Assembly (NCBI GenBank): GCA_041164325.1
Contig: JBEAPQ010000326.1
Span: 1 to 55,460 of the forward strand
Length of the DNA stretch: 55,460 bases
From: Planctomycetota bacterium
GTDB lineage: Bacteria > Planctomycetota > UBA1135 > UBA2386
Direction of reading: 5' to 3'
Part shown: positions 1 through 55,460 of the stretch, piece after piece
How the letters are laid out: the number at the start of each line of letters is the position of its first letter
How positions within the stretch are numbered: the stretch's first letter is position 1
Notes under the pieces: model-generated
What the model was told of the DNA's origin: nothing
The model's database searches: none
What the model saw: the letters and a program-made list of their open reading frames with translations, nothing else
Translations under genes and position numbers: made by a program

Positions 1-1074
1 CGCGATCGCCACGCCGCAGCCCGTGAACACGGCCATCACGCCGCGCGGACTCGCCCCCATCGCGGTCAGGATGCCGATGTCGTGCGTCTTCTCGGTGACC
101 ATCATCGACAGCGTGGCGTACATCAGGAACGCCGCGACGACCATGATGACGAACAGCACGAGCTTCATCAGCGAGCGCTGGTGCTCGACGTTGCCGATCC
201 GGCCCGCGTTGGCCTCGGCCCAGGTGCGGACCCGGATCCAGGAGCTGCCGCGACCGGTCACGCCCTCGGCGAGTGCGCGTTGGAGGCGCCCGGCCGTCGC
301 TTCTGCGTCCGAGGGGTCGTGGAGGCGGATGGCGACTTCGTTCGCGGACGCGGTGCCGGGGTTCTCGCTGAGGAACGCGCGCATCGTGTCGATGTGCACG
401 AAGACGTTCAGGCCGTCGAATCCCGCGTAGCTGGTCTCGTAGGCTCCCGCGACGCGGCACGCGAGCGGGCGGAAGTCGAGCTCCTCGCGCCCGCCGCTGC
501 GACGCATGCGTCCGACGGTGAGCTTGGCGCGGTCGCCGGCCATCACTCCGTCTTCCGCCATGCGCTGGCGGCTCAGCACGAGGGCCGGCAGGCCGTCCAG
601 CGCGTCGAGCGGCCGATCCGGATCGGCGACGCGGATCCGGGGGTCCTCGATGCCGGTGATCCAGTCCCGGAAGCCCGTGACGCCGCGTTCCAGTTCGGGC
701 TCGATCCCGAGCACGGAGACGAAAGGCGTCGCAGCGCCGAGTTCGCTCATGCCCGCGGGCGGAGCGGCGCGTCCGACCTGCTCACCGAACGGATGGACGA
801 GGCCTTGCCAGACGATCCGCGGGGAGCAGGCGGCGACGTTCTCGTCGGCCTCGACGATGCTGCGCACCTCGTCGAAGTCGACGCCTTCGGGCAGGTTGAT
901 CGCGGTCATGTCCGCCGTGCTGCTCTGCAGGTGGCGCGCGACCTCCTTCAGGAAGCCCGAGAAGATCGACACGACGACGATCAGGGCCCAGACCCCGAGC
1001 ATGATGCCGACCACGCCCAACGCATTGATGGGGCGGGCCAGCAGGTAGCGGAGCGCGAGGAAGTAGCGGTACAT
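1..1074 (-). CDS. LolC/LolE-family lipoprotein-releasing ABC permease (FtsX-like); the C-terminal end runs off the window
   Basis: Not in the ORF track because there is no stop in the window. My own minus-strand translation from the ATG at 1074-1072 gives [34 protein letters not shown]... and ends ...[44 protein letters not shown]. It is clearly paralogous to the 1800-3206 permease and lies next to lolD. Confidence 0.85.
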
Positions 1075-1087
1075 CCCGGGCGTTCCC

Positions 1088-1783
<696 letters not shown>

Positions 1784-1799
1784 CGTGTGGGGGCTCCGG

Positions 1800-3206
1800 T
1801 CATTCGTGGGACAGGGCCCGGACGGGGTCCATGCGCGCCGCGCGGCGCGCCGGCAGCCAGGCGGCGAGAAGGGTGATGGCGAGGGCCGAGACGGCGACCT
1901 GGGTCACCCAACCGGGTTCGATCTCGTAGGGGATCTGGTCGAGCGAGTAGAGAGCGGTCGGGAAGAGCTCGACGCCGAGCTTGGCGCGGCTCCAGTCGTT
2001 GATGTCGTTCAGGTAGTGGGCGGACAGCAGGCCGGAGACCACGCCCAGCACCGCGCCCGCCACCCCGATGACTCCACCCGACAGCACGAAGATCCGCAGG
2101 ATGCCGGGCGGGGCGGCGCCCATCGACGTCAGCACGCCGATGTCGCGCGTCTTCTGCGTGACCGTCATGTGCAGCGTCGAGTAGATCAGGAACGCCGCGA
2201 CGAGCATGACTGCGAACAGGATGAGCTTCATCATCCCGCGTTCCTGATCGACGGCGCCGAGGAACACGCGGTTCTGCTGTTCCCAGGTCAGCACCGTGGC
2301 CCCTGGCTGGGCCGCGAGGAGCGCAGCCTGGACGCGCGCGGCGACGGTCGCAGGGTCCGCGCCCGGCCGCACGCGGATCGCCACGTCGCTGACCAGGTCG
2401 ATCGCGAACGGATCGTCGGGGTGCTGGCCGAGCATCTCACGGAGCGCGTCGATGCCGACCAGGGCCGTCGTCTCGTCGAGGATCTGGTGGTTGGTCTCGA
2501 AGCAGCCGGAGATCGTGAAGTAGCGGCGGACCTGGACGAGGTCGGTGTCTTCGCCACGGTCGACGAAGCGTGCGGTCACGACCGACAGCTGCTGTCCGAG
2601 ATCGAGCTGCGACGCGCGCGCACGCCGCGAGCTGACGAGGACGCCGGGCGAGGCCTTCAGCAGAGGTCCCGGCGTGCCGGGCTGCCGGGCCTCGCGCCGC
2701 CACTTCTCTTCGAGCGCGACGGGAACCTCGAGCGGGTCGTCCGGAACGGCCGGGGCGAAGCCGTGTGCGGCGCCCTTCTCGATCCATGTCCGGAAGCCGG
2801 TGGTCTCCTTCTCGCGCTCGGCGTCGATGCCGACCAGCTCGACGAAGTCGAACGCGAGCGGGGACGTGACCATGCCGCGCGTTTGCTGCAGGTGCTGGCC
2901 GAGTCGCCCGTAGGGGAAGTACATCCCGTGGTGACGGAGGCGAGGCGCCGTGCCGACGACGTCCTCGTCGGCTCGGATCAGCGCGTCGAGTTCCTCGAAC
3001 GAGGCTTCGGCGTCGAAGCCGGTCGCGAGGAGGTCCGGGGTCGCGATCCGGATGCTCTGACGGATCTCGCTGATGAACCCGGAGAAGACGGCGATGACGA
3101 CGATCAGTGCCCAGACCGCCACCGCGACGCCGAGCGTCCCGAGGATGTTCACCCAGCGCGTGCGCAGGTAGCGCAGCGCAAGGAAGCCCGAGTAGGCAGG
3201 GATCAC
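1800..3206 (-). CDS. LolC/LolE-family lipoprotein-releasing ABC permease (FtsX-like)
   Basis: The ORF track gives 1800-3257. The N-terminus FLALRYLRTRWVNILGTLGVAVAVWALIVV and the C-terminal FtsX motif KTRDIGVLTSMGAAPPGI fit the family. I prefer the GTG at 3206 (VIPAYSGFLALRY), which matches the paralog's N-terminus and avoids overlapping lysS. 3257 is the alternative start. Confidence 0.85.
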   Translation of the reverse strand: MIPAYSGFLALRYLRTRWVNILGTLGVAVAVWALIVVIAVFSGFISEIRQSIRIATPDLLATGFDAEASFEELDALIRADEDVVGTAPRLRHHGMYFPYGRLGQHLQQTRGMVTSPLAFDFVELVGIDAEREKETTGFRTWIEKGAAHGFAPAVPDDPLEVPVALEEKWRREARQPGTPGPLLKASPGVLVSSRRARASQLDLGQQLSVVTARFVDRGEDTDLVQVRRYFTISGCFETNHQILDETTALVGIDALREMLGQHPDDPFAIDLVSDVAIRVRPGADPATVAARVQAALLAAQPGATVLTWEQQNRVFLGAVDQERGMMKLILFAVMLVAAFLIYSTLHMTVTQKTRDIGVLTSMGAAPPGILRIFVLSGGVIGVAGAVLGVVSGLLSAHYLNDINDWSRAKLGVELFPTALYSLDQIPYEIEPGWVTQVAVSALAITLLAAWLPARRAARMDPVRALSHE

Positions 3207-3237
3207 GTGCGGGCGGGCGGGACGTCGGTCAGGGGGT

Positions 3238-4734
3238 TCACGGCGCGGCACCCGCATCGGCGGGGGCCTCGGTCTCCTCCGAGGTCATCGCCGAGGCGTC
3301 GACACGCCGGAGGAGGGGGAACAGGATGACGTCGCGGATCGAGTCCGAGCCGCTCAGCAGCATGGCGAGTCGGTCGATGCCAATCCCGAGGCCGCCCGCA
3401 GGCGGCATGCCGAACTCGAGTGCCGACACGTAGTCGACGTCCATCTCGGAAGGAGTCTCCTCGTCCTTGTGCACGAGCTGTTCGGCGAACCGGCGCTCCT
3501 GGTCCTGCGGGTCGTTGAGCTCGCTGAACGCGTTGCCCATCTCCATGCCCGCGACGAACAGCTCGAACCGCTCCGCGATCCGCGGGTCTTCCGGACTCTG
3601 CTTGGCGAGCGGGCAGACGGCGACGGGGTAGTCGTGGACGAAGACCGGGCCACGCAGAGTGTCCTCGACCGTCTCCTCGAAGATGTCGTTGGCGATCTTC
3701 GGCAGCGGCAGTCCCGCGGTCTTCAGGCCGAGCTCCTCGGCACGCGCCATGACGGAGGCCTCGTCGAACCAGTCGACGCCGGGGTTGGCTTCGGCGAACA
3801 GATCCAGGTAGCGCGCTCGCTGGAACGGGGGGCGCAGGTCGTACTCGGCCCCGCGGAACGAGACCTTCGATCGGCCGCCGAGCACCGTGTCGCAGAGGTG
3901 CGCGAACAGCCCCTCCACGCGGTCCATGATGTCGAGGTAGTCGGCCCAGGCCTCGTAGCTCTCGAGCATCGTGAACTCCGGGTTGTGCCGGGTGCTGATG
4001 CCCTCGTTGCGGAACACGCGGCTGACCTCGTAGACGCGCTCCATGCCACCGACCAGGAGGCGCTTCAGGTACAGCTCCGGCGCGATGCGCAGGTAGAGCT
4101 GCATGTCGAGCGCGTTGTGGTGGGTGACGAACGGTCGAGCCGTGGCGCCACCCGACACCGGGTGCAGCATCGGCGTCTCGACCTCGAGGTAGCCCAGCCC
4201 GTCGAAGTAGGCGCGGATCTCGCGCACGATCTTCGAGCGGAGCACGAACGTGTCGCGGACCTCCGGGTTCGCGAACAGGTCGACGTAGCGCATCCGGTAG
4301 CGCGCCTCGACGTCCTGCAGCCCGGCCCACTTCTCCGGGGGGTGCCGCAGCGCCTTGGTCGCGAGGATGACGTCGTCCGCCCAGATGGTCGGCTCGCCCT
4401 TCTGGGTCACGCCGAGCTCGCCGAGGATCACGACCTGGTCGTTGGCCTCGACGAGCTTGCGGTGCGGCCAGAACGCGGCCAGCCGGTCCCGCTGGAAGCC
4501 GATCTGGATGCTCCCGCTCCGGTCGAGAAGGTGCGAGAAACGCAGCTTGCCGAAGTCCCGGACCTGGGTGAGTCGGCCGCCGACGACGACCTTCTCACCG
4601 TGTCGCCCGTCGAAGCCGTCGAGGCAGGACGCGATCGGAACGGGCTTCGGGACGCGGGGTGGATAGCTCGGGATGCCCGCTTCGGCGAGCTTGTCGAGCT
4701 TGGGCAGGCGGTCTGCAGCGATCTGGTCGGTCAA
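3238..4734 (-). CDS. lysS: Lysine--tRNA ligase (class II LysRS)
   Basis: Class II motifs are YLEVETPMLH, FRNEGISTRHNPEFTMLE and GMPPAGGLGIGIDRLAMLL. The track ORF extends to 4983, but its first ~80 aa are Arg/Pro-rich junk that overlaps the Rieske gene. The TTG at 4734 (LTDQIAADRLPKLDKL) gives a normal ~498-aa LysRS. The exact start is uncertain. Confidence 0.9.
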   Translation of the reverse strand: MTDQIAADRLPKLDKLAEAGIPSYPPRVPKPVPIASCLDGFDGRHGEKVVVGGRLTQVRDFGKLRFSHLLDRSGSIQIGFQRDRLAAFWPHRKLVEANDQVVILGELGVTQKGEPTIWADDVILATKALRHPPEKWAGLQDVEARYRMRYVDLFANPEVRDTFVLRSKIVREIRAYFDGLGYLEVETPMLHPVSGGATARPFVTHHNALDMQLYLRIAPELYLKRLLVGGMERVYEVSRVFRNEGISTRHNPEFTMLESYEAWADYLDIMDRVEGLFAHLCDTVLGGRSKVSFRGAEYDLRPPFQRARYLDLFAEANPGVDWFDEASVMARAEELGLKTAGLPLPKIANDIFEETVEDTLRGPVFVHDYPVAVCPLAKQSPEDPRIAERFELFVAGMEMGNAFSELNDPQDQERRFAEQLVHKDEETPSEMDVDYVSALEFGMPPAGGLGIGIDRLAMLLSGSDSIRDVILFPLLRRVDASAMTSEETEAPADAGAAP

Positions 4735-4823
4735 CGCGGCTCTCCGGAACGGCGGCGGATCGCGGACCTTAGCCGATGCAGCGCAGGCGACCCAGCGGAA
4801 GATCGGGCGCGCTGCGGCGCCGG

Positions 4824-5150
4824 TCAGGAGTCGACGAGGCGGAGCCGGACCTCGACCTGGCCGTCGTTGGTCCGGACTTCGTGTGTGCCGAGCTTCTGCG
4901 TCGGAGCGGTCCGGCAGTCTCCGGTGGCGAGATCGAAGGACCAGCCGTGCCACAGACACTCGACCGTGCCCCGCTCCGGGCATGCGATTCCGGTCGACAG
5001 GGGGCCGCCTGCGTGGGGACAGGAGTCGTCGACCGCGCGGAAACCGGAGGTCGTCCAGAACACCGCGATCTCGCGGCCCTCGATCTGGATCGCGGAGGCG
5101 CCGCGATCCCTGAGCTCTTGCTCGGCCCCGACCCGATGCCAGTCGGTCAC
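4824..5150 (-). CDS. Small Rieske [2Fe-2S] domain protein (NirD-like ferredoxin)
   Basis: The tail of ORF 4824-5453 carries the Rieske ligand motifs CPHAGGPL and CLWHGWSF. The GTG start at 5150 overlaps the trmB stop (GTGA at 5150-5147). Confidence 0.75.
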   Translation of the reverse strand: MTDWHRVGAEQELRDRGASAIQIEGREIAVFWTTSGFRAVDDSCPHAGGPLSTGIACPERGTVECLWHGWSFDLATGDCRTAPTQKLGTHEVRTNDGQVEVRLRLVDS

Positions 5151-5872
5151 GAGGACGCTCCGCCGACGCTGCGGAATGCGAACCGACGGATGATGCGTCC
5201 CTCGGCGAGGTACTTCCGCTCGAAGTTGGTCGGGGAGAACGCGTGTCCGGGGCCGGCTTCGATCAGCGTCCGCTCCTCGCTCTCGTCGCGGACGAGGAGT
5301 GGCGAGGCGCCGAGGACGCGCGCGATCTGGCCGGCGTAGCTCGGGTTGTCCGTGGCGACCAGCAGGTGGCCGCCCGGGCGGAGCACGCGGTGGGCGAGGC
5401 GGGGCGCGTCTTCGGTGAAGAAGCGACGCCCACGGTGGCGCCGCTTGGGCCACGGGTCCGGGAAGTAGACGTGGAGCCGGTCGATCGAGTGCGGCTGGAC
5501 GCGGTCCTCGAGGTAGAGGCGGGCGTTGTCGACGAGCAGGACCGCATTCTCGCGGCCGGCCTCGACGAGTCGGTCCGCAGCGAACGTGGCGTACGAACCC
5601 GCGGCCTCGATGCCGACGAAGAACGTGTCCGGTCGGACTCCGGTCGCCGCGACGAGGTAGGCACCCTTGCCGGAGCCCACTTCGATCTCGACCTTCGCGT
5701 AGCCCGTGGGCACCAGCTCTTCGAGCGGCGGTGGGTCGTCTCCGCCGACGATGATCGGCAGCTGGCCGCGGACCTCGACCGGCGGCACGCGCTTGCGGAA
5801 CGACAGCTTGCCGCCCACCGACATGCGGTGGGCGCGGCCGAGGACTTCTCCGGAAGCGCTGTCAGCGGGCAT
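5147..5872 (-). CDS. trmB: tRNA (guanine46-N7)-methyltransferase TrmB
   Basis: SAM-binding motif VEIEVGSGKG and the family motif HVYFPDPWPKRRH are present, and ...FSPTNFERKYL lies near the C-terminus. I chose the internal ATG at 5872. The track's start at 5929 is the alternative. Confidence 0.85.
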   Translation of the reverse strand: MPADSASGEVLGRAHRMSVGGKLSFRKRVPPVEVRGQLPIIVGGDDPPPLEELVPTGYAKVEIEVGSGKGAYLVAATGVRPDTFFVGIEAAGSYATFAADRLVEAGRENAVLLVDNARLYLEDRVQPHSIDRLHVYFPDPWPKRRHRGRRFFTEDAPRLAHRVLRPGGHLLVATDNPSYAGQIARVLGASPLLVRDESEERTLIEAGPGHAFSPTNFERKYLAEGRIIRRFAFRSVGGASS

Positions 5873-5943
5873 CGTGCGGGAGCATAGCCTCGCGGTGGTT
5901 CGGCACGGAAGGCCGAGGCACGGGGGCAAGCGCCGCTGGCGCG

Positions 5944-6282
5944 TCAGTGGCCTTCGCGGACGAGGTTGACGTTCCAGCTGGGGATGCGGACGCGGATCGC
6001 GTCGCCGTCGGGCGCGCGCTCGATGCGTGCCTGGCAGCCGAGCCGGCTGTCCAGTCCGAGATCGCGGGCTGCATCGAGCTGGTCCTCTTCGTCCTCACTC
6101 GCCTCGTTGAGGGCATCGGCGCCGGCCTCGACGCGGACGTGGCACGTCGAGCAGGCGCAGACCGCGCCGCACGCGTGGTCGAGCGGGACCGCGTTCCGCA
6201 TCGCGACGTCGAGGATCGAGTCGCCCACGGCGGCGTCGAAGGTGCCGTGGTCGACGAAGTGGACGGAGATGCCTTGGGTCAT
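5944..6282 (-). CDS. fdx: ISC-type [2Fe-2S] ferredoxin
   Basis: 112 aa. [15 protein letters not shown] ... SRLGCQARI is collinear with proteobacterial Fdx. Its ATG overlaps the hscA stop (ATGA at 6282-6279). Confidence 0.9.
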
Positions 6283-8129
6283 CGGGCTTCGGGCTTCTGC
6301 GGTTCGGTCAGGGCCTTCTGGACTGCGGAGCCGATCACGTCGTCGGCGATCTGTGCCGTGCGGCGCGACAGGTCCTCGACGGCGCGCTTCAGCTCGTCGG
6401 TCGGCGTGTCGTCCGCCGCGAGCAGGCGGTCGACCTTGTTGGTGGCCTTCTTGACCGCGTAGGTCTGGTCGGGCGGCAGGTCCGACAGCTCGAGCGCGCG
6501 TCGGGTGCCGTGGACCATGGCGGCTGCCTTGTTGCGGAGCTCGATCGCCTCCCGCGCCTCCATGTCCTCGATCGCATGGTCGATCGACGCGCGCATCATG
6601 GCGCGGACCTCCTCTTGCGTGAGTCCGAAGCTCGGGACGACCTGGATCGACGCGGTCACGCCGGTGCGTTGCTCCTGGGCGAGGACCCGGAGGACACCGT
6701 CCGCATCGACCATGAACGTCACCGCGATCCGCGGCAGGCCGGCCGGCATCGGCGGAATGCCGCGCAGACGGAACGACGCGAGCTTCCGGCAGTCGACGAT
6801 GCGCTCGCGCTCCCCCTGGTAGATGTTCAGCTCGACGGCGGTCTGTCCATCGACCTGCGTCGAGAACTCCTCGGTCTTGCTGGTCGGGATGGTTGCGTTC
6901 CGCAGGATCAGCTTGCTGACGACGCCGCCCATCGTCTCGAGTCCCAGCGAGAGCGGGATCACGTCGAGGAGCAGCAGGTGTCGGCTGCCGCCGGCCAGGA
7001 TGTCCGCCTGGATGGCCGCGCCGAGCGCGACCGCCAGATCGGGGTCGACGCCGGCGTGGGGCTCCCTGCCGGTTGCTGCCGCGACGCGTTCGCGGACCAG
7101 CGGGACCCGCGTCGAACCGCCGACGAGGACGAGGTCGTCGATCTGATCGGGGGTTCGCTCGGCGTCGCGGAGGGCCTGCCGGAGGCAGGTCAGCGTCCGG
7201 TCGACGAACGGGGCGATCAGCGCCTCGAACCGCGCGCGCGTCAGCCGCAGCGTGACCGGCTCGTCGCGGCCGAGGTCGATCGACAGCTCGGCCTCGTCCG
7301 CGGTCGAGAGCTCGATCTTCAGGGCCTCGGCGGACCTGCGGATCGCCTGCTTGACGTAGGGGTCGTCGGCCAGCGCTTGGGCGCCGGCGGCAGCGAGGAT
7401 CTCGTCGGCGATGACCCGGTCGAAGTCGTCGCCTCCGAGGTGGGTGTCGCCAGCCGTGGCGAGGACCTTGAAGACCCCGTCGCGGATCTCCAGCACCGAA
7501 ACGTCGAAGGTCCCGCCGCCCAGGTCGTAGACCACGACCGTTCCGTCATGGCTCCCGTCGATGCCGTAGGCGAGCGACGCCGCGGTGGGCTCGTTGACGA
7601 TGCGAAGACACTTGAGTCCCGCGAGCTCGGCGGCGTGGCGCGTGGCCTGCCGCTGGGCGTCGTCGAAGTAGGCGGGGACCGTGATCACGGCTTCCTCGAC
7701 CGGCATGCCGAGGGCGGCCTCGGCCTGCGAGCGGACGGCTCCCAGCACGCGCGCCGACAGCTCCTCCGGCGACCACGCGTGCCCGTCGATCGGGATGCGG
7801 GCGAGGCCGCGCTCGGGCTCGGGGACGACGGGGTAGGGGAGGCGCGCCGCCTCGGCCTCGACGTCGGTCCGCGTGCGTCCGAGCAGTCGCTTGACCGAGT
7901 GCACCGTGCGCGCCGGCAAGTCCAGGGCGCGGGCCTTCGCTGTGGCGCCGACGATGGGTTCTCCACCGTCCTCGGGGAACGAGAGGACCGAGGGAATCAG
8001 GGCGGCTCCGTCGGCGGCGCGCAGCACGCGCGGTCCATGCCGGGTGACGACGGCGGCGAGGCTGTTCGTCGTGCCGAGATCGATGCCGACGACGATGCGG
8101 TTCGAGGCGGGGGTGGCGTCGGCGGTCAT
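6279..8129 (-). CDS. hscA: Fe-S cluster assembly Hsp70 chaperone HscA
   Basis: 616 aa with Hsp70 motifs [14 protein letters not shown] and [13 protein letters not shown]. It sits between hscB and fdx, and its ATG overlaps the hscB stop (ATGA at 8129-8126). Confidence 0.93.
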
Positions 8130-8653
8130 CGGGGGTCCAGGTCGGTCAGGGTCCGCGCGTCGAGATCGGCGAGAGCCTTGCGGAAGTATTGGGACTGGTG
8201 GAGTGCGGTCGCAGCCGCGCGCGGGTCGCCCGCTTCCAGTGCGGACGCGATGGCGACGAACGTCTCCTCGACGCGCGCCGCGATCTCCTCGCGGAGGGCG
8301 TCCGCGTCGGCGGGACCGGCTTCGGACACCGCCTCGGCCAGCTCCATCGCCTCGACCAGGAAGGGCGGAGACAGGGTCCGGGTCGCCTCCCGGGCGGCGG
8401 TGTCGAGCCGGTCGATCAGCACACCCGCACGGAGCCAGCGGTCCTTGAGAAGCCGGTAGGCGTCATTGATCGCGGCCGAGCGTGCGAGCGCCTCGGCCAG
8501 CACCGCCGGGTCGTCCGAGGTGCGGAGCTCTTCCGACCAGCGATCCGGATGGGCATCCCGAGAGTGGGCGAGGTAGCTCGTCTCCAGAGCACGGAGGTCC
8601 AGCTCGAGCGCGGGGGCCAGGCCGAGGGTGGCGAAGGGGTCGGGTTGCGACAC
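8126..8653 (-). CDS. hscB: Fe-S cluster co-chaperone HscB (J-domain)
   Basis: J-domain [35 protein letters not shown] with the HPD tripeptide. The GTG at 8653 gives ~175 aa, the typical HscB length. The track start at 8737 would overlap iscA by 29 nt. Confidence 0.8.
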
Positions 8654-8708
8654 GGTCGGGTGCGGGGCCGCGTGGGGCTCGGATCGGCGGGACGCGAGCG
8701 GTTCCGGC

Positions 8709-9089
8709 TCAGGCCGAGAACGACGTGCCGCAGCCACAGCTGCCGGTCGCCGACGGGTTGCGGAACACGAAGCCCCGATCGAGCAGGCCGTCGTTGAAGT
8801 CCAGCGTCGTCCCGCCCATGAAGAACTCGCTCTTCTTGTCGATGACGAGCTTCACCCCGTGCTCCTCGAACGTCAGGTCGAACTCGGTCGGGCCGTTGGC
8901 GTCGAAGTCGAGCACGTAGGAGAACCCCGAGCAGCCGCCGCCCTTCGCGCCGATCCGGACCCAGGTCGAGGTCTCCGGCATCGCGTGCTCGGCCATCACG
9001 CGGACCACTTCCTGGGCCGCGCGCTCGGTGATGTGGATACCGCGCGTGGACTTGGGGCCGGTCGCGCTGGTGTCTTGGGCTTGGCTCAT
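8709..9089 (-). CDS. iscA: Fe-S cluster insertion protein IscA/ErpA (HesB family)
   Basis: 126 aa with GGGCSGFSY and the C-terminal SCGCGTSF cysteine motif. Confidence 0.9.
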   Translation of the reverse strand: MSQAQDTSATGPKSTRGIHITERAAQEVVRVMAEHAMPETSTWVRIGAKGGGCSGFSYVLDFDANGPTEFDLTFEEHGVKLVIDKKSEFFMGGTTLDFNDGLLDRGFVFRNPSATGSCGCGTSFSA

Positions 9090-9098
9090 CGTGGTCCC

Positions 9099-9500
9099 TC
9101 AGGACTCGGCGGGTGCGTCCGCTCCCTGCTTGGAGCGGTAGTCCTCGATCGCGGCCTTGATCGCATCCTCGGCCAGGACCGAGCAGTGGATCTTGACCGG
9201 TGGGAGCGCGAGCTCCTCGACGATCTGCGTGTTCTTGATCTGCATGGCTTCGTCGATCGTCGTGCCCTTCAGCCACTCGGTGGCGAGGGAGGACGACGCG
9301 ATCGCCGAGCCGCAGCCGTAGGTCTTGAACTTGGCGTCCACGATCCGCCCGTCGTCGTCGACCTGGATCTGGAGCTTCATCACGTCCCCGCACTCGGGAG
9401 CGCCGACGACGCCGGTGCCGACGTCCTTGGCGTTCTTGTCGAGCGCGCCGACGTTGCGTGGGTTGTTGTAGTGGTCGAGGACCTTGTCGCTGTAGGCCAT
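9099..9500 (-). CDS. iscU: Fe-S cluster scaffold IscU
   Basis: 133 aa with MAYSDKVLDHYNNPRNVG, GAPECGDVMKL, YGCGSAIASSS and PPVKIHCSVLA. Confidence 0.95.
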   Translation of the reverse strand: MAYSDKVLDHYNNPRNVGALDKNAKDVGTGVVGAPECGDVMKLQIQVDDDGRIVDAKFKTYGCGSAIASSSLATEWLKGTTIDEAMQIKNTQIVEELALPPVKIHCSVLAEDAIKAAIEDYRSKQGADAPAES

Positions 9501-9552
9501 GGCCGTTCGATCTCGGAGGGGTTGGCGGGAAGGGAGGTGGAGAGGGGCAGGA

Positions 9553-10773
9553 TCAGTGGTGTGTCCACTTCACCTTCGAGAGGTCGACGCCTTCCTGGAC
9601 CATCTCCCAGAGCGGGGACATCTCGCGGAGGCGGTTCACTTCGCGGACGACGAGATCGACGACGAAGTCGACCTCGGCTTCGGTGTTGAAGCGTCCGACC
9701 GAGAAGCGGATCGAGCTGTGGGCGAGCTCGTCGCCGAGCCCGAGGCTCTTCAGCACGTAGCTCGGTTCGAGCGAGGCGGACGTGCAGGCCGATCCGGAAG
9801 ACACGGCGACGTCCTTGATGCCCATGATCATCGACTCGCCCTCGACGTACGGGAACGAGATGTTCGACAGGTGGGGGAGCCGATGCGTCGTGTCGCCGTT
9901 GATGACGGCGTCCGGGATCCCGGCGAGGATGCCCTGCTCGAGGCGATCGCGCAGCGCCGTGACCTTCGCGACGTCGGCGTCGAAATCCTCGCGCGCGATC
10001 CGGGCCGCTTCACCCATGCCGGCGATACCCGGCACGTTGAGCGTGCCCGACCGCATGCCGCGCTCGTGACCGCCGCCGTCCATCAGCGGCGCGAGACGGA
10101 CGCGCGGGCTCTTGCGCCGCACGTAGAGCGCGCCGACTCCCTTCGGTCCGTAGAACTTGTGTGCCGACAGCGACAGGAGGTCGATGCCCTGGCTCTGCAC
10201 GTCGAGCGGCATCCGTCCTGCGGACTGGGTGGCATCGGTGTGGAAGAGGACGCCCTTCTCCTTGCAGAGCGCGCCGATCTCGGCGATCGGGTGCGCCGTG
10301 CCGGTCTCGTTGTTGGCCGCCATCAGCGACACGAGGATCGTGTCCGGTCGGATCGCCGCGCGCAGGGCGTCCAGATCGATCCGGCCCTGGCCGTCGACTT
10401 CGAGCCAAGTCACCTCGCAGCCCTGCTGCTCCAGGTGCTTGAGGGGATCGATGACCGCCTTGTGCTCGGTGACGCAGGAGATCAGGTGGCGCCCCTTCGA
10501 CGCATACATCTCCGCGACGCCCTTGATCGCGAGGTTGTTCGCCTCGGTCGATCCGCTGGTGAAGACGATCTCCTTCGGGTGCGCGCCGATCAGGCGGGCG
10601 ACTTCTTCGCGGGCCGTGTCGACGGCCGCTTCGGCCTGCCAGCCGAACGCGTGGTTGCGGCTCGCCGCGTTGCCGAAGTCCTCCGCGAAGTAGCGCACCA
10701 TCTTGTCGACAACGCGCGGGTCGCACTGCGTCGTCGCGCTGTTGTCCATGTAGATCGGGGTCTTGATGGTCAT
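9553..10773 (-). CDS. iscS: Cysteine desulfurase IscS
   Basis: [15 protein letters not shown] start at 10773, PLP-lysine region [12 protein letters not shown] and active-site [17 protein letters not shown]. The upstream part of track ORF 9553-11085 overlaps iscR and looks non-coding. Confidence 0.95.
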
Positions 10774-10856
10774 GGCAGGTGGGTGCTGTCGGAGCTCGGC
10801 TTGCGGATGCGTCAGTGCGCGTGCGTTGATCGGCGGACGTCGCCGCGCAGATGCGT

Positions 10857-11477
10857 TCAGCGGGCTTGGTCGGACGGAGTCGTCGGCCGTGGGGTGACCG
10901 TCGGGTCGAGCGAGGTCGCCGGCGTTGGTGTGCGGGACGGGAAGAACTCGGGGGGGATCGCGCTGCCCTGGCTGGTCTCGAGACCGGCCAGTTCGACGAG
11001 CTTCAGTTCGTTGAGGAGGCCCTGGATGCGCGCGTTGAGGACGAGCAGGGGTCCCTTCGATTGGCAGAGACCCGCAAGGTTGCACGCCTCGTGGATGCCG
11101 ACACCGTCGATTTCGTCCGCGCCGTCGCCCTGCGGGCTGCCGTCCGACGAGCAGTCCGGGCGGTGCCCGAATTCACGCTCGTGGGCGCACTCGACGAACG
11201 AGAACGGTCCCTCGACCGCGCGGAGGATGGCGCCCAGGCTGATCTGGCGGGGCGAGGCGGCGAGTCGGTAGCCGCCGCGCGCGCCGCGGACCGAGTTGAG
11301 GAAGCCGGCGCGGGTCAGGTCCTTGAGGAGGTTGGCGACCAGCGACTTGTTCAGCGCCGAAAACGACGCCAGCTCCTGCGCGCTCACGAGCGCGTCCCGG
11401 CCTTCCTCGGCAGCGCGGCGCGCGAGGTAGGACAGGATGAACACGGCGTAATCGGCTTTCTTCGTGATCCGGAACAT
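10857..11477 (-). CDS. iscR: Rrf2-family transcriptional regulator (IscR-like) with atypical Cys spacing and a Pro/Thr-rich tail
   Basis: 206 aa with the Rrf2 winged-helix [13 protein letters not shown] ... [15 protein letters not shown]. It is the first gene of the isc operon. Confidence 0.85.
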
Positions 11478-11646
11478 CGGGATCTCCGGGGGCCCTCATC
11501 AGCGTGATCCGGAACCGCAGGAGGGTCCCGGACGAAGGCCGCGCAAAATAGGCCTTCCGAGGGGCTCTATCAAGGGGAGCTCGTCGGTAGAATGCGCCCG
11601 CTCGAACGCGGAACCGAGTCGAGTCCGAGTCTCAAATCACTGGAAC

Positions 11647-12591
11647 ATGGTTGTTTACGAGCATCTAGCTGGCGTTCTGCCGGCTCGCGGTCGGGCGCAT
11701 CGCACCGCTGCGCCCTACGCGCGGATCGATGTTGTCGGGCCGGACGCGGCAGACTTCCTTCATCGGCTTTGCTCCCAGGAGATCCTCGGCATGGTCGATG
11801 GTGAGCTGCGGCCGGCGGCGTTCCTGTCGCCCAAGGGAAAGCTGGTGGCGACCGCCTACGTGGGGCGGGTCGGCGACGCGGTCTGGATCGAGGTCCAGGC
11901 CGGGCAGGCGGACACGCTGGCTGCACTCCTCGATCGCTACCACTTCACCGAGCGGCTGACGATCGCGCGCCCCGATGGGCTCGTCTGCACCGAGTTGCTC
12001 GGGCTGACCGGGGGCGATTGGGATGCGCTGGGCGGTCCTCCGCCGGGACGCTTCGAAGCCTCCGCGACCGGAGTGACCTTCGCGGGTGCGCGCCACGGGG
12101 TCCGTTGGCTCCGCCACCACGGTCCGGCAGGAGACCCCGGAGCGCTGGCGGCGGCAGCCGGGGAGCCTTCCCTCGACCCGGAGGTCGCCACGTGCTTGCG
12201 CCGTCTAGCCGGGCTGGTCGCGGTGGGCGTCGAGACCGAGGAGAACACGCTCGGCCTGGAAGCAGCCCTCGACGACCACGTGGCGACCGACAAGGGGTGC
12301 TACACCGGCCAGGAGATCGTCGCGCGTATCCACACCTACGGCCACGTCAACCGGACGTTGGCGCTGTTCCGCATCGCGACGGCGGAGCCCGTGGAGCGTG
12401 GGGCTCCGCTGATCGACGTCGACGACGGCGAGCCCGTCGGTCGCGTGCTCGCGGCGGGGCCGATTCCGGGGCGCGACGATCAGCTCGGCGTCGGCTTCCT
12501 CCCCGAGGTCCTCATCCGTGAGCCGGTTCCGCTGGCGCTCGGTTCAGAGGACGGCCCTGCGGTTCAGCTCGAAGCCTTGTCGCCGGCGTAG
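11647..12591 (+). CDS. ygfZ: YgfZ/GcvT-like folate-binding protein (Fe-S cluster assembly/repair factor family)
   Basis: Family signature DKGCYTGQEIVARIHTYGHVNR, plus GPDAADFLHRLCSQ. The ATG at 11647 (MVVYEHLAG) is preferred over the track start at 11464. The gene is divergent from iscR. Confidence 0.8.
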   Translation: MVVYEHLAGVLPARGRAHRTAAPYARIDVVGPDAADFLHRLCSQEILGMVDGELRPAAFLSPKGKLVATAYVGRVGDAVWIEVQAGQADTLAALLDRYHFTERLTIARPDGLVCTELLGLTGGDWDALGGPPPGRFEASATGVTFAGARHGVRWLRHHGPAGDPGALAAAAGEPSLDPEVATCLRRLAGLVAVGVETEENTLGLEAALDDHVATDKGCYTGQEIVARIHTYGHVNRTLALFRIATAEPVERGAPLIDVDDGEPVGRVLAAGPIPGRDDQLGVGFLPEVLIREPVPLALGSEDGPAVQLEALSPA

Positions 12592-13403
12592 ACGATCACG
12601 AAGACCGCACGCCCGGTCACGGCGCGGAGGCGCGGCATGGCCTCGCCCCGCAGCGCGACCGGCCCCTCGGCCGCCCGGATCACCTCGTCCCCGACCAGGG
12701 CCTCCCCCTCGGTCTCGACGTGGATCGCGACCTCGCCCGGATAGCTGCCGTGCCGCGGCATCGCGGGCGTCACCTCGGAGCCCTCCTCGGCGTGCAGTTC
12801 GTCGACGCAGAGTCCGAGCGCCTTGTAGTCGAACCCGAGCACGCGATGGTGCACGACGCCCGCCGGCGCTTCGACGGGCTCGATCCGCCGGGGCAGGATG
12901 GCTTCGCTCGACGTCAGGAATGCCTCCGCCGGCTTCCAGGTGCCGCTCACCGGATCGAACGCCTTGCCGCTGCCCGAGAGCGCGAGCAGCGGCTTCCGGC
13001 CGAGTTCTTCGCGCGGCGTCTCGGCGACCGGGAGTGCCGGTTGGCGCGCGGCGACCACCAGGATCGAGCCCGAGCCGTTCTGCGTCTGCCAGCGGGTGCG
13101 CGGCGGCAGGAACACGGCGACCGGCCGCTTGGGTTCGAACGGCGACGCGCGGAGGCCGCGGCGGATCCAGGAGCCGGCACCGGCGTACAGGTCGTGGGTA
13201 CCGCTCAGCACGAGCAGCAGGCCCTCGCCGTCGGGTGAGGGCTGGGGCTCTCCGTCCCCGGACACTTCGAACCGCTGGAACTCCAGGAGCCACCTGCTGT
13301 CGGCGTCGAAGCGGGCGATCCGCGCGGGCACAGGGCCGTCGGCGGGCGCGTAGGGGATGCGCTGCATGGGGTCTGGTCTGGGACCTTCGATGGGGTCAGG
13401 CAA
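12564..13403 (-). CDS. Hypothetical bicupin-like protein (weak resemblance to the KduI/IolB family)
   Basis: The 279-aa ORF has normal residue composition. LLLVLSGTHDLYAGAG...FEPKRPVAVFLPPRT recalls IolB-type cupins, but the family's HKHD-type motif is not seen. The function is not established. Confidence 0.55.
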   Translation of the reverse strand: MPDPIEGPRPDPMQRIPYAPADGPVPARIARFDADSRWLLEFQRFEVSGDGEPQPSPDGEGLLLVLSGTHDLYAGAGSWIRRGLRASPFEPKRPVAVFLPPRTRWQTQNGSGSILVVAARQPALPVAETPREELGRKPLLALSGSGKAFDPVSGTWKPAEAFLTSSEAILPRRIEPVEAPAGVVHHRVLGFDYKALGLCVDELHAEEGSEVTPAMPRHGSYPGEVAIHVETEGEALVGDEVIRAAEGPVALRGEAMPRLRAVTGRAVFVIVYAGDKASS

Positions 13404-13483
13404 GGCGGAGATCGGTCCTGCTCCGGGGGCCGTGGGAGCGGGCTCGTCCGGGTGGACGCGGAAAGAGGGCCCGGTCCGCGATG

Positions 13484-14833
13484 TCAGCCGACCACTTCGA
13501 TGCCGGCCTTGTCGAGCATGTCGGCGAGATCGCGCTGGGCGAGATCCTCGCGCAGTGCCTCGAGGAGTCCGGCGTCATCGGGTGCGGGCACGACCTTGGC
13601 CACCCGCACGAGACAGTAGCCCAGAGGGACGCGGACCGGTTCCGAGACCTGGAGGACCGGCAGCGAGAACGCGGCATCGAGAACGGCTTCGGGAATATCG
13701 TCCGAACCGCGCGCGAACAGGCCGAGGTCGCCGCCGCGCACCTTCGAGTAGGGGTCTTCGCTGTGGATCTGCGCGACGCGCAGGAAGGACTGTCCCTCGT
13801 CGAGCAGCGCCCGGACCCGCAGAGCCTCTTCGCGCGCCTCGTCGAACGTGCGCTTGACGATGGCGTTCGGCTCCTCGACGCCGCGGAGCAAGACGATCGA
13901 GACGGCGCGCTTCTCTCCGTGTGCGCGGAGGATCGAGACGCGGTCCTCGCGCAGCTGGCGCGCCAGTTCCTCGGGTGGGTGGGTCTTCGCCGCGAGCCGG
14001 GCGAGCTGGACCGTCGCGACCAGCTGCGGAGAGCGCGCGAGCTCGTCGACGGTGAGGCCCTGGGTCGACAGCAGCCAGTCGTCGTACCGGACCCCTGCGT
14101 AGCGGGGATCGCTCTCGATCTTCCGGCGACGCTCCGCGATCTCGGCGCGGGTGTCCTCTTCGGTGACGCGGATGCCGGCCTTCTCGGCCCGATGCTGGAG
14201 CAGCTCCCGCAGCACGATCCGGCGCACCATCTTGTTGCGCTCCTCCAGCGGCACGTTCGGCAGGATCTCGGCGCCGAGATCGGCCAGGTCGAAGCGCTTG
14301 GCGTCGACCTGCGCGACGATCGACGGCGACAGCGCGGTCTCGTCGAGGACGATCTTGTGCCGTCCCCGGGCCTCTTCGAGCCAGAGCCGCTGCAGTTCGG
14401 GCGTGACCTCCGCGGCGTCCCGGAGCTCGAGTTCCCTCATGACGAGGCGCTGGTGGGCGACCTGGAAGCGCACGAACTTCTGTTCGAACTGGGTGCGGTC
14501 CATCCGCTTCGCGACGAGGAAGTCCGAGAGCGTGGCTCCGGCCGCCTGGAGCTGGGCTTCGATCCCGTCGATGCAGGCGGCGACATCGGCATCCGAGGGC
14601 TCGATGCCGGCGTCCCGTGCCTCGATCGCGACCAGCTCCCGGTCGACCAGGACCTGCAGCGCTTCCTGGCCGTGCTCACCGCGCCGGTGGCGCTCACCGA
14701 CCTCGCGGGCGAGCTGGCTGCGTGTGACCGCGGCGGCCTTGCCGTCCGGCAGCCGGAACCGGGCGATGACACCGTCTCCCTGGGGGGCGGGAGCCGTGAC
14801 GATCCAGCAGAAGGCAGCAGCCAGGCTCAGCAT
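13484..14833 (-). CDS. SurA/PrsA-like periplasmic peptidyl-prolyl isomerase (parvulin domain)
   Basis: 449 aa with signal peptide MLSLAAAFCWIVTAPA, a long helical chaperone-like region and a C-terminal parvulin motif SEDPYSKVRGGDLGLFARG...PVRVPLGYCLVRV. Confidence 0.8.
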   Translation of the reverse strand: MLSLAAAFCWIVTAPAPQGDGVIARFRLPDGKAAAVTRSQLAREVGERHRRGEHGQEALQVLVDRELVAIEARDAGIEPSDADVAACIDGIEAQLQAAGATLSDFLVAKRMDRTQFEQKFVRFQVAHQRLVMRELELRDAAEVTPELQRLWLEEARGRHKIVLDETALSPSIVAQVDAKRFDLADLGAEILPNVPLEERNKMVRRIVLRELLQHRAEKAGIRVTEEDTRAEIAERRRKIESDPRYAGVRYDDWLLSTQGLTVDELARSPQLVATVQLARLAAKTHPPEELARQLREDRVSILRAHGEKRAVSIVLLRGVEEPNAIVKRTFDEAREEALRVRALLDEGQSFLRVAQIHSEDPYSKVRGGDLGLFARGSDDIPEAVLDAAFSLPVLQVSEPVRVPLGYCLVRVAKVVPAPDDAGLLEALREDLAQRDLADMLDKAGIEVVG

Positions 14834-14896
14834 GGCCGAGGTTATAGCCGGAGGCCTCGGGGTGATCCCAAGGCTCGCGTCCCGTAGGGCCGGCGT

Positions 14897-16465
14897 TCAC
14901 GTCCGCAGCAGCTGCGTCGTGGCGACCTCGGTCTCCGCCAGCGCAGCCGGTGCGCGCCGCGGCAGCTTCAGCACGAAGGTGGCCCCGAAGCCTGGTTCGC
15001 GCTCGCAGGTGATCGTGCCGCCGTGTGCTTCGGCGATCCGGCGTGCGACGGGCAGACCGAGTCCGAATCCGTCCGGCTTCGCGGTCATCGTCTCGCCGGC
15101 CTGGGCGAACAGTCCGAACACCCGATCGGTGTCCCGCGGGTCGAGGCCGGGTCCCTCGTCCCGGATGCAGACCTCCGACCACGTTGCATCCCCGCGGACC
15201 CGCACGTCGACGGTCGCTCCGTGCGGCGAGAACTTGATCGCGTTGTCGAGAAGGCCGTCGAGGATGCGGCCGATCCGACCGGCGTCGCAGTCCACCGGCG
15301 CACCGGCCCGCTCCTGGCCGGAGCGGATCAGCGTCAGGCCGCGGGCCTGGGCCGCGGCCTGCGCGCGCGACAGGGCCGCGTCGACGAGGTTCTCGATCGG
15401 CACCCGGGTCCGCTCGAGCTCGAGCGGCGCCGCTTCGAGGGCTGCGATCTCGAGCACGCTGTCGATCAGCTCGAGGAGTCGGCGTGATTCCTCGTCGACG
15501 ATGCCGAGGAACTCCGCGCGCTCCTCGGGGCTCCCGCCGTCGAACTTCCGCAGGATCTCGATCGAGGCCAGGATCGAAGTGAGCGGCGTGCGCATCTCGT
15601 GCGACACGTTCGACAGGAACGAGTCCTTCGCGCGGTCCAGGGAGCGCAGCGCCGAGTTGGCCTGCTCGAGTTCCTGCGTGCGCTGCGAGACCCTGTGCTC
15701 GAGCTCGCGGCGCGTCCGGGCCGTGTCGACACGGTGGCGCTCGACGGCGCGCGCCATCGCGTTGAAGCGGACGGCGAGGCGTCCGGCTTCGTCGCGCGAC
15801 GAAGCGGCGAGGCGCCGGTCGGTCTTCCCCTCGCTGACGTCGCGCATCGCGTCGGCAAGCTCCCGGAGCGGGTGCAGGACGCGCTGTGCCGCCCAGCCGG
15901 CGGCGGCCGTCGCGAGCACGACGAGCAGCGCCGCCCAGCCCAACAGCCGGGTGCGGAGCACAGCGCCCGCTGCTGCGGCCTCGGAGATCGGCACCGAGAC
16001 GACGGCCACCCGCGTCAGGTCGGCGTCGGCGGCGGCCGTCGCGATCAGGTGGGGGACTCCGCCGATGTCGGCGTGCACCACGCCCGGCGTGGGGCGTCGG
16101 AGCAGCGACAGCATGCGGTCGTCGGTCCCCGGAAGCGCAGCGACCAACGCGTAGCCCGCGGCGTCGGTCCGGGCGACGTGCACCGCGGCGCGCGCCGTGT
16201 CGGGCAGCTCTCGGCGCACGGTTGCGAAGCGCTCGCCCGGCGAGGCGTCCTCACGCTGCCGGAGGTCCTCGGCGAGCCTGCGTGCCGTCTGCAGCGCCCG
16301 GATCGCGCGAGGCGCCGTGAGCGTGTCTGACAGCTCCGCCGGGATGACGGCGACCAGAGCTCCGCCCCACGCCGCCATCAGCAGGGCGACCGTCAGGGCA
16401 AAGCGCAGCCCGAGGCTCTGCCCGATGCGGCTCCGGATCCGGCGCATCATGGCTGTGTCGGGCAT
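14897..16465 (-). CDS. Membrane sensor histidine kinase (2 TM + periplasmic loop, HAMP, HisKA, HATPase_c)
   Basis: 522 aa with H-box SFLSNVSHEMRTPLTSI, and ATP-lid motifs IRDEGPGL and GFGLGLPVARRIAEAHGG. No response regulator is seen anywhere in the window. Confidence 0.9.
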   Translation of the reverse strand: MPDTAMMRRIRSRIGQSLGLRFALTVALLMAAWGGALVAVIPAELSDTLTAPRAIRALQTARRLAEDLRQREDASPGERFATVRRELPDTARAAVHVARTDAAGYALVAALPGTDDRMLSLLRRPTPGVVHADIGGVPHLIATAAADADLTRVAVVSVPISEAAAAGAVLRTRLLGWAALLVVLATAAAGWAAQRVLHPLRELADAMRDVSEGKTDRRLAASSRDEAGRLAVRFNAMARAVERHRVDTARTRRELEHRVSQRTQELEQANSALRSLDRAKDSFLSNVSHEMRTPLTSILASIEILRKFDGGSPEERAEFLGIVDEESRRLLELIDSVLEIAALEAAPLELERTRVPIENLVDAALSRAQAAAQARGLTLIRSGQERAGAPVDCDAGRIGRILDGLLDNAIKFSPHGATVDVRVRGDATWSEVCIRDEGPGLDPRDTDRVFGLFAQAGETMTAKPDGFGLGLPVARRIAEAHGGTITCEREPGFGATFVLKLPRRAPAALAETEVATTQLLRT

Positions 16466-16524
16466 CGGACCGGGGCGGCCCGCGGATGGAGGAGTTCTCG
16501 ATCCGGGATCACGCCCCTGGCCAC

Positions 16525-17871
16525 TCAGGCGGACTGGGCGACCTCGGTCGAGGCGCGCCGCACGAGTTCCAGTTCGGGCTGGCCGTGGCGGACACGGACG
16601 CGGACCACGGCGCCCTGGCCGAGGGATTCCTGCAGGATCATGTCGGTCAGCGGATCCTCGATCTGCCGCTTGATCAGGCGGCGCAGCTCGCGCGCCCCGT
16701 ACTCCTCGGAGAAGCCTTCCCGCGCGAGGTGGGAGCGGACGCCGGGGGAGAACTCGATGCGGATGCCGTTGTGGTTCAGCAGGTCCTGGATCTCGCGGAG
16801 CATGCCGTGGGCGATCTGCGAGCAGACCTTCACGTCCAGCGGGTTGAAGACCACGATGTCGTCGATCCGGTTGACGAACTCGGGGCGGAACGCCTCCTTG
16901 AGCGCGTCGATGGTCGCGTCGCGCAGCGTGGAGCCTTCCATGGACACCCCACCCTTCCGGGCGAAGCCCATCCGGGAGCGGATCGCATCGATCTTCTCGA
17001 CGCCGAGGTTGCTCGTCAGGATGACGACCGTGTTCTCGAAGCTGATCTGCTGGCCCTTGCTGTCGGTCAGGATCCCCTCGTCGAGGAGCTGCAGCAGCAG
17101 GTTGTGGACCTTGGAGTGCGCCTTCTCGATCTCGTCGAACAAGACCACACAGGCGCCCTTCTTGCGGACCGACTCGGTCAGGTACCCGCCTTCGTTGTGG
17201 CCGATGTAGCCCGGAGGCGAGCCGATGAGCTTCGCGTACTCGTGGGGGAGCGCATACTCGGAGCAGTCGATCCGGATCAGGCTGCCCGGTCCGTCGAACA
17301 GCTCCTGGGCGAGGGCCTTCGCCAACTCGGTCTTGCCGGTGCCCGTGCGGCCGACCAGCAGGAAGGTGCCGATCGGGCGACCCGGGCGCTTGAGGCCGAC
17401 GGCCGCCTTCTTGACGGCGCGGACGAGACCCTCGACGGCCTGGTCCTGCCCGATGACCTGGGCCTTCAGCGCCTTCTCGAGCGCGCGGGCCTTCCGCTGC
17501 AGGGCCGAGGTGCCGGTGGTCGAGCCCGGGGCCTCGTGGCTATCCTGGCCTGCGGCCAGCCCCATGCCCTTGCCGGGAAGGCTGACCTGGTGGATCTCCA
17601 AGCCCGGATTCACGTCGATGCAGAGCTGGTAGAGCAGCTCTTCGACGATCTCGGGGTCGTAGTCCTCGTCCATCCGGGCGAGGGCGTTGCGGACCTCGCG
17701 ATGGAAGTCCGGCACGCAGGACTCGACCACGCGGGCGCGGTAGGACGCCTTGTTGGTGATCTCGTGGTTCAGGAACTCGGTGAGCAGCTCTTCCGTGCAG
17801 CAACGCACCCTGATGAACTCGTCGATCAGGTCGAAGTACTTGATCACCGTGCCTTCGTCGCCGTGCTTCAC
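16525..17871 (-). CDS. Single-ring AAA+ ATPase related to the ClpA/ClpB/ClpC D2 module, with an unassigned ~130-aa N-domain
   Basis: 448 aa with QVIGQDQAVEGLVRAV, Walker A GRTGTGKTELAKALA, Walker B VVLFDEIEKA and sensor-2 YGARELRRLIKRQIE. The GTG start at 17871 follows a GAGGGA Shine-Dalgarno sequence. Confidence 0.88.
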   Translation of the reverse strand: MKHGDEGTVIKYFDLIDEFIRVRCCTEELLTEFLNHEITNKASYRARVVESCVPDFHREVRNALARMDEDYDPEIVEELLYQLCIDVNPGLEIHQVSLPGKGMGLAAGQDSHEAPGSTTGTSALQRKARALEKALKAQVIGQDQAVEGLVRAVKKAAVGLKRPGRPIGTFLLVGRTGTGKTELAKALAQELFDGPGSLIRIDCSEYALPHEYAKLIGSPPGYIGHNEGGYLTESVRKKGACVVLFDEIEKAHSKVHNLLLQLLDEGILTDSKGQQISFENTVVILTSNLGVEKIDAIRSRMGFARKGGVSMEGSTLRDATIDALKEAFRPEFVNRIDDIVVFNPLDVKVCSQIAHGMLREIQDLLNHNGIRIEFSPGVRSHLAREGFSEEYGARELRRLIKRQIEDPLTDMILQESLGQGAVVRVRVRHGQPELELVRRASTEVAQSA

Positions 17872-18053
17872 TCGAATCCCTCGTCAGCCTGCGTCGTGGT
17901 CGAGACCGTCCTGTCCACCCGGTCGCCCCCGTGCCTCGGGTGCGACCGCCGGAGCCACCCGACGTCCTCGGACCAGCAGGTCGAGGGCATGCGGAACCGA
18001 TGGCCCGTCCCGAGCTATCGGTTTCGTGAGGAGTCGTTCTTGAGGGGCGTTCG

Positions 18054-19169
18054 ATGACAGCACGCAGGCCAGGATCGAGATCGGTGGACCGAAATCGCAC
18101 GCCGGGCCCGCGCGGCTCCGGGCCGGATCGAGCGGCGGTGACGAAGCTGCTCGCGGCGCTCGTCCACCGCGGCATGCTGGCTCCCGAGGATGCGCGTCAG
18201 GCCCTCGCAGCGGCCGACCCCGGTGCGCATCTCGTCGCGCGGGGTCGCGTGGACACAGCAACCTGGGACGAGTGGGTGCGGACCGAGGCTGGGACCCGCC
18301 CGCAGCTGAGCCGCTACGAGCTCGGCCCGGTCCTCGGGGAGGGTGGGCAGGCGCGCGTGTTCCGGGCCGTCGATCGGACCGACGGCAACGCCGTCGCCCT
18401 GAAGGTGCTGCGCCCCGAGATCGCGAAGGACCAGAAGGCGGTGCAGCGATTCGTGGCCGAGTCGCGCCTGCTGATCGACCTCGCGCACCCCCACATCGTT
18501 CGTGGCCAGCGCGTCGCGCGCGAGGGCGCGACCGTGTTCTGCGCGATGGAGGTCGTCGAGGGCGAGTGCCTGCAGCAGGTGCTCGAGCGGGAGGGCGCCC
18601 TCGGCGAAGAGGATGCGCTCCGCGTGGTCCGCGATGTGGCCGCGGCGCTGTCCCACCTGCACGGGCGGGGCCTCGTGCATCGGGACGTCAAGCCCGGCAA
18701 CGTCATGCGGGCGGCCGACGGGCGGGCGGTGCTGATCGACCTCGGCTTCGCGGTCGGCGGTGCCGACGAAGGCGGCGAGACGACGGCCGGGACGGTCCAC
18801 TACATCGCGCCCGAGCAGGCGCGCGGCCACGCGGGTCTCGACGTCCGGGCCGACATCTACGCTCTCGGCGCCACGCTCTACCACCTCGTGACCGGCTCGC
18901 TGCCCTTCGCCGGCAAGACCAGCGAGGAAGTCCTCGCGAAGCAGGTGCTGGAGTCGCTGTCCGGTGCCCGCATCCGTGCGCTGGAGATCTCGCCGCAGGT
19001 CCACTACCTGATCGAGAAGATGATGGCGAAGGAGAAGGAGATCCGCTTCCAGGACCCACACCAGCTCGCGCGGGAAGTGGACGCCGTGCTGACGCAGCGC
19101 CGTCACGAGGAAGCCGGACACGACACGGACTCGCCGGCCCGCCGCATGCTCCGGCGGAGGCGGCGTTGA
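18054..19169 (+). CDS. Hanks-type Ser/Thr protein kinase
   Basis: 371 aa with LGEGGQARVF, VALKVL, HRDVKPGNVM, DLGFA and VHYIAPEQ. A GAGGGG Shine-Dalgarno sequence precedes the ATG. Confidence 0.9.
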   Translation: MTARRPGSRSVDRNRTPGPRGSGPDRAAVTKLLAALVHRGMLAPEDARQALAAADPGAHLVARGRVDTATWDEWVRTEAGTRPQLSRYELGPVLGEGGQARVFRAVDRTDGNAVALKVLRPEIAKDQKAVQRFVAESRLLIDLAHPHIVRGQRVAREGATVFCAMEVVEGECLQQVLEREGALGEEDALRVVRDVAAALSHLHGRGLVHRDVKPGNVMRAADGRAVLIDLGFAVGGADEGGETTAGTVHYIAPEQARGHAGLDVRADIYALGATLYHLVTGSLPFAGKTSEEVLAKQVLESLSGARIRALEISPQVHYLIEKMMAKEKEIRFQDPHQLAREVDAVLTQRRHEEAGHDTDSPARRMLRRRRR

Positions 19170-19561
19170 GCGAAGATGGTCGCGGGGAGCGCGCCGCGCA
19201 GGACGGGTATCCGTTCACGTTCCGGTGTCGTCGATCCGGCAACTGCTGCGCGCGTCCCGGCGGCTTCGTGCGCGTGGGGCCTGAGGACATCGCGGCGATC
19301 GCGGACCACCTGGGCATGTCGGAGGCCGGCGTGCGCGCGCGGTTCGTCGCGCTCTCCGGCGACCGGCTCCGCGAAGGAACGGGTGGCCGGTGTGTCTTCC
19401 TGGCGGACGGGCTCCACGCCGGATGCAGCATCTACCCGGTCCGCCCGGAGAAGTGCCGCACGTGGCCGTTCTGGCCAGAACTCCTCACGTCGGAAGAGGC
19501 GCTGGGTCAGGCCGAGCGACTGTGTCCGGGGATCGAGCCCCGGACGCCCGACATGCCTTGA
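19166..19561 (+). CDS. YkgJ-family (CxxCxxCC-type) Zn/Fe-chelating cysteine-cluster protein
   Basis: The tail of track ORF 18272-19561 reads YPFTFRCRRSGNCCARPGGFVRVGPEDIAAIADHLGMS...CVFL...GCSIYPVRPEKCRTWPFWPELL. The proposed TTG start at 19166 overlaps the kinase stop (TTGA). The start is uncertain. Confidence 0.7.
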   Translation: MSEDGRGERAAQDGYPFTFRCRRSGNCCARPGGFVRVGPEDIAAIADHLGMSEAGVRARFVALSGDRLREGTGGRCVFLADGLHAGCSIYPVRPEKCRTWPFWPELLTSEEALGQAERLCPGIEPRTPDMP

Positions 19562-19597
19562 CCAACCGGCGACGGGCGCGACGATCGCGCGCTCGCC

Positions 19598-22186
19598 ATG
19601 CGCTTCCATCCGCTGATCCTCTCCCTGCTCCCGCTGTCCGTGCCGCTCGCCGGGCAGGAGCCGGGTGTCGGGGTGCAGCGGCTCGACAATCCGGGAGGTG
19701 AGTCCAAGGTGGCGGTCCGCGTCGGCACCGAGGGAGGCCAGCCCGTCTTCGATGTGCCGAGCTGGGATGCGGAGAGTGGCGATTGGGTCGCGCAGTCCGG
19801 GCCCTGGAGCAAGATCGAACCCGTCGACGGCGAAGCGTTCCTGCGCCCGCGGGACGGCGACCGCCCGGTGCTCAGCCAGACCGTGTCCCTCGCCGAGGAG
19901 GGAGCCCCTGCCCCCCGCTTCGTGCTCGCGGGCGCGTTCGTCCGCACGATGGCCGGCAAGGACGGGTGTGGCCTCCGGCTGATCTGCCGAGACGCCGCGC
20001 TCGTCGATCTTGCCGAGGCCTCGACCGGTGAGGTGCGGGACAGGACGTGGACGTGGCGCGAGGTCTTCGTGCAGGTGCCGCGTGGCACGGCCTACGTGAC
20101 GCTCGAACTGCAGGGCTATCGCAACGACGGCAAGTTCGCCGACGCGTTCTTCGACGGTGCGGTGCTCGAAGGGTTGGGCCCGGGTCTCCCGCTGTCGACG
20201 CAGGGCTCCTCGGTTGCCGATCTCGGTGCGGAGCTCGACGGCGAGATCCCGTGGGCGGAACGGCGCGCGGCGCTGCGCGCACTCGCGGTCGATCGGTCCG
20301 GGGTGAAGGTGCTCGTCGATCGGGTCGAATCCGAGCAGGACCCGGCGTTGCGCCGGACGATCCTGACGCTCCTCGCCCTCGTCGGAGGGCGCGCCGCCGA
20401 GGCCCCGCTGACCGCGGCGCTGGGCGCCGCCGACGCAGATCTGCGTGCACACGCGCGCGCGCTGCTGCCGTGGACCGGTTCGGCGGGCGCGAAGTTGCTG
20501 GCACCTTTCGTCGACGATCCCGATCCGAAGGTCCGTATCGACGCGATGCGCGCGCTCGCGGTCGCCGGGGATGCGAAGGCCCTGCAACGCGCATCCCAGG
20601 TCGATGCGGACCGGGCGCTCGAGGTCATGCGGGCGATCCGCGAGACGGGTGCCGAGGTGCGACCGTTCTACCGAGGGCTGTTGGCACCCTGGCTCGATGC
20701 CGGCGCCGAAGCCAAGCTGCGCGACGAGGCGATGCGGGTCCTTGGCCGCGCCGGGGACGACCGGTTCCTGAAGCACCTCGAAGATCTGGCCCCCGCAGCC
20801 GGATCGCAGGGTCGACTCGCCGAGTGGTTCCGGATGGCTGCGGCGTTCGGCACGAAGCAGGGTGTCGACGCCGTCCTCTCCATCGTGGCGGACGGCGTCG
20901 CGCACGCGGATCGGGCGCTCCTCGAGGTCGCCGGGGAGCTCGGCCAGGGCCCGGGTCTGCTCTGGGCCCGGAAGCAGGGTGTCCGCGACGAGAACCCGTC
21001 GCTCCGTCTGGCAGCCGTCCGCGTGCTGCGCGCGGGTGGGGACGCTGCGGACCTGGGCGCCCTGCGGGCCGCGACCGAGGATGCGGACGCGCTCGTCGCG
21101 GTCGAGGCCGTCGAAGCGGTCGGTGCGCGCGGGGATGGAGATGCGGTCGAGCTCCTCGAGAGGCTGTTCACCCGGGCTCCGGGCCCGGTTGCGGCCGCCG
21201 CGCTGCGCGCGCTCTACGCGCGTGCGGACGGCGACGCGGACGCGGTACAGCGCGCGATGGGCGCCGCGACCGCCCACCAGACCTGGGAGGCCCGTGCGGC
21301 CGGGCTGGACCTCTTGGCGGGTGCCGGTGCCGAGCAGGCGTTCCCGGTGATCCTGGCAGCCTTCCAGGACAAGATCTGGCAGGTGCGCGCGGCGGCCTAC
21401 CGCGCGGCCGGCGCCGTGCGCACGCGGCGCTCCGTCGAGAGCCTGATCACGCGGATCGGGGACGAGCGGGGGGCGGCACGGACGTTCCTCGCGGATGCGC
21501 TGGTGGATCTGACCGGCGTCGATCACGGGGATGCGCCCGACGGCTGGCAGAAGTGGTGGGGCATCGTCGGCGCCTCGTTCGAGGTGCCGCCGCGCGTCGC
21601 GAAGAAGGCCGGCGACGCGCCCGTGAGGCCGCGGACCGTCGCCAGCTACTACGGCATCCCGCTCCGCACCGACAGCATGGTCTTCATCATCGACCTGTCC
21701 GGCAGCATGACGGCCAAGGTCGGTGAAAAGACCAAGCTCCGTGCCGCGCAGGACCAGCTGATCGCAGTCCTCCGAAAGCTGCAGCCGACCCAGAAGTTCG
21801 GGCTGATCGGCTTCGGCACCGACGTCGGGGCCTGGGAGCCCGCGCTGGTGCCGGCGAGTCCGAAGAACGTCGACGAAGCGGTCGCGTGGGTCGAGCGGCT
21901 CGCGATCCGCGGGTCGACGAACATCTACGACAGCCTCGAGCGCGCGCTCGCCTTCGAAGGCGTCGAGAGCATCTTCCTGCTCTCCGACGGGGGGCCGTCT
22001 GCCGGCCGATTCGTGGCCATGGACCAGATCCGAGCGGCTGTCCGCGTGCAGAACCGGGACCAGCGCGTGCGGATCAACACGATCCTGATCGGCGGTTCTG
22101 CCCGCGAGCAGGACTTCATGCGGAAGCTCGCCGGGGAGAACGACGGAGAGGTCGGGCGCCCGGACGCCGACCGCGGCACGCGCTGA
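19598..22186 (+). CDS. Secreted multidomain protein: jelly-roll (CBM-like) + HEAT/PBS repeats + C-terminal vWA domain
   Basis: 862 aa with signal peptide MRFHPLILSLLPLSVPLAG. The N-terminal beta-sandwich ends in YRNDGKFADAFFDGAVLE. HEAT-like repeats include DPKVRIDAMRALAVAGD and NPSLRLAAVRVLRAGGD. The vWA MIDAS motif is FIIDLSGSMT, followed by ...GSTNIYDSLERA...FLLSDGGPS. Confidence 0.85.
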   Translation: MRFHPLILSLLPLSVPLAGQEPGVGVQRLDNPGGESKVAVRVGTEGGQPVFDVPSWDAESGDWVAQSGPWSKIEPVDGEAFLRPRDGDRPVLSQTVSLAEEGAPAPRFVLAGAFVRTMAGKDGCGLRLICRDAALVDLAEASTGEVRDRTWTWREVFVQVPRGTAYVTLELQGYRNDGKFADAFFDGAVLEGLGPGLPLSTQGSSVADLGAELDGEIPWAERRAALRALAVDRSGVKVLVDRVESEQDPALRRTILTLLALVGGRAAEAPLTAALGAADADLRAHARALLPWTGSAGAKLLAPFVDDPDPKVRIDAMRALAVAGDAKALQRASQVDADRALEVMRAIRETGAEVRPFYRGLLAPWLDAGAEAKLRDEAMRVLGRAGDDRFLKHLEDLAPAAGSQGRLAEWFRMAAAFGTKQGVDAVLSIVADGVAHADRALLEVAGELGQGPGLLWARKQGVRDENPSLRLAAVRVLRAGGDAADLGALRAATEDADALVAVEAVEAVGARGDGDAVELLERLFTRAPGPVAAAALRALYARADGDADAVQRAMGAATAHQTWEARAAGLDLLAGAGAEQAFPVILAAFQDKIWQVRAAAYRAAGAVRTRRSVESLITRIGDERGAARTFLADALVDLTGVDHGDAPDGWQKWWGIVGASFEVPPRVAKKAGDAPVRPRTVASYYGIPLRTDSMVFIIDLSGSMTAKVGEKTKLRAAQDQLIAVLRKLQPTQKFGLIGFGTDVGAWEPALVPASPKNVDEAVAWVERLAIRGSTNIYDSLERALAFEGVESIFLLSDGGPSAGRFVAMDQIRAAVRVQNRDQRVRINTILIGGSAREQDFMRKLAGENDGEVGRPDADRGTR

Positions 22187-22246
22187 TCCACGTGCGTCGA
22201 GCCGCGCATCCGTCGGTCGCGACCGCCGGGGTCGACACCCCGTGTC

Positions 22247-22274
22247 TTGCCGGGTGCGGGCCCTCGGCTATCGT
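22247..22274 (+). promoter_or_regulatory. Candidate sigma70-type promoter for glnS
   Basis: TTGCCG (22247-22252), a 16-nt spacer, then TATCGT (22269-22274), ~48 nt upstream of the glnS ATG. This is pattern match only. Confidence 0.3.
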
Positions 22275-22321
22275 CCCCGGGTTCGGGTGCGCCGCGGGTC
22301 GCGTCGCCCCGAGGGAGCACG

Positions 22322-24070
<1,749 letters not shown>

Positions 24071-24097
24071 CCGGGCGTCGGCCGTCCGCGCGGGTCG

Positions 24098-26560
24098 TCA
24101 ATGGGCCTCGATCTCGAGGCTGGCTTGGCCGTTCTCCAGGACCAGTCGCCCCGAGACCGGGCTGCCGTCCGGGCCGTTGAACCCCTTGAGCACGCGGGTC
24201 TTGCCCTTCTCGACGAGCGTCCGGGCGATGGCTGCGGTGATCTTCTTGCCGCTGATCTCCTTCCAGATCACGAAGCGGCAGCCGGTGCGCCACGCCGAAC
24301 AGCCGAAGCCGCGCTGTCCCTCGACGAGGTCGGCGCGGCAGAGCGGGCACGCCGGCAGGCCGGCAGGTTTGGGCGCGGGCTTGGACTTCTTCGGGCCGTT
24401 CGAGGTGGTGGTCGGGGTCGACGCCTTGGATGCCGCCGACGCCGCCGACGAGACCGGCGGTCTCGCGCCGCGCTGGGCTTCGCGGGTCGGCGGTTCGAGG
24501 TCGATGACGAGCCCCTGCTCGGTCAGGCAGAGCACGCGGGGGCCGACGTCGGGTAGCGAGACCGGACGGGGAAGGATGCGTCGTTGGATCAGATCACGCG
24601 CATGGTCGGCACGCAGCGTGGCGCCGCGGTAGGCCTTCCAGAGCACGAAGTGGCAGCCGTCCTGCCACTTCGAGCAGCCGAATCCCTCGCGCCCCTCGAT
24701 GATCGGCGCGTCACAGCGCGGGCACGGTCCGATCCCGTCGGCGTAGCGGGGTTGGACCCCGGTCGCGATCAGGTTGCGCGCGTAGCCGACGATCTCCTCC
24801 ATGAACGCCGCACGCTCGAGGCGCCCCGCCTCGATCTCCTTGAGCTTCTGCTCCCAATCGCCGGTCAGTTCCGGGGACTTGAGCAGCGGATCGCCGAGGA
24901 TGCCGATCAGGTAGCGGCCGAGATCCGTCACGCGCAGGGCCTTCTTGTCACGGACGACGTAGCGGCGGGAGAGCAGCGTCTCGACGATCGACGCCCGCGT
25001 CGCGGGCGTGCCGAGACCGCGGGCCTTCAGGGCCTCGCGGAGCTGCTCGTCGTCCACGAGCTTGCCGGCCGTCTCCATCGCGCCGAGCAGCGTGTTCTCG
25101 GTGAACGGACGCGGAGCCTTGGTGCTGCCCTCGTGGAGTTCCGGGGTGTGGGGGCCGGACTCGCCCTGCGTGAACGCCGGCAGCTCCTGTGCGTCTTCCT
25201 CGCCCTGATCTGCGTCGGTCTTCTTGGGCTTGGCCTGTCCCTTGGCCTTCGGAGACTCCGCCTCCAGAGCGCTCCAGCCGGGCTCGACGACGCGGACGCC
25301 GCGCGCGCGGAACGCGAGGCCCGCGGACACGCCGGTGACCGTCGTCACGTCCTGCTCCTTGTCCGGCAGGAAGACCTGGACGAGCCGCGTCGCGACCGCG
25401 TCGTAGACGCGCTTCTCCTCGTCGACGAGGCCCTTCGCCTCCTTGCCGGTCGGGATGATGGCGTGGTGGTCGGTGACCTTGGAGTCGTCGAAGACGCGGC
25501 GCGGGCTCGGCAACGGACGGCCTGCGAGCAGGCCGATCGCCTTCGGATTCCAGCTGCGGAGCGCGTGCAGCGTGCGGCGCACGTCGTCCCGGAGATCGCT
25601 CGGCAGGTGGCGGCAGTCGGTGCGGGGGTAGGTGAGGAGCTTCTTCTCGTAGAGGTCTTGCGCGACCTTGAGCGTGCGTGCGGCCGACATGCCGAAGCGG
25701 ACGTTCATGTCACGCTGCAGCTGCGTCAGGTCGTGCAGCAGCGGCGAGCGCAGCGTCTCGCGCTTCTCTTCGACCTCGGTGACCGTGAACGGCTGGCCTT
25801 CGACCGACGCGAGCGCGGCGCGCGCCTCGTCTCCGTCGTCGAAGCGGTCTTCCTTCCCTTCTGCCGCCTTGTGCCGGAACAGCACGTCGCGGTAGCGGGT
25901 CCGGAGCTCGTGGAAGGTCTCCGGCCGGAACGTCCGGATCTCGTCGTCCCGCCGCGCGATGAGTGCGAGCACGGGGGTCTGCACGCGGCCGACCGACCAG
26001 AGGATGCCGCCGCCTCCGTAGCGCACGGTGTACGCCCGCGTCGCGTTCAGACCGACGATCCAGTCCGCTTCGCTCCGGCTCCGCGCGGCGTCGTGCAGCG
26101 CGTCGTACTCGCGGCCGGGGCGGATCCTCTCGAAGGCGTCCCGGATCGCTTCCTCGGTCAGGGAGCTGAGCCACAGGCGTTGGAACGGCCGTTCCGGGCA
26201 GCCCGCGTATTCCAGGATGTAGCGGAAGATCAGCTCGCCCTCGCGCCCGGCATCGGTCGCGCAGACGAGTTCGTCGGCTTCGCGGCAGAGCCGTGCGACG
26301 GTCTCCAGTTGGCGCCGGGCGGACGCGTCTCCTGCAGGGCGGAGCTCGAACCGCTCGGGGACGAAGGGCAGCGCGTCGAGCGTCCACCGCTTCAGGCGCG
26401 GGTCGTAGTCGTCGGGCGTCTTGAGCTCGGCGAGGTGCCCGATCGCCCAGGTGATCCGGAGGTCGTCGCCTTCCAGATAGCCGTCGGCGCGCCGGCCCGC
26501 ACCGAGGTGGCGCGCCAGGTCGCGGGCCACGGACGGTTTCTCGGCGACGACGACCTTCAT
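24098..26560 (-). CDS. topB: DNA topoisomerase III with two C-terminal zinc-ribbon repeats
   Basis: TOPRIM start MKVVVAEKPSVARDLA...ITWAIGHL and active-site Tyr region LLTYPRTDCRHLP. The duplicated repeats are CPRCDAPIIEGREGFGCSKWQDGCHFVLWK and CPLCRADLVEGQRGFGCSAWRTGCRFVIWK. I chose the ATG at 26560. Confidence 0.9.
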   Translation of the reverse strand: MKVVVAEKPSVARDLARHLGAGRRADGYLEGDDLRITWAIGHLAELKTPDDYDPRLKRWTLDALPFVPERFELRPAGDASARRQLETVARLCREADELVCATDAGREGELIFRYILEYAGCPERPFQRLWLSSLTEEAIRDAFERIRPGREYDALHDAARSRSEADWIVGLNATRAYTVRYGGGGILWSVGRVQTPVLALIARRDDEIRTFRPETFHELRTRYRDVLFRHKAAEGKEDRFDDGDEARAALASVEGQPFTVTEVEEKRETLRSPLLHDLTQLQRDMNVRFGMSAARTLKVAQDLYEKKLLTYPRTDCRHLPSDLRDDVRRTLHALRSWNPKAIGLLAGRPLPSPRRVFDDSKVTDHHAIIPTGKEAKGLVDEEKRVYDAVATRLVQVFLPDKEQDVTTVTGVSAGLAFRARGVRVVEPGWSALEAESPKAKGQAKPKKTDADQGEEDAQELPAFTQGESGPHTPELHEGSTKAPRPFTENTLLGAMETAGKLVDDEQLREALKARGLGTPATRASIVETLLSRRYVVRDKKALRVTDLGRYLIGILGDPLLKSPELTGDWEQKLKEIEAGRLERAAFMEEIVGYARNLIATGVQPRYADGIGPCPRCDAPIIEGREGFGCSKWQDGCHFVLWKAYRGATLRADHARDLIQRRILPRPVSLPDVGPRVLCLTEQGLVIDLEPPTREAQRGARPPVSSAASAASKASTPTTTSNGPKKSKPAPKPAGLPACPLCRADLVEGQRGFGCSAWRTGCRFVIWKEISGKKITAAIARTLVEKGKTRVLKGFNGPDGSPVSGRLVLENGQASLEIEAH

Positions 26561-26979
26561 GGGCTGCGCCGCCGACGGTAGCGGCCGCCGGCGAGGGGCG
26601 CCACCAGTCGGGCTGGACCAACAGGAAGACGATCGGGATCGCGATGCCCGACAGCCGGAACCCGAGCCCGCGGCCGGCGAGCCCTTGGCGTCCCTCGAGG
26701 ATGGATGCGGCACGGATTGTGGTTCACCGCAACGTCGTAGATCGCGAAGACGAGCGTCTCCTCGATGCGGTGTTCGTCCCGTCGGATCGCGCGCAGGCCC
26801 CCTTGATTCGAGCTGCGCCGGCGGTTCATCGCGACCTCGGGCGTCGCCTGAGGCGGTCGGGCAGCGAAACCGTCGGAACCAGTTCCAGCCGCGCCGTGAC
26901 TTCGCCGGCCTGCGTCGCGGGCGTGGGCGGTCGCGAATCGACAGCTGCGACGCCCTCCTGTCCCGGCGACACTGCGCGC

Positions 26980-28038
26980 ATGTCGTCGACCGCTGCAGGC
27001 CCGCTTCTCGGACCGATCGACCGGAGCTTCCTGTGGATCGGCCGGGCGCTCCTCCTGGCCACCGTGGTCGTGCTGGGGGTGTTCACGGTCCCGACCGTTG
27101 CGGAGATCCGCGCGACGGATGGCTACGTCCAGGCGCCGGGGCGCATCGTGCACAGCGCGATCGAGACGCGGGTCGTGCACGACAACGGGCGCACACGGAG
27201 CGAGCCGGTGGCGCGGGTGCGGTACCTGTTCACGCCCGAGACCGGTGGATCGGCGAGGGCTCTGCTCGGCGACCGCATCCAGGTCCTGCACGTTCGGACC
27301 GACGGCAGCGAGCGGGAGATCGTGCGTCGCTATCGGGAAGGCGCGGCCGTCGACGTGTGGCACGACGCAGAAGAGCCCTGGCGTGCGGTGCTGGAGCGCG
27401 GTGGCCCGACGTGGTTCGCGTTCTTCCCGCCGGCCGTCACGCTGTTCCTCGGAGCCCTGTTCGCCGGGCTGTCGTCGCGCGCGCTCCGGCGGGCCGTGGC
27501 GCAAGGAGGGCGTCCGAGCGTGGAGCTCGATCCGGACCAGAGGCGCACGCTGGGCGGCTGCCTCTGGGGCGTGGCGTCGCTCTTCGTGCTGCTCGCGGTG
27601 CTGATGGTGGTCGGGATCGCGTGGTTCGGAAACGAGCCCGTGGTCGCCGAGTTCGATGCCGCGGGATTCGAGCCGTGCCCGGCGGTCATCGAGGAGTCGA
27701 CGTTCATCGCTTCCGGGGATCGACCCGCCGACGTGTTTCCGCGCGTCGTGTTCCGCTACCGGGCGGCGGGGAAGGTGCGGACGTCGGATCAGCTGACGCT
27801 GCGGCCGATCGCGCCCGCGGCGGCCGCTCAGTTCGCAGAGACCGTCTGGCGCGCCGAGCCCGGCTCCACGGTGACCGTCTACGTCGATCCGGAGGATGCG
27901 GCGCGCGCCGTGCTCGTGCCGGGATCGGTCGGGGGAGCCGTGGGGCTCTCGCTCTTGGGACTCCTGGTGCCCGGAGCCGTGGGCGCGTTTGCGCTGGTGC
28001 TCTTCGCCCAGGCCCGCCGGCTCCGCGTCAGCGACTGA
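26980..28038 (+). CDS. Membrane protein with two DUF3592-like modules
   Basis: The unit (TM helix, beta-rich segment, TM helix) occurs twice: ...RVRYLFTPETGG...AAVDVWHDAEEPWRAVL and ...RVVFRYRAAGKVRT...STVTVYVDPEDAARAVL. I chose the ATG at 26980. The upstream in-frame region to 26644 has fairly high GC3, so the start may lie further upstream. Confidence 0.7.
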   Translation: MSSTAAGPLLGPIDRSFLWIGRALLLATVVVLGVFTVPTVAEIRATDGYVQAPGRIVHSAIETRVVHDNGRTRSEPVARVRYLFTPETGGSARALLGDRIQVLHVRTDGSEREIVRRYREGAAVDVWHDAEEPWRAVLERGGPTWFAFFPPAVTLFLGALFAGLSSRALRRAVAQGGRPSVELDPDQRRTLGGCLWGVASLFVLLAVLMVVGIAWFGNEPVVAEFDAAGFEPCPAVIEESTFIASGDRPADVFPRVVFRYRAAGKVRTSDQLTLRPIAPAAAAQFAETVWRAEPGSTVTVYVDPEDAARAVLVPGSVGGAVGLSLLGLLVPGAVGAFALVLFAQARRLRVSD

Positions 28039-28981
28039 ATCCCGAGCCCATCACGGCCAGGGCCAGCGGTGTCGCGACCCGGTCGACGGCTGCCGGGTCG
28101 ACTTCCAGGGCTTCGAACGGAACGAACTCCTCGACCAACAGGTCGCGGCGCACCTCGAAGCACAGCGTGCGGGCCGGATGGGACGCTGCCAGCGCGTGGG
28201 CGACCGTGATCGGATGCAGGTGGTAGGTGTCGCCGCGGACGACGGCGAATCCGGCCGCCGACAGCGCGGACGCGGTGGCGTCGGCGAGGTCGGGGTCGGC
28301 AAGCACTCGTCCCGCGGCGTCCCGGTCGATGAGGTCGATCTCGGGACGGAGCGGCCAGCGGTCGACGACGTCCGGCGCATACGCCGCGCGCAGGTTGGCA
28401 CAGATCGCGGCGTCGACGCGGACGTCGACGCTGCGCGGCGCGTAGGTGTGGACCTGGAGGGCTCGACCGCTCGGGTGCGCGCAGACCGCGTGCGCGGCGG
28501 CGAGCACCACCTCCAGGTAGCTGCGGTGCAGGTCGGTCAGGAGCGCGCGGTCCCCGGCGTCGGTGACGTAGGGGGGCAGTCCGGGGCTGAGGTGCGCGGC
28601 GTCCTCGCCCGGGCGCGCGCTGTCGCCGAGGATGCGATTGCAGTCGACGAACGTCCTGGGGATGCGGCAGCGGACGAGGGCCACGCACAGCTCGGGTGCG
28701 GCCGCGACGATCCGGCGCGCCATCTGCTCGGCGAGTTCCGGAGAACCGACGTCGGTGTTGACGCGGAAGAACGCGAGAAGGTCGTCGTCGTAGCGGCCGG
28801 CGAGCCTCTGACGCAGCGCGTGGAAGTCCGCGTCGGTGGTCGCCCCGTGCGGCGTCTCGAGCAGGATGCGTGGCGGGGCGTCCGGGCTCGCCGAGGCGCC
28901 GCGGACGACATGCACGTCGCAGACGTCCGGCACCGAGTGCACGGTTTCCCCCAGCCCGTGGAGTCCTCCGTTCGGCATCAT
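28028..28981 (-). CDS. Hypothetical hydrolase, possibly N-formylglutamate amidohydrolase (FGase) family
   Basis: This is the C-terminal 317 aa of track ORF 28028-29701 (MMPNGGLHG...ILLETPHGATTD...VRCRIPRTFVDCNR...QVHTYAPRS...). The ATG at 28981 overlaps the recQ stop (ATGA). The family assignment rests only on motif resemblance. Confidence 0.55.
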   Translation of the reverse strand: MMPNGGLHGLGETVHSVPDVCDVHVVRGASASPDAPPRILLETPHGATTDADFHALRQRLAGRYDDDLLAFFRVNTDVGSPELAEQMARRIVAAAPELCVALVRCRIPRTFVDCNRILGDSARPGEDAAHLSPGLPPYVTDAGDRALLTDLHRSYLEVVLAAAHAVCAHPSGRALQVHTYAPRSVDVRVDAAICANLRAAYAPDVVDRWPLRPEIDLIDRDAAGRVLADPDLADATASALSAAGFAVVRGDTYHLHPITVAHALAASHPARTLCFEVRRDLLVEEFVPFEALEVDPAAVDRVATPLALAVMGSGFSR

Positions 28982-30690
28982 GCCTCGTCCGGCTGGACCT
29001 TCCGCCACTTCGCTCGCCCGAGATCCAGCGTCCGGGGGGTCAGGTCGCGCGCGCGCTCGACGTCGACGCGCGTGCCTCTGGGCGTTCGGTGCACGCGGAG
29101 GACGGCGCACAGACCGTGTCCACGGACGTCGATCCAATCCCCGCGCTCGACCTCCTTGCCGACAGCGCCGAGCTTCGGCGCGTGCCGGGGCACCGGCATC
29201 CGCGCCTCGTCCGCGTGGTGGGACGCGAGCCACGGCGTCTCGTCGGCGTCGAGGTCGCACGACCCGCAGCCGCCCGGGAACTCGTCGGGGAACCCGAAGT
29301 AGCTGTGCACGGCATCCTTGCGGCACGACGTGTCGACGCCGGCGTAGCGGACCATCTGGTAGAGGCCCATGAGATCGCGGCGGCGCTTGTCGTCCGGCAG
29401 CCAGTCCTCGATCTCGTCGTCGGTCGGGCGCCGGACGAACGTGAACGAAGCCTCCCCGAGATCGCCTTCGATGCAGCCTGCGACCTGCAGCAAGCGCAGG
29501 CAGGTCTCGACGCGACCGTCCCTGCGGTTCTTGACGAGCAGCGTCTGCCGCAGGTCCTGGACATCGAACGTGTCCCGCCGTTCGCCGAGCCCCTCGAGGA
29601 TGTGGACGACCTGGCGCAGGAACTCCTGGTCCGGGTTCGCCCACTCGGTGAACTCGCGCTGGATCGCCACGTCTTCCTCGAGGTAGAGGAGCTCGCACCA
29701 TGCGGGGCGGCCATCGCGTCCCGCGCGTCCGATCTCCTGGTAGTAGGCCTCGAGCGTGCGCGGGACCTGCCAGTGGACGATGAACCGGATGTCCGGCTTG
29801 TCGACGCCCATCCCGAAAGCGTTGGTCGCGAGGATCATCGCGTCGCCCGATGCGACGAAGCGCTGCTGCTGCTCGCGGCGCTCGCTCGCGCTCAGTCGGC
29901 CGTGGTAGACGAGCGGGCGGTAGCCCTTGGCGCGGAGCTGGTCCTCGACCTGGAGCAGGTCCTTGATGAGCGCGAAGTAGACGATGCCCGGGCCACCGAC
30001 CTGCTCGACGATGTGCTCGAGGCGGGGCAGCTTGTCGGCCGCGTCGTGCAGGTCCTTCACCGACAGGAACAGGTTGTCCCGGTCGACGCCCGTGTGCCAG
30101 ATCGGCGCATCGTCGAGCCCGAGGATGCGGCGGATGTCGCCCTGGACCTCGGGGGTCGCCGTCGCCGTCAGCGCGAGGGTGGGCGGGGCACCGAGCTGTT
30201 CCCGGACGATGCCGAGGCGCGCGTAGTCGGGGCGGAAGTCATGGCCCCATTGGCTCAGGCAGTGGGCCTCGTCGACGGCGAGCAGCGCGATGTCGGTCTG
30301 CGTGATCCGCTCGAGGAACCCCGGCACGCGGAAGCGTTCCGGCGTGCAGTAGAGGATGCGGACATCCCCGCTCAGCGCGGCGTCGAGCCGTTCGTTGCGG
30401 GTCTTGGCGTCCAGCATGCTGTGCACGCAGGTGGCCTCGATGCCCTTCCGTTCCAGCGCGGCGACCTGGTCGTCCATCAGCGCGATCAGCGGGCTGACGA
30501 CGAGGGTCAGGCCACGGCGTGCCAGCGCCGGCAGCTGGTAGCACAGCGACTTGCCGTCGCCGGTCGCCATGATGACGAGGGCGGACCCGCCTGCGGTCAC
30601 GTGGCGACAGATCGCCTCCTGGGGGCCCCGGAATGCGTCGAAGCCGAATCGCTCGGACAGCAGATCCCTGAGCTGGTCGTCGTCGGTCAC
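28978..30690 (-). CDS. recQ: ATP-dependent DNA helicase RecQ (short form)
   Basis: 570 aa with FGFDAFRGPQEAI, TGDGKSLCYQLPAL, DEAH box LLAVDEAHCLSQWGHDFRPDY and a late Zn-binding cluster CRK...H..YFG...GGCGSCD. Confidence 0.92.
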   Translation of the reverse strand: MTDDDQLRDLLSERFGFDAFRGPQEAICRHVTAGGSALVIMATGDGKSLCYQLPALARRGLTLVVSPLIALMDDQVAALERKGIEATCVHSMLDAKTRNERLDAALSGDVRILYCTPERFRVPGFLERITQTDIALLAVDEAHCLSQWGHDFRPDYARLGIVREQLGAPPTLALTATATPEVQGDIRRILGLDDAPIWHTGVDRDNLFLSVKDLHDAADKLPRLEHIVEQVGGPGIVYFALIKDLLQVEDQLRAKGYRPLVYHGRLSASERREQQQRFVASGDAMILATNAFGMGVDKPDIRFIVHWQVPRTLEAYYQEIGRAGRDGRPAWCELLYLEEDVAIQREFTEWANPDQEFLRQVVHILEGLGERRDTFDVQDLRQTLLVKNRRDGRVETCLRLLQVAGCIEGDLGEASFTFVRRPTDDEIEDWLPDDKRRRDLMGLYQMVRYAGVDTSCRKDAVHSYFGFPDEFPGGCGSCDLDADETPWLASHHADEARMPVPRHAPKLGAVGKEVERGDWIDVRGHGLCAVLRVHRTPRGTRVDVERARDLTPRTLDLGRAKWRKVQPDEA

Positions 30691-30758
30691 GGTTCCAAGC
30701 TAACCGCGCCTGTCCGGATCGCGTCACCGTTCCGGCAGGGCGGTCCCACAGGGAAGGC

Positions 30759-31475
30759 GTGGTGCAGATCGCAGGTGAAGTGGATCCGCAGGCGCGGATC
30801 GTCCAGCTCGGGGAGCCTCGGCTCTCGGACGCCGAATGCCTGACGCTCGTCCTCCGCGCGCGCGGGGTGCGCGCGGCCGAGGCGGCGGCGCGCGGGCTCC
30901 TGACCCGCTTCGGTGGCGTGGTCGGCGTGGCCGGTGCGTCCGTGCGGGAGCTCTCCAACGTGCCGGGACTCGGCGTTGCGTCGGCCGCGGCGGTTGCGGC
31001 GGCGTTCGGTCTCGCACGACGGCTGTCCGAGGCGCGGTGTGCACCCGGCAAGGCGATCCGCAGCGGGGCCGACGTGGCGCGCCTCGTGCGGGACGCGACG
31101 CGCCACGCGGGACGGGAGCACTTCTTCTCGGTGCTCCTCGACACGCGGCACCGCATCCTCGGCCTCCGGCTGATCTCGGTCGGGAGCCTGCAGACCGCGC
31201 CCGTCCACCCGCGTGAGGTCTTCGTGTCGGCGATCCGCGAGGGGGCTGCCGCCGTGGTCGTCGCCCACAACCACCCGAGCGGGGACCCGACGCCCAGCCC
31301 CGAGGATCGGCGGGTGACCGAGCGGCTGCGCCAGGTGGGTCAGCTGTGCGGGATCGAGGTCCTCGACCACGTCGTCGTCGGCCACGAGACCTACTGGTCG
31401 TTCGCCGACGGGCTGGAGCGCCCGTTCTCACCCTCGGCGGGCGGAGCTGCGGTGGGCCTGGTCGAGGTCCCTTGA
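30759..31475 (+). CDS. radC: RadC-like JAB/MPN domain protein (UPF0758)
   Basis: 238 aa with an N-terminal HhH region (LSNVPGLGVASAAAVAAAFGLARR) and the JAMM motif VVAHNHPSGDPTPSPEDRRVT. Confidence 0.88.
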   Translation: MVQIAGEVDPQARIVQLGEPRLSDAECLTLVLRARGVRAAEAAARGLLTRFGGVVGVAGASVRELSNVPGLGVASAAAVAAAFGLARRLSEARCAPGKAIRSGADVARLVRDATRHAGREHFFSVLLDTRHRILGLRLISVGSLQTAPVHPREVFVSAIREGAAAVVVAHNHPSGDPTPSPEDRRVTERLRQVGQLCGIEVLDHVVVGHETYWSFADGLERPFSPSAGGAAVGLVEVP

Positions 31476-32167
31476 CCCTTGGGGGTCAGCAGGCGAGCCG
31501 CGCCGACCAGGGCTGCGGTCTCGGTCCGCAGGATCAGCGGTCCGAGGTCGACCGGCTGGAATCCGGCGTGGGCCAGCGCGTCCACCTCGCCGGGCGTCAG
31601 GCCGCCCTCGGGCCCGACCACCAGGATGGCGGCCCGGCTCCGGGCCGTTCCGAGCACGGCCTGGGCGCCCGGCGCGGCGACGTAGCGCTCCGCGGGCAGC
31701 GTGTCGTCGGCCAGCAGATCGTCCAGGGGGCTCTCGTCGTGGACGGTCGGGAGCCGCGAGCGGTCGCACTGTTCGGCGGCGGCGGCCACGATGCGCTCGA
31801 ACCGATCCTTGCGCTCCCGGCGGCTCGGGTTCGAGCGTGCGAACAGAAGGGGGCGGAACGCCGCGACGCCGACCTCGGTCCCATGCTCGAACAGCCATTC
31901 GGCCCGGGCACCCTTGGGCAGCGCGCAGGCCAGCTCGACGCGGACGTCCGGCTCCCTCTCCACCGCGGCGGCGGGCTCCACGAGCGCCTCGACGCAGCGC
32001 TTCCCGACGGCCACGAGTTCGGCCCAGGCCTCGGCGCCCGCCCCGTCGAACAGGCGGACCCGATCGCCCGGGCGCGCGCGGACCACGCTCAGGTGGTGGG
32101 CGACCTCGGTGGGGAGGGCGTGCGGTCCCGGCGGCGGCAAGGGCCGGACGAGGTAGCGGCGAGACAC
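31391..32167 (-). CDS. rsmE: 16S rRNA (uracil1498-N3)-methyltransferase RsmE
   Basis: 258 aa with RRYLV...HHLSVVRARPGDRVRLFDG, VGPEGGLTPGEV and LGPLILRTETAAL. Its 3' tail overlaps the 3' end of radC convergently. Confidence 0.85.
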   Translation of the reverse strand: MSRRYLVRPLPPPGPHALPTEVAHHLSVVRARPGDRVRLFDGAGAEAWAELVAVGKRCVEALVEPAAAVEREPDVRVELACALPKGARAEWLFEHGTEVGVAAFRPLLFARSNPSRRERKDRFERIVAAAAEQCDRSRLPTVHDESPLDDLLADDTLPAERYVAAPGAQAVLGTARSRAAILVVGPEGGLTPGEVDALAHAGFQPVDLGPLILRTETAALVGAARLLTPKGQGTSTRPTAAPPAEGENGRSSPSANDQ

Positions 32168-32177
32168 GGTTCGAGAA

Positions 32178-32205
32178 TTGACAACCCGACGGCTCCGCCT
32201 AGCTT
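32178..32205 (+). promoter_or_regulatory. Candidate sigma70-type promoter for the FHA/pseudopilus gene block
   Basis: TTGACA (32178-32183), a 16-nt spacer, then TAGCTT (32200-32205). It lies in the divergent rsmE/FHA spacer and implies a ~270-nt leader. This is pattern match only. Confidence 0.35.
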
Positions 32206-32484
32206 ACGACGCGTGCGCAGACGATTCCCGGGTTCAGCGGACGGCTTGCCCCAGCCTTCCGCGACGCTGCGGTCCCGACCGCGGCAGACCCGAGTCGCCC
32301 TGGCCGACCCGAGGTCGGGCAGTGTGCTGGGACAGACCCCGCTCGCACCGTGCCTTCGCGGCACGCGGGGCTGGCTCGGCACGCTCTCCGTTCCAGAGGT
32401 CGGCACCGTGCGCCGTGTGTCCTCGACGGGCCGCGGATTCGGTCGTGCCTTCGGACCACCGGGCGCAGAACCCCGAGAGACCCC

Positions 32485-34500
32485 ATGAACCGCTACGTCC
32501 TGGAAGTCCTGGACGGAGACCAGGCCGGCACTGTCGTCGAGCTGGGCGCCGAGCGCCTGGTCCTCGGCCGACGCCCCGATGCCGGTCTCGTCGTCCGTGA
32601 CGAGAAGTGTTCGGGCCATCACGCCGAGGTCGTCCTGGAGGACGGTCGCCACGTGCTGCGTGACCTCGGTTCGACGAACGGCACGTCGATGGACAACCGG
32701 CGCGTGACCGAGGTCGTCCTGTCGGCGGGAGACGTGTTCTCGCTCGGGCGGGTCCGGATCGTCTACCGCTCGGCCGAGGCGGCCGTTCGCGCGGCGGGCG
32801 CCGAAGACGGCGACCTCGCCGGGATGGCGCTCGGACGGGTCGACATGGACCGCCTCCGCTCCTCCGGGCGTCGCCGCGGTTCGCTCCTCGGGACGGCGCT
32901 CTTCGTCGCCGTGGTCGGGGCGGGCGGTTGGTACGCCCTGCAGGGGCAGTTCGGTGGCGAGCAGAGCCAAGGACCCAGCCAGCTGCGTCCGATGGTGATC
33001 CCGGGCAACAAGCTCGCGTCGGCCGCGGCCGACTTCGAGGCCGACGGCGGGTGGAACCTCCAAGGGCTCGACTTCGCCGCGCCGTTCGACCTTGCGACGG
33101 GCCGCGCGCGGGCGCACTCGGGCACGTCGGCGCTGGTCGCGGCCGGCTTCCCGGCCGAGGACGGCGTCGAGGCCCGCAACTTCGCGTTCGCGACGCTGGC
33201 GGAACCGATCCAGGTCAGCTCCGGACAGCCGCTCGAGGTCGTCGCCCACGTCCGCACGGCAGGAGCTGGCCGCGCGCTGGTCCGCGTCGCGTTCGAGATG
33301 GGTGAAGACGAGTCGGGCGCCGGTCCGGCCAAGATCCGCACCGGTTCGGCGCCGGTCGTCAGCACGGACGGCTACCAGGAGGTCCGCTTCGCGGTGCGGG
33401 CGCCCCGCGGGGCGGTCCGTGCGACCCTCGAGCTCTTCGCCTGGGTGCCGACCCCGGAGGACGAGGTCTACGTCGACGATGTCGCGGTGCTCGCGGCCGG
33501 CAACGGCGTCGCCGTCGAAGGTGTCGCCGGTGGCGCCACGCTGAACGGCGCCGGTGCCTCGGTCAGGCTGGACGAAGTCGAACTGCCGACGATCCTCGGC
33601 GTGCAGCCGATGATCGGCGACGACCCGATGCTCGGCGTCCTCGCGCGGCACGGCCTCCTCGTCCCGTCGGACGCGGGGCTGTCGCTCGCGGTCGAGACCC
33701 TCCCCGAGGGCGAGGGCTTCCGTCTGTCCTGGACCGGCGGTCCGGTCCGGGGGCTGGCCGTCGAAGTCCCGCCGGAGAGCGCCGACTGCCGGATTCGCGC
33801 GGGATCGGGCCCCTTCGAGCCCCGGGATCCTGACTTCGAGGCGTCCCCGGTCCGCCAGATCCTCTGTGGGACCGACGCGAACCGGGCGGTCCTGATCCCT
33901 TCGGGTGCCCAGTCGGTCCGCGGCATTCTCCGCCCCTCGAGCTGGACCCTGGAGTTCGCCGGCGCGACGTCCCTCGACGTCGAGGTCGCGTTCACCGACG
34001 AGACCGTGCAGGCCCGGGACCGCGCGCGGCAGGCCCGTTTCGCGGCGGACGAGGGGCGTGCGGCGGAGGCGCTGGCGCTCGTCGACAGCCTGGTCCAGGA
34101 ACTGCCGCACGACGCGGGCGCGCTCCGGGATGCGATGGCGGTCAAGGCGGAGGTGCTCGCCAACCAGGAGCGTGAGGTCGAGCGGTTGCTCCGCGACGCG
34201 GCCGAAGCCGAGTTCTTCGACGCGCGCGTCGGCTACCAGCGGATCGCCAGCGAGGTCCAGGCGCTGACCGCCCGCTATGGCGCGGACAACCTGATCCGTC
34301 GCGACGAGATCGAAGCGGCTGCGGCACGCATGGACGCTGGCATCGCCGTGCTCGACGTCCGCGAGGGACGCGAGCGCGCCGAGATGCTGGCGGTCCTCGC
34401 AGATGCGTTCGAACAGGTCGGGAACGGTGAGCTCGCGAAGTTCGTCCGGAACTACGTCGAGCGCCTGCCGAAGCCCGAGCCCGAGTCGGGAGACAAGTGA
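32485..34500 (+). CDS. FHA domain - single TM - extracytoplasmic jelly-roll (CBM4/9-like) - helical C-terminal region protein
   Basis: The ATG at 32485 gives MNRYVLEVLDGDQAGTVVELGAERLVLGRRPDAGLVVRDEKCSGHHAEV...LGSTNGTSMDNRRV, a typical FHA domain. The TM helix is LLGTALFVAVVGAGGWYAL. The beta-sandwich runs from NKLASAAADFEADGGWNLQG to EVYVDDVAVL. Confidence 0.85.
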   Translation: MNRYVLEVLDGDQAGTVVELGAERLVLGRRPDAGLVVRDEKCSGHHAEVVLEDGRHVLRDLGSTNGTSMDNRRVTEVVLSAGDVFSLGRVRIVYRSAEAAVRAAGAEDGDLAGMALGRVDMDRLRSSGRRRGSLLGTALFVAVVGAGGWYALQGQFGGEQSQGPSQLRPMVIPGNKLASAAADFEADGGWNLQGLDFAAPFDLATGRARAHSGTSALVAAGFPAEDGVEARNFAFATLAEPIQVSSGQPLEVVAHVRTAGAGRALVRVAFEMGEDESGAGPAKIRTGSAPVVSTDGYQEVRFAVRAPRGAVRATLELFAWVPTPEDEVYVDDVAVLAAGNGVAVEGVAGGATLNGAGASVRLDEVELPTILGVQPMIGDDPMLGVLARHGLLVPSDAGLSLAVETLPEGEGFRLSWTGGPVRGLAVEVPPESADCRIRAGSGPFEPRDPDFEASPVRQILCGTDANRAVLIPSGAQSVRGILRPSSWTLEFAGATSLDVEVAFTDETVQARDRARQARFAADEGRAAEALALVDSLVQELPHDAGALRDAMAVKAEVLANQEREVERLLRDAAEAEFFDARVGYQRIASEVQALTARYGADNLIRRDEIEAAAARMDAGIAVLDVREGRERAEMLAVLADAFEQVGNGELAKFVRNYVERLPKPEPESGDK

Positions 34501-34569
34501 CCGGTGGATTCTGACCGGATACCCCTGACCCGCACCCCAGATCGGACCCCAACACCGGAACGCTAGACC

Positions 34570-36213
34570 ATGGCCGGGAAAGCAACCGCGATCGACATCG
34601 GCTCGCACAGCACCAAGGTGCTGTCCCTCAAGGCCGGCAAGCACGGGCTGTCCCTGGCTCGCTTCCAGGCCTACCCGACCTCGGAAGGAGCGGGTGGCGC
34701 CTCCGGCATCTCCCTCAAGGGTGTGGTCGCAGGCCTCGCCGGGCGGGACATGACGCTGCGCTACACGCAGGTCCCCCCCTCGCCGGACTGGCAGCTCCGC
34801 AACCTCATGGAGCTCGAGATCCAGGACATGGCCGGTCAGAGCGGGGGTGACCTGTCGGCCGACTACAACCTCCTGCCGATCGAGGACGAAGAGGGCGGCA
34901 ACGACACGGTCCTGCTCGCGTTCGCGCGCAACGAGGCCCTCGATCGCGCCCACTCCGTCGTCCGCGCGGCCGGCGGCTCGGTCGACGCCCACGTGCCGAA
35001 CTGCATCGCGCTCTACAACGCGTTCGTGCGCTGCGGTCCGGTCGAGGAAGATGCGACGGTCTGCGTCGTGAACCTCGGCCGGGAGACGATCGACCTTGCG
35101 ATCGTCAAGGGCGTCGACCTCCTGTTCGTCCGCAACCTGTCGAGCGGTGGCAAGGTCTTCGACGACGCGATCGCCGCGGCGTTCGGCGTGTCGGAGCGAA
35201 AGGCCGAAGCCCTGAAGAAGGACCTGCTCGACCTCGATCCGTCGAGCCGCGGGCGCTACGCGTCGGGCCAGGCCGAGAAGGTCACGGTCGCGGCAGGGGG
35301 CGCTGGCAGCATGATCGCGTCGGCGATCCAGTCTTCGCTGGCGTTCTGCCGCAACCAGACGCACAACCCGTCGCTCCAGCTCGACAAGGTCCTCATCTGC
35401 GGCGGCACCGCCAAGGCGCGCGGCATCCGCGGGATGCTGCGCGAGGCGCTGCGCTGCCCGGTCGAGGCGTTCGATCCGTTCGAGACGGTCGACATCTCGA
35501 CGCTTCCCGAGGCCGACGTCGACGCGTTCGAGCGGCACAAGTCCGAGGCGGTCGTCGCGCTCGGGCTGGCCGCGGGCCGCGTGGACGGGAGCCTCTACCA
35601 GCTCGAGATCCTGCCGGAGGCCGTCAAGCGGCGCCGTCGTTTCGTCGAGCAGACGATCTGGAACATCGCGGCCGGTCTCGTGGTCGTGGCGCTCCTCGGA
35701 TTCACGGCCGCGACGCAGAGTTCCCAGGTCCAGGAGGCGGACGAGGCGTTCCGGACGCTGAGCCGGATCAAGTCGCGCGTCCAGACGACGCACGGCGACA
35801 CCGAGCGCTTGGTTGCCGCCAACGACCGGCTGCGCAAGGTCACGGACTTCGTCGCCGAGCGGGCGATCGCCCTCGATGGTGCGATCCTCGCGCTCCGCTC
35901 GCTGGGCAGCGCGATGCCCGAGGAGTTCTGGATGACCCGGTTCGAGGTCGCCTCGCGGGCGCTCGAGAACCGGCGCGGCTCCGCGCCGAAGCCGGTCGTT
36001 CTGGTCCAGGTGGCCGGGAAGGACGTGGCGGGTCGCGGGGTCGGAGACGCCTACACGCGTTTCCTCGCGGAGTTCAAACAGCAGGAGCACGACGGTGTGT
36101 CTCCGGCGATCAGCACGCAGCGCGGCGCGGACGCCGCGGGCAACGAGACTTTCACGTGGACGATCGACTACCGGCCGGAACAGGCCGGGGGCGACGTCCA
36201 GGAAGACAACTGA
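34570..36213 (+). CDS. PilM-PilN fusion (GspL-like): cytoplasmic actin-like ATPase-fold domain + TM + periplasmic domain
   Basis: 547 aa. The PilM-type start is KATAIDIGSHSTKVLSLK, with ...VVNLGRETIDLAIV and ...ICGGTAKARGI. This is followed by LEILPEAVKRRRRF, the TM helix IWNIAAGLVVVALLGFTAA and a coiled-coil/ferredoxin-like periplasmic part. Confidence 0.8.
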   Translation: MAGKATAIDIGSHSTKVLSLKAGKHGLSLARFQAYPTSEGAGGASGISLKGVVAGLAGRDMTLRYTQVPPSPDWQLRNLMELEIQDMAGQSGGDLSADYNLLPIEDEEGGNDTVLLAFARNEALDRAHSVVRAAGGSVDAHVPNCIALYNAFVRCGPVEEDATVCVVNLGRETIDLAIVKGVDLLFVRNLSSGGKVFDDAIAAAFGVSERKAEALKKDLLDLDPSSRGRYASGQAEKVTVAAGGAGSMIASAIQSSLAFCRNQTHNPSLQLDKVLICGGTAKARGIRGMLREALRCPVEAFDPFETVDISTLPEADVDAFERHKSEAVVALGLAAGRVDGSLYQLEILPEAVKRRRRFVEQTIWNIAAGLVVVALLGFTAATQSSQVQEADEAFRTLSRIKSRVQTTHGDTERLVAANDRLRKVTDFVAERAIALDGAILALRSLGSAMPEEFWMTRFEVASRALENRRGSAPKPVVLVQVAGKDVAGRGVGDAYTRFLAEFKQQEHDGVSPAISTQRGADAAGNETFTWTIDYRPEQAGGDVQEDN

Positions 36214-36228
36214 GGCGGAGGAGGAACC

Positions 36229-37068
36229 TTGGATCTCCAGGACTTCTGGCAGGAGAACAAGCGCTGGATCCTCGGCGTCTTCGCCGGGTTGATCGTCTAC
36301 TGGGTCGGCGGCGGCATCGTTTCCGCGGTCTTCGGCGGCGCTTCGGCGTCCGGCCGGGTCCTCGCGATGGCGCGCGACCTGCAGCGTGAGGAGTACTACG
36401 ACGCGCAGGCGCTGCGCACGGCCCGCGAAGAGAACGAGCGTCTGATGGCGCTCGTCGAACGGGTGCGCGCCCATGCGGCCTTCGTTCCCGACGACGAGTT
36501 CGTGCTGACCGGCAAGGGCGACCCGGACCTCTACTTCCCCGAGGTGGAACGCCGGGTCCGCTCGCGCCTCGTGGCCTACGCGCAGGAGCGTTCGGTGGCG
36601 ATCGACGAGCGCGATCTCGTGTGGCCCGCGGCCGTTTCGCGCGAAGAGAAGGAACAGACGCTGGTCGGGCTCTGCGCGCTGCAGCACGCGGCGATCCGGC
36701 TCGTGGATGCCGGCGAGCTCGTGCGCCAAGAAGTCGCGGACGCCGTCGGACTGCAGTCGATCGAGTCCCTGCAGATCGAGAAGCGCGTCGGCTCGTCGTC
36801 GAGTCGGCGCGGGCGCCGCACGGCGGACAGCGAGATCGCCGGGCTCGTCGACGAGTACCGCGTCAAGTTCCGGTTCCGCGCCGACACCGCCACGCTCCAG
36901 GCGTGGCTCGAGAAGCTCCGCGCGGAGTCGCCGTCGATCGGGCTGGCTCCGGAGCTCCGCGTGACCCCGGGGGACCAGGTCGGCGACCCGGTCCTCGTCC
37001 AGGGCTCGCTCGCGGCCCTCGTGATTCGTGATCTCACCGCTACGGACAGCGCCAACCAGGACGGCTGA
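36229..37068 (+). CDS. PilO/GspM-like bitopic inner-membrane assembly protein
   Basis: 279 aa. The TTG start follows GGAGGAGGA. The N-terminal TM helix is WILGVFAGLIVYWVGGGIVSAVF, then a coiled coil and an alpha/beta C-terminal domain. The assignment rests on architecture and position, not on strong motifs. Confidence 0.6.
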   Translation: MDLQDFWQENKRWILGVFAGLIVYWVGGGIVSAVFGGASASGRVLAMARDLQREEYYDAQALRTAREENERLMALVERVRAHAAFVPDDEFVLTGKGDPDLYFPEVERRVRSRLVAYAQERSVAIDERDLVWPAAVSREEKEQTLVGLCALQHAAIRLVDAGELVRQEVADAVGLQSIESLQIEKRVGSSSSRRGRRTADSEIAGLVDEYRVKFRFRADTATLQAWLEKLRAESPSIGLAPELRVTPGDQVGDPVLVQGSLAALVIRDLTATDSANQDG

Positions 37069-37073
37069 ACTCC

Positions 37074-39734
37074 ATGAACATCCGCAAGGAGCCCGCCCTC
37101 TTCGTCGTGGTCGCCGCGCTGGCGGCCTGGATCTGGTCCGGGCAGTCCACGCAGCGCCTCCCGCGCTCGGCCAACACGCGCTCCATGGAGCTCGAAGCCG
37201 CCGCCGACCCGGCCGTCGTCCTCGCGGACCTCGCCGGTCGTGAAGCGGCCGCGAGCGGTCGGGACCTGTTCCGCGAGCCGACCGAGGCCACTCCGCTCCC
37301 GCCGCGCGACCTGCCGTTCCCGCCACTCGTCGCGCTGCCGGTCGTCGCGATGCCGCTGTCGCCCGGCCAGGACGCCGGTGCCTGGTACCAGCTGCGGATC
37401 GACGGGGGCGACCCGACGCCGCACGAGTTCGCGGCGCCGGCCGCGTCCGCCGGCGGCAACGAGTCGGGCGACCTCGGTCCCGGAGGCGGCGAGTCCGACC
37501 AGGGCCTCCCGGACGAGGTGATGATCGAGCGCTTCGATCGGATCTGGCTGGTCGGTGGGGGGCGTCCGTTCTTCGGCAACATCCTCCACCAGGACAAGCT
37601 GTCGCTGCCCCCGGGCGGCCCTTTCCTCGAGACGGTCCGGTTCGAGAGCGTGTCGCGCCAGACCGGCCGCGTCAGCGGGACGCTCGAGTTCGAGCCCGCG
37701 AAGGTCGAACGGATCGCGTTCGCGGAGAGCCTCGAGAACGCGATCGCGCTGCGGAAGCGGGACCTGCCGACCGGGCCTGCCGGGCTCGTGCCGCGCGAGG
37801 AGTTCCTGCGCTTCCTGCTCGATGCCGCGCGCGAGCGCGAGTGGGTGTGGAAGGAGGCGGAGGAGCAGGCCGCGGCCATCTTCGCGGTCGCTCCCGACGA
37901 GGGCTACCGCGCGAAGCTGCGCGTCCAGCGCGCCAAGGGTGACCTGGCCGCCGAGCTCGCGATCTTCCAGGACCTGCCGACGGACCTCGCGGACAGCGCG
38001 GCACGTTGGCGTGAGCAGGGAAGCTTCGAGGCGCGCCTCGGCCTGCCGAAGGACGCCGAGGAGCACCTCCGCCTCGCGGTGACGAAGGGGCCGACCGACG
38101 CCCGTTCGAACGCGGCTCTCGCCGAGTTCCTCCTCGCGCGCGGGCGCAGCGAAGAGGCCGTGCCCTTCGCGGAGGCCGCCGCGCGCAGCGCGGCCCAGGT
38201 CACGGACGAAGGCGACCGTTTCGACGTGATCCGCACGTGGGTCGCCGCGCTGCTCGCCGTCGGGCGTGTCGAGGATGCCCAGCTGGCGGTGACCCGCGCG
38301 ACGACCGGGCCTGGTGCCGAGCAGGCCTACCTGCGGGGTGCGGTCCACTACGCGAGCGGCGAACTCGAGCAGGCGGTGACGCAGTTCGAGAAGGCGGCCG
38401 ACGAGCTGCCGCGCCTCGACGCGGTGCTCGGTCTCGGCGCCTGCGCGCTCCGGGAGGGTCGCTTCGACGAGGCGCGCCAGCTCTTCGAGCGCGTCCGGGA
38501 CGAAGCGCCGGCCCTCCGTGGACGCGCGCTCGCCGGTCTGGGGCTCTTGTACGAGCGGACCGGGCACGCCGCCGAGTCGGCCGAGGCCCTGACGGCGGCC
38601 GAAGCCGCGGCGCCCCGCGATCCGTACGTCCTCTACCTGCTCGGTCGGCGCCAGCGCCTCGACGGCCAGCTGGAGGATGCGGTGACCACCGAGCGGCGCG
38701 CGCTGGCCGAACGGGACGAACTCGTCGAAGCGCTCGCCGAGATCGCGCGCGCCCAGCTGGCGCGGGTCGACGCGGCCGACGGTGACGCCGCGGAGATCCT
38801 GGCCCGGACGGTCCGCTACGTGGATCGTCTCGTCGGCCTCGACCAGGCACGCGGTCGCCACGTGCCCTTCCTCGAACTCCAGGGCTACGTGCTGGCCCGG
38901 ATCGGGGATGTCGCCCAGGCGCGGCGCGCCTTCGCGGCGGGCTACGAAGCGCAGAGCAGCTTCTGTGAGGTCGGTCTGGCGCTCCTCGACTACCGGCAGA
39001 AGCGGGTCGGTGACGCGCGGCAGAAGCTCGCGCAGCTCTCGGCGGACCCGAGCCGGGGCGGTGAGATCCGCGAGTTCGCGCGGGCGACCGTCGACCTGAT
39101 CGACGACCACGCGAGCAAGGAGCTGGTCCGGGACACGTTCGACCGTGACGTGCTCGGCGATCTCTGGACGCGCATCGGATCGCTCGCGCCCGTGCTGCGC
39201 GACCAGCAGCTGACCTTCCGCGGTCAGAGTGGGCGCGTCGGGGAGGATTCAGCGGTGCGCCGCGTGGTCCGCGCCGGCGACTTCCTCCGCTGCGAGGTCC
39301 GGATGGACATCCTCGGCGACCTCGGAACGACCGAGTTCGCGGGCCTGCGCCTCACGCCCGAGACGCAGCGTGGCGGCAGCTTCCAGGTCGAGCTCGGCCT
39401 CAAGAGCTACGGTGCCAACCGGCAGCCCGAACTCCGCCTCGTCGATGGTCCGCCCGCCCGCGAGGACTCGGTGACGGTCAAGCCCCTCGACGTCGAGGTC
39501 GGCGTCGGCCAGCCCGTCGTCCTCGCCGTCGAGTTCGTGCAGGCGATCGATGCGAGCGACAAGAGCCTGACGCTGCGCGTGCTCTGGAACGGTGAGGTCG
39601 TCGACGAGCGTCCGATCAAGACGCTGCGCTCGAACTCCGCCCAGCCGCTGGCGACCGACTTCGTGGTCCGCGGTCGCCCTGTCCACGTCCGCTTCGACGA
39701 CTACCGGCTCGAGCGCCGGAAGGAGACCCGATGA
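37074..39734 (+). CDS. Large bitopic TPR-repeat protein with a C-terminal beta-sandwich domain
   Basis: 886 aa with N-terminal TM helix ALFVVVAALAAWIW, a Pro-rich linker and many TPR-like helical repeats (for example AEFLLARGRSEEAVPFAEAAA and YLLGRRQRLDGQLEDAV). The C-terminal ~200 aa are beta-rich and end in VHVRFDDYRLERR. Confidence 0.75.
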   Translation: MNIRKEPALFVVVAALAAWIWSGQSTQRLPRSANTRSMELEAAADPAVVLADLAGREAAASGRDLFREPTEATPLPPRDLPFPPLVALPVVAMPLSPGQDAGAWYQLRIDGGDPTPHEFAAPAASAGGNESGDLGPGGGESDQGLPDEVMIERFDRIWLVGGGRPFFGNILHQDKLSLPPGGPFLETVRFESVSRQTGRVSGTLEFEPAKVERIAFAESLENAIALRKRDLPTGPAGLVPREEFLRFLLDAAREREWVWKEAEEQAAAIFAVAPDEGYRAKLRVQRAKGDLAAELAIFQDLPTDLADSAARWREQGSFEARLGLPKDAEEHLRLAVTKGPTDARSNAALAEFLLARGRSEEAVPFAEAAARSAAQVTDEGDRFDVIRTWVAALLAVGRVEDAQLAVTRATTGPGAEQAYLRGAVHYASGELEQAVTQFEKAADELPRLDAVLGLGACALREGRFDEARQLFERVRDEAPALRGRALAGLGLLYERTGHAAESAEALTAAEAAAPRDPYVLYLLGRRQRLDGQLEDAVTTERRALAERDELVEALAEIARAQLARVDAADGDAAEILARTVRYVDRLVGLDQARGRHVPFLELQGYVLARIGDVAQARRAFAAGYEAQSSFCEVGLALLDYRQKRVGDARQKLAQLSADPSRGGEIREFARATVDLIDDHASKELVRDTFDRDVLGDLWTRIGSLAPVLRDQQLTFRGQSGRVGEDSAVRRVVRAGDFLRCEVRMDILGDLGTTEFAGLRLTPETQRGGSFQVELGLKSYGANRQPELRLVDGPPAREDSVTVKPLDVEVGVGQPVVLAVEFVQAIDASDKSLTLRVLWNGEVVDERPIKTLRSNSAQPLATDFVVRGRPVHVRFDDYRLERRKETR

Positions 39735-40417
39735 TCCGATCGACGCCCCGTGGCTCCGTGCGGTCGTCCGCCGGCTTCACGCTGATCGAGCTCCTCGTCG
39801 TGATCGCGATCATCGGCACGCTCGTGGTCGCGTTCGCGCCAGCCCTGTCCGGCATGCTCGGGCGTGGCGACGAGGCCGAGACCGAGGCGCGCCAGATCGA
39901 GCTCGCGTCGATGGTGGAGTCCTACCAGCGCTACTACGGCGAGTACCCGCCGGACGACCTCAGCATCATCGTCAAGGACAAGCAGGCCAGCTGGCAGTTC
40001 GGCGCCGACAACGGCAAGAACACCGGCATCGAGTCGCTCGTCCTGCACCTGAGCTTCGATGCGAAGGCCGGCGGCAAGCTCGACGAGCGCATGGAGTGGC
40101 TCGCGAACACCGACGGTGACAAGACGCCGGTCGACGTCCCGCTGCTCGGCGGCCGCTCGCGCTACGAGATCGTCGACTCGTGGGGGACGCCGTTCGCCTA
40201 CTTCTCGGCGACGTGCGGCAGCGCCTACCAGGGCCGTCAGGTGATCCTGGGCGCGACGATCGAGGGCGCGGATGCGCTCGAGGTCTTCGCCCGCCCGTGG
40301 AAGCATCCCGAGACCGGCCAGTGGCTGAACCCGCGGAAGTTCCAGATCGTGTCCGCGGGGCCCGACCTGTCGTTCAACACGGACGACGACATCGTCTACC
40401 CGACGGTCCCGAGGTGA
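39731..40417 (+). CDS. gspG: Type II secretion major pseudopilin GspG-like
   Basis: Class III signal/N-methylation site SAGFTLIELLVVIAIIGTLV with Glu at +5. The GspG-like body has DSWGTPFAYFS and VSAGPDLSFNTDDDIVY. The ATG overlaps the TPR gene stop (ATGA). Confidence 0.85.
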   Translation: MIRSTPRGSVRSSAGFTLIELLVVIAIIGTLVVAFAPALSGMLGRGDEAETEARQIELASMVESYQRYYGEYPPDDLSIIVKDKQASWQFGADNGKNTGIESLVLHLSFDAKAGGKLDERMEWLANTDGDKTPVDVPLLGGRSRYEIVDSWGTPFAYFSATCGSAYQGRQVILGATIEGADALEVFARPWKHPETGQWLNPRKFQIVSAGPDLSFNTDDDIVYPTVPR

Positions 40418-40421
40418 CGCG

Positions 40422-41444
40422 TTGATCGCCCGTCCGTCCCATCCGCGCGGGGCGCGCGCGCCCGCCTGCGCCGCCGCGCATGCGGCGGGCTTCACGCTCC
40501 TCGAGATGCTCGTCGTCATGGCGCTGATCGGCGTCCTGATGGGGATGGGCGTCGGCTTCCTCCGCCGGACGGGAGACGACTTCGAGATCGCGCTCGCGGC
40601 CATCCGGGCCGAGACGCGCGCCGCGCAGCTGACCGCGCGGACCCGACACCTGCCGGCCGAGGTCGTGCTCGATCCCGGCCAGGACGGCCCGGCGTCGGTT
40701 CGCGCCCGCATCCTCGAGCCGGTCGGCCACTGGCACATGGAGGAGGACCCGCGCGACGACGAGAGTGCGGGCGTGCCTTCGGAGGTCCGCGGCACCGTCG
40801 AGCCCGGGCGCTTCGGCATGGCCCGTCGCTCCGAGGAGTCCTCCCGCAGCGCGCTCCTCACCGTGCGCGCCGGCACGCTCCCGGTCTTCGACCTCCGCGA
40901 CGGGTTCGCGATCCGCGTCGACCTGAAGCTCGAAGCCGCCGAGGAAGCGGTGATCGCGCGTCTGGGTGAGGGGTTCGTCGACCTGCGTCTGGACGCCGAC
41001 CTGCGGCCGGTCGCGAAGATCGTCGGCACCGAGGGCGGCGGGCGTTCGGCTGGGTCCGTGACCCTGGCGGGCACGCGGGCGCTCTCGCTCCACGCGTGGC
41101 ACACGCTGGAGCTCGTCCACGACCGTTCGCACCTGCGCCTGCTGCTCGACGGTCGTGAGATCGGACGCGAGACAGCGCGCCTGCCGGTCCTGCAGTCTGC
41201 GTCGGACGTCTTCGAGGTCTCCCCCGCGGACGGTCCCGTGCAGGGACTCGTCGACGAGGTCCTCGTCCTGGCCTACACGCTCTCCCCTCCGCAGAGGATG
41301 CCGGTCGGACTCCAGCTCGCTGCCGATCCGTCGGTCGTCCGCTTCGACGCCGAGGGCGATCTCGACGGCCCCTGCGCGTTCCGACTGACCGTCGAAGACG
41401 ACACGCGGTCCTACCGCTTCGGCCCCGGAGGAGTGATCGAATGA
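40422..41444 (+). CDS. Pseudopilin with a LamG/concanavalin-like domain (occupies the GspH position)
   Basis: Prepilin N-terminus AAGFTLLEMLVVMALIGVLMG. LamG_3-like hallmarks are VGHWHMEEDP, GFAIRVDLKL, WHTLELVHDRSHLRLLLDGREIG and VDEVLVLAYTLSPPQ. The start is TTG. Confidence 0.8.
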   Translation: MIARPSHPRGARAPACAAAHAAGFTLLEMLVVMALIGVLMGMGVGFLRRTGDDFEIALAAIRAETRAAQLTARTRHLPAEVVLDPGQDGPASVRARILEPVGHWHMEEDPRDDESAGVPSEVRGTVEPGRFGMARRSEESSRSALLTVRAGTLPVFDLRDGFAIRVDLKLEAAEEAVIARLGEGFVDLRLDADLRPVAKIVGTEGGGRSAGSVTLAGTRALSLHAWHTLELVHDRSHLRLLLDGREIGRETARLPVLQSASDVFEVSPADGPVQGLVDEVLVLAYTLSPPQRMPVGLQLAADPSVVRFDAEGDLDGPCAFRLTVEDDTRSYRFGPGGVIE

Positions 41445-44400
41445 TGCAGAGGCGTGCCGCTGAATCGGGCCTCGCGCTCGTCGCCGTCCTCGTCGCGCTC
41501 GGTGTCCTGCTGGCGATGGCTGCGCCGTTCCTGCTCAGCATGGGTCACGGGGACGCCGCGTCGCGGGCGCGGGTCGACGAGGTCCACGCCGACTGGGGTT
41601 CGGCCTCGGCGCGGGATGCACTGCTCCAGACGGCGGCCAGCGGCGCGTCTGCGTTCGATCCGAGCCCGAACGCCGACGGGCGCGACGAGTACCCCGGAAC
41701 GCTCGAACTCCCGGCGGGTTTCGAAGGCATCACGTCGACTCCCGGGGGGCGGACGGTGCTCCAGGGCAGCGTCGAAGACCTCTCCCGGCGCATCGACCTG
41801 CACTCGGCGACGCCGCTGGTCCTGGCGAACCTGCTCGGACTCGCGGTGCGCGTCCGCGGTGAAGTGGAGCTCGACGCGGCCGAGATCCCCGTCGATGGCC
41901 CGCTCGATGCGTTCCCCGAGTCGGGCTACCTGATCTGCCAGCGCGAGGTCATCCGCTACGAGGGGCGCGACGGCAGCCGGTTCTTCGGACTGACCCGCGG
42001 GGCGTTCGCGGAACTCGGTTTCCTGCCGGCCCAGCTGCTGCCCGACCACAAGTTGGACGAGGACGCGCTGGTCATGGACTTCCGCTGCGTCCTCGCGGTC
42101 ACGTGGCCGTTCCGCGGCTACGGCGATCCGGGGCGCTACGTGCCCTACGGCTCGGTCGCGGAGCTGCAGCGCATCCAGGAGGGCGGGTTCCCCGGCTTCG
42201 AGGCGCGAGAGATCGAGGCGCTCGCGCGCTTCACGACGACCGTCGCCCTCCACGACCGCAGCGCCCGCTTCGGCAAGGGCGAGCGCGTCTTCGAGATCCT
42301 CAGCGACGAGCTGCAGCAGCCGCGCATCCTGCAGGTGAAGTCGAACCTCGGGCTCGGCCCCGGGCGCGTCGTCCGCATCCGCAGTCTCGACGGGCAGTGG
42401 GTCGAGTACGGCCTCGTCTGGGACACGATCGGGCGCGGCAATCGCGGCACCTACAACCTGTCGTCGCGCCAGTACGTCGCGCTGCTCCAGCCGCTGAGCA
42501 TGCCGTTCGTGCCGGTCGATACCGTCGTCGAGCCGTTGGTCCAGGTGCCGGTCAACATCAACACCGCGGCTCCGGAAGTGCTCACGGCCCTGTTCGCGCA
42601 CGCGCGCCGGCAGGTCTCCGGCGCCAACCGCGAAGACGGCGCGACCCGGCTCCCGCCGGTGATCCGGCGTCGCGATGCCGCCAACCTCGCGACGCAGATG
42701 ACCATGCTGCGCGGCGACGACGCGGAGCTCGTGGAGGCGTTCGACCGCGACGAGAACCGGCCGTCCGGGTTCGGGAACGTCGACATGACCCCGCGACCGT
42801 TCGACGGGTTCGAGGACCTGGCCCAGCGGTTCGTGCCGATGATCCTGGGCGCCGGGGCTTCGGACTCGATGGACCAGCGCCGCCTCGTGCTGGGCGTCTA
42901 CGACGCTCTGCAGATCGGCTGCCCGGGGTCGATGGAGCAGGGGACGATGCCGGTGGCGTTCCGCTCGTCGCCGCTCGTCGGCTACCGGGCGAGCGCCTCG
43001 CGCCGCCGGTTCAGCGGCCTCGAGGCGGCGCGCCGCGAGCGCGAAGGGGTGGCGCTCGCCCTTCCCGGCGACCAGCTGTTCTGGGGTGGAGCGACGCAGG
43101 AGGCGCTGGACGAAGCGTTCCGGCTCGACCGGCGGACGCCGTTCTGGCAGACGTGGCCGATCAACACGTCCGCGGTCCCCAACGGGCAGCAGGACATGGT
43201 GCCGCCGCTGCGGACTTCGGCCCACCTGCTGGCGACGCTGTTCCCGAACGCCGGTTTCGGCGAGCCGCGGTTCGCCGATCGGTCGGGCACCGAAGCCGAG
43301 CTCCGGCCCCAGCCGGGCGTGGCTCCGATCGGTTACGGCGGCAACCTCGTCGGTCATGACGCATTCATGACGGCGCGGCACCCCGAGGGGCGCGTCCTCG
43401 CGACCGAGGGGCCCTACCGGGCGAGCAACGTCGGCCCACGCATGGCCGGCGTGTCCGAACCGAGCGGCCAGCGGGACCACTCCCGCGTGTCGTTCCCGAT
43501 GACGACGATCGGTGGCGTGTCTTCGCGGCACGCGGTGTCGTTCTGGTTGCGTCTCGACGACACCGGCCCGCAGGTCCTGTACGACGAGGCCTCGGTCGGA
43601 GAGGCTCCCGAGCGCAACCGCTACCTCGTCGAGATCCGCGACGGGATGCTGACCTACGAGGTCCGGGATGACGCCGGGCTCGACCCCGACGCGGCTGCTT
43701 CGCCCTACGCGCCGAATCCCTCGAGCGCCATCTGGCAGGCTCCGCTCGAGTCGCTCGATCTGGTCCAGGGCACCTGGTACCACATCACGGCGAGTGCCGT
43801 CGGCAACCGGCCCGGTCAGCTGTCGTTCGTCGTCGACGGCGTGCCGCGCGGGGAGCCTCGGATGCGGACCTACACGACCGCGGAGATCCCGGTCTACCAG
43901 GAAGACCGCGGCGTGCCGACGTTCCTCGCCGACTCCGATCGGTTCATCACGATCCAGGTCGAGGACGCGAGCGACTTCCCGCAGCGCGGCGTGCTCCGGA
44001 TCGGCGGCGAGCTCTTCGAATACAGTGCGCGCGACGACGGCGCGTTCTACTGCCGCTACGACGACTCGGTCGGCGGGCGACGCGCGCGGGCCACGATGCG
44101 TGAGTTCGCGATCAACGTTCCGGAGAACGGGGAGGGTGACCCGCGTCAGGATCTGCTCGCCATCGTCAACGGGGACCTCGAAGCGGTCGTCCCGAACCAC
44201 CCGTCTGGCTCCGCCGTCGAGCTCTACGGCTACGCCATCCCGGTCTACCCGCGGCGCATCCTGATCCCGGGTGGGGCACGCCTGACGGACAGCCTCGGCG
44301 CGTTCTCGATCGCACGCGCGGTCAACCGGGCCGGGATCAATCCGATCACGATCGACGTCGCGAACCGTAACCCGATCCTGATCGGAGAGGGGTTCGACGA

Positions 44401-46717
44401 AGCCTGGACGGGGGACATCGACCTCGGCAACCCCGAGGTCATCGTCGGAGGATCGGTGCCGCCGCCCGCAGACGAGCAGATCGCGGCCGGTTTCCCGCAG
44501 TCGGGGGGCTACGCGATCCTCGTCCAGCGCCGTCTCAGCATCCGGCTCGTGTCGAACAACCCAGGCCAGCTCGCGACGACCCCGGAGATCGGCGGCGTCG
44601 AGGTCATCCGCTACGCGTCGCGGACCGGCACGACGCTGAAGAACATCCAGCGGGCGGTCCAGCTGCCGGTCAACTTCGTCACCGACCAGAACGGCTTCTT
44701 CGTCCCGCAGCAGCCGCGGAACTTCGTCGTCGACTGGTCCGAGACGATGGTCGTCCGCGACCCGAACGCGGGCGAGGTCGTCCCGTTCGACGAACTGCCT
44801 CTCTACATGCTGTTCGTCGTGCCGATCTCGGTGCCGTTCAACGGCACGCTCGACGACGACCCCGAGTTCATCAACTGGCTGCAGATCCGCACCGAGGGCG
44901 GAGACGACGCCGACACCGAGTGGGTCCGCTACAACGCGATCATGGATCGCCAGCACGCGGTCCGCGCCGATCAGGCGGCGTTCGAACTCGTCCGGTTCCG
45001 GCTGACGCAGCAGACCTCTCTCCAGCAGCTCGGCGTGACGACGGGTGGGCTCGATCCGAACCAGGTCACGCTCCTCCGCGATCCGTGGGCGCCGCCGACC
45101 GACGACGGGCGGAGGCGGATCGGCTACATCGACCCCATCGAGATCCGCTATCCGGCGATCCACGAGGCCCGTCGTGCGCTGGGCTTCCGCGGGGACCCGT
45201 TCACGGGCACGTCGAGCCACCCGCAGCCGGCGAACGCCCAGGTCCTGCCCGTGCACCGCTTCGAGTTCGACTGGCCCGGCTACGGACTCGGCACGCCCCG
45301 CGCAGGTCGCGGAGACCGCGTTGCGCTGATCCCGGGGTCCGCCCGTCAGGACGGCGAGGTGCCGGGCGTCGAGTGGCACACCGTGAACTGGTCGGTGCGT
45401 CACTACGAGTGGGACCAGGTCCAGGCCGACGCGTCGGGCACCCAGAACCGCGTCGAACCGCGCCAGCGCCGCGGCGACTGGCCGTTCCAGCTGGTGGCGT
45501 TCCAGGCGCCGATCCGCAGTGGGATCTTCATCGGTGAGGGCACGTCGAGTCGGGGCGAGGAGAACCGGCTGGACACCCGGTTCCTCGATCGGATGGTCAA
45601 GTTCCCGAGCGGGGAGCTGCCGGCGGGCGATCCGGACGAGGCCTGGTTCGGTGCGCCCGTCCACGCCGACGGGGCGCCCTCGCGGGGGCTGCTCGACGAG
45701 GTCACGTACGTCGCGCGCCGCGCGCAGCCGCGTCCGCTCGACCAGCAGCTGACGGAGAACGCGAACTCGTTCTTCGTCCGACCCAACGTCATCCTGACGC
45801 CGGCTGGTCCGCTCGTGAACCTCCGACCGCGGCAGGCCGACAACTGGGGCGACGAGTCGTTCCCGCGCCAGGGAGGTCTCCTCGCGATCGACGGCGAGAT
45901 CCTGGCCTACGACCAGTACGACCCGCAGAGCGGTGAAGTGCGGATCGCGCCCGAGGGGCGTGGCCTGCTCAACACCGTGGTGCGCGCGCACGACGAGGGG
46001 GCGGTCGTCCAGTTCCTCGAGCACATCCCGGCCGCGATCCTGACCAACAGCCTGTCCAACCAGGACGACACGATCGCGGTCCAGTCGCTCGGCGGTCTGC
46101 CGCGCGGGGGAGGGACGGTGCTCCTGGGCACCGAGCTGCTCCACTACACGTGGACGCGCGGAGACGTCGAACTCGGGATGCCGCGCTTCTTCGATCCCGA
46201 CCAGGGGAGGCGTTCGTCGCAGGGCATGTTCCGCGGGCGCTACGGCACGAACCCGGCGTCCGCGTCCTCCGGTTCGGTCGCGATCTACTTCCCGTTCCGC
46301 TACTGGGATCGCTACTTCCCGCAGGCGGACGACCCGGAGTCGGCGTTCTGCCAGGTCTCGATGGCCGATGGTCCGGTCTGGTTCGACCGCTTCGGCTGGC
46401 GGGAAGACCAGGAGGACGCGACGGTCGGGGTGCAGTGCCTCGTGCGGATCGACGAGCGTGCGCCGTTCACGGCCGACCCGGAGACCACGGACGGACTGTG
46501 GCTGTGGGAGGAAGGCGAGGTCGGCGGTTTCCCGCACCGCGTGCGGCGTTTCGGCGAGCGCTTCGAAGCCCGGTTCGAGCACGTCTACCGGCCTGGTGCG
46601 TTCGACCCGATCCTGTTCCGCGCGAACTCGTGGAAGCGTGCCCCTTCGATCCGGGAGTTCGTGCTGACCTACGAAGGCGAGACGCGCGTCCTCGAGGAGA
46701 AGGTGACGGCCCGATGA
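41441..46717 (+). CDS. Giant (1758 aa) GspK-like minor pseudopilin with an internal LamG domain and repeated beta-modules
   Basis: The reading frame is uninterrupted with normal composition throughout. The N-terminus ESGLALVAVLVALGVLLAMAAPFL is GspK-style, with no Glu at +5. Two GspK-type HhH-like motifs are present: RIDLHSATPLVLANLLGL and VNINTAAPEVLTALF. The LamG core runs VSFWLRLDD...GTWYHITASAVGNRPGQLSFVVDGV. Both the start and the stop overlap neighbouring genes (ATGA). Confidence 0.85.
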   Translation: MMQRRAAESGLALVAVLVALGVLLAMAAPFLLSMGHGDAASRARVDEVHADWGSASARDALLQTAASGASAFDPSPNADGRDEYPGTLELPAGFEGITSTPGGRTVLQGSVEDLSRRIDLHSATPLVLANLLGLAVRVRGEVELDAAEIPVDGPLDAFPESGYLICQREVIRYEGRDGSRFFGLTRGAFAELGFLPAQLLPDHKLDEDALVMDFRCVLAVTWPFRGYGDPGRYVPYGSVAELQRIQEGGFPGFEAREIEALARFTTTVALHDRSARFGKGERVFEILSDELQQPRILQVKSNLGLGPGRVVRIRSLDGQWVEYGLVWDTIGRGNRGTYNLSSRQYVALLQPLSMPFVPVDTVVEPLVQVPVNINTAAPEVLTALFAHARRQVSGANREDGATRLPPVIRRRDAANLATQMTMLRGDDAELVEAFDRDENRPSGFGNVDMTPRPFDGFEDLAQRFVPMILGAGASDSMDQRRLVLGVYDALQIGCPGSMEQGTMPVAFRSSPLVGYRASASRRRFSGLEAARREREGVALALPGDQLFWGGATQEALDEAFRLDRRTPFWQTWPINTSAVPNGQQDMVPPLRTSAHLLATLFPNAGFGEPRFADRSGTEAELRPQPGVAPIGYGGNLVGHDAFMTARHPEGRVLATEGPYRASNVGPRMAGVSEPSGQRDHSRVSFPMTTIGGVSSRHAVSFWLRLDDTGPQVLYDEASVGEAPERNRYLVEIRDGMLTYEVRDDAGLDPDAAASPYAPNPSSAIWQAPLESLDLVQGTWYHITASAVGNRPGQLSFVVDGVPRGEPRMRTYTTAEIPVYQEDRGVPTFLADSDRFITIQVEDASDFPQRGVLRIGGELFEYSARDDGAFYCRYDDSVGGRRARATMREFAINVPENGEGDPRQDLLAIVNGDLEAVVPNHPSGSAVELYGYAIPVYPRRILIPGGARLTDSLGAFSIARAVNRAGINPITIDVANRNPILIGEGFDEAWTGDIDLGNPEVIVGGSVPPPADEQIAAGFPQSGGYAILVQRRLSIRLVSNNPGQLATTPEIGGVEVIRYASRTGTTLKNIQRAVQLPVNFVTDQNGFFVPQQPRNFVVDWSETMVVRDPNAGEVVPFDELPLYMLFVVPISVPFNGTLDDDPEFINWLQIRTEGGDDADTEWVRYNAIMDRQHAVRADQAAFELVRFRLTQQTSLQQLGVTTGGLDPNQVTLLRDPWAPPTDDGRRRIGYIDPIEIRYPAIHEARRALGFRGDPFTGTSSHPQPANAQVLPVHRFEFDWPGYGLGTPRAGRGDRVALIPGSARQDGEVPGVEWHTVNWSVRHYEWDQVQADASGTQNRVEPRQRRGDWPFQLVAFQAPIRSGIFIGEGTSSRGEENRLDTRFLDRMVKFPSGELPAGDPDEAWFGAPVHADGAPSRGLLDEVTYVARRAQPRPLDQQLTENANSFFVRPNVILTPAGPLVNLRPRQADNWGDESFPRQGGLLAIDGEILAYDQYDPQSGEVRIAPEGRGLLNTVVRAHDEGAVVQFLEHIPAAILTNSLSNQDDTIAVQSLGGLPRGGGTVLLGTELLHYTWTRGDVELGMPRFFDPDQGRRSSQGMFRGRYGTNPASASSGSVAIYFPFRYWDRYFPQADDPESAFCQVSMADGPVWFDRFGWREDQEDATVGVQCLVRIDERAPFTADPETTDGLWLWEEGEVGGFPHRVRRFGERFEARFEHVYRPGAFDPILFRANSWKRAPSIREFVLTYEGETRVLEEKVTAR

Positions 46718-47892
46718 CCGGCACCTCGCAAACGGTGCGGCGACGTGACGCGGGGTTCACGCTCCTCGAGCTCGTCGTGGCGATGGGCCTCCTGTCGGGC
46801 TTCCTGCTGATGCTGGTGCGGCTGCTGACGACCGGTGCAGACCTCTTCGACGAAGGAGAGCGGGGCCAGGAGCTGCTCGACCGCTCGGCGTCGGCTGTGC
46901 GCGTCGCGCAGCGTGCGCTGCACGACACGTGTGGTCCGCGCCTCCTCGGGCGTCCCGACGGGCGGACCGACGCGCGGCTCCTCGTGCACACGATCCCGAC
47001 CGGGGCGGGCGAGGGGGCTTCCCGCGTCCAGCTGCTCCGCTCGACCGAGAATCTCGATCCGGCGGTCGAGGATCGCATCCTCCGGGCCGCGTTCGAGGCC
47101 GAGGCGGCCGCCGAAGGCCTCCGCGACGCCGAAGCCGAGCGCGCGATCGCCGAAAGACTCGCGAGCTGGCCGCGCTCCGGCCGCGGCGAGCTCCAGCTCT
47201 TCCCGTGGCCGGTCGGCGACGACGGCGTCTACTTCGAGCTGCGCCGGCGGGACCTGCCGTCCGACCCGCTGCTCTACCCGGCCGAAGAGATCCCGGTCCT
47301 CGACATCCGGGACCCGGAAGATCTCGGCGTGGACTTCGAGCGGCTCCTGCTCGGATCGCGGACCGTGGCGCGCGGCCTGCTGCACTTCGAACTCCGCTTC
47401 TGGTCGCAGCGCACGCGGACTTGGCAGCTCGTCGGCACCGAAGGCCCGGAGCGTGTCTGGGACTCGACCCGCGGTGGGCTGATGCTCGGCGAGACCGAGG
47501 GCTCCGACGTGTTCGGCCTCGACTTCGGGCCGTCGAGCTTCGCGGACACGCGGGATGACATCTGGCCGCGCTGGGTCCGTGTCGTCGTGACGGTCGACGC
47601 GGGGCCGCAGACGCCGCCCGCATCGTTCCTGACGCAGGCCGTCACCGACGCGGACACGAGTCTCCAGGTGACCCGCCCCGAGGACATCCCCGACCCTGCG
47701 GACCAACCGTTCCTGAAGATCGGCGCCGAGTGGGTGCGCTTCCAGGGCGTCGTCGGCCGGACGCTGACCGGGGTGCGGCGCGGGCAGCGCGGCACGAAGG
47801 CCGTCGCGCACCCGGCCGGCACCTCCGTCCGCGCGGGGCGTGAGGCGGTGTTGGACGTGCAGATCCCACACGGGAGGGACGGCGATGACTGA
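46714..47892 (+). CDS. GspJ-like minor pseudopilin (enlarged, 392 aa)
   Basis: Prepilin N-terminus DAGFTLLELVVAMGLLSGFLLML. The body includes LLHFELRFWSQRT...WDSTRG...DDIWPRWVRVVVTV, which looks GspJ-like. The C-terminal module is FLKIGAEWVRFQGVVGRTLTGVRRGQRGTKAVAHPAGTSV. Confidence 0.7.
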   Translation: MTGTSQTVRRRDAGFTLLELVVAMGLLSGFLLMLVRLLTTGADLFDEGERGQELLDRSASAVRVAQRALHDTCGPRLLGRPDGRTDARLLVHTIPTGAGEGASRVQLLRSTENLDPAVEDRILRAAFEAEAAAEGLRDAEAERAIAERLASWPRSGRGELQLFPWPVGDDGVYFELRRRDLPSDPLLYPAEEIPVLDIRDPEDLGVDFERLLLGSRTVARGLLHFELRFWSQRTRTWQLVGTEGPERVWDSTRGGLMLGETEGSDVFGLDFGPSSFADTRDDIWPRWVRVVVTVDAGPQTPPASFLTQAVTDADTSLQVTRPEDIPDPADQPFLKIGAEWVRFQGVVGRTLTGVRRGQRGTKAVAHPAGTSVRAGREAVLDVQIPHGRDGDD

Positions 47893-48409
47893 ACACGGCC
47901 CTTGCTCACGGAAGCAGGCGTTCGGACGCGACGAGTCCGGCTTCACGCTGCTCGAACTGATCGTGGCGCTCGGCATCCTCGTGTTCGGCGCGACGTCGCT
48001 GATCGGGGCCTTGAGCCTCGGCGTCGGGTCCCGACGCGGGACCGAGATGCGCGCACGCGCCTCGCTGCTCGCGGATCAGGTCCTGCTCCACGTCGAGCGG
48101 GAGCTGCTGGGGCGGCACGGCATCCCGTCCGGCTGGCAGTCCGCCGAAGAGCTGGCGATCCCACCCGAGGGCGTCGACGTGGTCGACGGATTCCCGGGCA
48201 TGCGGTATGCCGTCTCGTTCGAGACCAGTCCGGAGCGTCCGGACATCGTGCTGGCGACCGTGACGGTCGGCTGGCGTGACCAAGGTGAGGACGATGGCGT
48301 GGTCTTCCAACGCATCGTGCCGCGGGCGGTGCCGCTGTCGCAGCGGATCAACCAGCGTCGCGAAGCGGCCGACGCGCGCACCCAGGAGTCGCGGAGGAGT
48401 TCTCGATGA
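47885..48409 (+). CDS. GspI-like minor pseudopilin
   Basis: The ATG at 47885 overlaps the previous gene by 8 nt. Prepilin N-terminus ESGFTLLELIVALGILVFGATSL, small body with ATVTVGWRDQGEDDGVVFQRIV. Confidence 0.7.
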   Translation: MTEHGPCSRKQAFGRDESGFTLLELIVALGILVFGATSLIGALSLGVGSRRGTEMRARASLLADQVLLHVERELLGRHGIPSGWQSAEELAIPPEGVDVVDGFPGMRYAVSFETSPERPDIVLATVTVGWRDQGEDDGVVFQRIVPRAVPLSQRINQRREAADARTQESRRSSR

Positions 48410-49920
48410 TGAAAGGCAGTCCCATGTCCTTCCTGCGTTCCCTGTCTGCACGGCGCGCAGCCGTCGCGCTCAGCCTCTTCTTCGGCCTGTGCGCGCTCCT
48501 GCCAGCCCAGGCGATCCAGCTTCGGACCGGCGAAGTGCTGGTCGGAGAGGTCGTCGACGCGACCAGTGAGGGGCTGTCGTTCCGGCGGCTCGACACGGGC
48601 GGCTTCCTGGAGCTCGGCTGGAACGACCTGTCGACGCTGCACGCGGCCCGGATCAAGCGCCTGAAGGGTCTGGTGGTCGCCGACGACGATGAGCCGACCC
48701 TGGTTGCCGACGTCGTGCTCTACGTCGTGGGGGGCGTGGCGCGCGACGAGGTCGTCGGCCTGATCCAGGAGTACACGAAGACGCACGTCCTGCTGAAGCG
48801 GAAGGGCGACGTGCTGCCGATCAAGCGCGAGGCGATCCTGCGGACGCGGAAGCGCGAGGTCCCGGTCCTCGAGGTCTACACCGGCGAGGAGTACTACCAG
48901 CTGAAGCTCGCCGACACCGAGCCGGGCGAAGACGCGGACCGTCACATCGCGCTCGGCGAAGAAATGCGTCGGGTCGGTGACTTCGCGCACGCCGAGGAGC
49001 ACCTGACCAAGGCCGACGAACTCGGCGGAGGGCGTCAAGCGTCCCAGCTGCCGATCATGCTCCAGCGCGTCCGCACGCTGCGAGAGGCCGAGGCCGAGCG
49101 CGAGCTCTTGGCGCAGATCCGCATCATGCGGAACCGGAAGGAGTTCTCGCGCGCCGAGGAGCTGATGGGAGAGTTCCGGCAGACCTACCCGGACTCGCGT
49201 CTGCTCGCCGAACTCGACCGGGAGGAGGAGCGCTTCGAGGAGGCGCTCGCCGACTACGCCGTCGAGCGGCTCCGGCAGGCGTGGGACCAGACCGTGCGCC
49301 GCGTCTCGGATGACAAGGTCCGTGACGACAGCGTGACGTTGGCGGCGGCGCGAGCCTACGCGGAGGACAAGATGTCCGACGACGTGTTCGGCCGCATCGC
49401 ACGGAGCCTGGAGCTCGAGCCCGAGGCCGTGGAGAAGTACTGGACCGAGCGCGAGTCGCACGGACGCGGTCGCTCCGTCGTCTACTCCTACGGCGTTGGC
49501 TCGTGGGTCCTCGGTGCCGACAAGATCATCGCTGGCACCAAGGCCGAGGGCGGTGGTGCGGGTCCGGCCGGCGGCGGCGGCGATCAGGATCCGGAGCTCG
49601 ACCGGATCATCCGCAAGCTGCGCGACCTGCAGAACCAGCAGCGCCGCGCGGGCGGTGCGGGCGGCGCGGGCGCGCCGCGCGAGGAGTCGGAGGAGGACTG
49701 GTGGCGCAAGGCCTCCCGCAACGACCGGGCGGGTTGGCTCCGGGCCTACTTCGCGGAATTCGGTGGTCACATGGAGATCACCGCTGCCTATTCGAACCCG
49801 TGTCCGAACTGCGAAGCGAGCGGCACGATCTCCGTACTCGGTGACTCCGGTCGGGAGCAGAAGCTCAAGTGCCCCATCTGCCACGGCACCAAGTTCACGC
49901 GGCTGTTCCGCGCGCGCTGA
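48406..49920 (+). CDS. Secreted protein: SH3-like N-terminal repeats, helical/TPR-like middle, Gly-rich linker, C-terminal CxxC...CxxC zinc ribbon
   Basis: 504 aa with signal peptide AAVALSLFFGLCALLPAQA and C-terminus NPCPNCEASGT...KCPICHGTKFTRL, which resembles the DnaJ CR motif. The ATG overlaps the previous stop (ATGA) and follows GGAGGAG. Confidence 0.75.
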   Translation: MMKGSPMSFLRSLSARRAAVALSLFFGLCALLPAQAIQLRTGEVLVGEVVDATSEGLSFRRLDTGGFLELGWNDLSTLHAARIKRLKGLVVADDDEPTLVADVVLYVVGGVARDEVVGLIQEYTKTHVLLKRKGDVLPIKREAILRTRKREVPVLEVYTGEEYYQLKLADTEPGEDADRHIALGEEMRRVGDFAHAEEHLTKADELGGGRQASQLPIMLQRVRTLREAEAERELLAQIRIMRNRKEFSRAEELMGEFRQTYPDSRLLAELDREEERFEEALADYAVERLRQAWDQTVRRVSDDKVRDDSVTLAAARAYAEDKMSDDVFGRIARSLELEPEAVEKYWTERESHGRGRSVVYSYGVGSWVLGADKIIAGTKAEGGGAGPAGGGGDQDPELDRIIRKLRDLQNQQRRAGGAGGAGAPREESEEDWWRKASRNDRAGWLRAYFAEFGGHMEITAAYSNPCPNCEASGTISVLGDSGREQKLKCPICHGTKFTRLFRAR

Positions 49921-50906
49921 TCGCCGGCCTCTTCGGTCTGCTGGCGGGGTGCGCGGCGCCGCGTCCGGTGTCCCGCGCCCCGGCTGTGCCGAGGCCGGAA
50001 GCCCCGCGGGTCGAGCTCGTGCCGCCGGCTCCGGCGTGGCAGTCCCCCGCGGGGGCGGCGTCCGCCGCCGAGGGCTCGGAGCTCCTCGCGCCCGCACGCC
50101 GTGGCGACGACGTCGTGGCCACGGTCGGAGCGGTGGAGCTCCGCAAGAGTGACGTCTACGACCGTCTCGTCGATGGGGACCCGCAGACGGCGAGGCTCTG
50201 GCTCGACCTGGTCGTTCTCGACGCGGTCATCGCGGACTTCGCCCAGCGGCTCGGCGTCGTGGTCGACGAGGCGGACGTCGAGGACGTGGCCCGGGATGCC
50301 GAAGCGATGCTCCGGACCCAGGTCGAAGTCGAGTACGACGGGCGGCGGAGTTTCGCGGACTACCTCGCCGCGGAGTTCGGCATCGACGAGTCGGGCTACG
50401 CGCGACTCCTGCGCGACGACCTGTTGCGGGCGCGCTACCGGGGTCTCGTGATCCGGTATCTCGCGCTCCGCGAGGAGCGCGCCGAGATCCGGCTGATCGT
50501 CCATCCCGACCAGGGAGTGCTCGAGGACGCGCGCGCCCGGGTCGAGGCCGGCGCGGACTTCGCGGCGCTCGCCCGCCAGTTCTCGGAGGACGCGACGCGC
50601 ACCGAGGGGGGGCGGCTCGGGCCGTTCGACCGCGGGTTCCGGCACCCGGTCGCGCAGATCGCCTTCGAGCTGGAGCCCGGTGAGGTGTCTGCGGTGCTGT
50701 CTTTCGAGGACCGCGGCGTGGCCCGTCGCGCGCTCGTCTACTGCCTCGCCCGTCATCCGGCGCGGGACGCGTCCTTCGCCGCCATGCGTGCCGAGATCGA
50801 GGCCGATCTGGAGGCTCGACCGATCAGCGCGCTGGAGCAGGGAGCGTTCGTAGCTCGCTACTGTCGCTCGGGTTCCGCGCTTGACAGTGCTGCGGGGGAC
50901 CGGTGA
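49869..50906 (+). CDS. Lipoprotein peptidyl-prolyl isomerase (PpiC/parvulin type)
   Basis: Lipobox LFGLLAGC, then the parvulin motif ADFAALARQFSEDATRTEGGRLGPFDRG...LEPGEVSAVL. The GTG at 49869 is the only in-frame start before the signal peptide, and it overlaps the upstream gene by 52 nt. Confidence 0.75.
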   Translation: MPHLPRHQVHAAVPRALIAGLFGLLAGCAAPRPVSRAPAVPRPEAPRVELVPPAPAWQSPAGAASAAEGSELLAPARRGDDVVATVGAVELRKSDVYDRLVDGDPQTARLWLDLVVLDAVIADFAQRLGVVVDEADVEDVARDAEAMLRTQVEVEYDGRRSFADYLAAEFGIDESGYARLLRDDLLRARYRGLVIRYLALREERAEIRLIVHPDQGVLEDARARVEAGADFAALARQFSEDATRTEGGRLGPFDRGFRHPVAQIAFELEPGEVSAVLSFEDRGVARRALVYCLARHPARDASFAAMRAEIEADLEARPISALEQGAFVARYCRSGSALDSAAGDR

Positions 50907-50918
50907 CATGGGCCGTCC

Positions 50919-52196
50919 ATGGGCGATATTTCTCGTGAACCGCTGCCTGGGGGGGCGCGGTCCAAGGGCACGGCTCTCAAAGGGCCTGCCGAGGTCATCC
51001 GACTCGACGACCTGACGGTCGAGGAGCGGGCAGACATGGACGAGACGCGGAGCGGTGACGAAGGTCCTGACGACCCGGCCGCCCGCGCCTTCCCGTCCCC
51101 TCGTCAAGCGCCGGCTGCGCCGATGCGCATCGAGCCGTTCCGTCCGACGCTCGACCGGCTCGAGGAGGTGGACAGGCTCGGAGAGGGCGGGGATCGTCCG
51201 GCGGATACGCCGCTCGATGCAGCGGAGTCGGTCGCCGAGGCGGCGCCGGCCGCGGCCGCCGCCGCAGCCGAGGAGCAGCCCTCCGCCGAGGTGCCGGGCG
51301 AAGATGCGGTCGACGAGGGTGTGCTGTCCGACATGGCGGCGCTCGCAGTGGTCGCAGACGATCCTGGAGCTCCGGAAGCGGACTTCTCGGAGGAGTCCGG
51401 CGCGATGGCTGCCGAGTCAGCGGCCGCCGGTGATCATCCGACGATCGCGCAAGAGTTCGCCGTGGACGAAGAGGAGACCCTGGTCTCCGGGCTCGGGTCC
51501 GACGAGGCCGAGGTCGCCGTCGACGGTGCCGGGGCGGATGGCGACGCGGTCGAGATGTGCGCCGTGCCGACGGTCGATGAGCTCGTCGAAGATGGTGAGG
51601 CACCAGCCGCCCAGGCCGAACCGCTCCGTGCCTCGTCCCTGCCCGAGGACGGTGACGAGGCCCCGCCGCTGACCGACCCCGAAGAGGTCGGTCGGGTGCT
51701 GCTGGCCGTGCTCCTGAGCGCGCGCGAACCGCTGTCCCTCGTCCGGATGGCCGAGGTCTGCAACTCGACGCAGAAGGTCGTCGAGGCCGGTCTCCGCGTG
51801 CTGGACGCCGAGCTGCGCCAGCGCGGTCTCCCGCTCGAGATCGTGCAGATGGGGGACGGCGTCCGCGTTTCGACGTCGCCGGCCGTCTACCCGTACCTGA
51901 CGCGGCTCAAGAAGCTCAAGCCCGCCGAGAAGCTCTCGCCGGCTGCTCTCGAGACGCTGGCCGTCATCGCCTACCGCCAGCCGGTCATCCGGCTCGAGGT
52001 CGAGGCGATCCGCGGTGTGAAGGTCGGCCCGATGCTGCAGAGCCTGCTCCAGCACAAGCTGATCCGCGTCGTCGGCCGCGCCGACGTGCCCGGCAAGCCG
52101 CTCCAGTACGGCACGACCCAGCACTTCCTCGAACGGTTCGGTCTGCGGTCTCTCAAGGACCTCCCGAGCATCCAGGAGTTCCGCGCGCTCGGCTGA
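50919..52196 (+). CDS. scpB: Segregation and condensation protein B (ScpB) with a ~240-aa acidic N-terminal extension
   Basis: The C-terminal ~180 aa read LLAVLLSAREPLSL...LSPAALETLAVIAYRQPVIRLEVEAIRGV...GRADVPGKPLQYGTTQHFLERFGL. The N-terminal part is Asp/Glu/Ala-rich low complexity. An internal ATG near 51555 could be the true start. Confidence 0.8.
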   Translation: MGDISREPLPGGARSKGTALKGPAEVIRLDDLTVEERADMDETRSGDEGPDDPAARAFPSPRQAPAAPMRIEPFRPTLDRLEEVDRLGEGGDRPADTPLDAAESVAEAAPAAAAAAAEEQPSAEVPGEDAVDEGVLSDMAALAVVADDPGAPEADFSEESGAMAAESAAAGDHPTIAQEFAVDEEETLVSGLGSDEAEVAVDGAGADGDAVEMCAVPTVDELVEDGEAPAAQAEPLRASSLPEDGDEAPPLTDPEEVGRVLLAVLLSAREPLSLVRMAEVCNSTQKVVEAGLRVLDAELRQRGLPLEIVQMGDGVRVSTSPAVYPYLTRLKKLKPAEKLSPAALETLAVIAYRQPVIRLEVEAIRGVKVGPMLQSLLQHKLIRVVGRADVPGKPLQYGTTQHFLERFGLRSLKDLPSIQEFRALG

Positions 52197-52282
52197 GGTC
52201 GCGCCCTCGGGCTCCGTGCGACGGTCTCCGTCCGCCTGCAGGTCGTCGGGTCGACTGCGCGTAGAAAGCTGTGATCTCGCGC

Positions 52283-52311
52283 TTGACGCGCGAGGTCCGA
52301 ATCGGGATCAT
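52283..52311 (+). promoter_or_regulatory. Candidate sigma70-type promoter for tRNA-Glu
   Basis: TTGACG (52283-52288), a 17-nt spacer, then GATCAT (52306-52311), ending ~18 nt upstream of the tRNA 5' end. This is pattern match only. Confidence 0.45.
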
Positions 52312-52329
52312 CCCCGGCCCGCGCACGGC

Positions 52330-52407
52330 GTCCCGTTCGTCTAGCCCGGCCTAGGACACCAGGTTTTCATCCTGGTAACAGGGGTTCGAATCCCCTACGG
52401 GATACCA
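52330..52407 (+). tRNA. tRNA-Glu (anticodon TTC), CCA encoded
   Basis: GTCCCGTTCGTCTAGCCCGGCCTAGGACACCAGGTTTTCATCCTGGTAACAGGGGTTCGAATCCCCTACGGGATACCA folds as a cloverleaf. The anticodon stem is CCAGG/CCTGG with loop TTTTCAT, the T arm is AGGGG-TTCGAAT-CCCCT, and the acceptor is GTCCCGT/ACGGGAT. It is close to the bacterial tRNA-Glu consensus. Confidence 0.93.
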
Positions 52408-52430
52408 GTCTTCCGCGAGGATGACCCGGA

Positions 52431-52468
52431 ACCCGGCTTCGCAACGCGAAGTCGGGTTTCTTCATTTC
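52431..52468 (+). terminator. Rho-independent terminator after tRNA-Glu
   Basis: A 12-bp stem ACCCGGCTTCGC / GCGAAGTCGGGT (one G-T pair) with loop AAC is followed by the T-rich tract TTCTTCATTTC. Confidence 0.7.
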
Positions 52469-52685
52469 TGCCCCCGCGGACGAGCCTCCGCGCGGGCGCG
52501 CGTGGCGGTCCGGCAGGGCTCGGGGCGGCCGAGCCGACGGGAGGAAGCGGCGGCTTCGCATCCCAGGTCCCGCGCGCCGTTTGCCGCAGCCCGGATGGGT
52601 CCTAGGATCCGGCTCGATCCGCCGTCGCAATTCGCCCGAGCGGGCCTCGTTGCGACGCAGTTCCAAGAGCCGGACACCGCGAGCT

Positions 52686-53732
52686 TTGAGCCATCCAACC
52701 CACGTCGTCCTCTTCCTGCTCGCCGCCAGCCTGGCCGGGTGCGGTTCCTCCGAGCGCGAGGAGTCGCTCGATCCCCCCGAGACGATCGAGGCTCCCGGAC
52801 TCCGCATCGGCGCGTCGAGCGCCCAGCGGTTCGGGCGCATGGGGTCCAGCAGCTCAGCGGAGTCCCGGGCGCCGGACCCGCAGCAGGCCTTCTCGTTCGC
52901 GCTTCCCGCGGGTTGGAAGACCCTGCCTTCCCAGCAGTTCCGGGACGTCAACCTGGAGGCGCCGGGTGGGGTCAACGCCTGGGTCACGCTGATGGGGCCA
53001 GGGGCCGGTGGGGCCCTCGGCAACCTGAACCGCTGGCGGTCGCAGCTCGGTCTTCCGCCGGCGGCCGAGGCCGACATCGCTGCGCTGCCGACCGAGACGC
53101 TTCTCGGCCAGAGCGCGCAGCGCATCGACCTGTCGTCGCCGGACGGCGCGCAGCGTCTCGTGGCCGTCATGCTCTTCGAGACGGATCGCTCGGTCTTCGT
53201 GCGGATCAGCGGGACACCGGACGCTGTCCAGGAACAGCTGCCAGGGTTTGCGACGTTCCTCGCTTCGCTCGCGGACCGTCGGGGCAGTGAGCCGAAGGCC
53301 GCACCGGAGGGCTCGGCCGATCCGGGCGGTGCCGGGGACTTCCGCTGGTCGACGCCATCCGGCTGGTCGCCCGTCGGGGGTTCGCCGTTCAAGCTCTACG
53401 AATACGCGGTCGCGGATGCCAAGTGCTGGGTCTCGGAGCTGGCGGGAGACGGCGGCGGCTTGCTGGCCAACGTGGTCCGCTGGTGCGGACAGGTCGGCAT
53501 CGAGCCGCTCGCCGAGTCGGAGATCAACGCGCTGCCCCGCATGCAGGTCCTGGGCCAGGAGTCGGTCTACGTCCGGTTGCTCCAGGACGGCGATGCGCCG
53601 GGCATGCTGGGCGTGATCGTTGCGCTCGGTGATCGCACGCTGTTCGTCAAGATGACCGGTCCGTCCCGCCTGCTCGTCGAGCAGGGCCCCGGCTTCGAGT
53701 CCTTCTGCCGCTCCTTCTCGAGGAAGGGGTGA
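52686..53732 (+). CDS. Lipoprotein built from two tandem copies of a ~125-aa domain (function unknown)
   Basis: The proposed TTG start at 52686 gives MSHPTHVVLFLLAASLAGCGSS (lipobox). The two halves align residue by residue, as described in the findings. The track start at 52581 is the alternative. Confidence 0.75.
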   Translation: MSHPTHVVLFLLAASLAGCGSSEREESLDPPETIEAPGLRIGASSAQRFGRMGSSSSAESRAPDPQQAFSFALPAGWKTLPSQQFRDVNLEAPGGVNAWVTLMGPGAGGALGNLNRWRSQLGLPPAAEADIAALPTETLLGQSAQRIDLSSPDGAQRLVAVMLFETDRSVFVRISGTPDAVQEQLPGFATFLASLADRRGSEPKAAPEGSADPGGAGDFRWSTPSGWSPVGGSPFKLYEYAVADAKCWVSELAGDGGGLLANVVRWCGQVGIEPLAESEINALPRMQVLGQESVYVRLLQDGDAPGMLGVIVALGDRTLFVKMTGPSRLLVEQGPGFESFCRSFSRKG

Positions 53733-53736
53733 TCCG

Positions 53737-54933
53737 ATGCCGTCATCCTCGTCGCGCGTGATGGACTTCCTGTCCGGCTTCCGGCTCAGCGTCCTGATCC
53801 TGTTCTTCATGTTCCTGATCACCTGGCTCGGCACGCTGTCGCAGGTCGAGATCGGGCTGTTCCAGTCACAGAAGAAGTACTTCGAGTCTTGGGTCGTCGC
53901 GCAGCCGGTGTTCGGTCCGCTGCACGTCCCGCTGCCTGGCGGAGCGCTGCTGATGGCGGCACTCGCCGTGAACCTGGTGCTCGGGGGGATCGTCCGGCTC
54001 CGGCGCACGTGGTCCCGCGCGGGCATCCTGATCACGCACCTGGGGATCGCTCTCCTCCTCGTGGCCGGTGTCGTCAAGTTCGCCGCGTCGAGCGAGGGCT
54101 ACATGCGGCTCTACGAGGGCGAGAAGAGCGCCGAGTACGTCAGCTACCACGAGTGGGAGGTGACGATCCACGAGGAGATCGGCGACGGCGAGTTCCGTCA
54201 GTGGGTCGTGCCCGAGTCCATGTTCGTCGGCGCCTCGGGCGCTGCGACCGTGACCGTTCGCGAAGCGTCGCTGCCGTTCGAACTGTCGCTCTTCGGCTTC
54301 GTCAGCAACGCGGACGTCCTGCAGAAGGGGCCGATGTTCGAGACCAGTCAGCCGGTGATCGATGGCTACTTCGTCCAGCCGCGCCAGGCGGACAAGGAAG
54401 CCGAGTACGACGTCGCGGCCTGCTACGTGACGGCGACCGCACCCGGCGCCGAGGTCGCTCCGCGCGACGGCATCCTGTGGGGCGCCGCGCGCTACCCGCT
54501 CGCGATCACGGTCGGCGACCGCGAGTTCGGCGTGTCGCTGCGGAAGCGTCGCTTCCCCGTGCCTTTCGAGATCGAGCTGACCCGGTTCACGCACGAGTAC
54601 CACCCGGGCACGACGATGCCGAGGGTCTTCAAGAGTGACGTCGTCGTCCGCGCCGAGGGATCGCAGCCGCAGACGATGCTGATCGAGATGAACGAGCCGC
54701 TCCGCCGCGAAGGCGTGATCGCGTTCCAGTCGAGCTGGGGTCCGCAGGGCGCGGGTCCCGGAGAGCGGCTGTTCTCGGTGTTCACGGTCGTCGAGAACCC
54801 GTCCGACCAGTGGCCGCTCTGGTCGTGCGTCGTGATCGGGATCGGCCTCGTCCTCCACTTCGGGATGATGCTGATGCGCTACATCAGCTCGGAGATGCGC
54901 AGCAGCGCTGGCTTGCAGGGGGCCGCACGATGA
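53737..54933 (+). CDS. resB: Cytochrome c biogenesis protein ResB/Ccs1 (system II)
   Basis: 398 aa with N-terminus FLSGFRLSVLILFFMFLITWLGTL, the motif IEMNEPLRREGVIAFQSSWGP typical of ResB, and a C-terminal TM helix. It lies directly upstream of and overlaps ccsA (ATGA). Confidence 0.8.
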   Translation: MPSSSSRVMDFLSGFRLSVLILFFMFLITWLGTLSQVEIGLFQSQKKYFESWVVAQPVFGPLHVPLPGGALLMAALAVNLVLGGIVRLRRTWSRAGILITHLGIALLLVAGVVKFAASSEGYMRLYEGEKSAEYVSYHEWEVTIHEEIGDGEFRQWVVPESMFVGASGAATVTVREASLPFELSLFGFVSNADVLQKGPMFETSQPVIDGYFVQPRQADKEAEYDVAACYVTATAPGAEVAPRDGILWGAARYPLAITVGDREFGVSLRKRRFPVPFEIELTRFTHEYHPGTTMPRVFKSDVVVRAEGSQPQTMLIEMNEPLRREGVIAFQSSWGPQGAGPGERLFSVFTVVENPSDQWPLWSCVVIGIGLVLHFGMMLMRYISSEMRSSAGLQGAAR

Positions 54934-55460
54934 AGAGTCACGCTTCGAACGCAGGTCTCCCGCGGAGCCGCGTCCTCTCCCGCCTCGGCCGCGCGTGTGC
55001 GGTGTTCTTGGCTCTGCTCGCCGGGCTGCCGGCCCAGGGTGGACACAACCACGCCCCGGGCGAGTTCGTCGACCACGTCCACGGCGCGCCGCGCACGGAG
55101 CCCTACGACCCCGCGCTCGTCCACGCGTTCCGGACCCTGCCGGTCCAGGACGGCGGGCGGATCAAGCCGTTCGAGAGCCTCGCGCAGGTCACCCTGCTCC
55201 GGCTGAACGAGAAGCGCTCGGTGTCGATCCCGGACGAGCCGATGTACGGCGCGCTGGCCGGCGATCGTCTGTCGGCGATGGAGTGGGCGCTGGACGTGCT
55301 GCTCTACCCCGACCAGGCGTCCGACTACCCGGTCTTCGTGGTCACCGACAGCGAGGCTCTCCGCATCATCGGTCTGTCCGACGTCGCGAAGCGCAAGCGC
55401 GACCGCTACTCGTGGAACGAACTCGCCCCCGGCATCGACCGGCTGCGTCCGTACTACGAC
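54930..55460 (+). CDS. ccsA: Cytochrome c biogenesis protein CcsA/ResC, long form, 5' part only (continues beyond the window)
   Basis: The ATG at 54930 overlaps the resB stop. A signal/TM segment CAVFLALLAGLPAQG is followed by PVQDGGRIKPFESLAQVTLLRL, which resembles the N-terminal region of long CcsA proteins. The Trp-rich WWD domain would lie beyond the window, so the call rests on context and this motif. Confidence 0.6.
   Translation, partial: MKSHASNAGLPRSRVLSRLGRACAVFLALLAGLPAQGGHNHAPGEFVDHVHGAPRTEPYDPALVHAFRTLPVQDGGRIKPFESLAQVTLLRLNEKRSVSIPDEPMYGALAGDRLSAMEWALDVLLYPDQASDYPVFVVTDSEALRIIGLSDVAKRKRDRYSWNELAPGIDRLRPYYD

Follow-up and report, generated by a model that had tools for sequence, protein, structure and literature searches.

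Type IVa pilus genes of Pseudomonas and Myxococcus are distributed over separate loci (pilMNOPQ, pilBCD, pilT, and a minor-pilin operon), and gspD/E/F usually sit in one cluster with the other T2SS genes. For K-type subunits, a cis beta-strand model holds that the C-terminal strand completes the sheet. The Tad proteins CpaL/TadG and the MSHA protein MshQ are large minor-pilin-like or tip proteins with a middle insert, wherein the C-terminal strand completes the K-type sheet (PMC13533445). The Amuc_1098-1102 cluster of Akkermansia muciniphila lacks an ATPase and has the secretin Amuc_1098 adjacent; it is not described as containing TPR or FHA proteins, prepilin-type subunits, or a giant subunit (PMC5332112). 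Cultured planctomycetes carry PilB, PilC, PilD, PilQ, and PilT (PMC7397252).

The window that we analyzed, a 55,460-bp stretch that constitutes a whole MAG contig, includes 11 tightly packed ORFs spanning positions 32485-50906 (Table 1), all of which exhibit a high-GC coding signature (GC3 0.85-0.92) and a GC content uniform with their flanks. An earlier note on this DNA had described 11 plus-strand genes; the ORF layout agrees, and every junction that it quoted is exact. These comprise gaps of 69, 15, 5, and 4 nt, ATGA overlaps at 39731, 41441, 46714, and 48406, an 8-nt overlap of g08 and g09 (47885-47892), and a 52-nt overlap of g10 and g11 (49869-49920); these two overlap under either possible start of g11. 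The block start that it gave, 32178, proved to be a TTG in another frame, and g01 begins instead at ATG 32485 (MNRYVLEVLDGD...), the invariant N-terminus of 30 orthologues. Most starts are preceded by a Shine-Dalgarno-like GGAGG, and no terminator-like hairpin is present in 32000-51999, where 4.3 are expected from shuffles. The divergent intergenic region contains three CGGCAC repeats; a scan of 32000-51999 placed no sigma-70-like site in it, and inspection by eye revealed no clear sigma-54 -24/-12 element there. The downstream gene scpB may be co-transcribed with the operon, and both it and rsmE are considered chromosomal neighbors outside the machine. A TM segment or export signal is predicted in 11/11 operon products, and thus all are predicted to be envelope proteins.

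Table 1. Features of the operon and its neighbors in the 55,460-bp window.
Feature	Coordinates	Strand	Length	Description
rsmE	31391..32167	-		Divergent upstream neighbor; Methyltrans_RNA 127.9 bits
Intergenic region, rsmE (-)/g01 (+)	32168..32484	.		Divergent; presumed promoter region
g01	32485..34500	+	671 aa	FHA-TM-periplasmic beta-rich domain-C-terminal helical (TPR-like) region (Pfam, PDB profile)
g02	34570..36213	+	547 aa	PilM (actin-like)-TM-PilN/PilO-like periplasmic domain; GspL-type architecture
g03	36229..37068	+	279 aa	Bitopic, PilO/GspM position; N-terminal TM 17-35, rest predicted periplasmic
g04	37074..39734	+	886 aa	N-terminally anchored; Pro-rich segment, TPR array, ~200-aa C-terminal region
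g05	39731..40417	+	228 aa	Major (pseudo)pilin candidate, GspG-like; N_methyl 29 bits (cut-off 21.2)
g06	40422..41444	+	340 aa	Prepilin-type with LamG, GspH/FimU position; N_methyl 28.3 bits
g07	41441..46717	+	1758 aa	Giant K-type minor-pilin-like protein; N-terminal helix without Glu5, HhH, LamG, five modules
g08	46714..47892	+	392 aa	Prepilin-type, GspJ/PilW position; N_methyl 22.9 bits (cut-off 21.2)
g09	47885..48409	+	174 aa	Small prepilin-type, GspI/PilV position; N_methyl 26.1 bits
g10	48406..49920	+	504 aa	Sec-secreted (signal peptide ends AQA); TPR and C-terminal DnaJ-type zinc finger (2 x CxxCxGxG)
g11	49869..50906	+	345 aa	Parvulin-type PPIase lipoprotein; Rotamase 35.9 bits (cut-off 21.7); start 49869 or GTG 49905
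scpB	50919..52196	+		12 nt 3' of g11; SMC_ScpB 150 bits

A gene-neighborhood comparison, which the earlier note had proposed, revealed that the gene order recurs among relatives and is colinear in 82/82 distinct related loci. All 11 genes are detectable in 49 of these; of the complete loci, 41 have rsmE upstream, 45 have scpB downstream, and 38 have both. Some of the related loci lie on complete chromosomes or Mb-scale contigs from uncultured Planctomycetota (carriers with complete genomes include OZ245006.1, OZ245838.1, and JBKAGP010000001.1). The operon is flanked by the same housekeeping genes in relative contigs of 3.4 Mb and 4.1 Mb, and likewise by rsmE and scpB in contigs or chromosomes of 6.6, 7.2, and 8.1 Mb. 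A distant clade keeps a nine-gene core, with g10 and g11 absent from the most distant operon variant, which is not adjacent to scpB. The carrier group is wholly uncultured, which counts against the filament reading discussed below, and the filament itself is predicted.

Class III (prepilin) signal peptides scoring above the Pfam threshold are present in g05, g06, g08, and g09, in all of which Glu5 is invariant; this residue is missing only in g07. The g05 protein carries the motif G|FTLIELLVV, Glu5 included, and its N-terminal helix matches pilins and GspG in PDB profile searches (E 1e-13), wherein the GspG C-terminal match is weak. Its N-terminus also matches TIGR01710 (E 2e-8), its single Cys leaves no disulfide pair, and its acidic motifs NTDGD and SAGPDxxFxTDDD are conserved. 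This major subunit resembles surface pilins less than it does T2SS pseudopilins, which counts against a surface pilus. The Laminin_G_3 score of g06 (26.2 bits) is just under the cut-off of 27.6, and NCBIfam matches to the GspH N-terminus (E 3.7e-7) and to Verru_Chthon cassette protein D (E 9e-6) are also sub-cut-off. PDB profile matches of g08 are to pilin N-termini, including that of Thermus TTHA1219, and those of g09 to NCBIfam XpsI (E 4.9e-6) and GspI (E 1.8e-3) are both below cut-off and cover only the N-terminal ~50 residues.

Among the operon proteins, no T2SS equivalog model of NCBIfam reaches its cut-off, and the complete G/H/I/J/K set claimed in the earlier note is therefore overstated. 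The prepilin N-termini of its GspJ-like (g08) and GspI-like (g09) proteins are upheld, with the J-type identity given only by size and position and the I-type identity by these and the matches described above. More broadly, the profile searches that it had suggested recovered the prepilin, PilM, FHA, and TPR assignments and left the PilO, GspJ, and GspI labels unsupported or weak. None of the five pseudopilin-type assignments (G, H, I, J, and K) reaches the cut-off of a curated family, and this counts against the filament reading.

The Glu5-less N-terminal helix and T2SSK motif of g07 are as expected for a K-type subunit, at scores below thresholds. An AF2 model of residues 1-640 (pLDDT 72.5, pTM 0.73) places a helix at 7-68, and a GspK helix-hairpin-helix (HhH) motif is located at ~368-385. 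T2SSK (PF03934) is matched in 19/23 orthologues, all below the gathering score (best E 8.7e-5), and the top PDB profile match is XcpX/GspK 5vtm (E 0.019); the N-terminal model has no significant match among solved GspK/PilX structures. Further along are a LamG-like domain (~680-740), for which Laminin_G_3 is above cut-off in distant members, and five ~50-aa beta-barrel modules at 157-189, 845-873, 1052-1073, 1474-1524, and 1553-1613. One copy of this module also forms the C-terminus of g08 (residues 325-376; hhalign against g07 module 1, probability 93%, E 2.8e-7). At E<=1e-3, Foldseek gave 40 hits for the g07 model, to baseplate and tail-fibre proteins of phages and to further structural proteins of virions, many of them unnamed; it is the modules that match phage fibre and baseplate proteins.

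The extreme C-terminus of g07 is conserved through the final Arg, in line with the cis beta-strand model of K-type subunits (PMC13533445). In this conservation up to the last residue, and in its pilin-like N-terminus, g07 resembles CpaL, TadG, and MshQ, and by analogy it may fold back in a similar manner. In contrast, g07 is three times as large as CpaL and is built of LamG and phage-fibre-like modules rather than a vWA-type domain, and the Tad components TadZ, RcpA, and Flp are not present in the operon.

Of the scaffold proteins, g01 matches Pfam FHA (57.6 bits) and Yop-YscD_cpl (57.2 bits), with FHA matched in 31/31 orthologues and PDB profile matches to GarA/FhaA-type FHA domains (E 1e-15). 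A single TM is predicted at 134-152, and PDB profile matches to the periplasmic domain are weak and CBM- or fibre-like only. Thus, in the earlier description of an FHA-TM-jelly-roll protein, the first two elements hold and the jelly-roll rests on weak matches. The arrangement of N-terminal FHA domain, one TM, and periplasmic domain resembles that of T3SS YscD/PrgH, T6SS Fha1/TagH, and Myxococcus GltG, but homology is confined to the FHA domain, the periplasmic part being unrelated. Neither T4P nor T2SS has an FHA-TM protein among its canonical components.

The second protein, g02, matches PilM_2 at 75.9 bits (cut-off 27), a family matched in 31/31 orthologues, and has a predicted TM at 363-381. 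Its residues 336-547 are modeled by AF2 (pLDDT 89.9) as a long helix followed by beta-beta-alpha-beta-beta, for which the highest-probability Foldseek match, rank four by E-value, is the PilO core 5uvr (prob 0.92, TMt 0.51, E 0.08). These data show a solidly assigned PilM fused to a PilN/PilO-like periplasmic domain, as the earlier proposal of a PilM fusion with GspL architecture had it. In NCBIfam, g02 matches the Amuc_1101 family best (E 1.5e-34), over ~400 residues including the region beyond PilM. Akkermansia belongs to the same PVC superphylum and both loci lack an ATPase, but the score of this match is 120 bits against a cut-off of 650.

The third protein, g03, is conserved in all complete loci and has no profile match in Pfam, NCBIfam, or PDB; T2SSM_b is matched in only 2/31 orthologues (E 0.019), and hhalign against g02 gives no match. 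Its earlier label, PilO/GspM-like, is without profile support and derives from topology. That this relationship is not detectable counts against the filament reading. Many TPR families match in 30/30 orthologues of g04, in keeping with its earlier naming as an 886-aa TPR protein, and this protein also exhibits weak NCBIfam matches to the PilW and Tgl TPR lipoproteins and a conserved motif, EPSETxPLPPRxLPFPP. PDB profile matches of g10 include consensus TPR proteins (E 4e-7) and, weakly, Ydj1 and UvrA zinc modules, and its residues C466, C469, C489, and C492 are invariant; its sequence makes it a candidate periplasmic chaperone. The lipobox LLAGC is present in g11. Both had been recognized, as a secreted zinc protein and a lipoprotein PPIase, and the TPR region of g10 is added here.

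Pfam scans of the GC3-supported ORFs of the whole 55-kb window, a few of which matched no family, revealed no TFF ATPase, platform, secretin, or peptidase, in agreement with the earlier note. No GspE/PilB-type Walker A motif was found in 87 loci read with <=10 kb flank per side (1.83 Mb), and Secretin, T2SSE, T2SSF, and peptidase A24 are absent from the precomputed Pfam lists of seven loci. That motor, platform, peptidase, and secretin were not seen at the loci examined counts against the filament reading. This absence had been taken to make the block unusual. Because type IVa pilus genes are ordinarily split among loci, a missing motor is by itself unremarkable. The motor genes must be located elsewhere in the genome. 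What sets the block apart is instead its complement of accessory proteins, together with the giant K-type subunit.

The reading that we consider probable, if only just, is that the block encodes the subunits and the inner-membrane/periplasmic scaffold of a lineage-specific T4P/T2SS-class filament of uncultured Planctomycetota. The earlier suggestion of a divergent T2SS/T4P-class module with its engine elsewhere fits, apart from the overstated subunit set. Indeed, the operon shares with the type IVa pilus of Pseudomonas and Myxococcus (PilMNOPQ; FimU-PilVWX-PilY1) a PilM with bitopic PilN/PilO-type partners, a TPR protein (compare PilF, PilW, and Tgl), four to five minor-pilin-type subunits of which one is a Glu5-less K/PilX-type, a large tip adhesin (putative here), and genes split from the motor genes. 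It differs in that PilM is fused to the PilN-like part, PilP and PilQ are missing, PilN/PilO are undetectable by sequence, the K-type subunit itself carries the putative adhesin in cis where type IVa pili have a separate PilY1, the major subunit resembles GspG, and FHA-TM, zinc-finger/TPR, and PPIase proteins are added.

A true T2SS pseudopilus with a GspL/M-like platform, whose gspD/E/F/O genes reside at another locus, is possible but unlikely. Such a short periplasmic pseudopilus would push folded exoproteins through a secretin, and the giant K-type protein would bind substrates rather than surfaces. This account draws on the GspG-like g05 (N-terminal TIGR01710 match, acidic C-terminal motif, no disulfide) with H-, I-, J-, and K-type positions, on the actin domain-TM-periplasmic ferredoxin-like domain order by which g02 mimics GspL, on the GspK helix-hairpin-helix (T2SSK) motif in g07, and on the weak GspH (g06) and GspI/XpsI (g09) matches. 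However, the number of T2SS equivalogs at cut-off is zero, the g02 actin-like domain matches PilM_2 rather than T2SSL, and the gene order is G-H-K-J-I rather than G-H-I-J-K. Moreover, gspC, D, E, F, and O are unlinked to the operon, and gspD/E/F, although usually clustered, never appear within the <=10 kb flanks of the 87 loci. A 1758-aa protein, ~5x the size of GspK and bearing a lectin/phage-fibre tip, is also hard to reconcile with a piston under a secretin.

Improbable, in our view, is a static, motor-independent envelope complex, wherein non-polymerising prepilin-like proteins, anchored in the membrane as periplasmic or surface proteins alongside the FHA, TPR, and lectin-like parts, would serve as a housekeeping tether or glycan-binding scaffold. 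Planctomycetota carry many prepilin-like proteins without a known role, and strict vertical conservation between the housekeeping genes rsmE and scpB, the lack of a nearby motor in any sampled genome, LamG in g06 and g07, and the weak CBM-like matches of g01 are all consistent with it. However, Glu5 in all four canonical subunits and its loss only in the K-type subunit is the pattern of a polymerising filament, and PilM with a PilN/PilO-like partner represents parts of an assembly platform.

A division or chromosome-segregation apparatus, in which scpB, as the adjacent gene, would act together with an actin of FtsA/PilM type and an FHA regulator, is very improbable. Although g02 has further matches to FtsA and MreB families, g01 has an FHA domain similar to FhaB/FipA, and scpB is a conserved neighbor, PilM_2 is the best g02 match and the FtsA equivalog is far below cut-off, division offers no role for five pilin-like subunits, and the distant operon variant is not beside scpB. 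Finally, that the block directly adjoins a canonical gspCDEF(O) set in the real genome, hidden by a window or assembly artefact, a ground for refutation raised in the earlier note that fails because the module is autonomous in Mb-scale genomes, is so improbable as to be negligible: the source genome alone cannot exclude it because the window is a whole MAG contig, but it is refuted by the flanks in Mb-scale contigs and chromosomes and by the GspE-type Walker A count of 0/87 loci.

If the block encodes a filament, as we prefer, then a prepilin peptidase encoded elsewhere would mature the five subunits, and g09 (I-type), g08 (J-type), and g07 (K-type) would form a priming complex that g06 (H-type, LamG) would join to the g05 polymer. 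Because g07 would carry its huge lectin and phage-tail-fibre-like insert in cis, this protein may be located at the filament tip as an adhesin or substrate-capturing head, in a role similar to that of PilY1/PilC, which act in trans in type IVa pili, and of CpaL/TadG in Tad pili. A PilB/GspE-type ATPase and a PilC/GspF platform, both encoded elsewhere, would dock onto the g02-g03 platform and drive polymerisation. The FHA-TM protein g01 and the TPR protein g04 would provide extra scaffold, with g01 making assembly responsive to Ser/Thr phosphorylation, and g10 (zinc-finger/TPR) and g11 (PPIase lipoprotein) would act in the periplasm to fold the giant subunit or to escort it. The giant K-type subunit and the operon composition are undescribed, and the operon shows vertical conservation throughout a large uncultured group of Planctomycetota. 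Between a secretion piston in the periplasm and an extracellular pilus for adhesion or capture, we favor the latter.

The operon consists of eleven plus-strand genes, here called g01 to g11, with the positions of its main features collected below. An earlier note on this DNA had read the junctions as four gaps (69, 15, 5 and 4 nt), four ATGA overlaps, one 8-nt overlap and one 52-nt overlap, and all of these proved exact. It had also placed the start of the block at 32178, but the TTG there belongs to another reading frame. The first gene instead begins at the ATG at 32485, and the product read from this codon, MNRYVLEVLDGD, agrees with the invariant N-terminus of 30 orthologues of g01, an FHA protein with a transmembrane segment. 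Most starts in the operon are preceded by GGAGG-type ribosome-binding sites, only 12 nt separate g11 from scpB, and no terminator-like hairpin was found within 32000–51999, versus 4.3 expected in shuffles. Raw ORF lists are crowded with long spurious antisense frames because the window is about 70% G+C throughout, and real genes were therefore selected by third-position G+C (GC3). Two antisense ORFs opposite the operon that lack a coding GC3 pattern were rejected as artefacts of this composition; they form a trap for gene calling by ORF length.

Positions of the operon, its modules and neighbouring features
Feature	Position	Strand	Remarks
Operon	32485–50906	+	g01 to g11
g07, giant putative K-type subunit	41441–46717	+	module copies at residues 157–189, 845–873, 1052–1073, 1474–1524 and 1553–1613
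Module copy in g08	47686–47841	+	residues 325–376
rsmE/g01 intergenic region	32168–32484		three CGGCAC repeats (gcGGCACgcgg, tcGGCACgctc, tcGGCACcgtg)
tRNA-Thr(CGT) call	33561–33657	-	97 nt, ARAGORN; within g01 coding region
tRNA-Glu(TTC)	52330–52407		real
Antisense ORF	32089–37326	-	1745 codons; artefact
Antisense ORF	41411–46582	-	1723 codons; artefact
scpB	50919–52196	+	425 aa; ScpB domain confined to residues 261–417
Ser/Thr protein kinase	18030–19169		Pkinase 157 bits
HEAT-repeat/VWA protein	19562–22186		
Iron-sulfur cluster assembly genes	6279–11495	-	Rrf2/IscR-like regulator, IscS-like desulfurase, NifU/IscU, IscA-like, Hsp70 (HscA/DnaK-like)
Housekeeping genes (Pfam), among others			MacB-type ABC transporter genes, lysS, trmB, Hsp70, isc genes, SurA-like PPIase, Clp-type ATPase
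Housekeeping genes (Pfam), continued			Ser/Thr kinase, HEAT-VWA protein, glnS, topA, recQ, radC, rsmE, scpB, resB
Most distant operon variant, locus L005	1–2870		first gene with two FHA domains
Most distant operon variant, locus L086	1–2867		first gene with two FHA domains

Outside the operon, the family matches of the remaining GC3-supported ORFs in Pfam scans are all to housekeeping genes. No convincing sigma-70 promoter was recognised between rsmE and g01. Because an FHA-GAF-sigma54 activator gene precedes a distant variant of the operon, a sigma-54 −24/−12 element was also sought by eye in this region, and none was convincing. Rfam returned no riboswitch or leader. The tRNA-Thr call, which lacks Rfam support at the gathering score, is probably a false positive of G+C-rich sequence. 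The ScpB protein encoded downstream has an acidic, Ala/Glu/Asp-rich, low-complexity stretch as its N-terminal ~260 residues, and its orthologues have annotated lengths from 166 to 410 aa.

One genome per GTDB species was scanned. This yielded 226 stretches encoding a relative, and 80 loci were kept. All 80 derive from metagenome-assembled genomes, nearly all labelled Planctomycetota and a few with other or generic labels. Chromosomes (8.07 and 7.19 Mb) and large contigs (6.6, 4.1 and 3.4 Mb) are among them. When the window proteins were compared with related loci by tblastn, the gene order was found to recur, all 82 distinct loci being colinear. The full set of eleven genes is detectable, in order, in 49 loci, with identities from about 25% to about 70%; among these complete loci, rsmE is divergent upstream in 41, scpB is downstream in 45, and 38 have both. 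The gene tables of the Mb-scale contigs list the same housekeeping flanks as in the window. More distant relatives, with 23–27% identity in the giant protein, keep a nine-gene core composed of the FHA protein, the PilM-like protein, one or two small bitopic proteins, the TPR protein, a G-like pilin, another pseudopilin, the giant protein and two more subunits. This distant variant is without g10 and g11 and resides in a different neighbourhood, where the activator gene lies upstream of it. The most distant variant, at L005 and L086, has an additional gene of 127–128 aa ahead of the TPR gene.

The earlier note had described the block as lacking a motor, platform, secretin and prepilin peptidase, and Pfam scans of GC3-supported ORFs confirm their absence from both the block and the 55-kb window. 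A six-frame search for a GspE/PilB-type Walker A motif gave no match in the window and 87 related loci (1.83 Mb, each locus with up to 10 kb of flank per side). Neither the PilC/GspF platform nor the PilD/GspO prepilin peptidase occurs in the window or in the Pfam lists available for seven related loci, and linkage of gspC/D/E/F to the block was revealed neither by these lists nor by the Walker A search of the 87 loci. A window artefact, wherein a canonical gspCDEF(O) set is contiguous with the block, is ruled out by the Mb-scale contigs with the same flanks and by the lack of a GspE/PilB-type Walker A motif in the 87 loci with their flanks of up to 10 kb, which also argues that the operon is autonomous. 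We conclude that the operon is real, conserved, autonomous and vertically inherited.

The absence of an engine stands, yet it is less unusual than the earlier note held, since split loci are established for type IVa pili, whose pilMNOPQ, pilBCD, pilT/U and minor-pilin operon are found at separate loci. To our knowledge, clustering of filament genes with the motor is typical of the T2SS only. We also know of no subunits with class III signal peptides that can mature without a prepilin peptidase. As five class III signal-peptide subunits of the operon need this enzyme, trans-encoded partners are naturally expected, and the motor genes probably just lie in another part of the genome. Cultured planctomycetes of another class carry PilB, PilC, PilD, PilQ and PilT (PMC7397252).

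Four products, namely the GspG-like g05, the LamG-bearing g06, and g08 and g09 in the J and I positions, have a class III (prepilin) signal peptide in which G↓F/M-x-x-x-E is followed by a hydrophobic helix. Each exceeds the Pfam N_methyl cut-off of 21.2 (g05, 29.0; g06, 28.3; g08, 22.9; g09, 26.1), and Glu5 is invariant in the orthologue alignments of all four. The proposal of a complete G/H/I/J/K pseudopilin set holds for the prepilin motif of these four proteins and is not borne out for the specific assignments, as no Gsp equivalog cut-off is reached (GspG, 34.3 vs 88.85; GspH, 30.3 vs 80; GspI, 18.7 vs 44.35). The GspJ model does not match g08, its sole match being a weak one to the N-terminus of g05 (17.7 vs 64.85), and g08, previously called GspJ-like, is left with the prepilin motif and no specific assignment. 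An acidic C-terminal motif like that of GspG and a single cysteine are present in g05, and g09 yields weak matches to GspI/XpsI.

Among the putative scaffold proteins, g01 carries an FHA domain (57.6 bits; 31 of 31 orthologues), one transmembrane segment, a beta-rich domain in the periplasm whose CBM-like matches are weak, and a helical tail. The Ser/Thr protein kinase gene, followed by that for the HEAT-repeat/VWA protein, is located 13 kb upstream of the operon, and this kinase may supply the phospho-threonine that the g01 FHA domain would read.

The second gene, g02, had been read as a PilM-PilN fusion. Its PilM part is supported by PilM_2 (75.9 bits vs a cut-off of 27; 31 of 31 orthologues) and is followed by a transmembrane segment; T2SSL does not match g02, PilM_2 being matched instead. 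The best NCBIfam match is to the Akkermansia Amuc_1101 PilM-like family NF045709 (119.9 bits, E 1.5e-34; cut-off 650), and g02 is homologous to this family but not a member of it. Pfam PilN matches 1 of 31 orthologues (E 0.07). An AF2 model of the C-terminal 212 residues (pLDDT 89.9) comprises a long TM/coiled-coil helix and then a beta-beta-alpha-beta-beta domain, and its highest-probability Foldseek match is the core of P. aeruginosa PilO (probability 0.92, TMt 0.51, E 0.08, fourth by E-value). The model thus points to a PilN/PilO-like fold at the level of topology only. The best 120 matches of a g02 profile search are all orthologues, with no bridge to other phyla among them.

The next product, g03, is bitopic and occupies the PilO/GspM position, and this topology is the sole support for such a label. 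Searches of PDB profiles, Pfam and NCBIfam assign it no family, T2SSM_b matches 2 of 31 orthologues (E 0.019), and hhalign against g02 gives a probability of 0.4%. Because the PilO/GspM-like assignment thus finds no profile or hhalign support, we do not call g03 PilO. In the anchored protein g04, a conserved stretch rich in proline is combined with a long array of TPRs and a C-terminal region without an assigned family. At residues ~60–100 of g04, the sequence EPSETxPLPPRxLPFPPxxPLPVVAxPL is nearly invariant across 30 orthologues and may be a periplasm-spanning or partner-binding segment.

The most interesting feature of the operon is g07, a putative K-type subunit of 1758 residues with phage-fibre-like modules. 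Its N-terminus, ...ESG↓LALVAVLVALGVLL (also given as G↓LALVAVLVAL), is pilin-like and without Glu5, as is characteristic of GspK/PilX-type subunits. In 19 of 23 orthologues, the start of Pfam T2SSK is matched by the motif PVNINTA..EVL.AL (best E 8.7e-5), with scores below gathering in all 19 (15.4 vs 24.2 for the protein of the window). The top PDB profile match is P. aeruginosa XcpX/GspK (E 0.019), and NCBIfam gives no match. The AF2 model of residues 1–640 (pLDDT 72.5, pTM 0.73) has a helix at 7–68. In a Foldseek search against the PDB this N-terminal model has no significant match, returning only insignificant beta-barrels of EF-Tu and IF2 domain II, and no GspK.

Iterated profile searches define a ~50-residue beta-barrel module with the motif G..L.IG.E.I.Y....G..L.G..RG..GT.A..H..G..V, present in five copies in g07 and in one copy at the C-terminus of g08; hhalign pairs the g08 copy with module 1 of g07 at 93% probability. 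The g07 model yields 40 matches at E≤1e-3 among virion structural proteins, including those of phage baseplates and tail fibres; many of the matched proteins are unnamed, and some superpose to <1 Å over about 54 residues at 33–38% identity. The module also resembles GTA J-like proteins in structure. Pfam Rcc01698_C (GTA/phage-J-like) matches g07 weakly, and the Laminin_G_3 cut-off is reached in more distant members of the family. Conservation at the C-terminus extends to the final arginine. When the first 640 residues were used in an exhaustive HMMER search, 1201 representative clusters (50% identity) matched at E≤1e-3, of which at least 331 reached E≤1e-30; the best 150 of these matches are all close relatives. 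The g07 family is sizeable and unannotated.

The last two genes encode g10, which is Sec-secreted and combines TPR motifs with two invariant zinc-finger repeats (CxxCxGxG), and g11, a parvulin lipoprotein. All eleven products have a predicted transmembrane segment or export signal, and an envelope location is predicted for the entire set.

The block works like a T4P/T2SS-class module, yet it falls below the membership cut-offs of every named family tried. In type IVa pili, PilO is followed by the PilP lipoprotein and the PilQ secretin and the adhesin PilY1 is a protein of its own, whereas here an 886-aa TPR protein follows the PilO position. PilN and PilO are undetectable by sequence in the block, and Pfam and NCBIfam give no Secretin or PilY1 family match there. 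Scores for the Verru_Chthon cassette proteins A-D (TIGR02596 and related) also lie far below the cut-offs (g06, 25.9 vs 70 for protein D; g05, 18.9), as g02 lies far below that of the Amuc_1101 family. The closest analogies are the type IVa PilMNO proteins with the minor-pilin/PilY1 set, the T2SS pseudopilus with GspL/M, large tip subunits such as CpaL/TadG, and the Akkermansia Amuc_1098-1102 cluster (PMC5332112). The literature searched contained no account of this operon. We place it in the type IV filament superfamily as a new variant.

The giant modular tip inclines us towards an adhesive or capture pilus. A T2SS-like reading is kept alive by the GspG-like nature of the major subunit g05, although the block, unlike a T2SS, reaches none of the Gsp G/H/I/J/K equivalog cut-offs, does not match T2SSL or T2SSM, and shows no linkage with gspC/D/E/F in the loci searched. 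For the adhesive or capture pilus, a mechanism can be proposed from the pilin-type subunits, the PilM and PilN/PilO-like fusion, the predicted envelope location, the tight coupling and the strict gene order. The I- and J-position subunits g09 and g08 would pair with g07 to form a priming complex, which g06 would join to the g05 polymer, and g07 would remain at the tip with its lectin and fibre modules exposed. An ATPase and a platform encoded in trans would dock on g02-g03, with g01 and g04 as additional scaffold. Assembly would be gated by g01 through phospho-threonine binding, and g10 and g11 would chaperone the giant subunit. According to a recent tip-licensing model, GspK and CpaL complete the K-type sheet in cis with a last beta-strand of their own, and PilY1 donates this strand in trans (PMC13533445); the model suits g07 well.

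These features might jointly mark an unrecognised, Planctomycetota-restricted sub-class of type IV filaments with a K-type adhesin head, an FHA-gated platform and its own periplasmic chaperones, a combined reading that we offer tentatively and consider rather doubtful. In such a sub-class, the K-type priming pilin would have taken over the PilY1-like adhesin role. The tip head would span 1,700–1,900 aa, with a lectin domain and phage-tail-fibre-type beta-barrel modules, one of which is common to the J-type subunit. The FHA-gated platform would be built from PilM-N, g03 and the TPR protein, and the chaperones would be the periplasmic zinc-finger protein and the PPIase. This filament could be a glycan- or particle-capturing fibre of these uncultured planctomycetes.

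The classification and understanding of type IV filaments come almost wholly from work on Proteobacteria, Firmicutes, Thermus and archaea. The operon is surprising in detail and not in principle, and it introduces no new principle; it names three families that currently lack annotation (g03, g07 and g10). The giant subunit offers a natural test of K-type licensing by a cis C-terminal strand, which would lie across an insert of ~1,600 residues, and an instance of phage tail-fibre modules put to new use at the tip of a bacterial pilus. The FHA-TM component g01 would couple filament assembly to Ser/Thr phosphorylation. The operon is a vertically inherited filament module of a large, wholly uncultured branch of the Planctomycetota.

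Follow-up and report, generated by a model that had tools for sequence, protein, structure and literature searches.

The 55,460-nt stretch of Planctomycetota DNA analysed here (hereafter the window) carries a gene (41441..46717, + strand) for a protein of 1758 aa and 193 kDa (pI 5.0), which is probably a K-type (apical) minor pseudopilin of a type IV filament or T2SS-like system specific to an uncultured lineage of Planctomycetota. In the T2SS, the minor pseudopilin GspK sits at the tip of the GspI-J-K trimer (PDB 3CI0, 5VTM), and canonical GspK has ~300–350 aa, or about 35 kDa. A first-pass annotation made from the DNA alone had read the protein as a GspK-like pseudopilin several times larger than canonical GspK, and this is supported by profile matches and by full-length homologs. 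The giant is the largest pilin-type subunit that we could find described, and we infer its function.

The ORF is uninterrupted over 1758 codons and overlaps both neighbouring pseudopilin genes by ATGA, as first annotated, with the upstream stop codon at 41442-41444 and the downstream ATG at 46714. A GGAG lies 8 nt 5' of its own ATG. Since high-GC DNA yields long spurious ORFs, and the gene of the closest relative is broken over two contigs, we considered whether this high-GC MAG had yielded a mis-assembled chimera or a row of genes joined by fusion or frameshift. An antisense ORF of 1723 aa (41411-46582) is indeed present; it has an inverted codon pattern and was therefore rejected as a gene and regarded as a high-GC artefact. 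For the giant gene, an artefactual origin is effectively refuted. Its GC3 is uniform and of coding type (~0.91 overall, 0.84–0.98 in every 300-nt block), at least 36 independent full-length homologs have near-identical lengths (n = 36, 1715–1780 aa, 38–72% identity), relatives occur in 192 GTDB species, and both AlphaFold models are confident, which indicates that the sequence folds. The full-length gene also lies inside the same 11-gene cluster in 45/45 loci with full flanks, which disposes of the chimeric assembly raised at annotation.

The relatives belong to uncultured Planctomycetota in every case and are of conserved length (median 1726 aa). Among the 192 collected, 141 have at least 1500 aa, the shorter ones mostly lack at least one protein end, and none is split into several genes. 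Homolog C-termini stop at an identical alignment column in 38 of 39 cases, with the terminal Arg 95% conserved. A profile of aa 1-660 retrieved 1348 clusters at 50% identity.

The protein begins with a class-III-type signal and an alpha1 helix (41441..41638, +). The leader is short and basic (10 aa; MMQRRAAESG/LALVAVLVAL), and the Gly at -1 is present in 37/37 aligned homologs. The residue at +5 is Ala in 34/39 homologs and otherwise Thr, Leu or Val, but never Glu; Glu at +5 is likewise absent in 32/32 GspK sequences compared. AlphaFold predicts a hydrophobic/amphipathic alpha1 helix of 60 residues (aa 6-66), in agreement with the pseudopilin helix lacking Glu at +5 that had been annotated. 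Judged by its sequence, this N-terminal signature is the same in kind as that of GspK. The N_methyl/IPR012902 motif was not detected by Pfam search, so motif-based pilin surveys would miss the giant.

Residues 1 to ~625 (41441..43315, +) form a GspK-homologous pilin module enlarged by insertions, as delineated by hhalign and AlphaFold. Pfam T2SSK matched the giant at aa 371-386 only (E 0.025, 15.4 bits versus a cut-off of 24.2) and 19/27 homologs at E<0.1 (best 1.7e-4), and NCBIfam T2SS_GspK gave weak matches to 25/27 members (best 1.9e-10), far below 130 bits. The Pfam and NCBIfam cut-offs exclude the giant from the curated GspK families, and the first SAM-like domain PF21687 (T2SSK_1st) was not detected by Pfam in it or its homologs. 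Comparison of the family N-terminus with a profile of 32 canonical GspK sequences by hhalign gave a probability of 97.6% (E 3.7e-12), with aa 7-127 of the giant matching at E 1.9e-10 to 3.7e-12. Two segments free of the helix also matched (aa 67-135, E 1.8e-5; aa 330-470 against GspK 181-259, E 4e-7), and the three separate matching segments are collinear, giant aa 1-516 corresponding to GspK 1-304. The hhalign controls (reversed GspK and the neighbour pseudopilins) gave probabilities of ≤5%, except for the I-like pseudopilin, which showed a generic pilin-helix match to the giant profile. When the whole-family profile was compared with PDB sequences, the top match was XcpX/GspK (5vtm_X). The T2SSK relationship proposed at annotation is thus significant at the profile level, but the single-protein Pfam score is below cut-off. 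Overall, the sequence comparisons show that aa 1 to ~625 are a distant homolog of GspK, the homology being real but remote.

Both HhH/SAM-like motifs reported in the first-pass annotation were found, a few codons away from where it had placed them. The first GspK-type motif (41777..41842, +; hhalign E 1.8e-5) starts the first SAM/HhH-like element and follows the pattern E-x-D-L-x-R-x-x-x-L-[ND]...PLVLANLL, with D113 and N130 invariant; it includes RIDLHSATPLVLANLLGL (aa 117-134, nt 41789-41842). It aligns to the GspK 'D-x-Q-x-x-F-N-L-N' strand/helix with the N-terminal helix excluded (hhalign). The second SAM/HhH-like domain (aa 367-470, 42539..42850, +), which carries PVNINTA and is identified by Pfam T2SSK, 5vtm_X and hhalign, contains VNINTAAPEVLTALF (aa 371-385, nt 42551-42595).

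Segment-wise AlphaFold prediction, as suggested at annotation, yielded two confident models (N-terminal, pLDDT 85.3, pTM 0.85; C-terminal, pLDDT 87.7, pTM 0.85), the latter compact. Two beta-barrels, delimited by AlphaFold strands, are inserted into the pilin module. The first (aa 135-213, 41843..42079, +), which contains repeat R1 (FPESGYLICQREVIRYEGRDGSRFFGLTRG), lies in the hhalign alignment where GspK has its DWxDxD...GAED loop; Foldseek found only EF-Tu/IF2 domain-II-type barrels for it, and it matches phrog_708 (baseplate wedge, E 5.4e-5). The second (aa 281-366, 42281..42538, +; pLDDT >90) has no GspK counterpart in the hhalign alignment. A low-confidence, linker-looking stretch (aa ~630-680) separates the pilin module from a LamG/concanavalin-A-like jelly roll (aa ~683-815, 43487..43885, +), which includes the annotated FWLRLDD, GTWYHITA and LSFVVDGV motifs (aa 701-801, nt 43541-43843). 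Foldseek matched the jelly roll to CBM40, laminin-G, agrin and pentraxin (probability 1.0, rmsd 3.4–4.4 Å over alignments of about 110–120 columns), bearing out the annotated lectin-like core. A Foldseek search with the whole 680-aa N-terminal model did not retrieve GspK. By sequence, Laminin_G_3 was found in 5/27 homologs (best E 9e-8).

The annotation had also noted more than 900 further beta-rich residues downstream, and ~930 are present (aa 816-1746, 43886..46678, +), as delineated by AlphaFold and repeat detection. They hold at least four further copies of the small barrel 'G.h.I..E.I.Y....L..L.RG..GT' (repeat detection), and aa 1466-1527 match the phrog_1101 tail protein (E 1e-4). Pfam and the listed Foldseek matches gave neither a propeller of the PilY1 type nor any clear PDB counterpart for this region. 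In the model, LamG and the ~930 beta-rich residues are one compact head. The front third of the giant is thus GspK-like, with the remaining ~1,100 residues modelled as a lectin-containing head. The protein ends in a tail conserved in homologs, R-[IV]-[LFV]-x-E-[RQK]-V-[TS]-A-R-COOH (46679..46714, +), with pLDDT <50 when the C-terminal part was modelled by itself.

The members of the 11-gene cluster are kept in 42–45 of the 45 loci at 31–55% identity, which argues for one functional unit. All genes are on the + strand. Upstream of the giant gene lie genes for an FHA-domain protein with a TM after the FHA domain, a YscD-like topology (32485..34500; FHA 1.7e-15, Yop-YscD_cpl 2.3e-15; 45/45 loci), a GspL-like protein (34570..36213; PilM_2 3.6e-21; 45/45 loci), a 279-aa bitopic protein (36229..37068; TM aa 13-38; 44/45 loci) and an 886-aa TPR protein (37074..39734; TPR families; 44/45 loci). 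In the GspL-like protein, a PilM actin-like domain is joined through a TM (aa 361-384) to a periplasmic tail, and the protein matches the Amuc_1101 family below cut-off (1.5e-34). The bitopic protein is GspM/PilO-like in topology only, and Pfam-type and NCBIfam-type profile searches found no family match for it.

These are followed by a 228-aa GspG-like pseudopilin (AG/FTLIELLVV, 39731..40417; N_methyl 7e-7; GspG TIGR01710 2e-8, below cut-off; 45/45 loci), possibly the major subunit, and a 340-aa GspH-like pseudopilin (AG/FTLLEMLVV, 40422..41444; N_methyl 1.2e-6; GspH TIGR01708 3.7e-7, below cut-off; 45/45 loci) with a LamG domain of its own (Laminin_G_3 1e-5). Downstream are a 392-aa prepilin-type protein (AG/FTLLELVVA, 46714..47892; N_methyl 5.9e-5; 44/45 loci) and a small GspI-like pseudopilin (SG/FTLLELIVA, 47885..48409; XpsI 6.2e-6, GspI 2e-3, below cut-offs; 45/45 loci). 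The J role of the 392-aa protein is assigned by elimination only; its PDB sequence matches are confined to the pilin N-terminus, and its C-terminus has the small barrel repeat shared with the giant (phrog_1101 1.8e-7, aa 302-372). The gene order is G-H-K-(J?)-I, and the giant gene is translationally coupled on both sides to these four canonical prepilin genes, which all carry G/FTL[IL]E. The last members encode a 504-aa secreted protein matching no family, with an N-terminal signal-like hydrophobic segment (48406..49920; 44/45 loci), and a PPIC-type peptidyl-prolyl isomerase (49869..50906; Rotamase 1.5e-8; 44/45 loci), a probable lipoprotein given the lipobox LLAGC in its translation. No secretin, GspE/PilB, GspF/PilC, PilT or prepilin peptidase gene occurs within the window, nor any secretin, ATPase, platform protein or peptidase gene in the 10-kb flanks of three inspected relatives with called genes; GspC/D/E/F are not near the cluster.

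In the mechanism we propose, prepilin peptidase would cleave the giant, whose alpha1 helix would then hold it in the inner membrane. Together with the two pseudopilins encoded downstream, the GspK-like module would nucleate an I-J-K complex at the tip, which the H-like subunit would adapt to the G-like fibre, and the 120-kDa head would therefore be carried on the fibre tip. There, the lectin-like domain and the phage-tail-like small barrels may attach to a ligand that is most likely a glycan, and the fibre would thus act as an adhesin or capture device. Domain content and analogy make this tip role plausible. Several observations count against the K-type, tip-located assignment: the scores below cut-off on curated GspK models, the undetected PF21687, the barrel at the DWxDxD...GAED loop, the lack of GspK among Foldseek matches of the whole model, the missing assembly-machine genes in the window and inspected flanks, and a compact head of ~120 kDa, large for passage through a secretin.

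Alternatively, the fibre might stay inside the (enlarged) planctomycetal periplasm as a classical T2SS pseudopilus, with the giant head plugging the secretin, or docking and pushing exoproteins, rather than acting as a surface adhesin. In favour of this, the neighbours match T2SS families best (GspG, GspH, XpsI/GspI), the PilM-like protein is built like a fused GspL, and the closest family of the giant is GspK. However, the T2SS core genes are not nearby, canonical T2SS tips are small, and lectin-type domains on the H-like and K-like subunits, together with phage-tail-like barrels, suggest binding of an external ligand; we consider a periplasmic cap unlikely. Less likely still is that the giant is no filament subunit, its GspK-like N-terminus being retained as a mere signal-anchor of a static inner-membrane envelope component, for example part of a trans-envelope scaffold. 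Its very large size, the scaffold-like FHA (YscD-like topology), TPR and PPIase proteins of the cluster and the pilin fold not recovered by whole-model Foldseek would fit such a component. However, GspK homology is not confined to the membrane helix but takes in two soluble segments well beyond it, the gene is coupled to prepilin genes on both sides, and the strict conservation of Gly -1 and the short basic leader is expected only with a peptidase site in use.

Among known systems, Verru_Chthon cassette protein A (TIGR02600) of Verrucomicrobia is likewise large, and its gene lies next to those of the prepilin-type cassette proteins B-D; the giant is comparable in being very large and in having several prepilin-type neighbours in a genome of the PVC superphylum. 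The H-like pseudopilin shows weak similarity to cassette proteins D (8.9e-6) and C (0.01), but membership of the giant in TIGR02600 was rejected, as the window protein gave no match at E≤1 and 1/27 homologs matched at E 0.012. The giant resembles GspK/XcpX in its short leader, Gly -1, hydrophobic +1, lack of Glu +5 and long alpha1 helix, in its first beta-strand followed by a 'D-L-Q-x-x-x-L-N'-type motif, in its second SAM/HhH-like domain with 'VN(I/V)NTA', and in lying among G-, H-, I- and J-type pseudopilin genes near GspL/M-like genes. It differs in its size (1758 versus ~300–350 aa), in scoring below every curated family cut-off with PF21687 undetected, in the barrels at the DWxDxD...GAED loop and before the VNINTA domain, in ~1130 appended residues (low-confidence stretch, LamG and beta-rich head), in gene order (canonically G-H-I-J-K) and in the absence of adjoining GspC/D/E/F.

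Large or modular pilins are known, including CpaL/TadG (~600 aa), Thermus ComZ, and Streptococcus sanguinis PilB (vWA) and PilC (ConA-like lectin) (PMC8179133, PMC13533445). CpaL and ComZ are large PilK-type subunits, and tip adhesins such as PilY1 and MshQ have been described as well (PMC13533445). In modular pilins, the pilin module bears adhesive modules, the LamG-type PF13385 being among the frequent ones (PMC8179133). The giant likewise joins a pilin module to functional modules, presumably for display at the tip, and the upstream H-like pseudopilin is exactly an N_methyl plus Laminin_G_3 modular pilin. However, the giant has a GspK-type pilin module with internal barrel insertions and no detectable N_methyl, and is ~2x as large as the 860-aa protein that the survey gives as its most extreme multi-domain example (PMC8179133).

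In type IVa and MSHA pili, a K-type minor pilin bears a tip adhesin of >100 kDa (PilY1/PilC; MshQ), the extreme C-terminus of which is strictly conserved (PMC13533445). The giant shares with these systems a large, putatively tip-borne body and a conserved extreme C-terminus; the PilY1 beta-propeller PF05567 was not detected in it by Pfam, and the PDB matches that Foldseek listed for the C-terminal model include no such propeller. It differs from PilX/PilK plus PilY1/PilC in that pilin module and large body form a single polypeptide, which would do the job of both proteins.

The gene for the giant pseudopilin lies on a contig of 55,460 bp and about 70% G+C from a Planctomycetota MAG, and NCBI names its product 'hypothetical protein RL562_2151'. 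The ORF (41441-46717, + strand) comprises 1758 codons without a stop. Several frames of the high-GC DNA of the window hold long ORFs, including a 1723-aa antisense ORF at 41411-46582 (-). The G+C contents of the three codon positions in the + frame are 0.71, 0.49 and 0.91, with GC3 between 0.84 and 0.98 across all 300-nt blocks. The antisense ORF mirrors these values (0.91/0.49/0.72), which identifies the + frame as the real one and the antisense ORF as a high-GC artefact. The gene shares an ATGA overlap with the adjoining gene at each end, and GGAG precedes its start. The uninterrupted ORF reported in the first-pass annotation was therefore confirmed by the open frame, the codon-position G+C and the homologs, and the motifs quoted there were all found within a few codons of where they had been placed.

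Full-length homologs of the giant (n = 36) are 1715-1780 aa long with 38-72% identity, and more distant ones reach about 1900 aa. Searched as a profile, the first 660 aa matched 1348 clusters (50% identity), the weak tail of which may take in canonical GspK proteins; 347 matched at E < 1e-30. Relatives are encoded by 192 GTDB species representatives, and the 80 carriers listed are all metagenome-assembled genomes, nearly all labelled Planctomycetota. The collected relatives are at least 1500 aa long in 141 of 192 cases (median 1726); the remainder mostly miss one or both protein ends and look like fragments. The giant is thus not a chimera, nor is its family split over several genes, two possibilities raised by the first-pass annotation. 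The gene of the closest relative (MAG casp15-mb.161, of very low coverage; 91-93% identity) is divided between two contigs (locus L005, 10001-13051, and locus L008, 2-2425), so that database fragments of the family can be assembly breaks. Nearly all database entries seen for the family carry the name 'hypothetical protein'; one, a fragment, is called 'type II secretion system protein'. No description of the family was found in a literature search.

The giant was compared with curated models of GspK. It matched the Pfam T2SSK profile (PF03934) with E = 0.025 and 15.4 bits, below the cut-off of 24.2, over aa 371-386 and profile positions 1-16 only, and the NCBIfam T2SS_GspK model (NF037980) with 12.9 bits against a cut-off of 130. 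Across the family, 19 of 27 homologs matched T2SSK at E < 0.1 (best 1.7e-4), and weak matches to NF037980 were present in 25 of the 27 (best E 1.9e-10). The first SAM-like domain, T2SSK_1st (PF21687), was not detected by Pfam in the giant or in any of the 27 homologs; only the leading 'DLQ..L[ND]' motif of this region aligns with GspK. When the whole-family profile was searched against PDB sequences, the top match was P. aeruginosa XcpX/GspK (5vtm_X, E 0.031).

A comparison profile was built from 32 canonical GspK proteins and aligned to the N-terminal profile of the giant family using hhalign. Residues 7-127 of the giant aligned with GspK 4-115 at a probability of 96.9-97.6% (E 1.9e-10 to 3.7e-12). 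Removal of the membrane part of the helix (aa 37-127) gave E 8e-6, removal of the helix (aa 67-135) gave E 1.8e-5, and aa 330-470 alone matched the second SAM-like domain of GspK with E 4e-7. At low stringency, aa 1-516 of the giant were collinear with GspK 1-304. Controls with reversed GspK and two downstream pseudopilin profiles gave probabilities of at most 5%, the single exception being the I-like protein, which matched through a generic pilin helix (69%). A further homology search with the N-terminal profile yielded four proteins and no intermediates between GspK and the giant. A Foldseek search of the aa 1-680 model against the PDB returned no GspK, only barrels of the EF-Tu/IF2 domain-II type with TM about 0.1. 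Such a search is uninformative for a whole multi-domain query, and we relied instead on the profile-profile tests.

The N-terminus of the giant carries a Gly at -1 in 37 of 37 aligned homologs, followed by a hydrophobic residue at +1. At +5 Ala predominates (34), with Thr, Leu or Val in the rest and never Glu, the same pattern as in the 32 canonical GspK proteins, whereas all four neighbouring pseudopilins carry the standard prepilin sequence G|FTL[IL]E. The N_methyl motif (PF07963/IPR012902) is present in these four neighbours and had no Pfam match in the giant. As judged from the profile alignments, aa 1 to about 625 of the giant are a true but remote homolog of GspK, outside the curated family. 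The 'GspK-like giant pseudopilin' of the first-pass annotation was thus borne out as remote homology plus context, through the profile tests, the N-terminal signature and the neighbouring genes. A match to T2SSK-type profiles held for the family, by hhalign and NF037980, but not for the giant alone, which stays below the Pfam and NCBIfam cut-offs.

The monomer was modelled as two parts by AlphaFold2 with a 44-sequence alignment (aa 1-680, pLDDT 85.3, pTM 0.85; aa 641-1758, pLDDT 87.7, pTM 0.85). The N-terminal model begins with an alpha helix (aa 6-66), followed by a beta-strand ending with a 'DLxR..L[ND]' motif and a short helix (PLVLANLL). Beta-barrel 1 (aa 135-213) is inserted in place of the DWxDxD...GAED loop of GspK, as located by profile alignment, and is followed by several helices. 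Beta-barrel 2 (aa 281-366) precedes a VNINTA helix-hairpin region, more helices and a beta-hairpin (aa 512-539), which aligns with low confidence to the last strands of GspK. The low pLDDT of aa 632-638 and 662-680 suggests a linker.

Beyond this region, aa ~683-815 form a jelly roll, with a Foldseek probability of 1.0 to lectin-type domains of CBM40, laminin-G, agrin, pentraxin and botulinum Hc. This agrees with the LamG/concanavalin-like core proposed from the sequence, and the beta-rich stretch expected downstream of it also appeared in the model, as about 930 residues (aa 816-1746). Foldseek revealed no convincing PDB or BFVD counterpart for this stretch, and no fold was assigned to it; outside the jelly roll, the matches of the C-terminal model were all of low TM and were to sialidases and to large structural proteins of phages. 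A PilY1-type propeller (PF05567/IPR008707) had no Pfam match in the giant, and there was none among the listed Foldseek PDB matches of the C-terminal model.

The giant ends in a nearly invariant tail, R-[IV]-[LFV]-x-E-[RQK]-V-[TS]-A-R-COOH (46679-46714), and the end of the protein falls at one alignment column in 38 of 39 homologs. The pLDDT of the tail is below 50 in the C-terminal part modelled alone. By analogy with PilY1 and CpaL, the tail could supply the donor strand for a beta-strand addition within a tip complex. Completion of a pilin beta-sheet by fold-back or reach-across of this tail, if true, would be an extreme case of 'beta-strand addition' licensing.

A small barrel repeat, 'FP..G.h.I..E.I.Y....L..L.RG..GT...H..G..V', is present in at least five copies in the giant, with sites at 41888-42079, 43973-44245, 44498-44695, 44873-44965, 45854-46057 and 46094-46315. 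One further copy is C-terminal in the 392-aa pseudopilin encoded downstream (aa 302-375, 47617-47838). The repeat resembles a phage tail/baseplate module and a part of the gene transfer agent (GTA) protein Rcc01698. The PHROGs database gave weak matches to phrog_1101 (1.8e-7 and 1e-4) and phrog_708 (5.4e-5), better support than that from Pfam, where isolated repeat units gave one weak match to Rcc01698_C (0.0086), seen in 4 of the 27 homologs. These similarities suggest that the small barrel is a module common to phage tails and pilus-tip subunits, and, as two putative tip subunits both have it, phage tail proteins and pilus tips may have exchanged domains.

The gene cluster around the giant, all on the + strand, encodes in order an FHA protein, a PilM-domain protein, a 279-aa bitopic protein, an 886-aa TPR protein, the G-like (39731-40417) and H-like (40422-41444) pseudopilins, the giant, the 392-aa prepilin-type protein (46714-47892), the I-like pseudopilin (47885-48409), a 504-aa secreted protein and a PPIase lipoprotein. 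The giant is therefore flanked by four prepilin genes, with best family matches of the G, H and I types; the J role falls to the 392-aa protein by elimination only. In PDB profile searches, the 392-aa and I-like proteins matched only the generic pilin N-terminus. The PilM-domain protein has the architecture of GspL, its TM segment being followed by a periplasmic tail, and the bitopic GspM-like gene also lies upstream of the giant. The PPIase lipoprotein could serve the cluster as a dedicated folding factor, or it could be a mere neighbour.

The giant is tightly coupled genetically to this complete pseudopilin set and to the GspL/M-like parts. Each of the 11 genes occurs in 44-45 of the 45 GTDB loci whose 10-kb flanks are complete, in the same order, and the cluster including its housekeeping flanks is co-linear in 42-45 of them (31391-52196 in the window; loci L001-L084). 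The distant homologs of about 1900 aa are surrounded by the same gene layout. Housekeeping genes flank the cluster, with an RNA methyltransferase upstream in 38 of 45 loci and ScpB downstream in 42 of 45. The conserved order and the housekeeping flanks argue that the cluster is an old, vertically inherited core locus and not a mobile island. Searches of the 55-kb window, and of the genes called up to 10 kb to either side in three relatives, detected no secretin, GspE/PilB, GspF/PilC, PilT or prepilin peptidase; the secretin, ATPase, platform and peptidase may be encoded elsewhere in the genome.

Several genes in and near the cluster have features of their own. The product of the FHA gene (32485-34500), which is kept in all 45 loci, has its FHA domain (Yop-YscD_cpl, 2.3e-15) in the cytoplasm, then a TM segment and a periplasmic part of about 520 residues without a family match. 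The T3SS ring protein YscD has this topology, which is unusual in T2SS/T4P loci. The Ser/Thr kinase gene at 18054-19169, 13 kb upstream of the FHA gene, adjoins a gene for an 862-aa protein with HEAT repeats and a von Willebrand factor A domain (19598-22186), which has no apparent relation to the cluster. Among NCBIfam models, the PilM/GspL-like protein (34570-36213) scored best against the Akkermansia 'Amuc_1101 family PilM-like pilus complex protein' (1.5e-34, below cut-off), which hints that the machinery is part of a PVC-superphylum-specific type IV filament lineage. The H-like pseudopilin (40422-41444) has its own Laminin_G_3 domain (E 1e-5), so that the putative tip would hold two lectin-type modules. 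It is a textbook example of the 'modular pilins', pilin modules with an adhesive module attached, among whose frequent grafts is LamG-type PF13385 (PMC8179133).

The giant combines remote GspK homology and a prepilin-like N-terminus with a modular build that includes a lectin-type domain. It would be processed at Gly10, would nucleate a tip complex of the I-J-K type, and would display a head of about 120 kDa at the tip of a G-like fibre, where the head would bind a ligand, probably a glycan. An adhesin or capture function, as proposed in the first-pass annotation, is plausible from the domain content and by analogy, and the fibre may be either a periplasmic pseudopilus or a surface pilus. Dextran has been observed bound to pili-like fibres from crateriform structures in cultured Planctomycetes (PMC5394234), which makes a capture role attractive, although these are other organisms and the fibres are unidentified. 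A more specific proposal is that the giant is a cis-fusion of a PilK/GspK initiator with a tip adhesin of the PilY1/MshQ class, that its tail completes the I-J-K pilin beta-sheet, and that a retractile, lectin-headed fibre captures polysaccharides; we consider this proposal, taken as a whole, unlikely.

In type IVa pili, the initiator and tip-adhesin roles are divided between PilX/PilK and PilY1/PilC. If the giant is indeed a tip pseudopilin with an adhesive head, one gene combines the initiator (K) and tip-adhesin roles, and a subunit of about 190 kDa can ride a type IV filament. The family has no above-cut-off match in Pfam or NCBIfam and, being without the N_methyl motif, is missed by motif-based pilin surveys. 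The co-inherited 11-gene cluster offers a concrete way into the study of envelope fibres, and perhaps of macromolecule capture, in an uncultured lineage of Planctomycetota.

Like GspK, the giant is encoded beside G-, H- and I-type pseudopilin genes and GspL/M-like genes, but curated GspK proteins are about 300-350 aa long compared with 1758 aa, making the giant roughly five times the canonical size. The locus, in the window and the inspected flanks, differs from a type II secretion system in the absence of GspD, GspE, GspF and GspO. The joining of a GspK-like module to a LamG jelly roll and further domains is shared with the modular type IV pilins of the survey by Raynaud et al. (2021), which used the N_methyl motif as a criterion (PMC8179133); the giant lacks this motif, and is about twice the size of the largest modular pilin named there. 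PilK-type subunits are known to carry large insertions (CpaL, ComZ) or to recruit a large adhesin (PilY1, MshQ) via a C-terminal beta-strand (PMC13533445), and the giant would work like a K-type tip pseudopilin fused to an adhesin of the PilY1/MshQ class. It differs from the PilY1/PilC tip adhesins in that their C-terminal beta-propeller was not detected. Verru_Chthon cassette protein A (TIGR02600) gave no match in the giant, and matched one of the 27 homologs at E 0.012. By these family searches, the giant lies outside the curated GspK, PilY1 and Verru_Chthon-A families. The idea of large and modular minor pilins is already known; what sets the giant apart is its size, its conservation and its invisibility to current family models.
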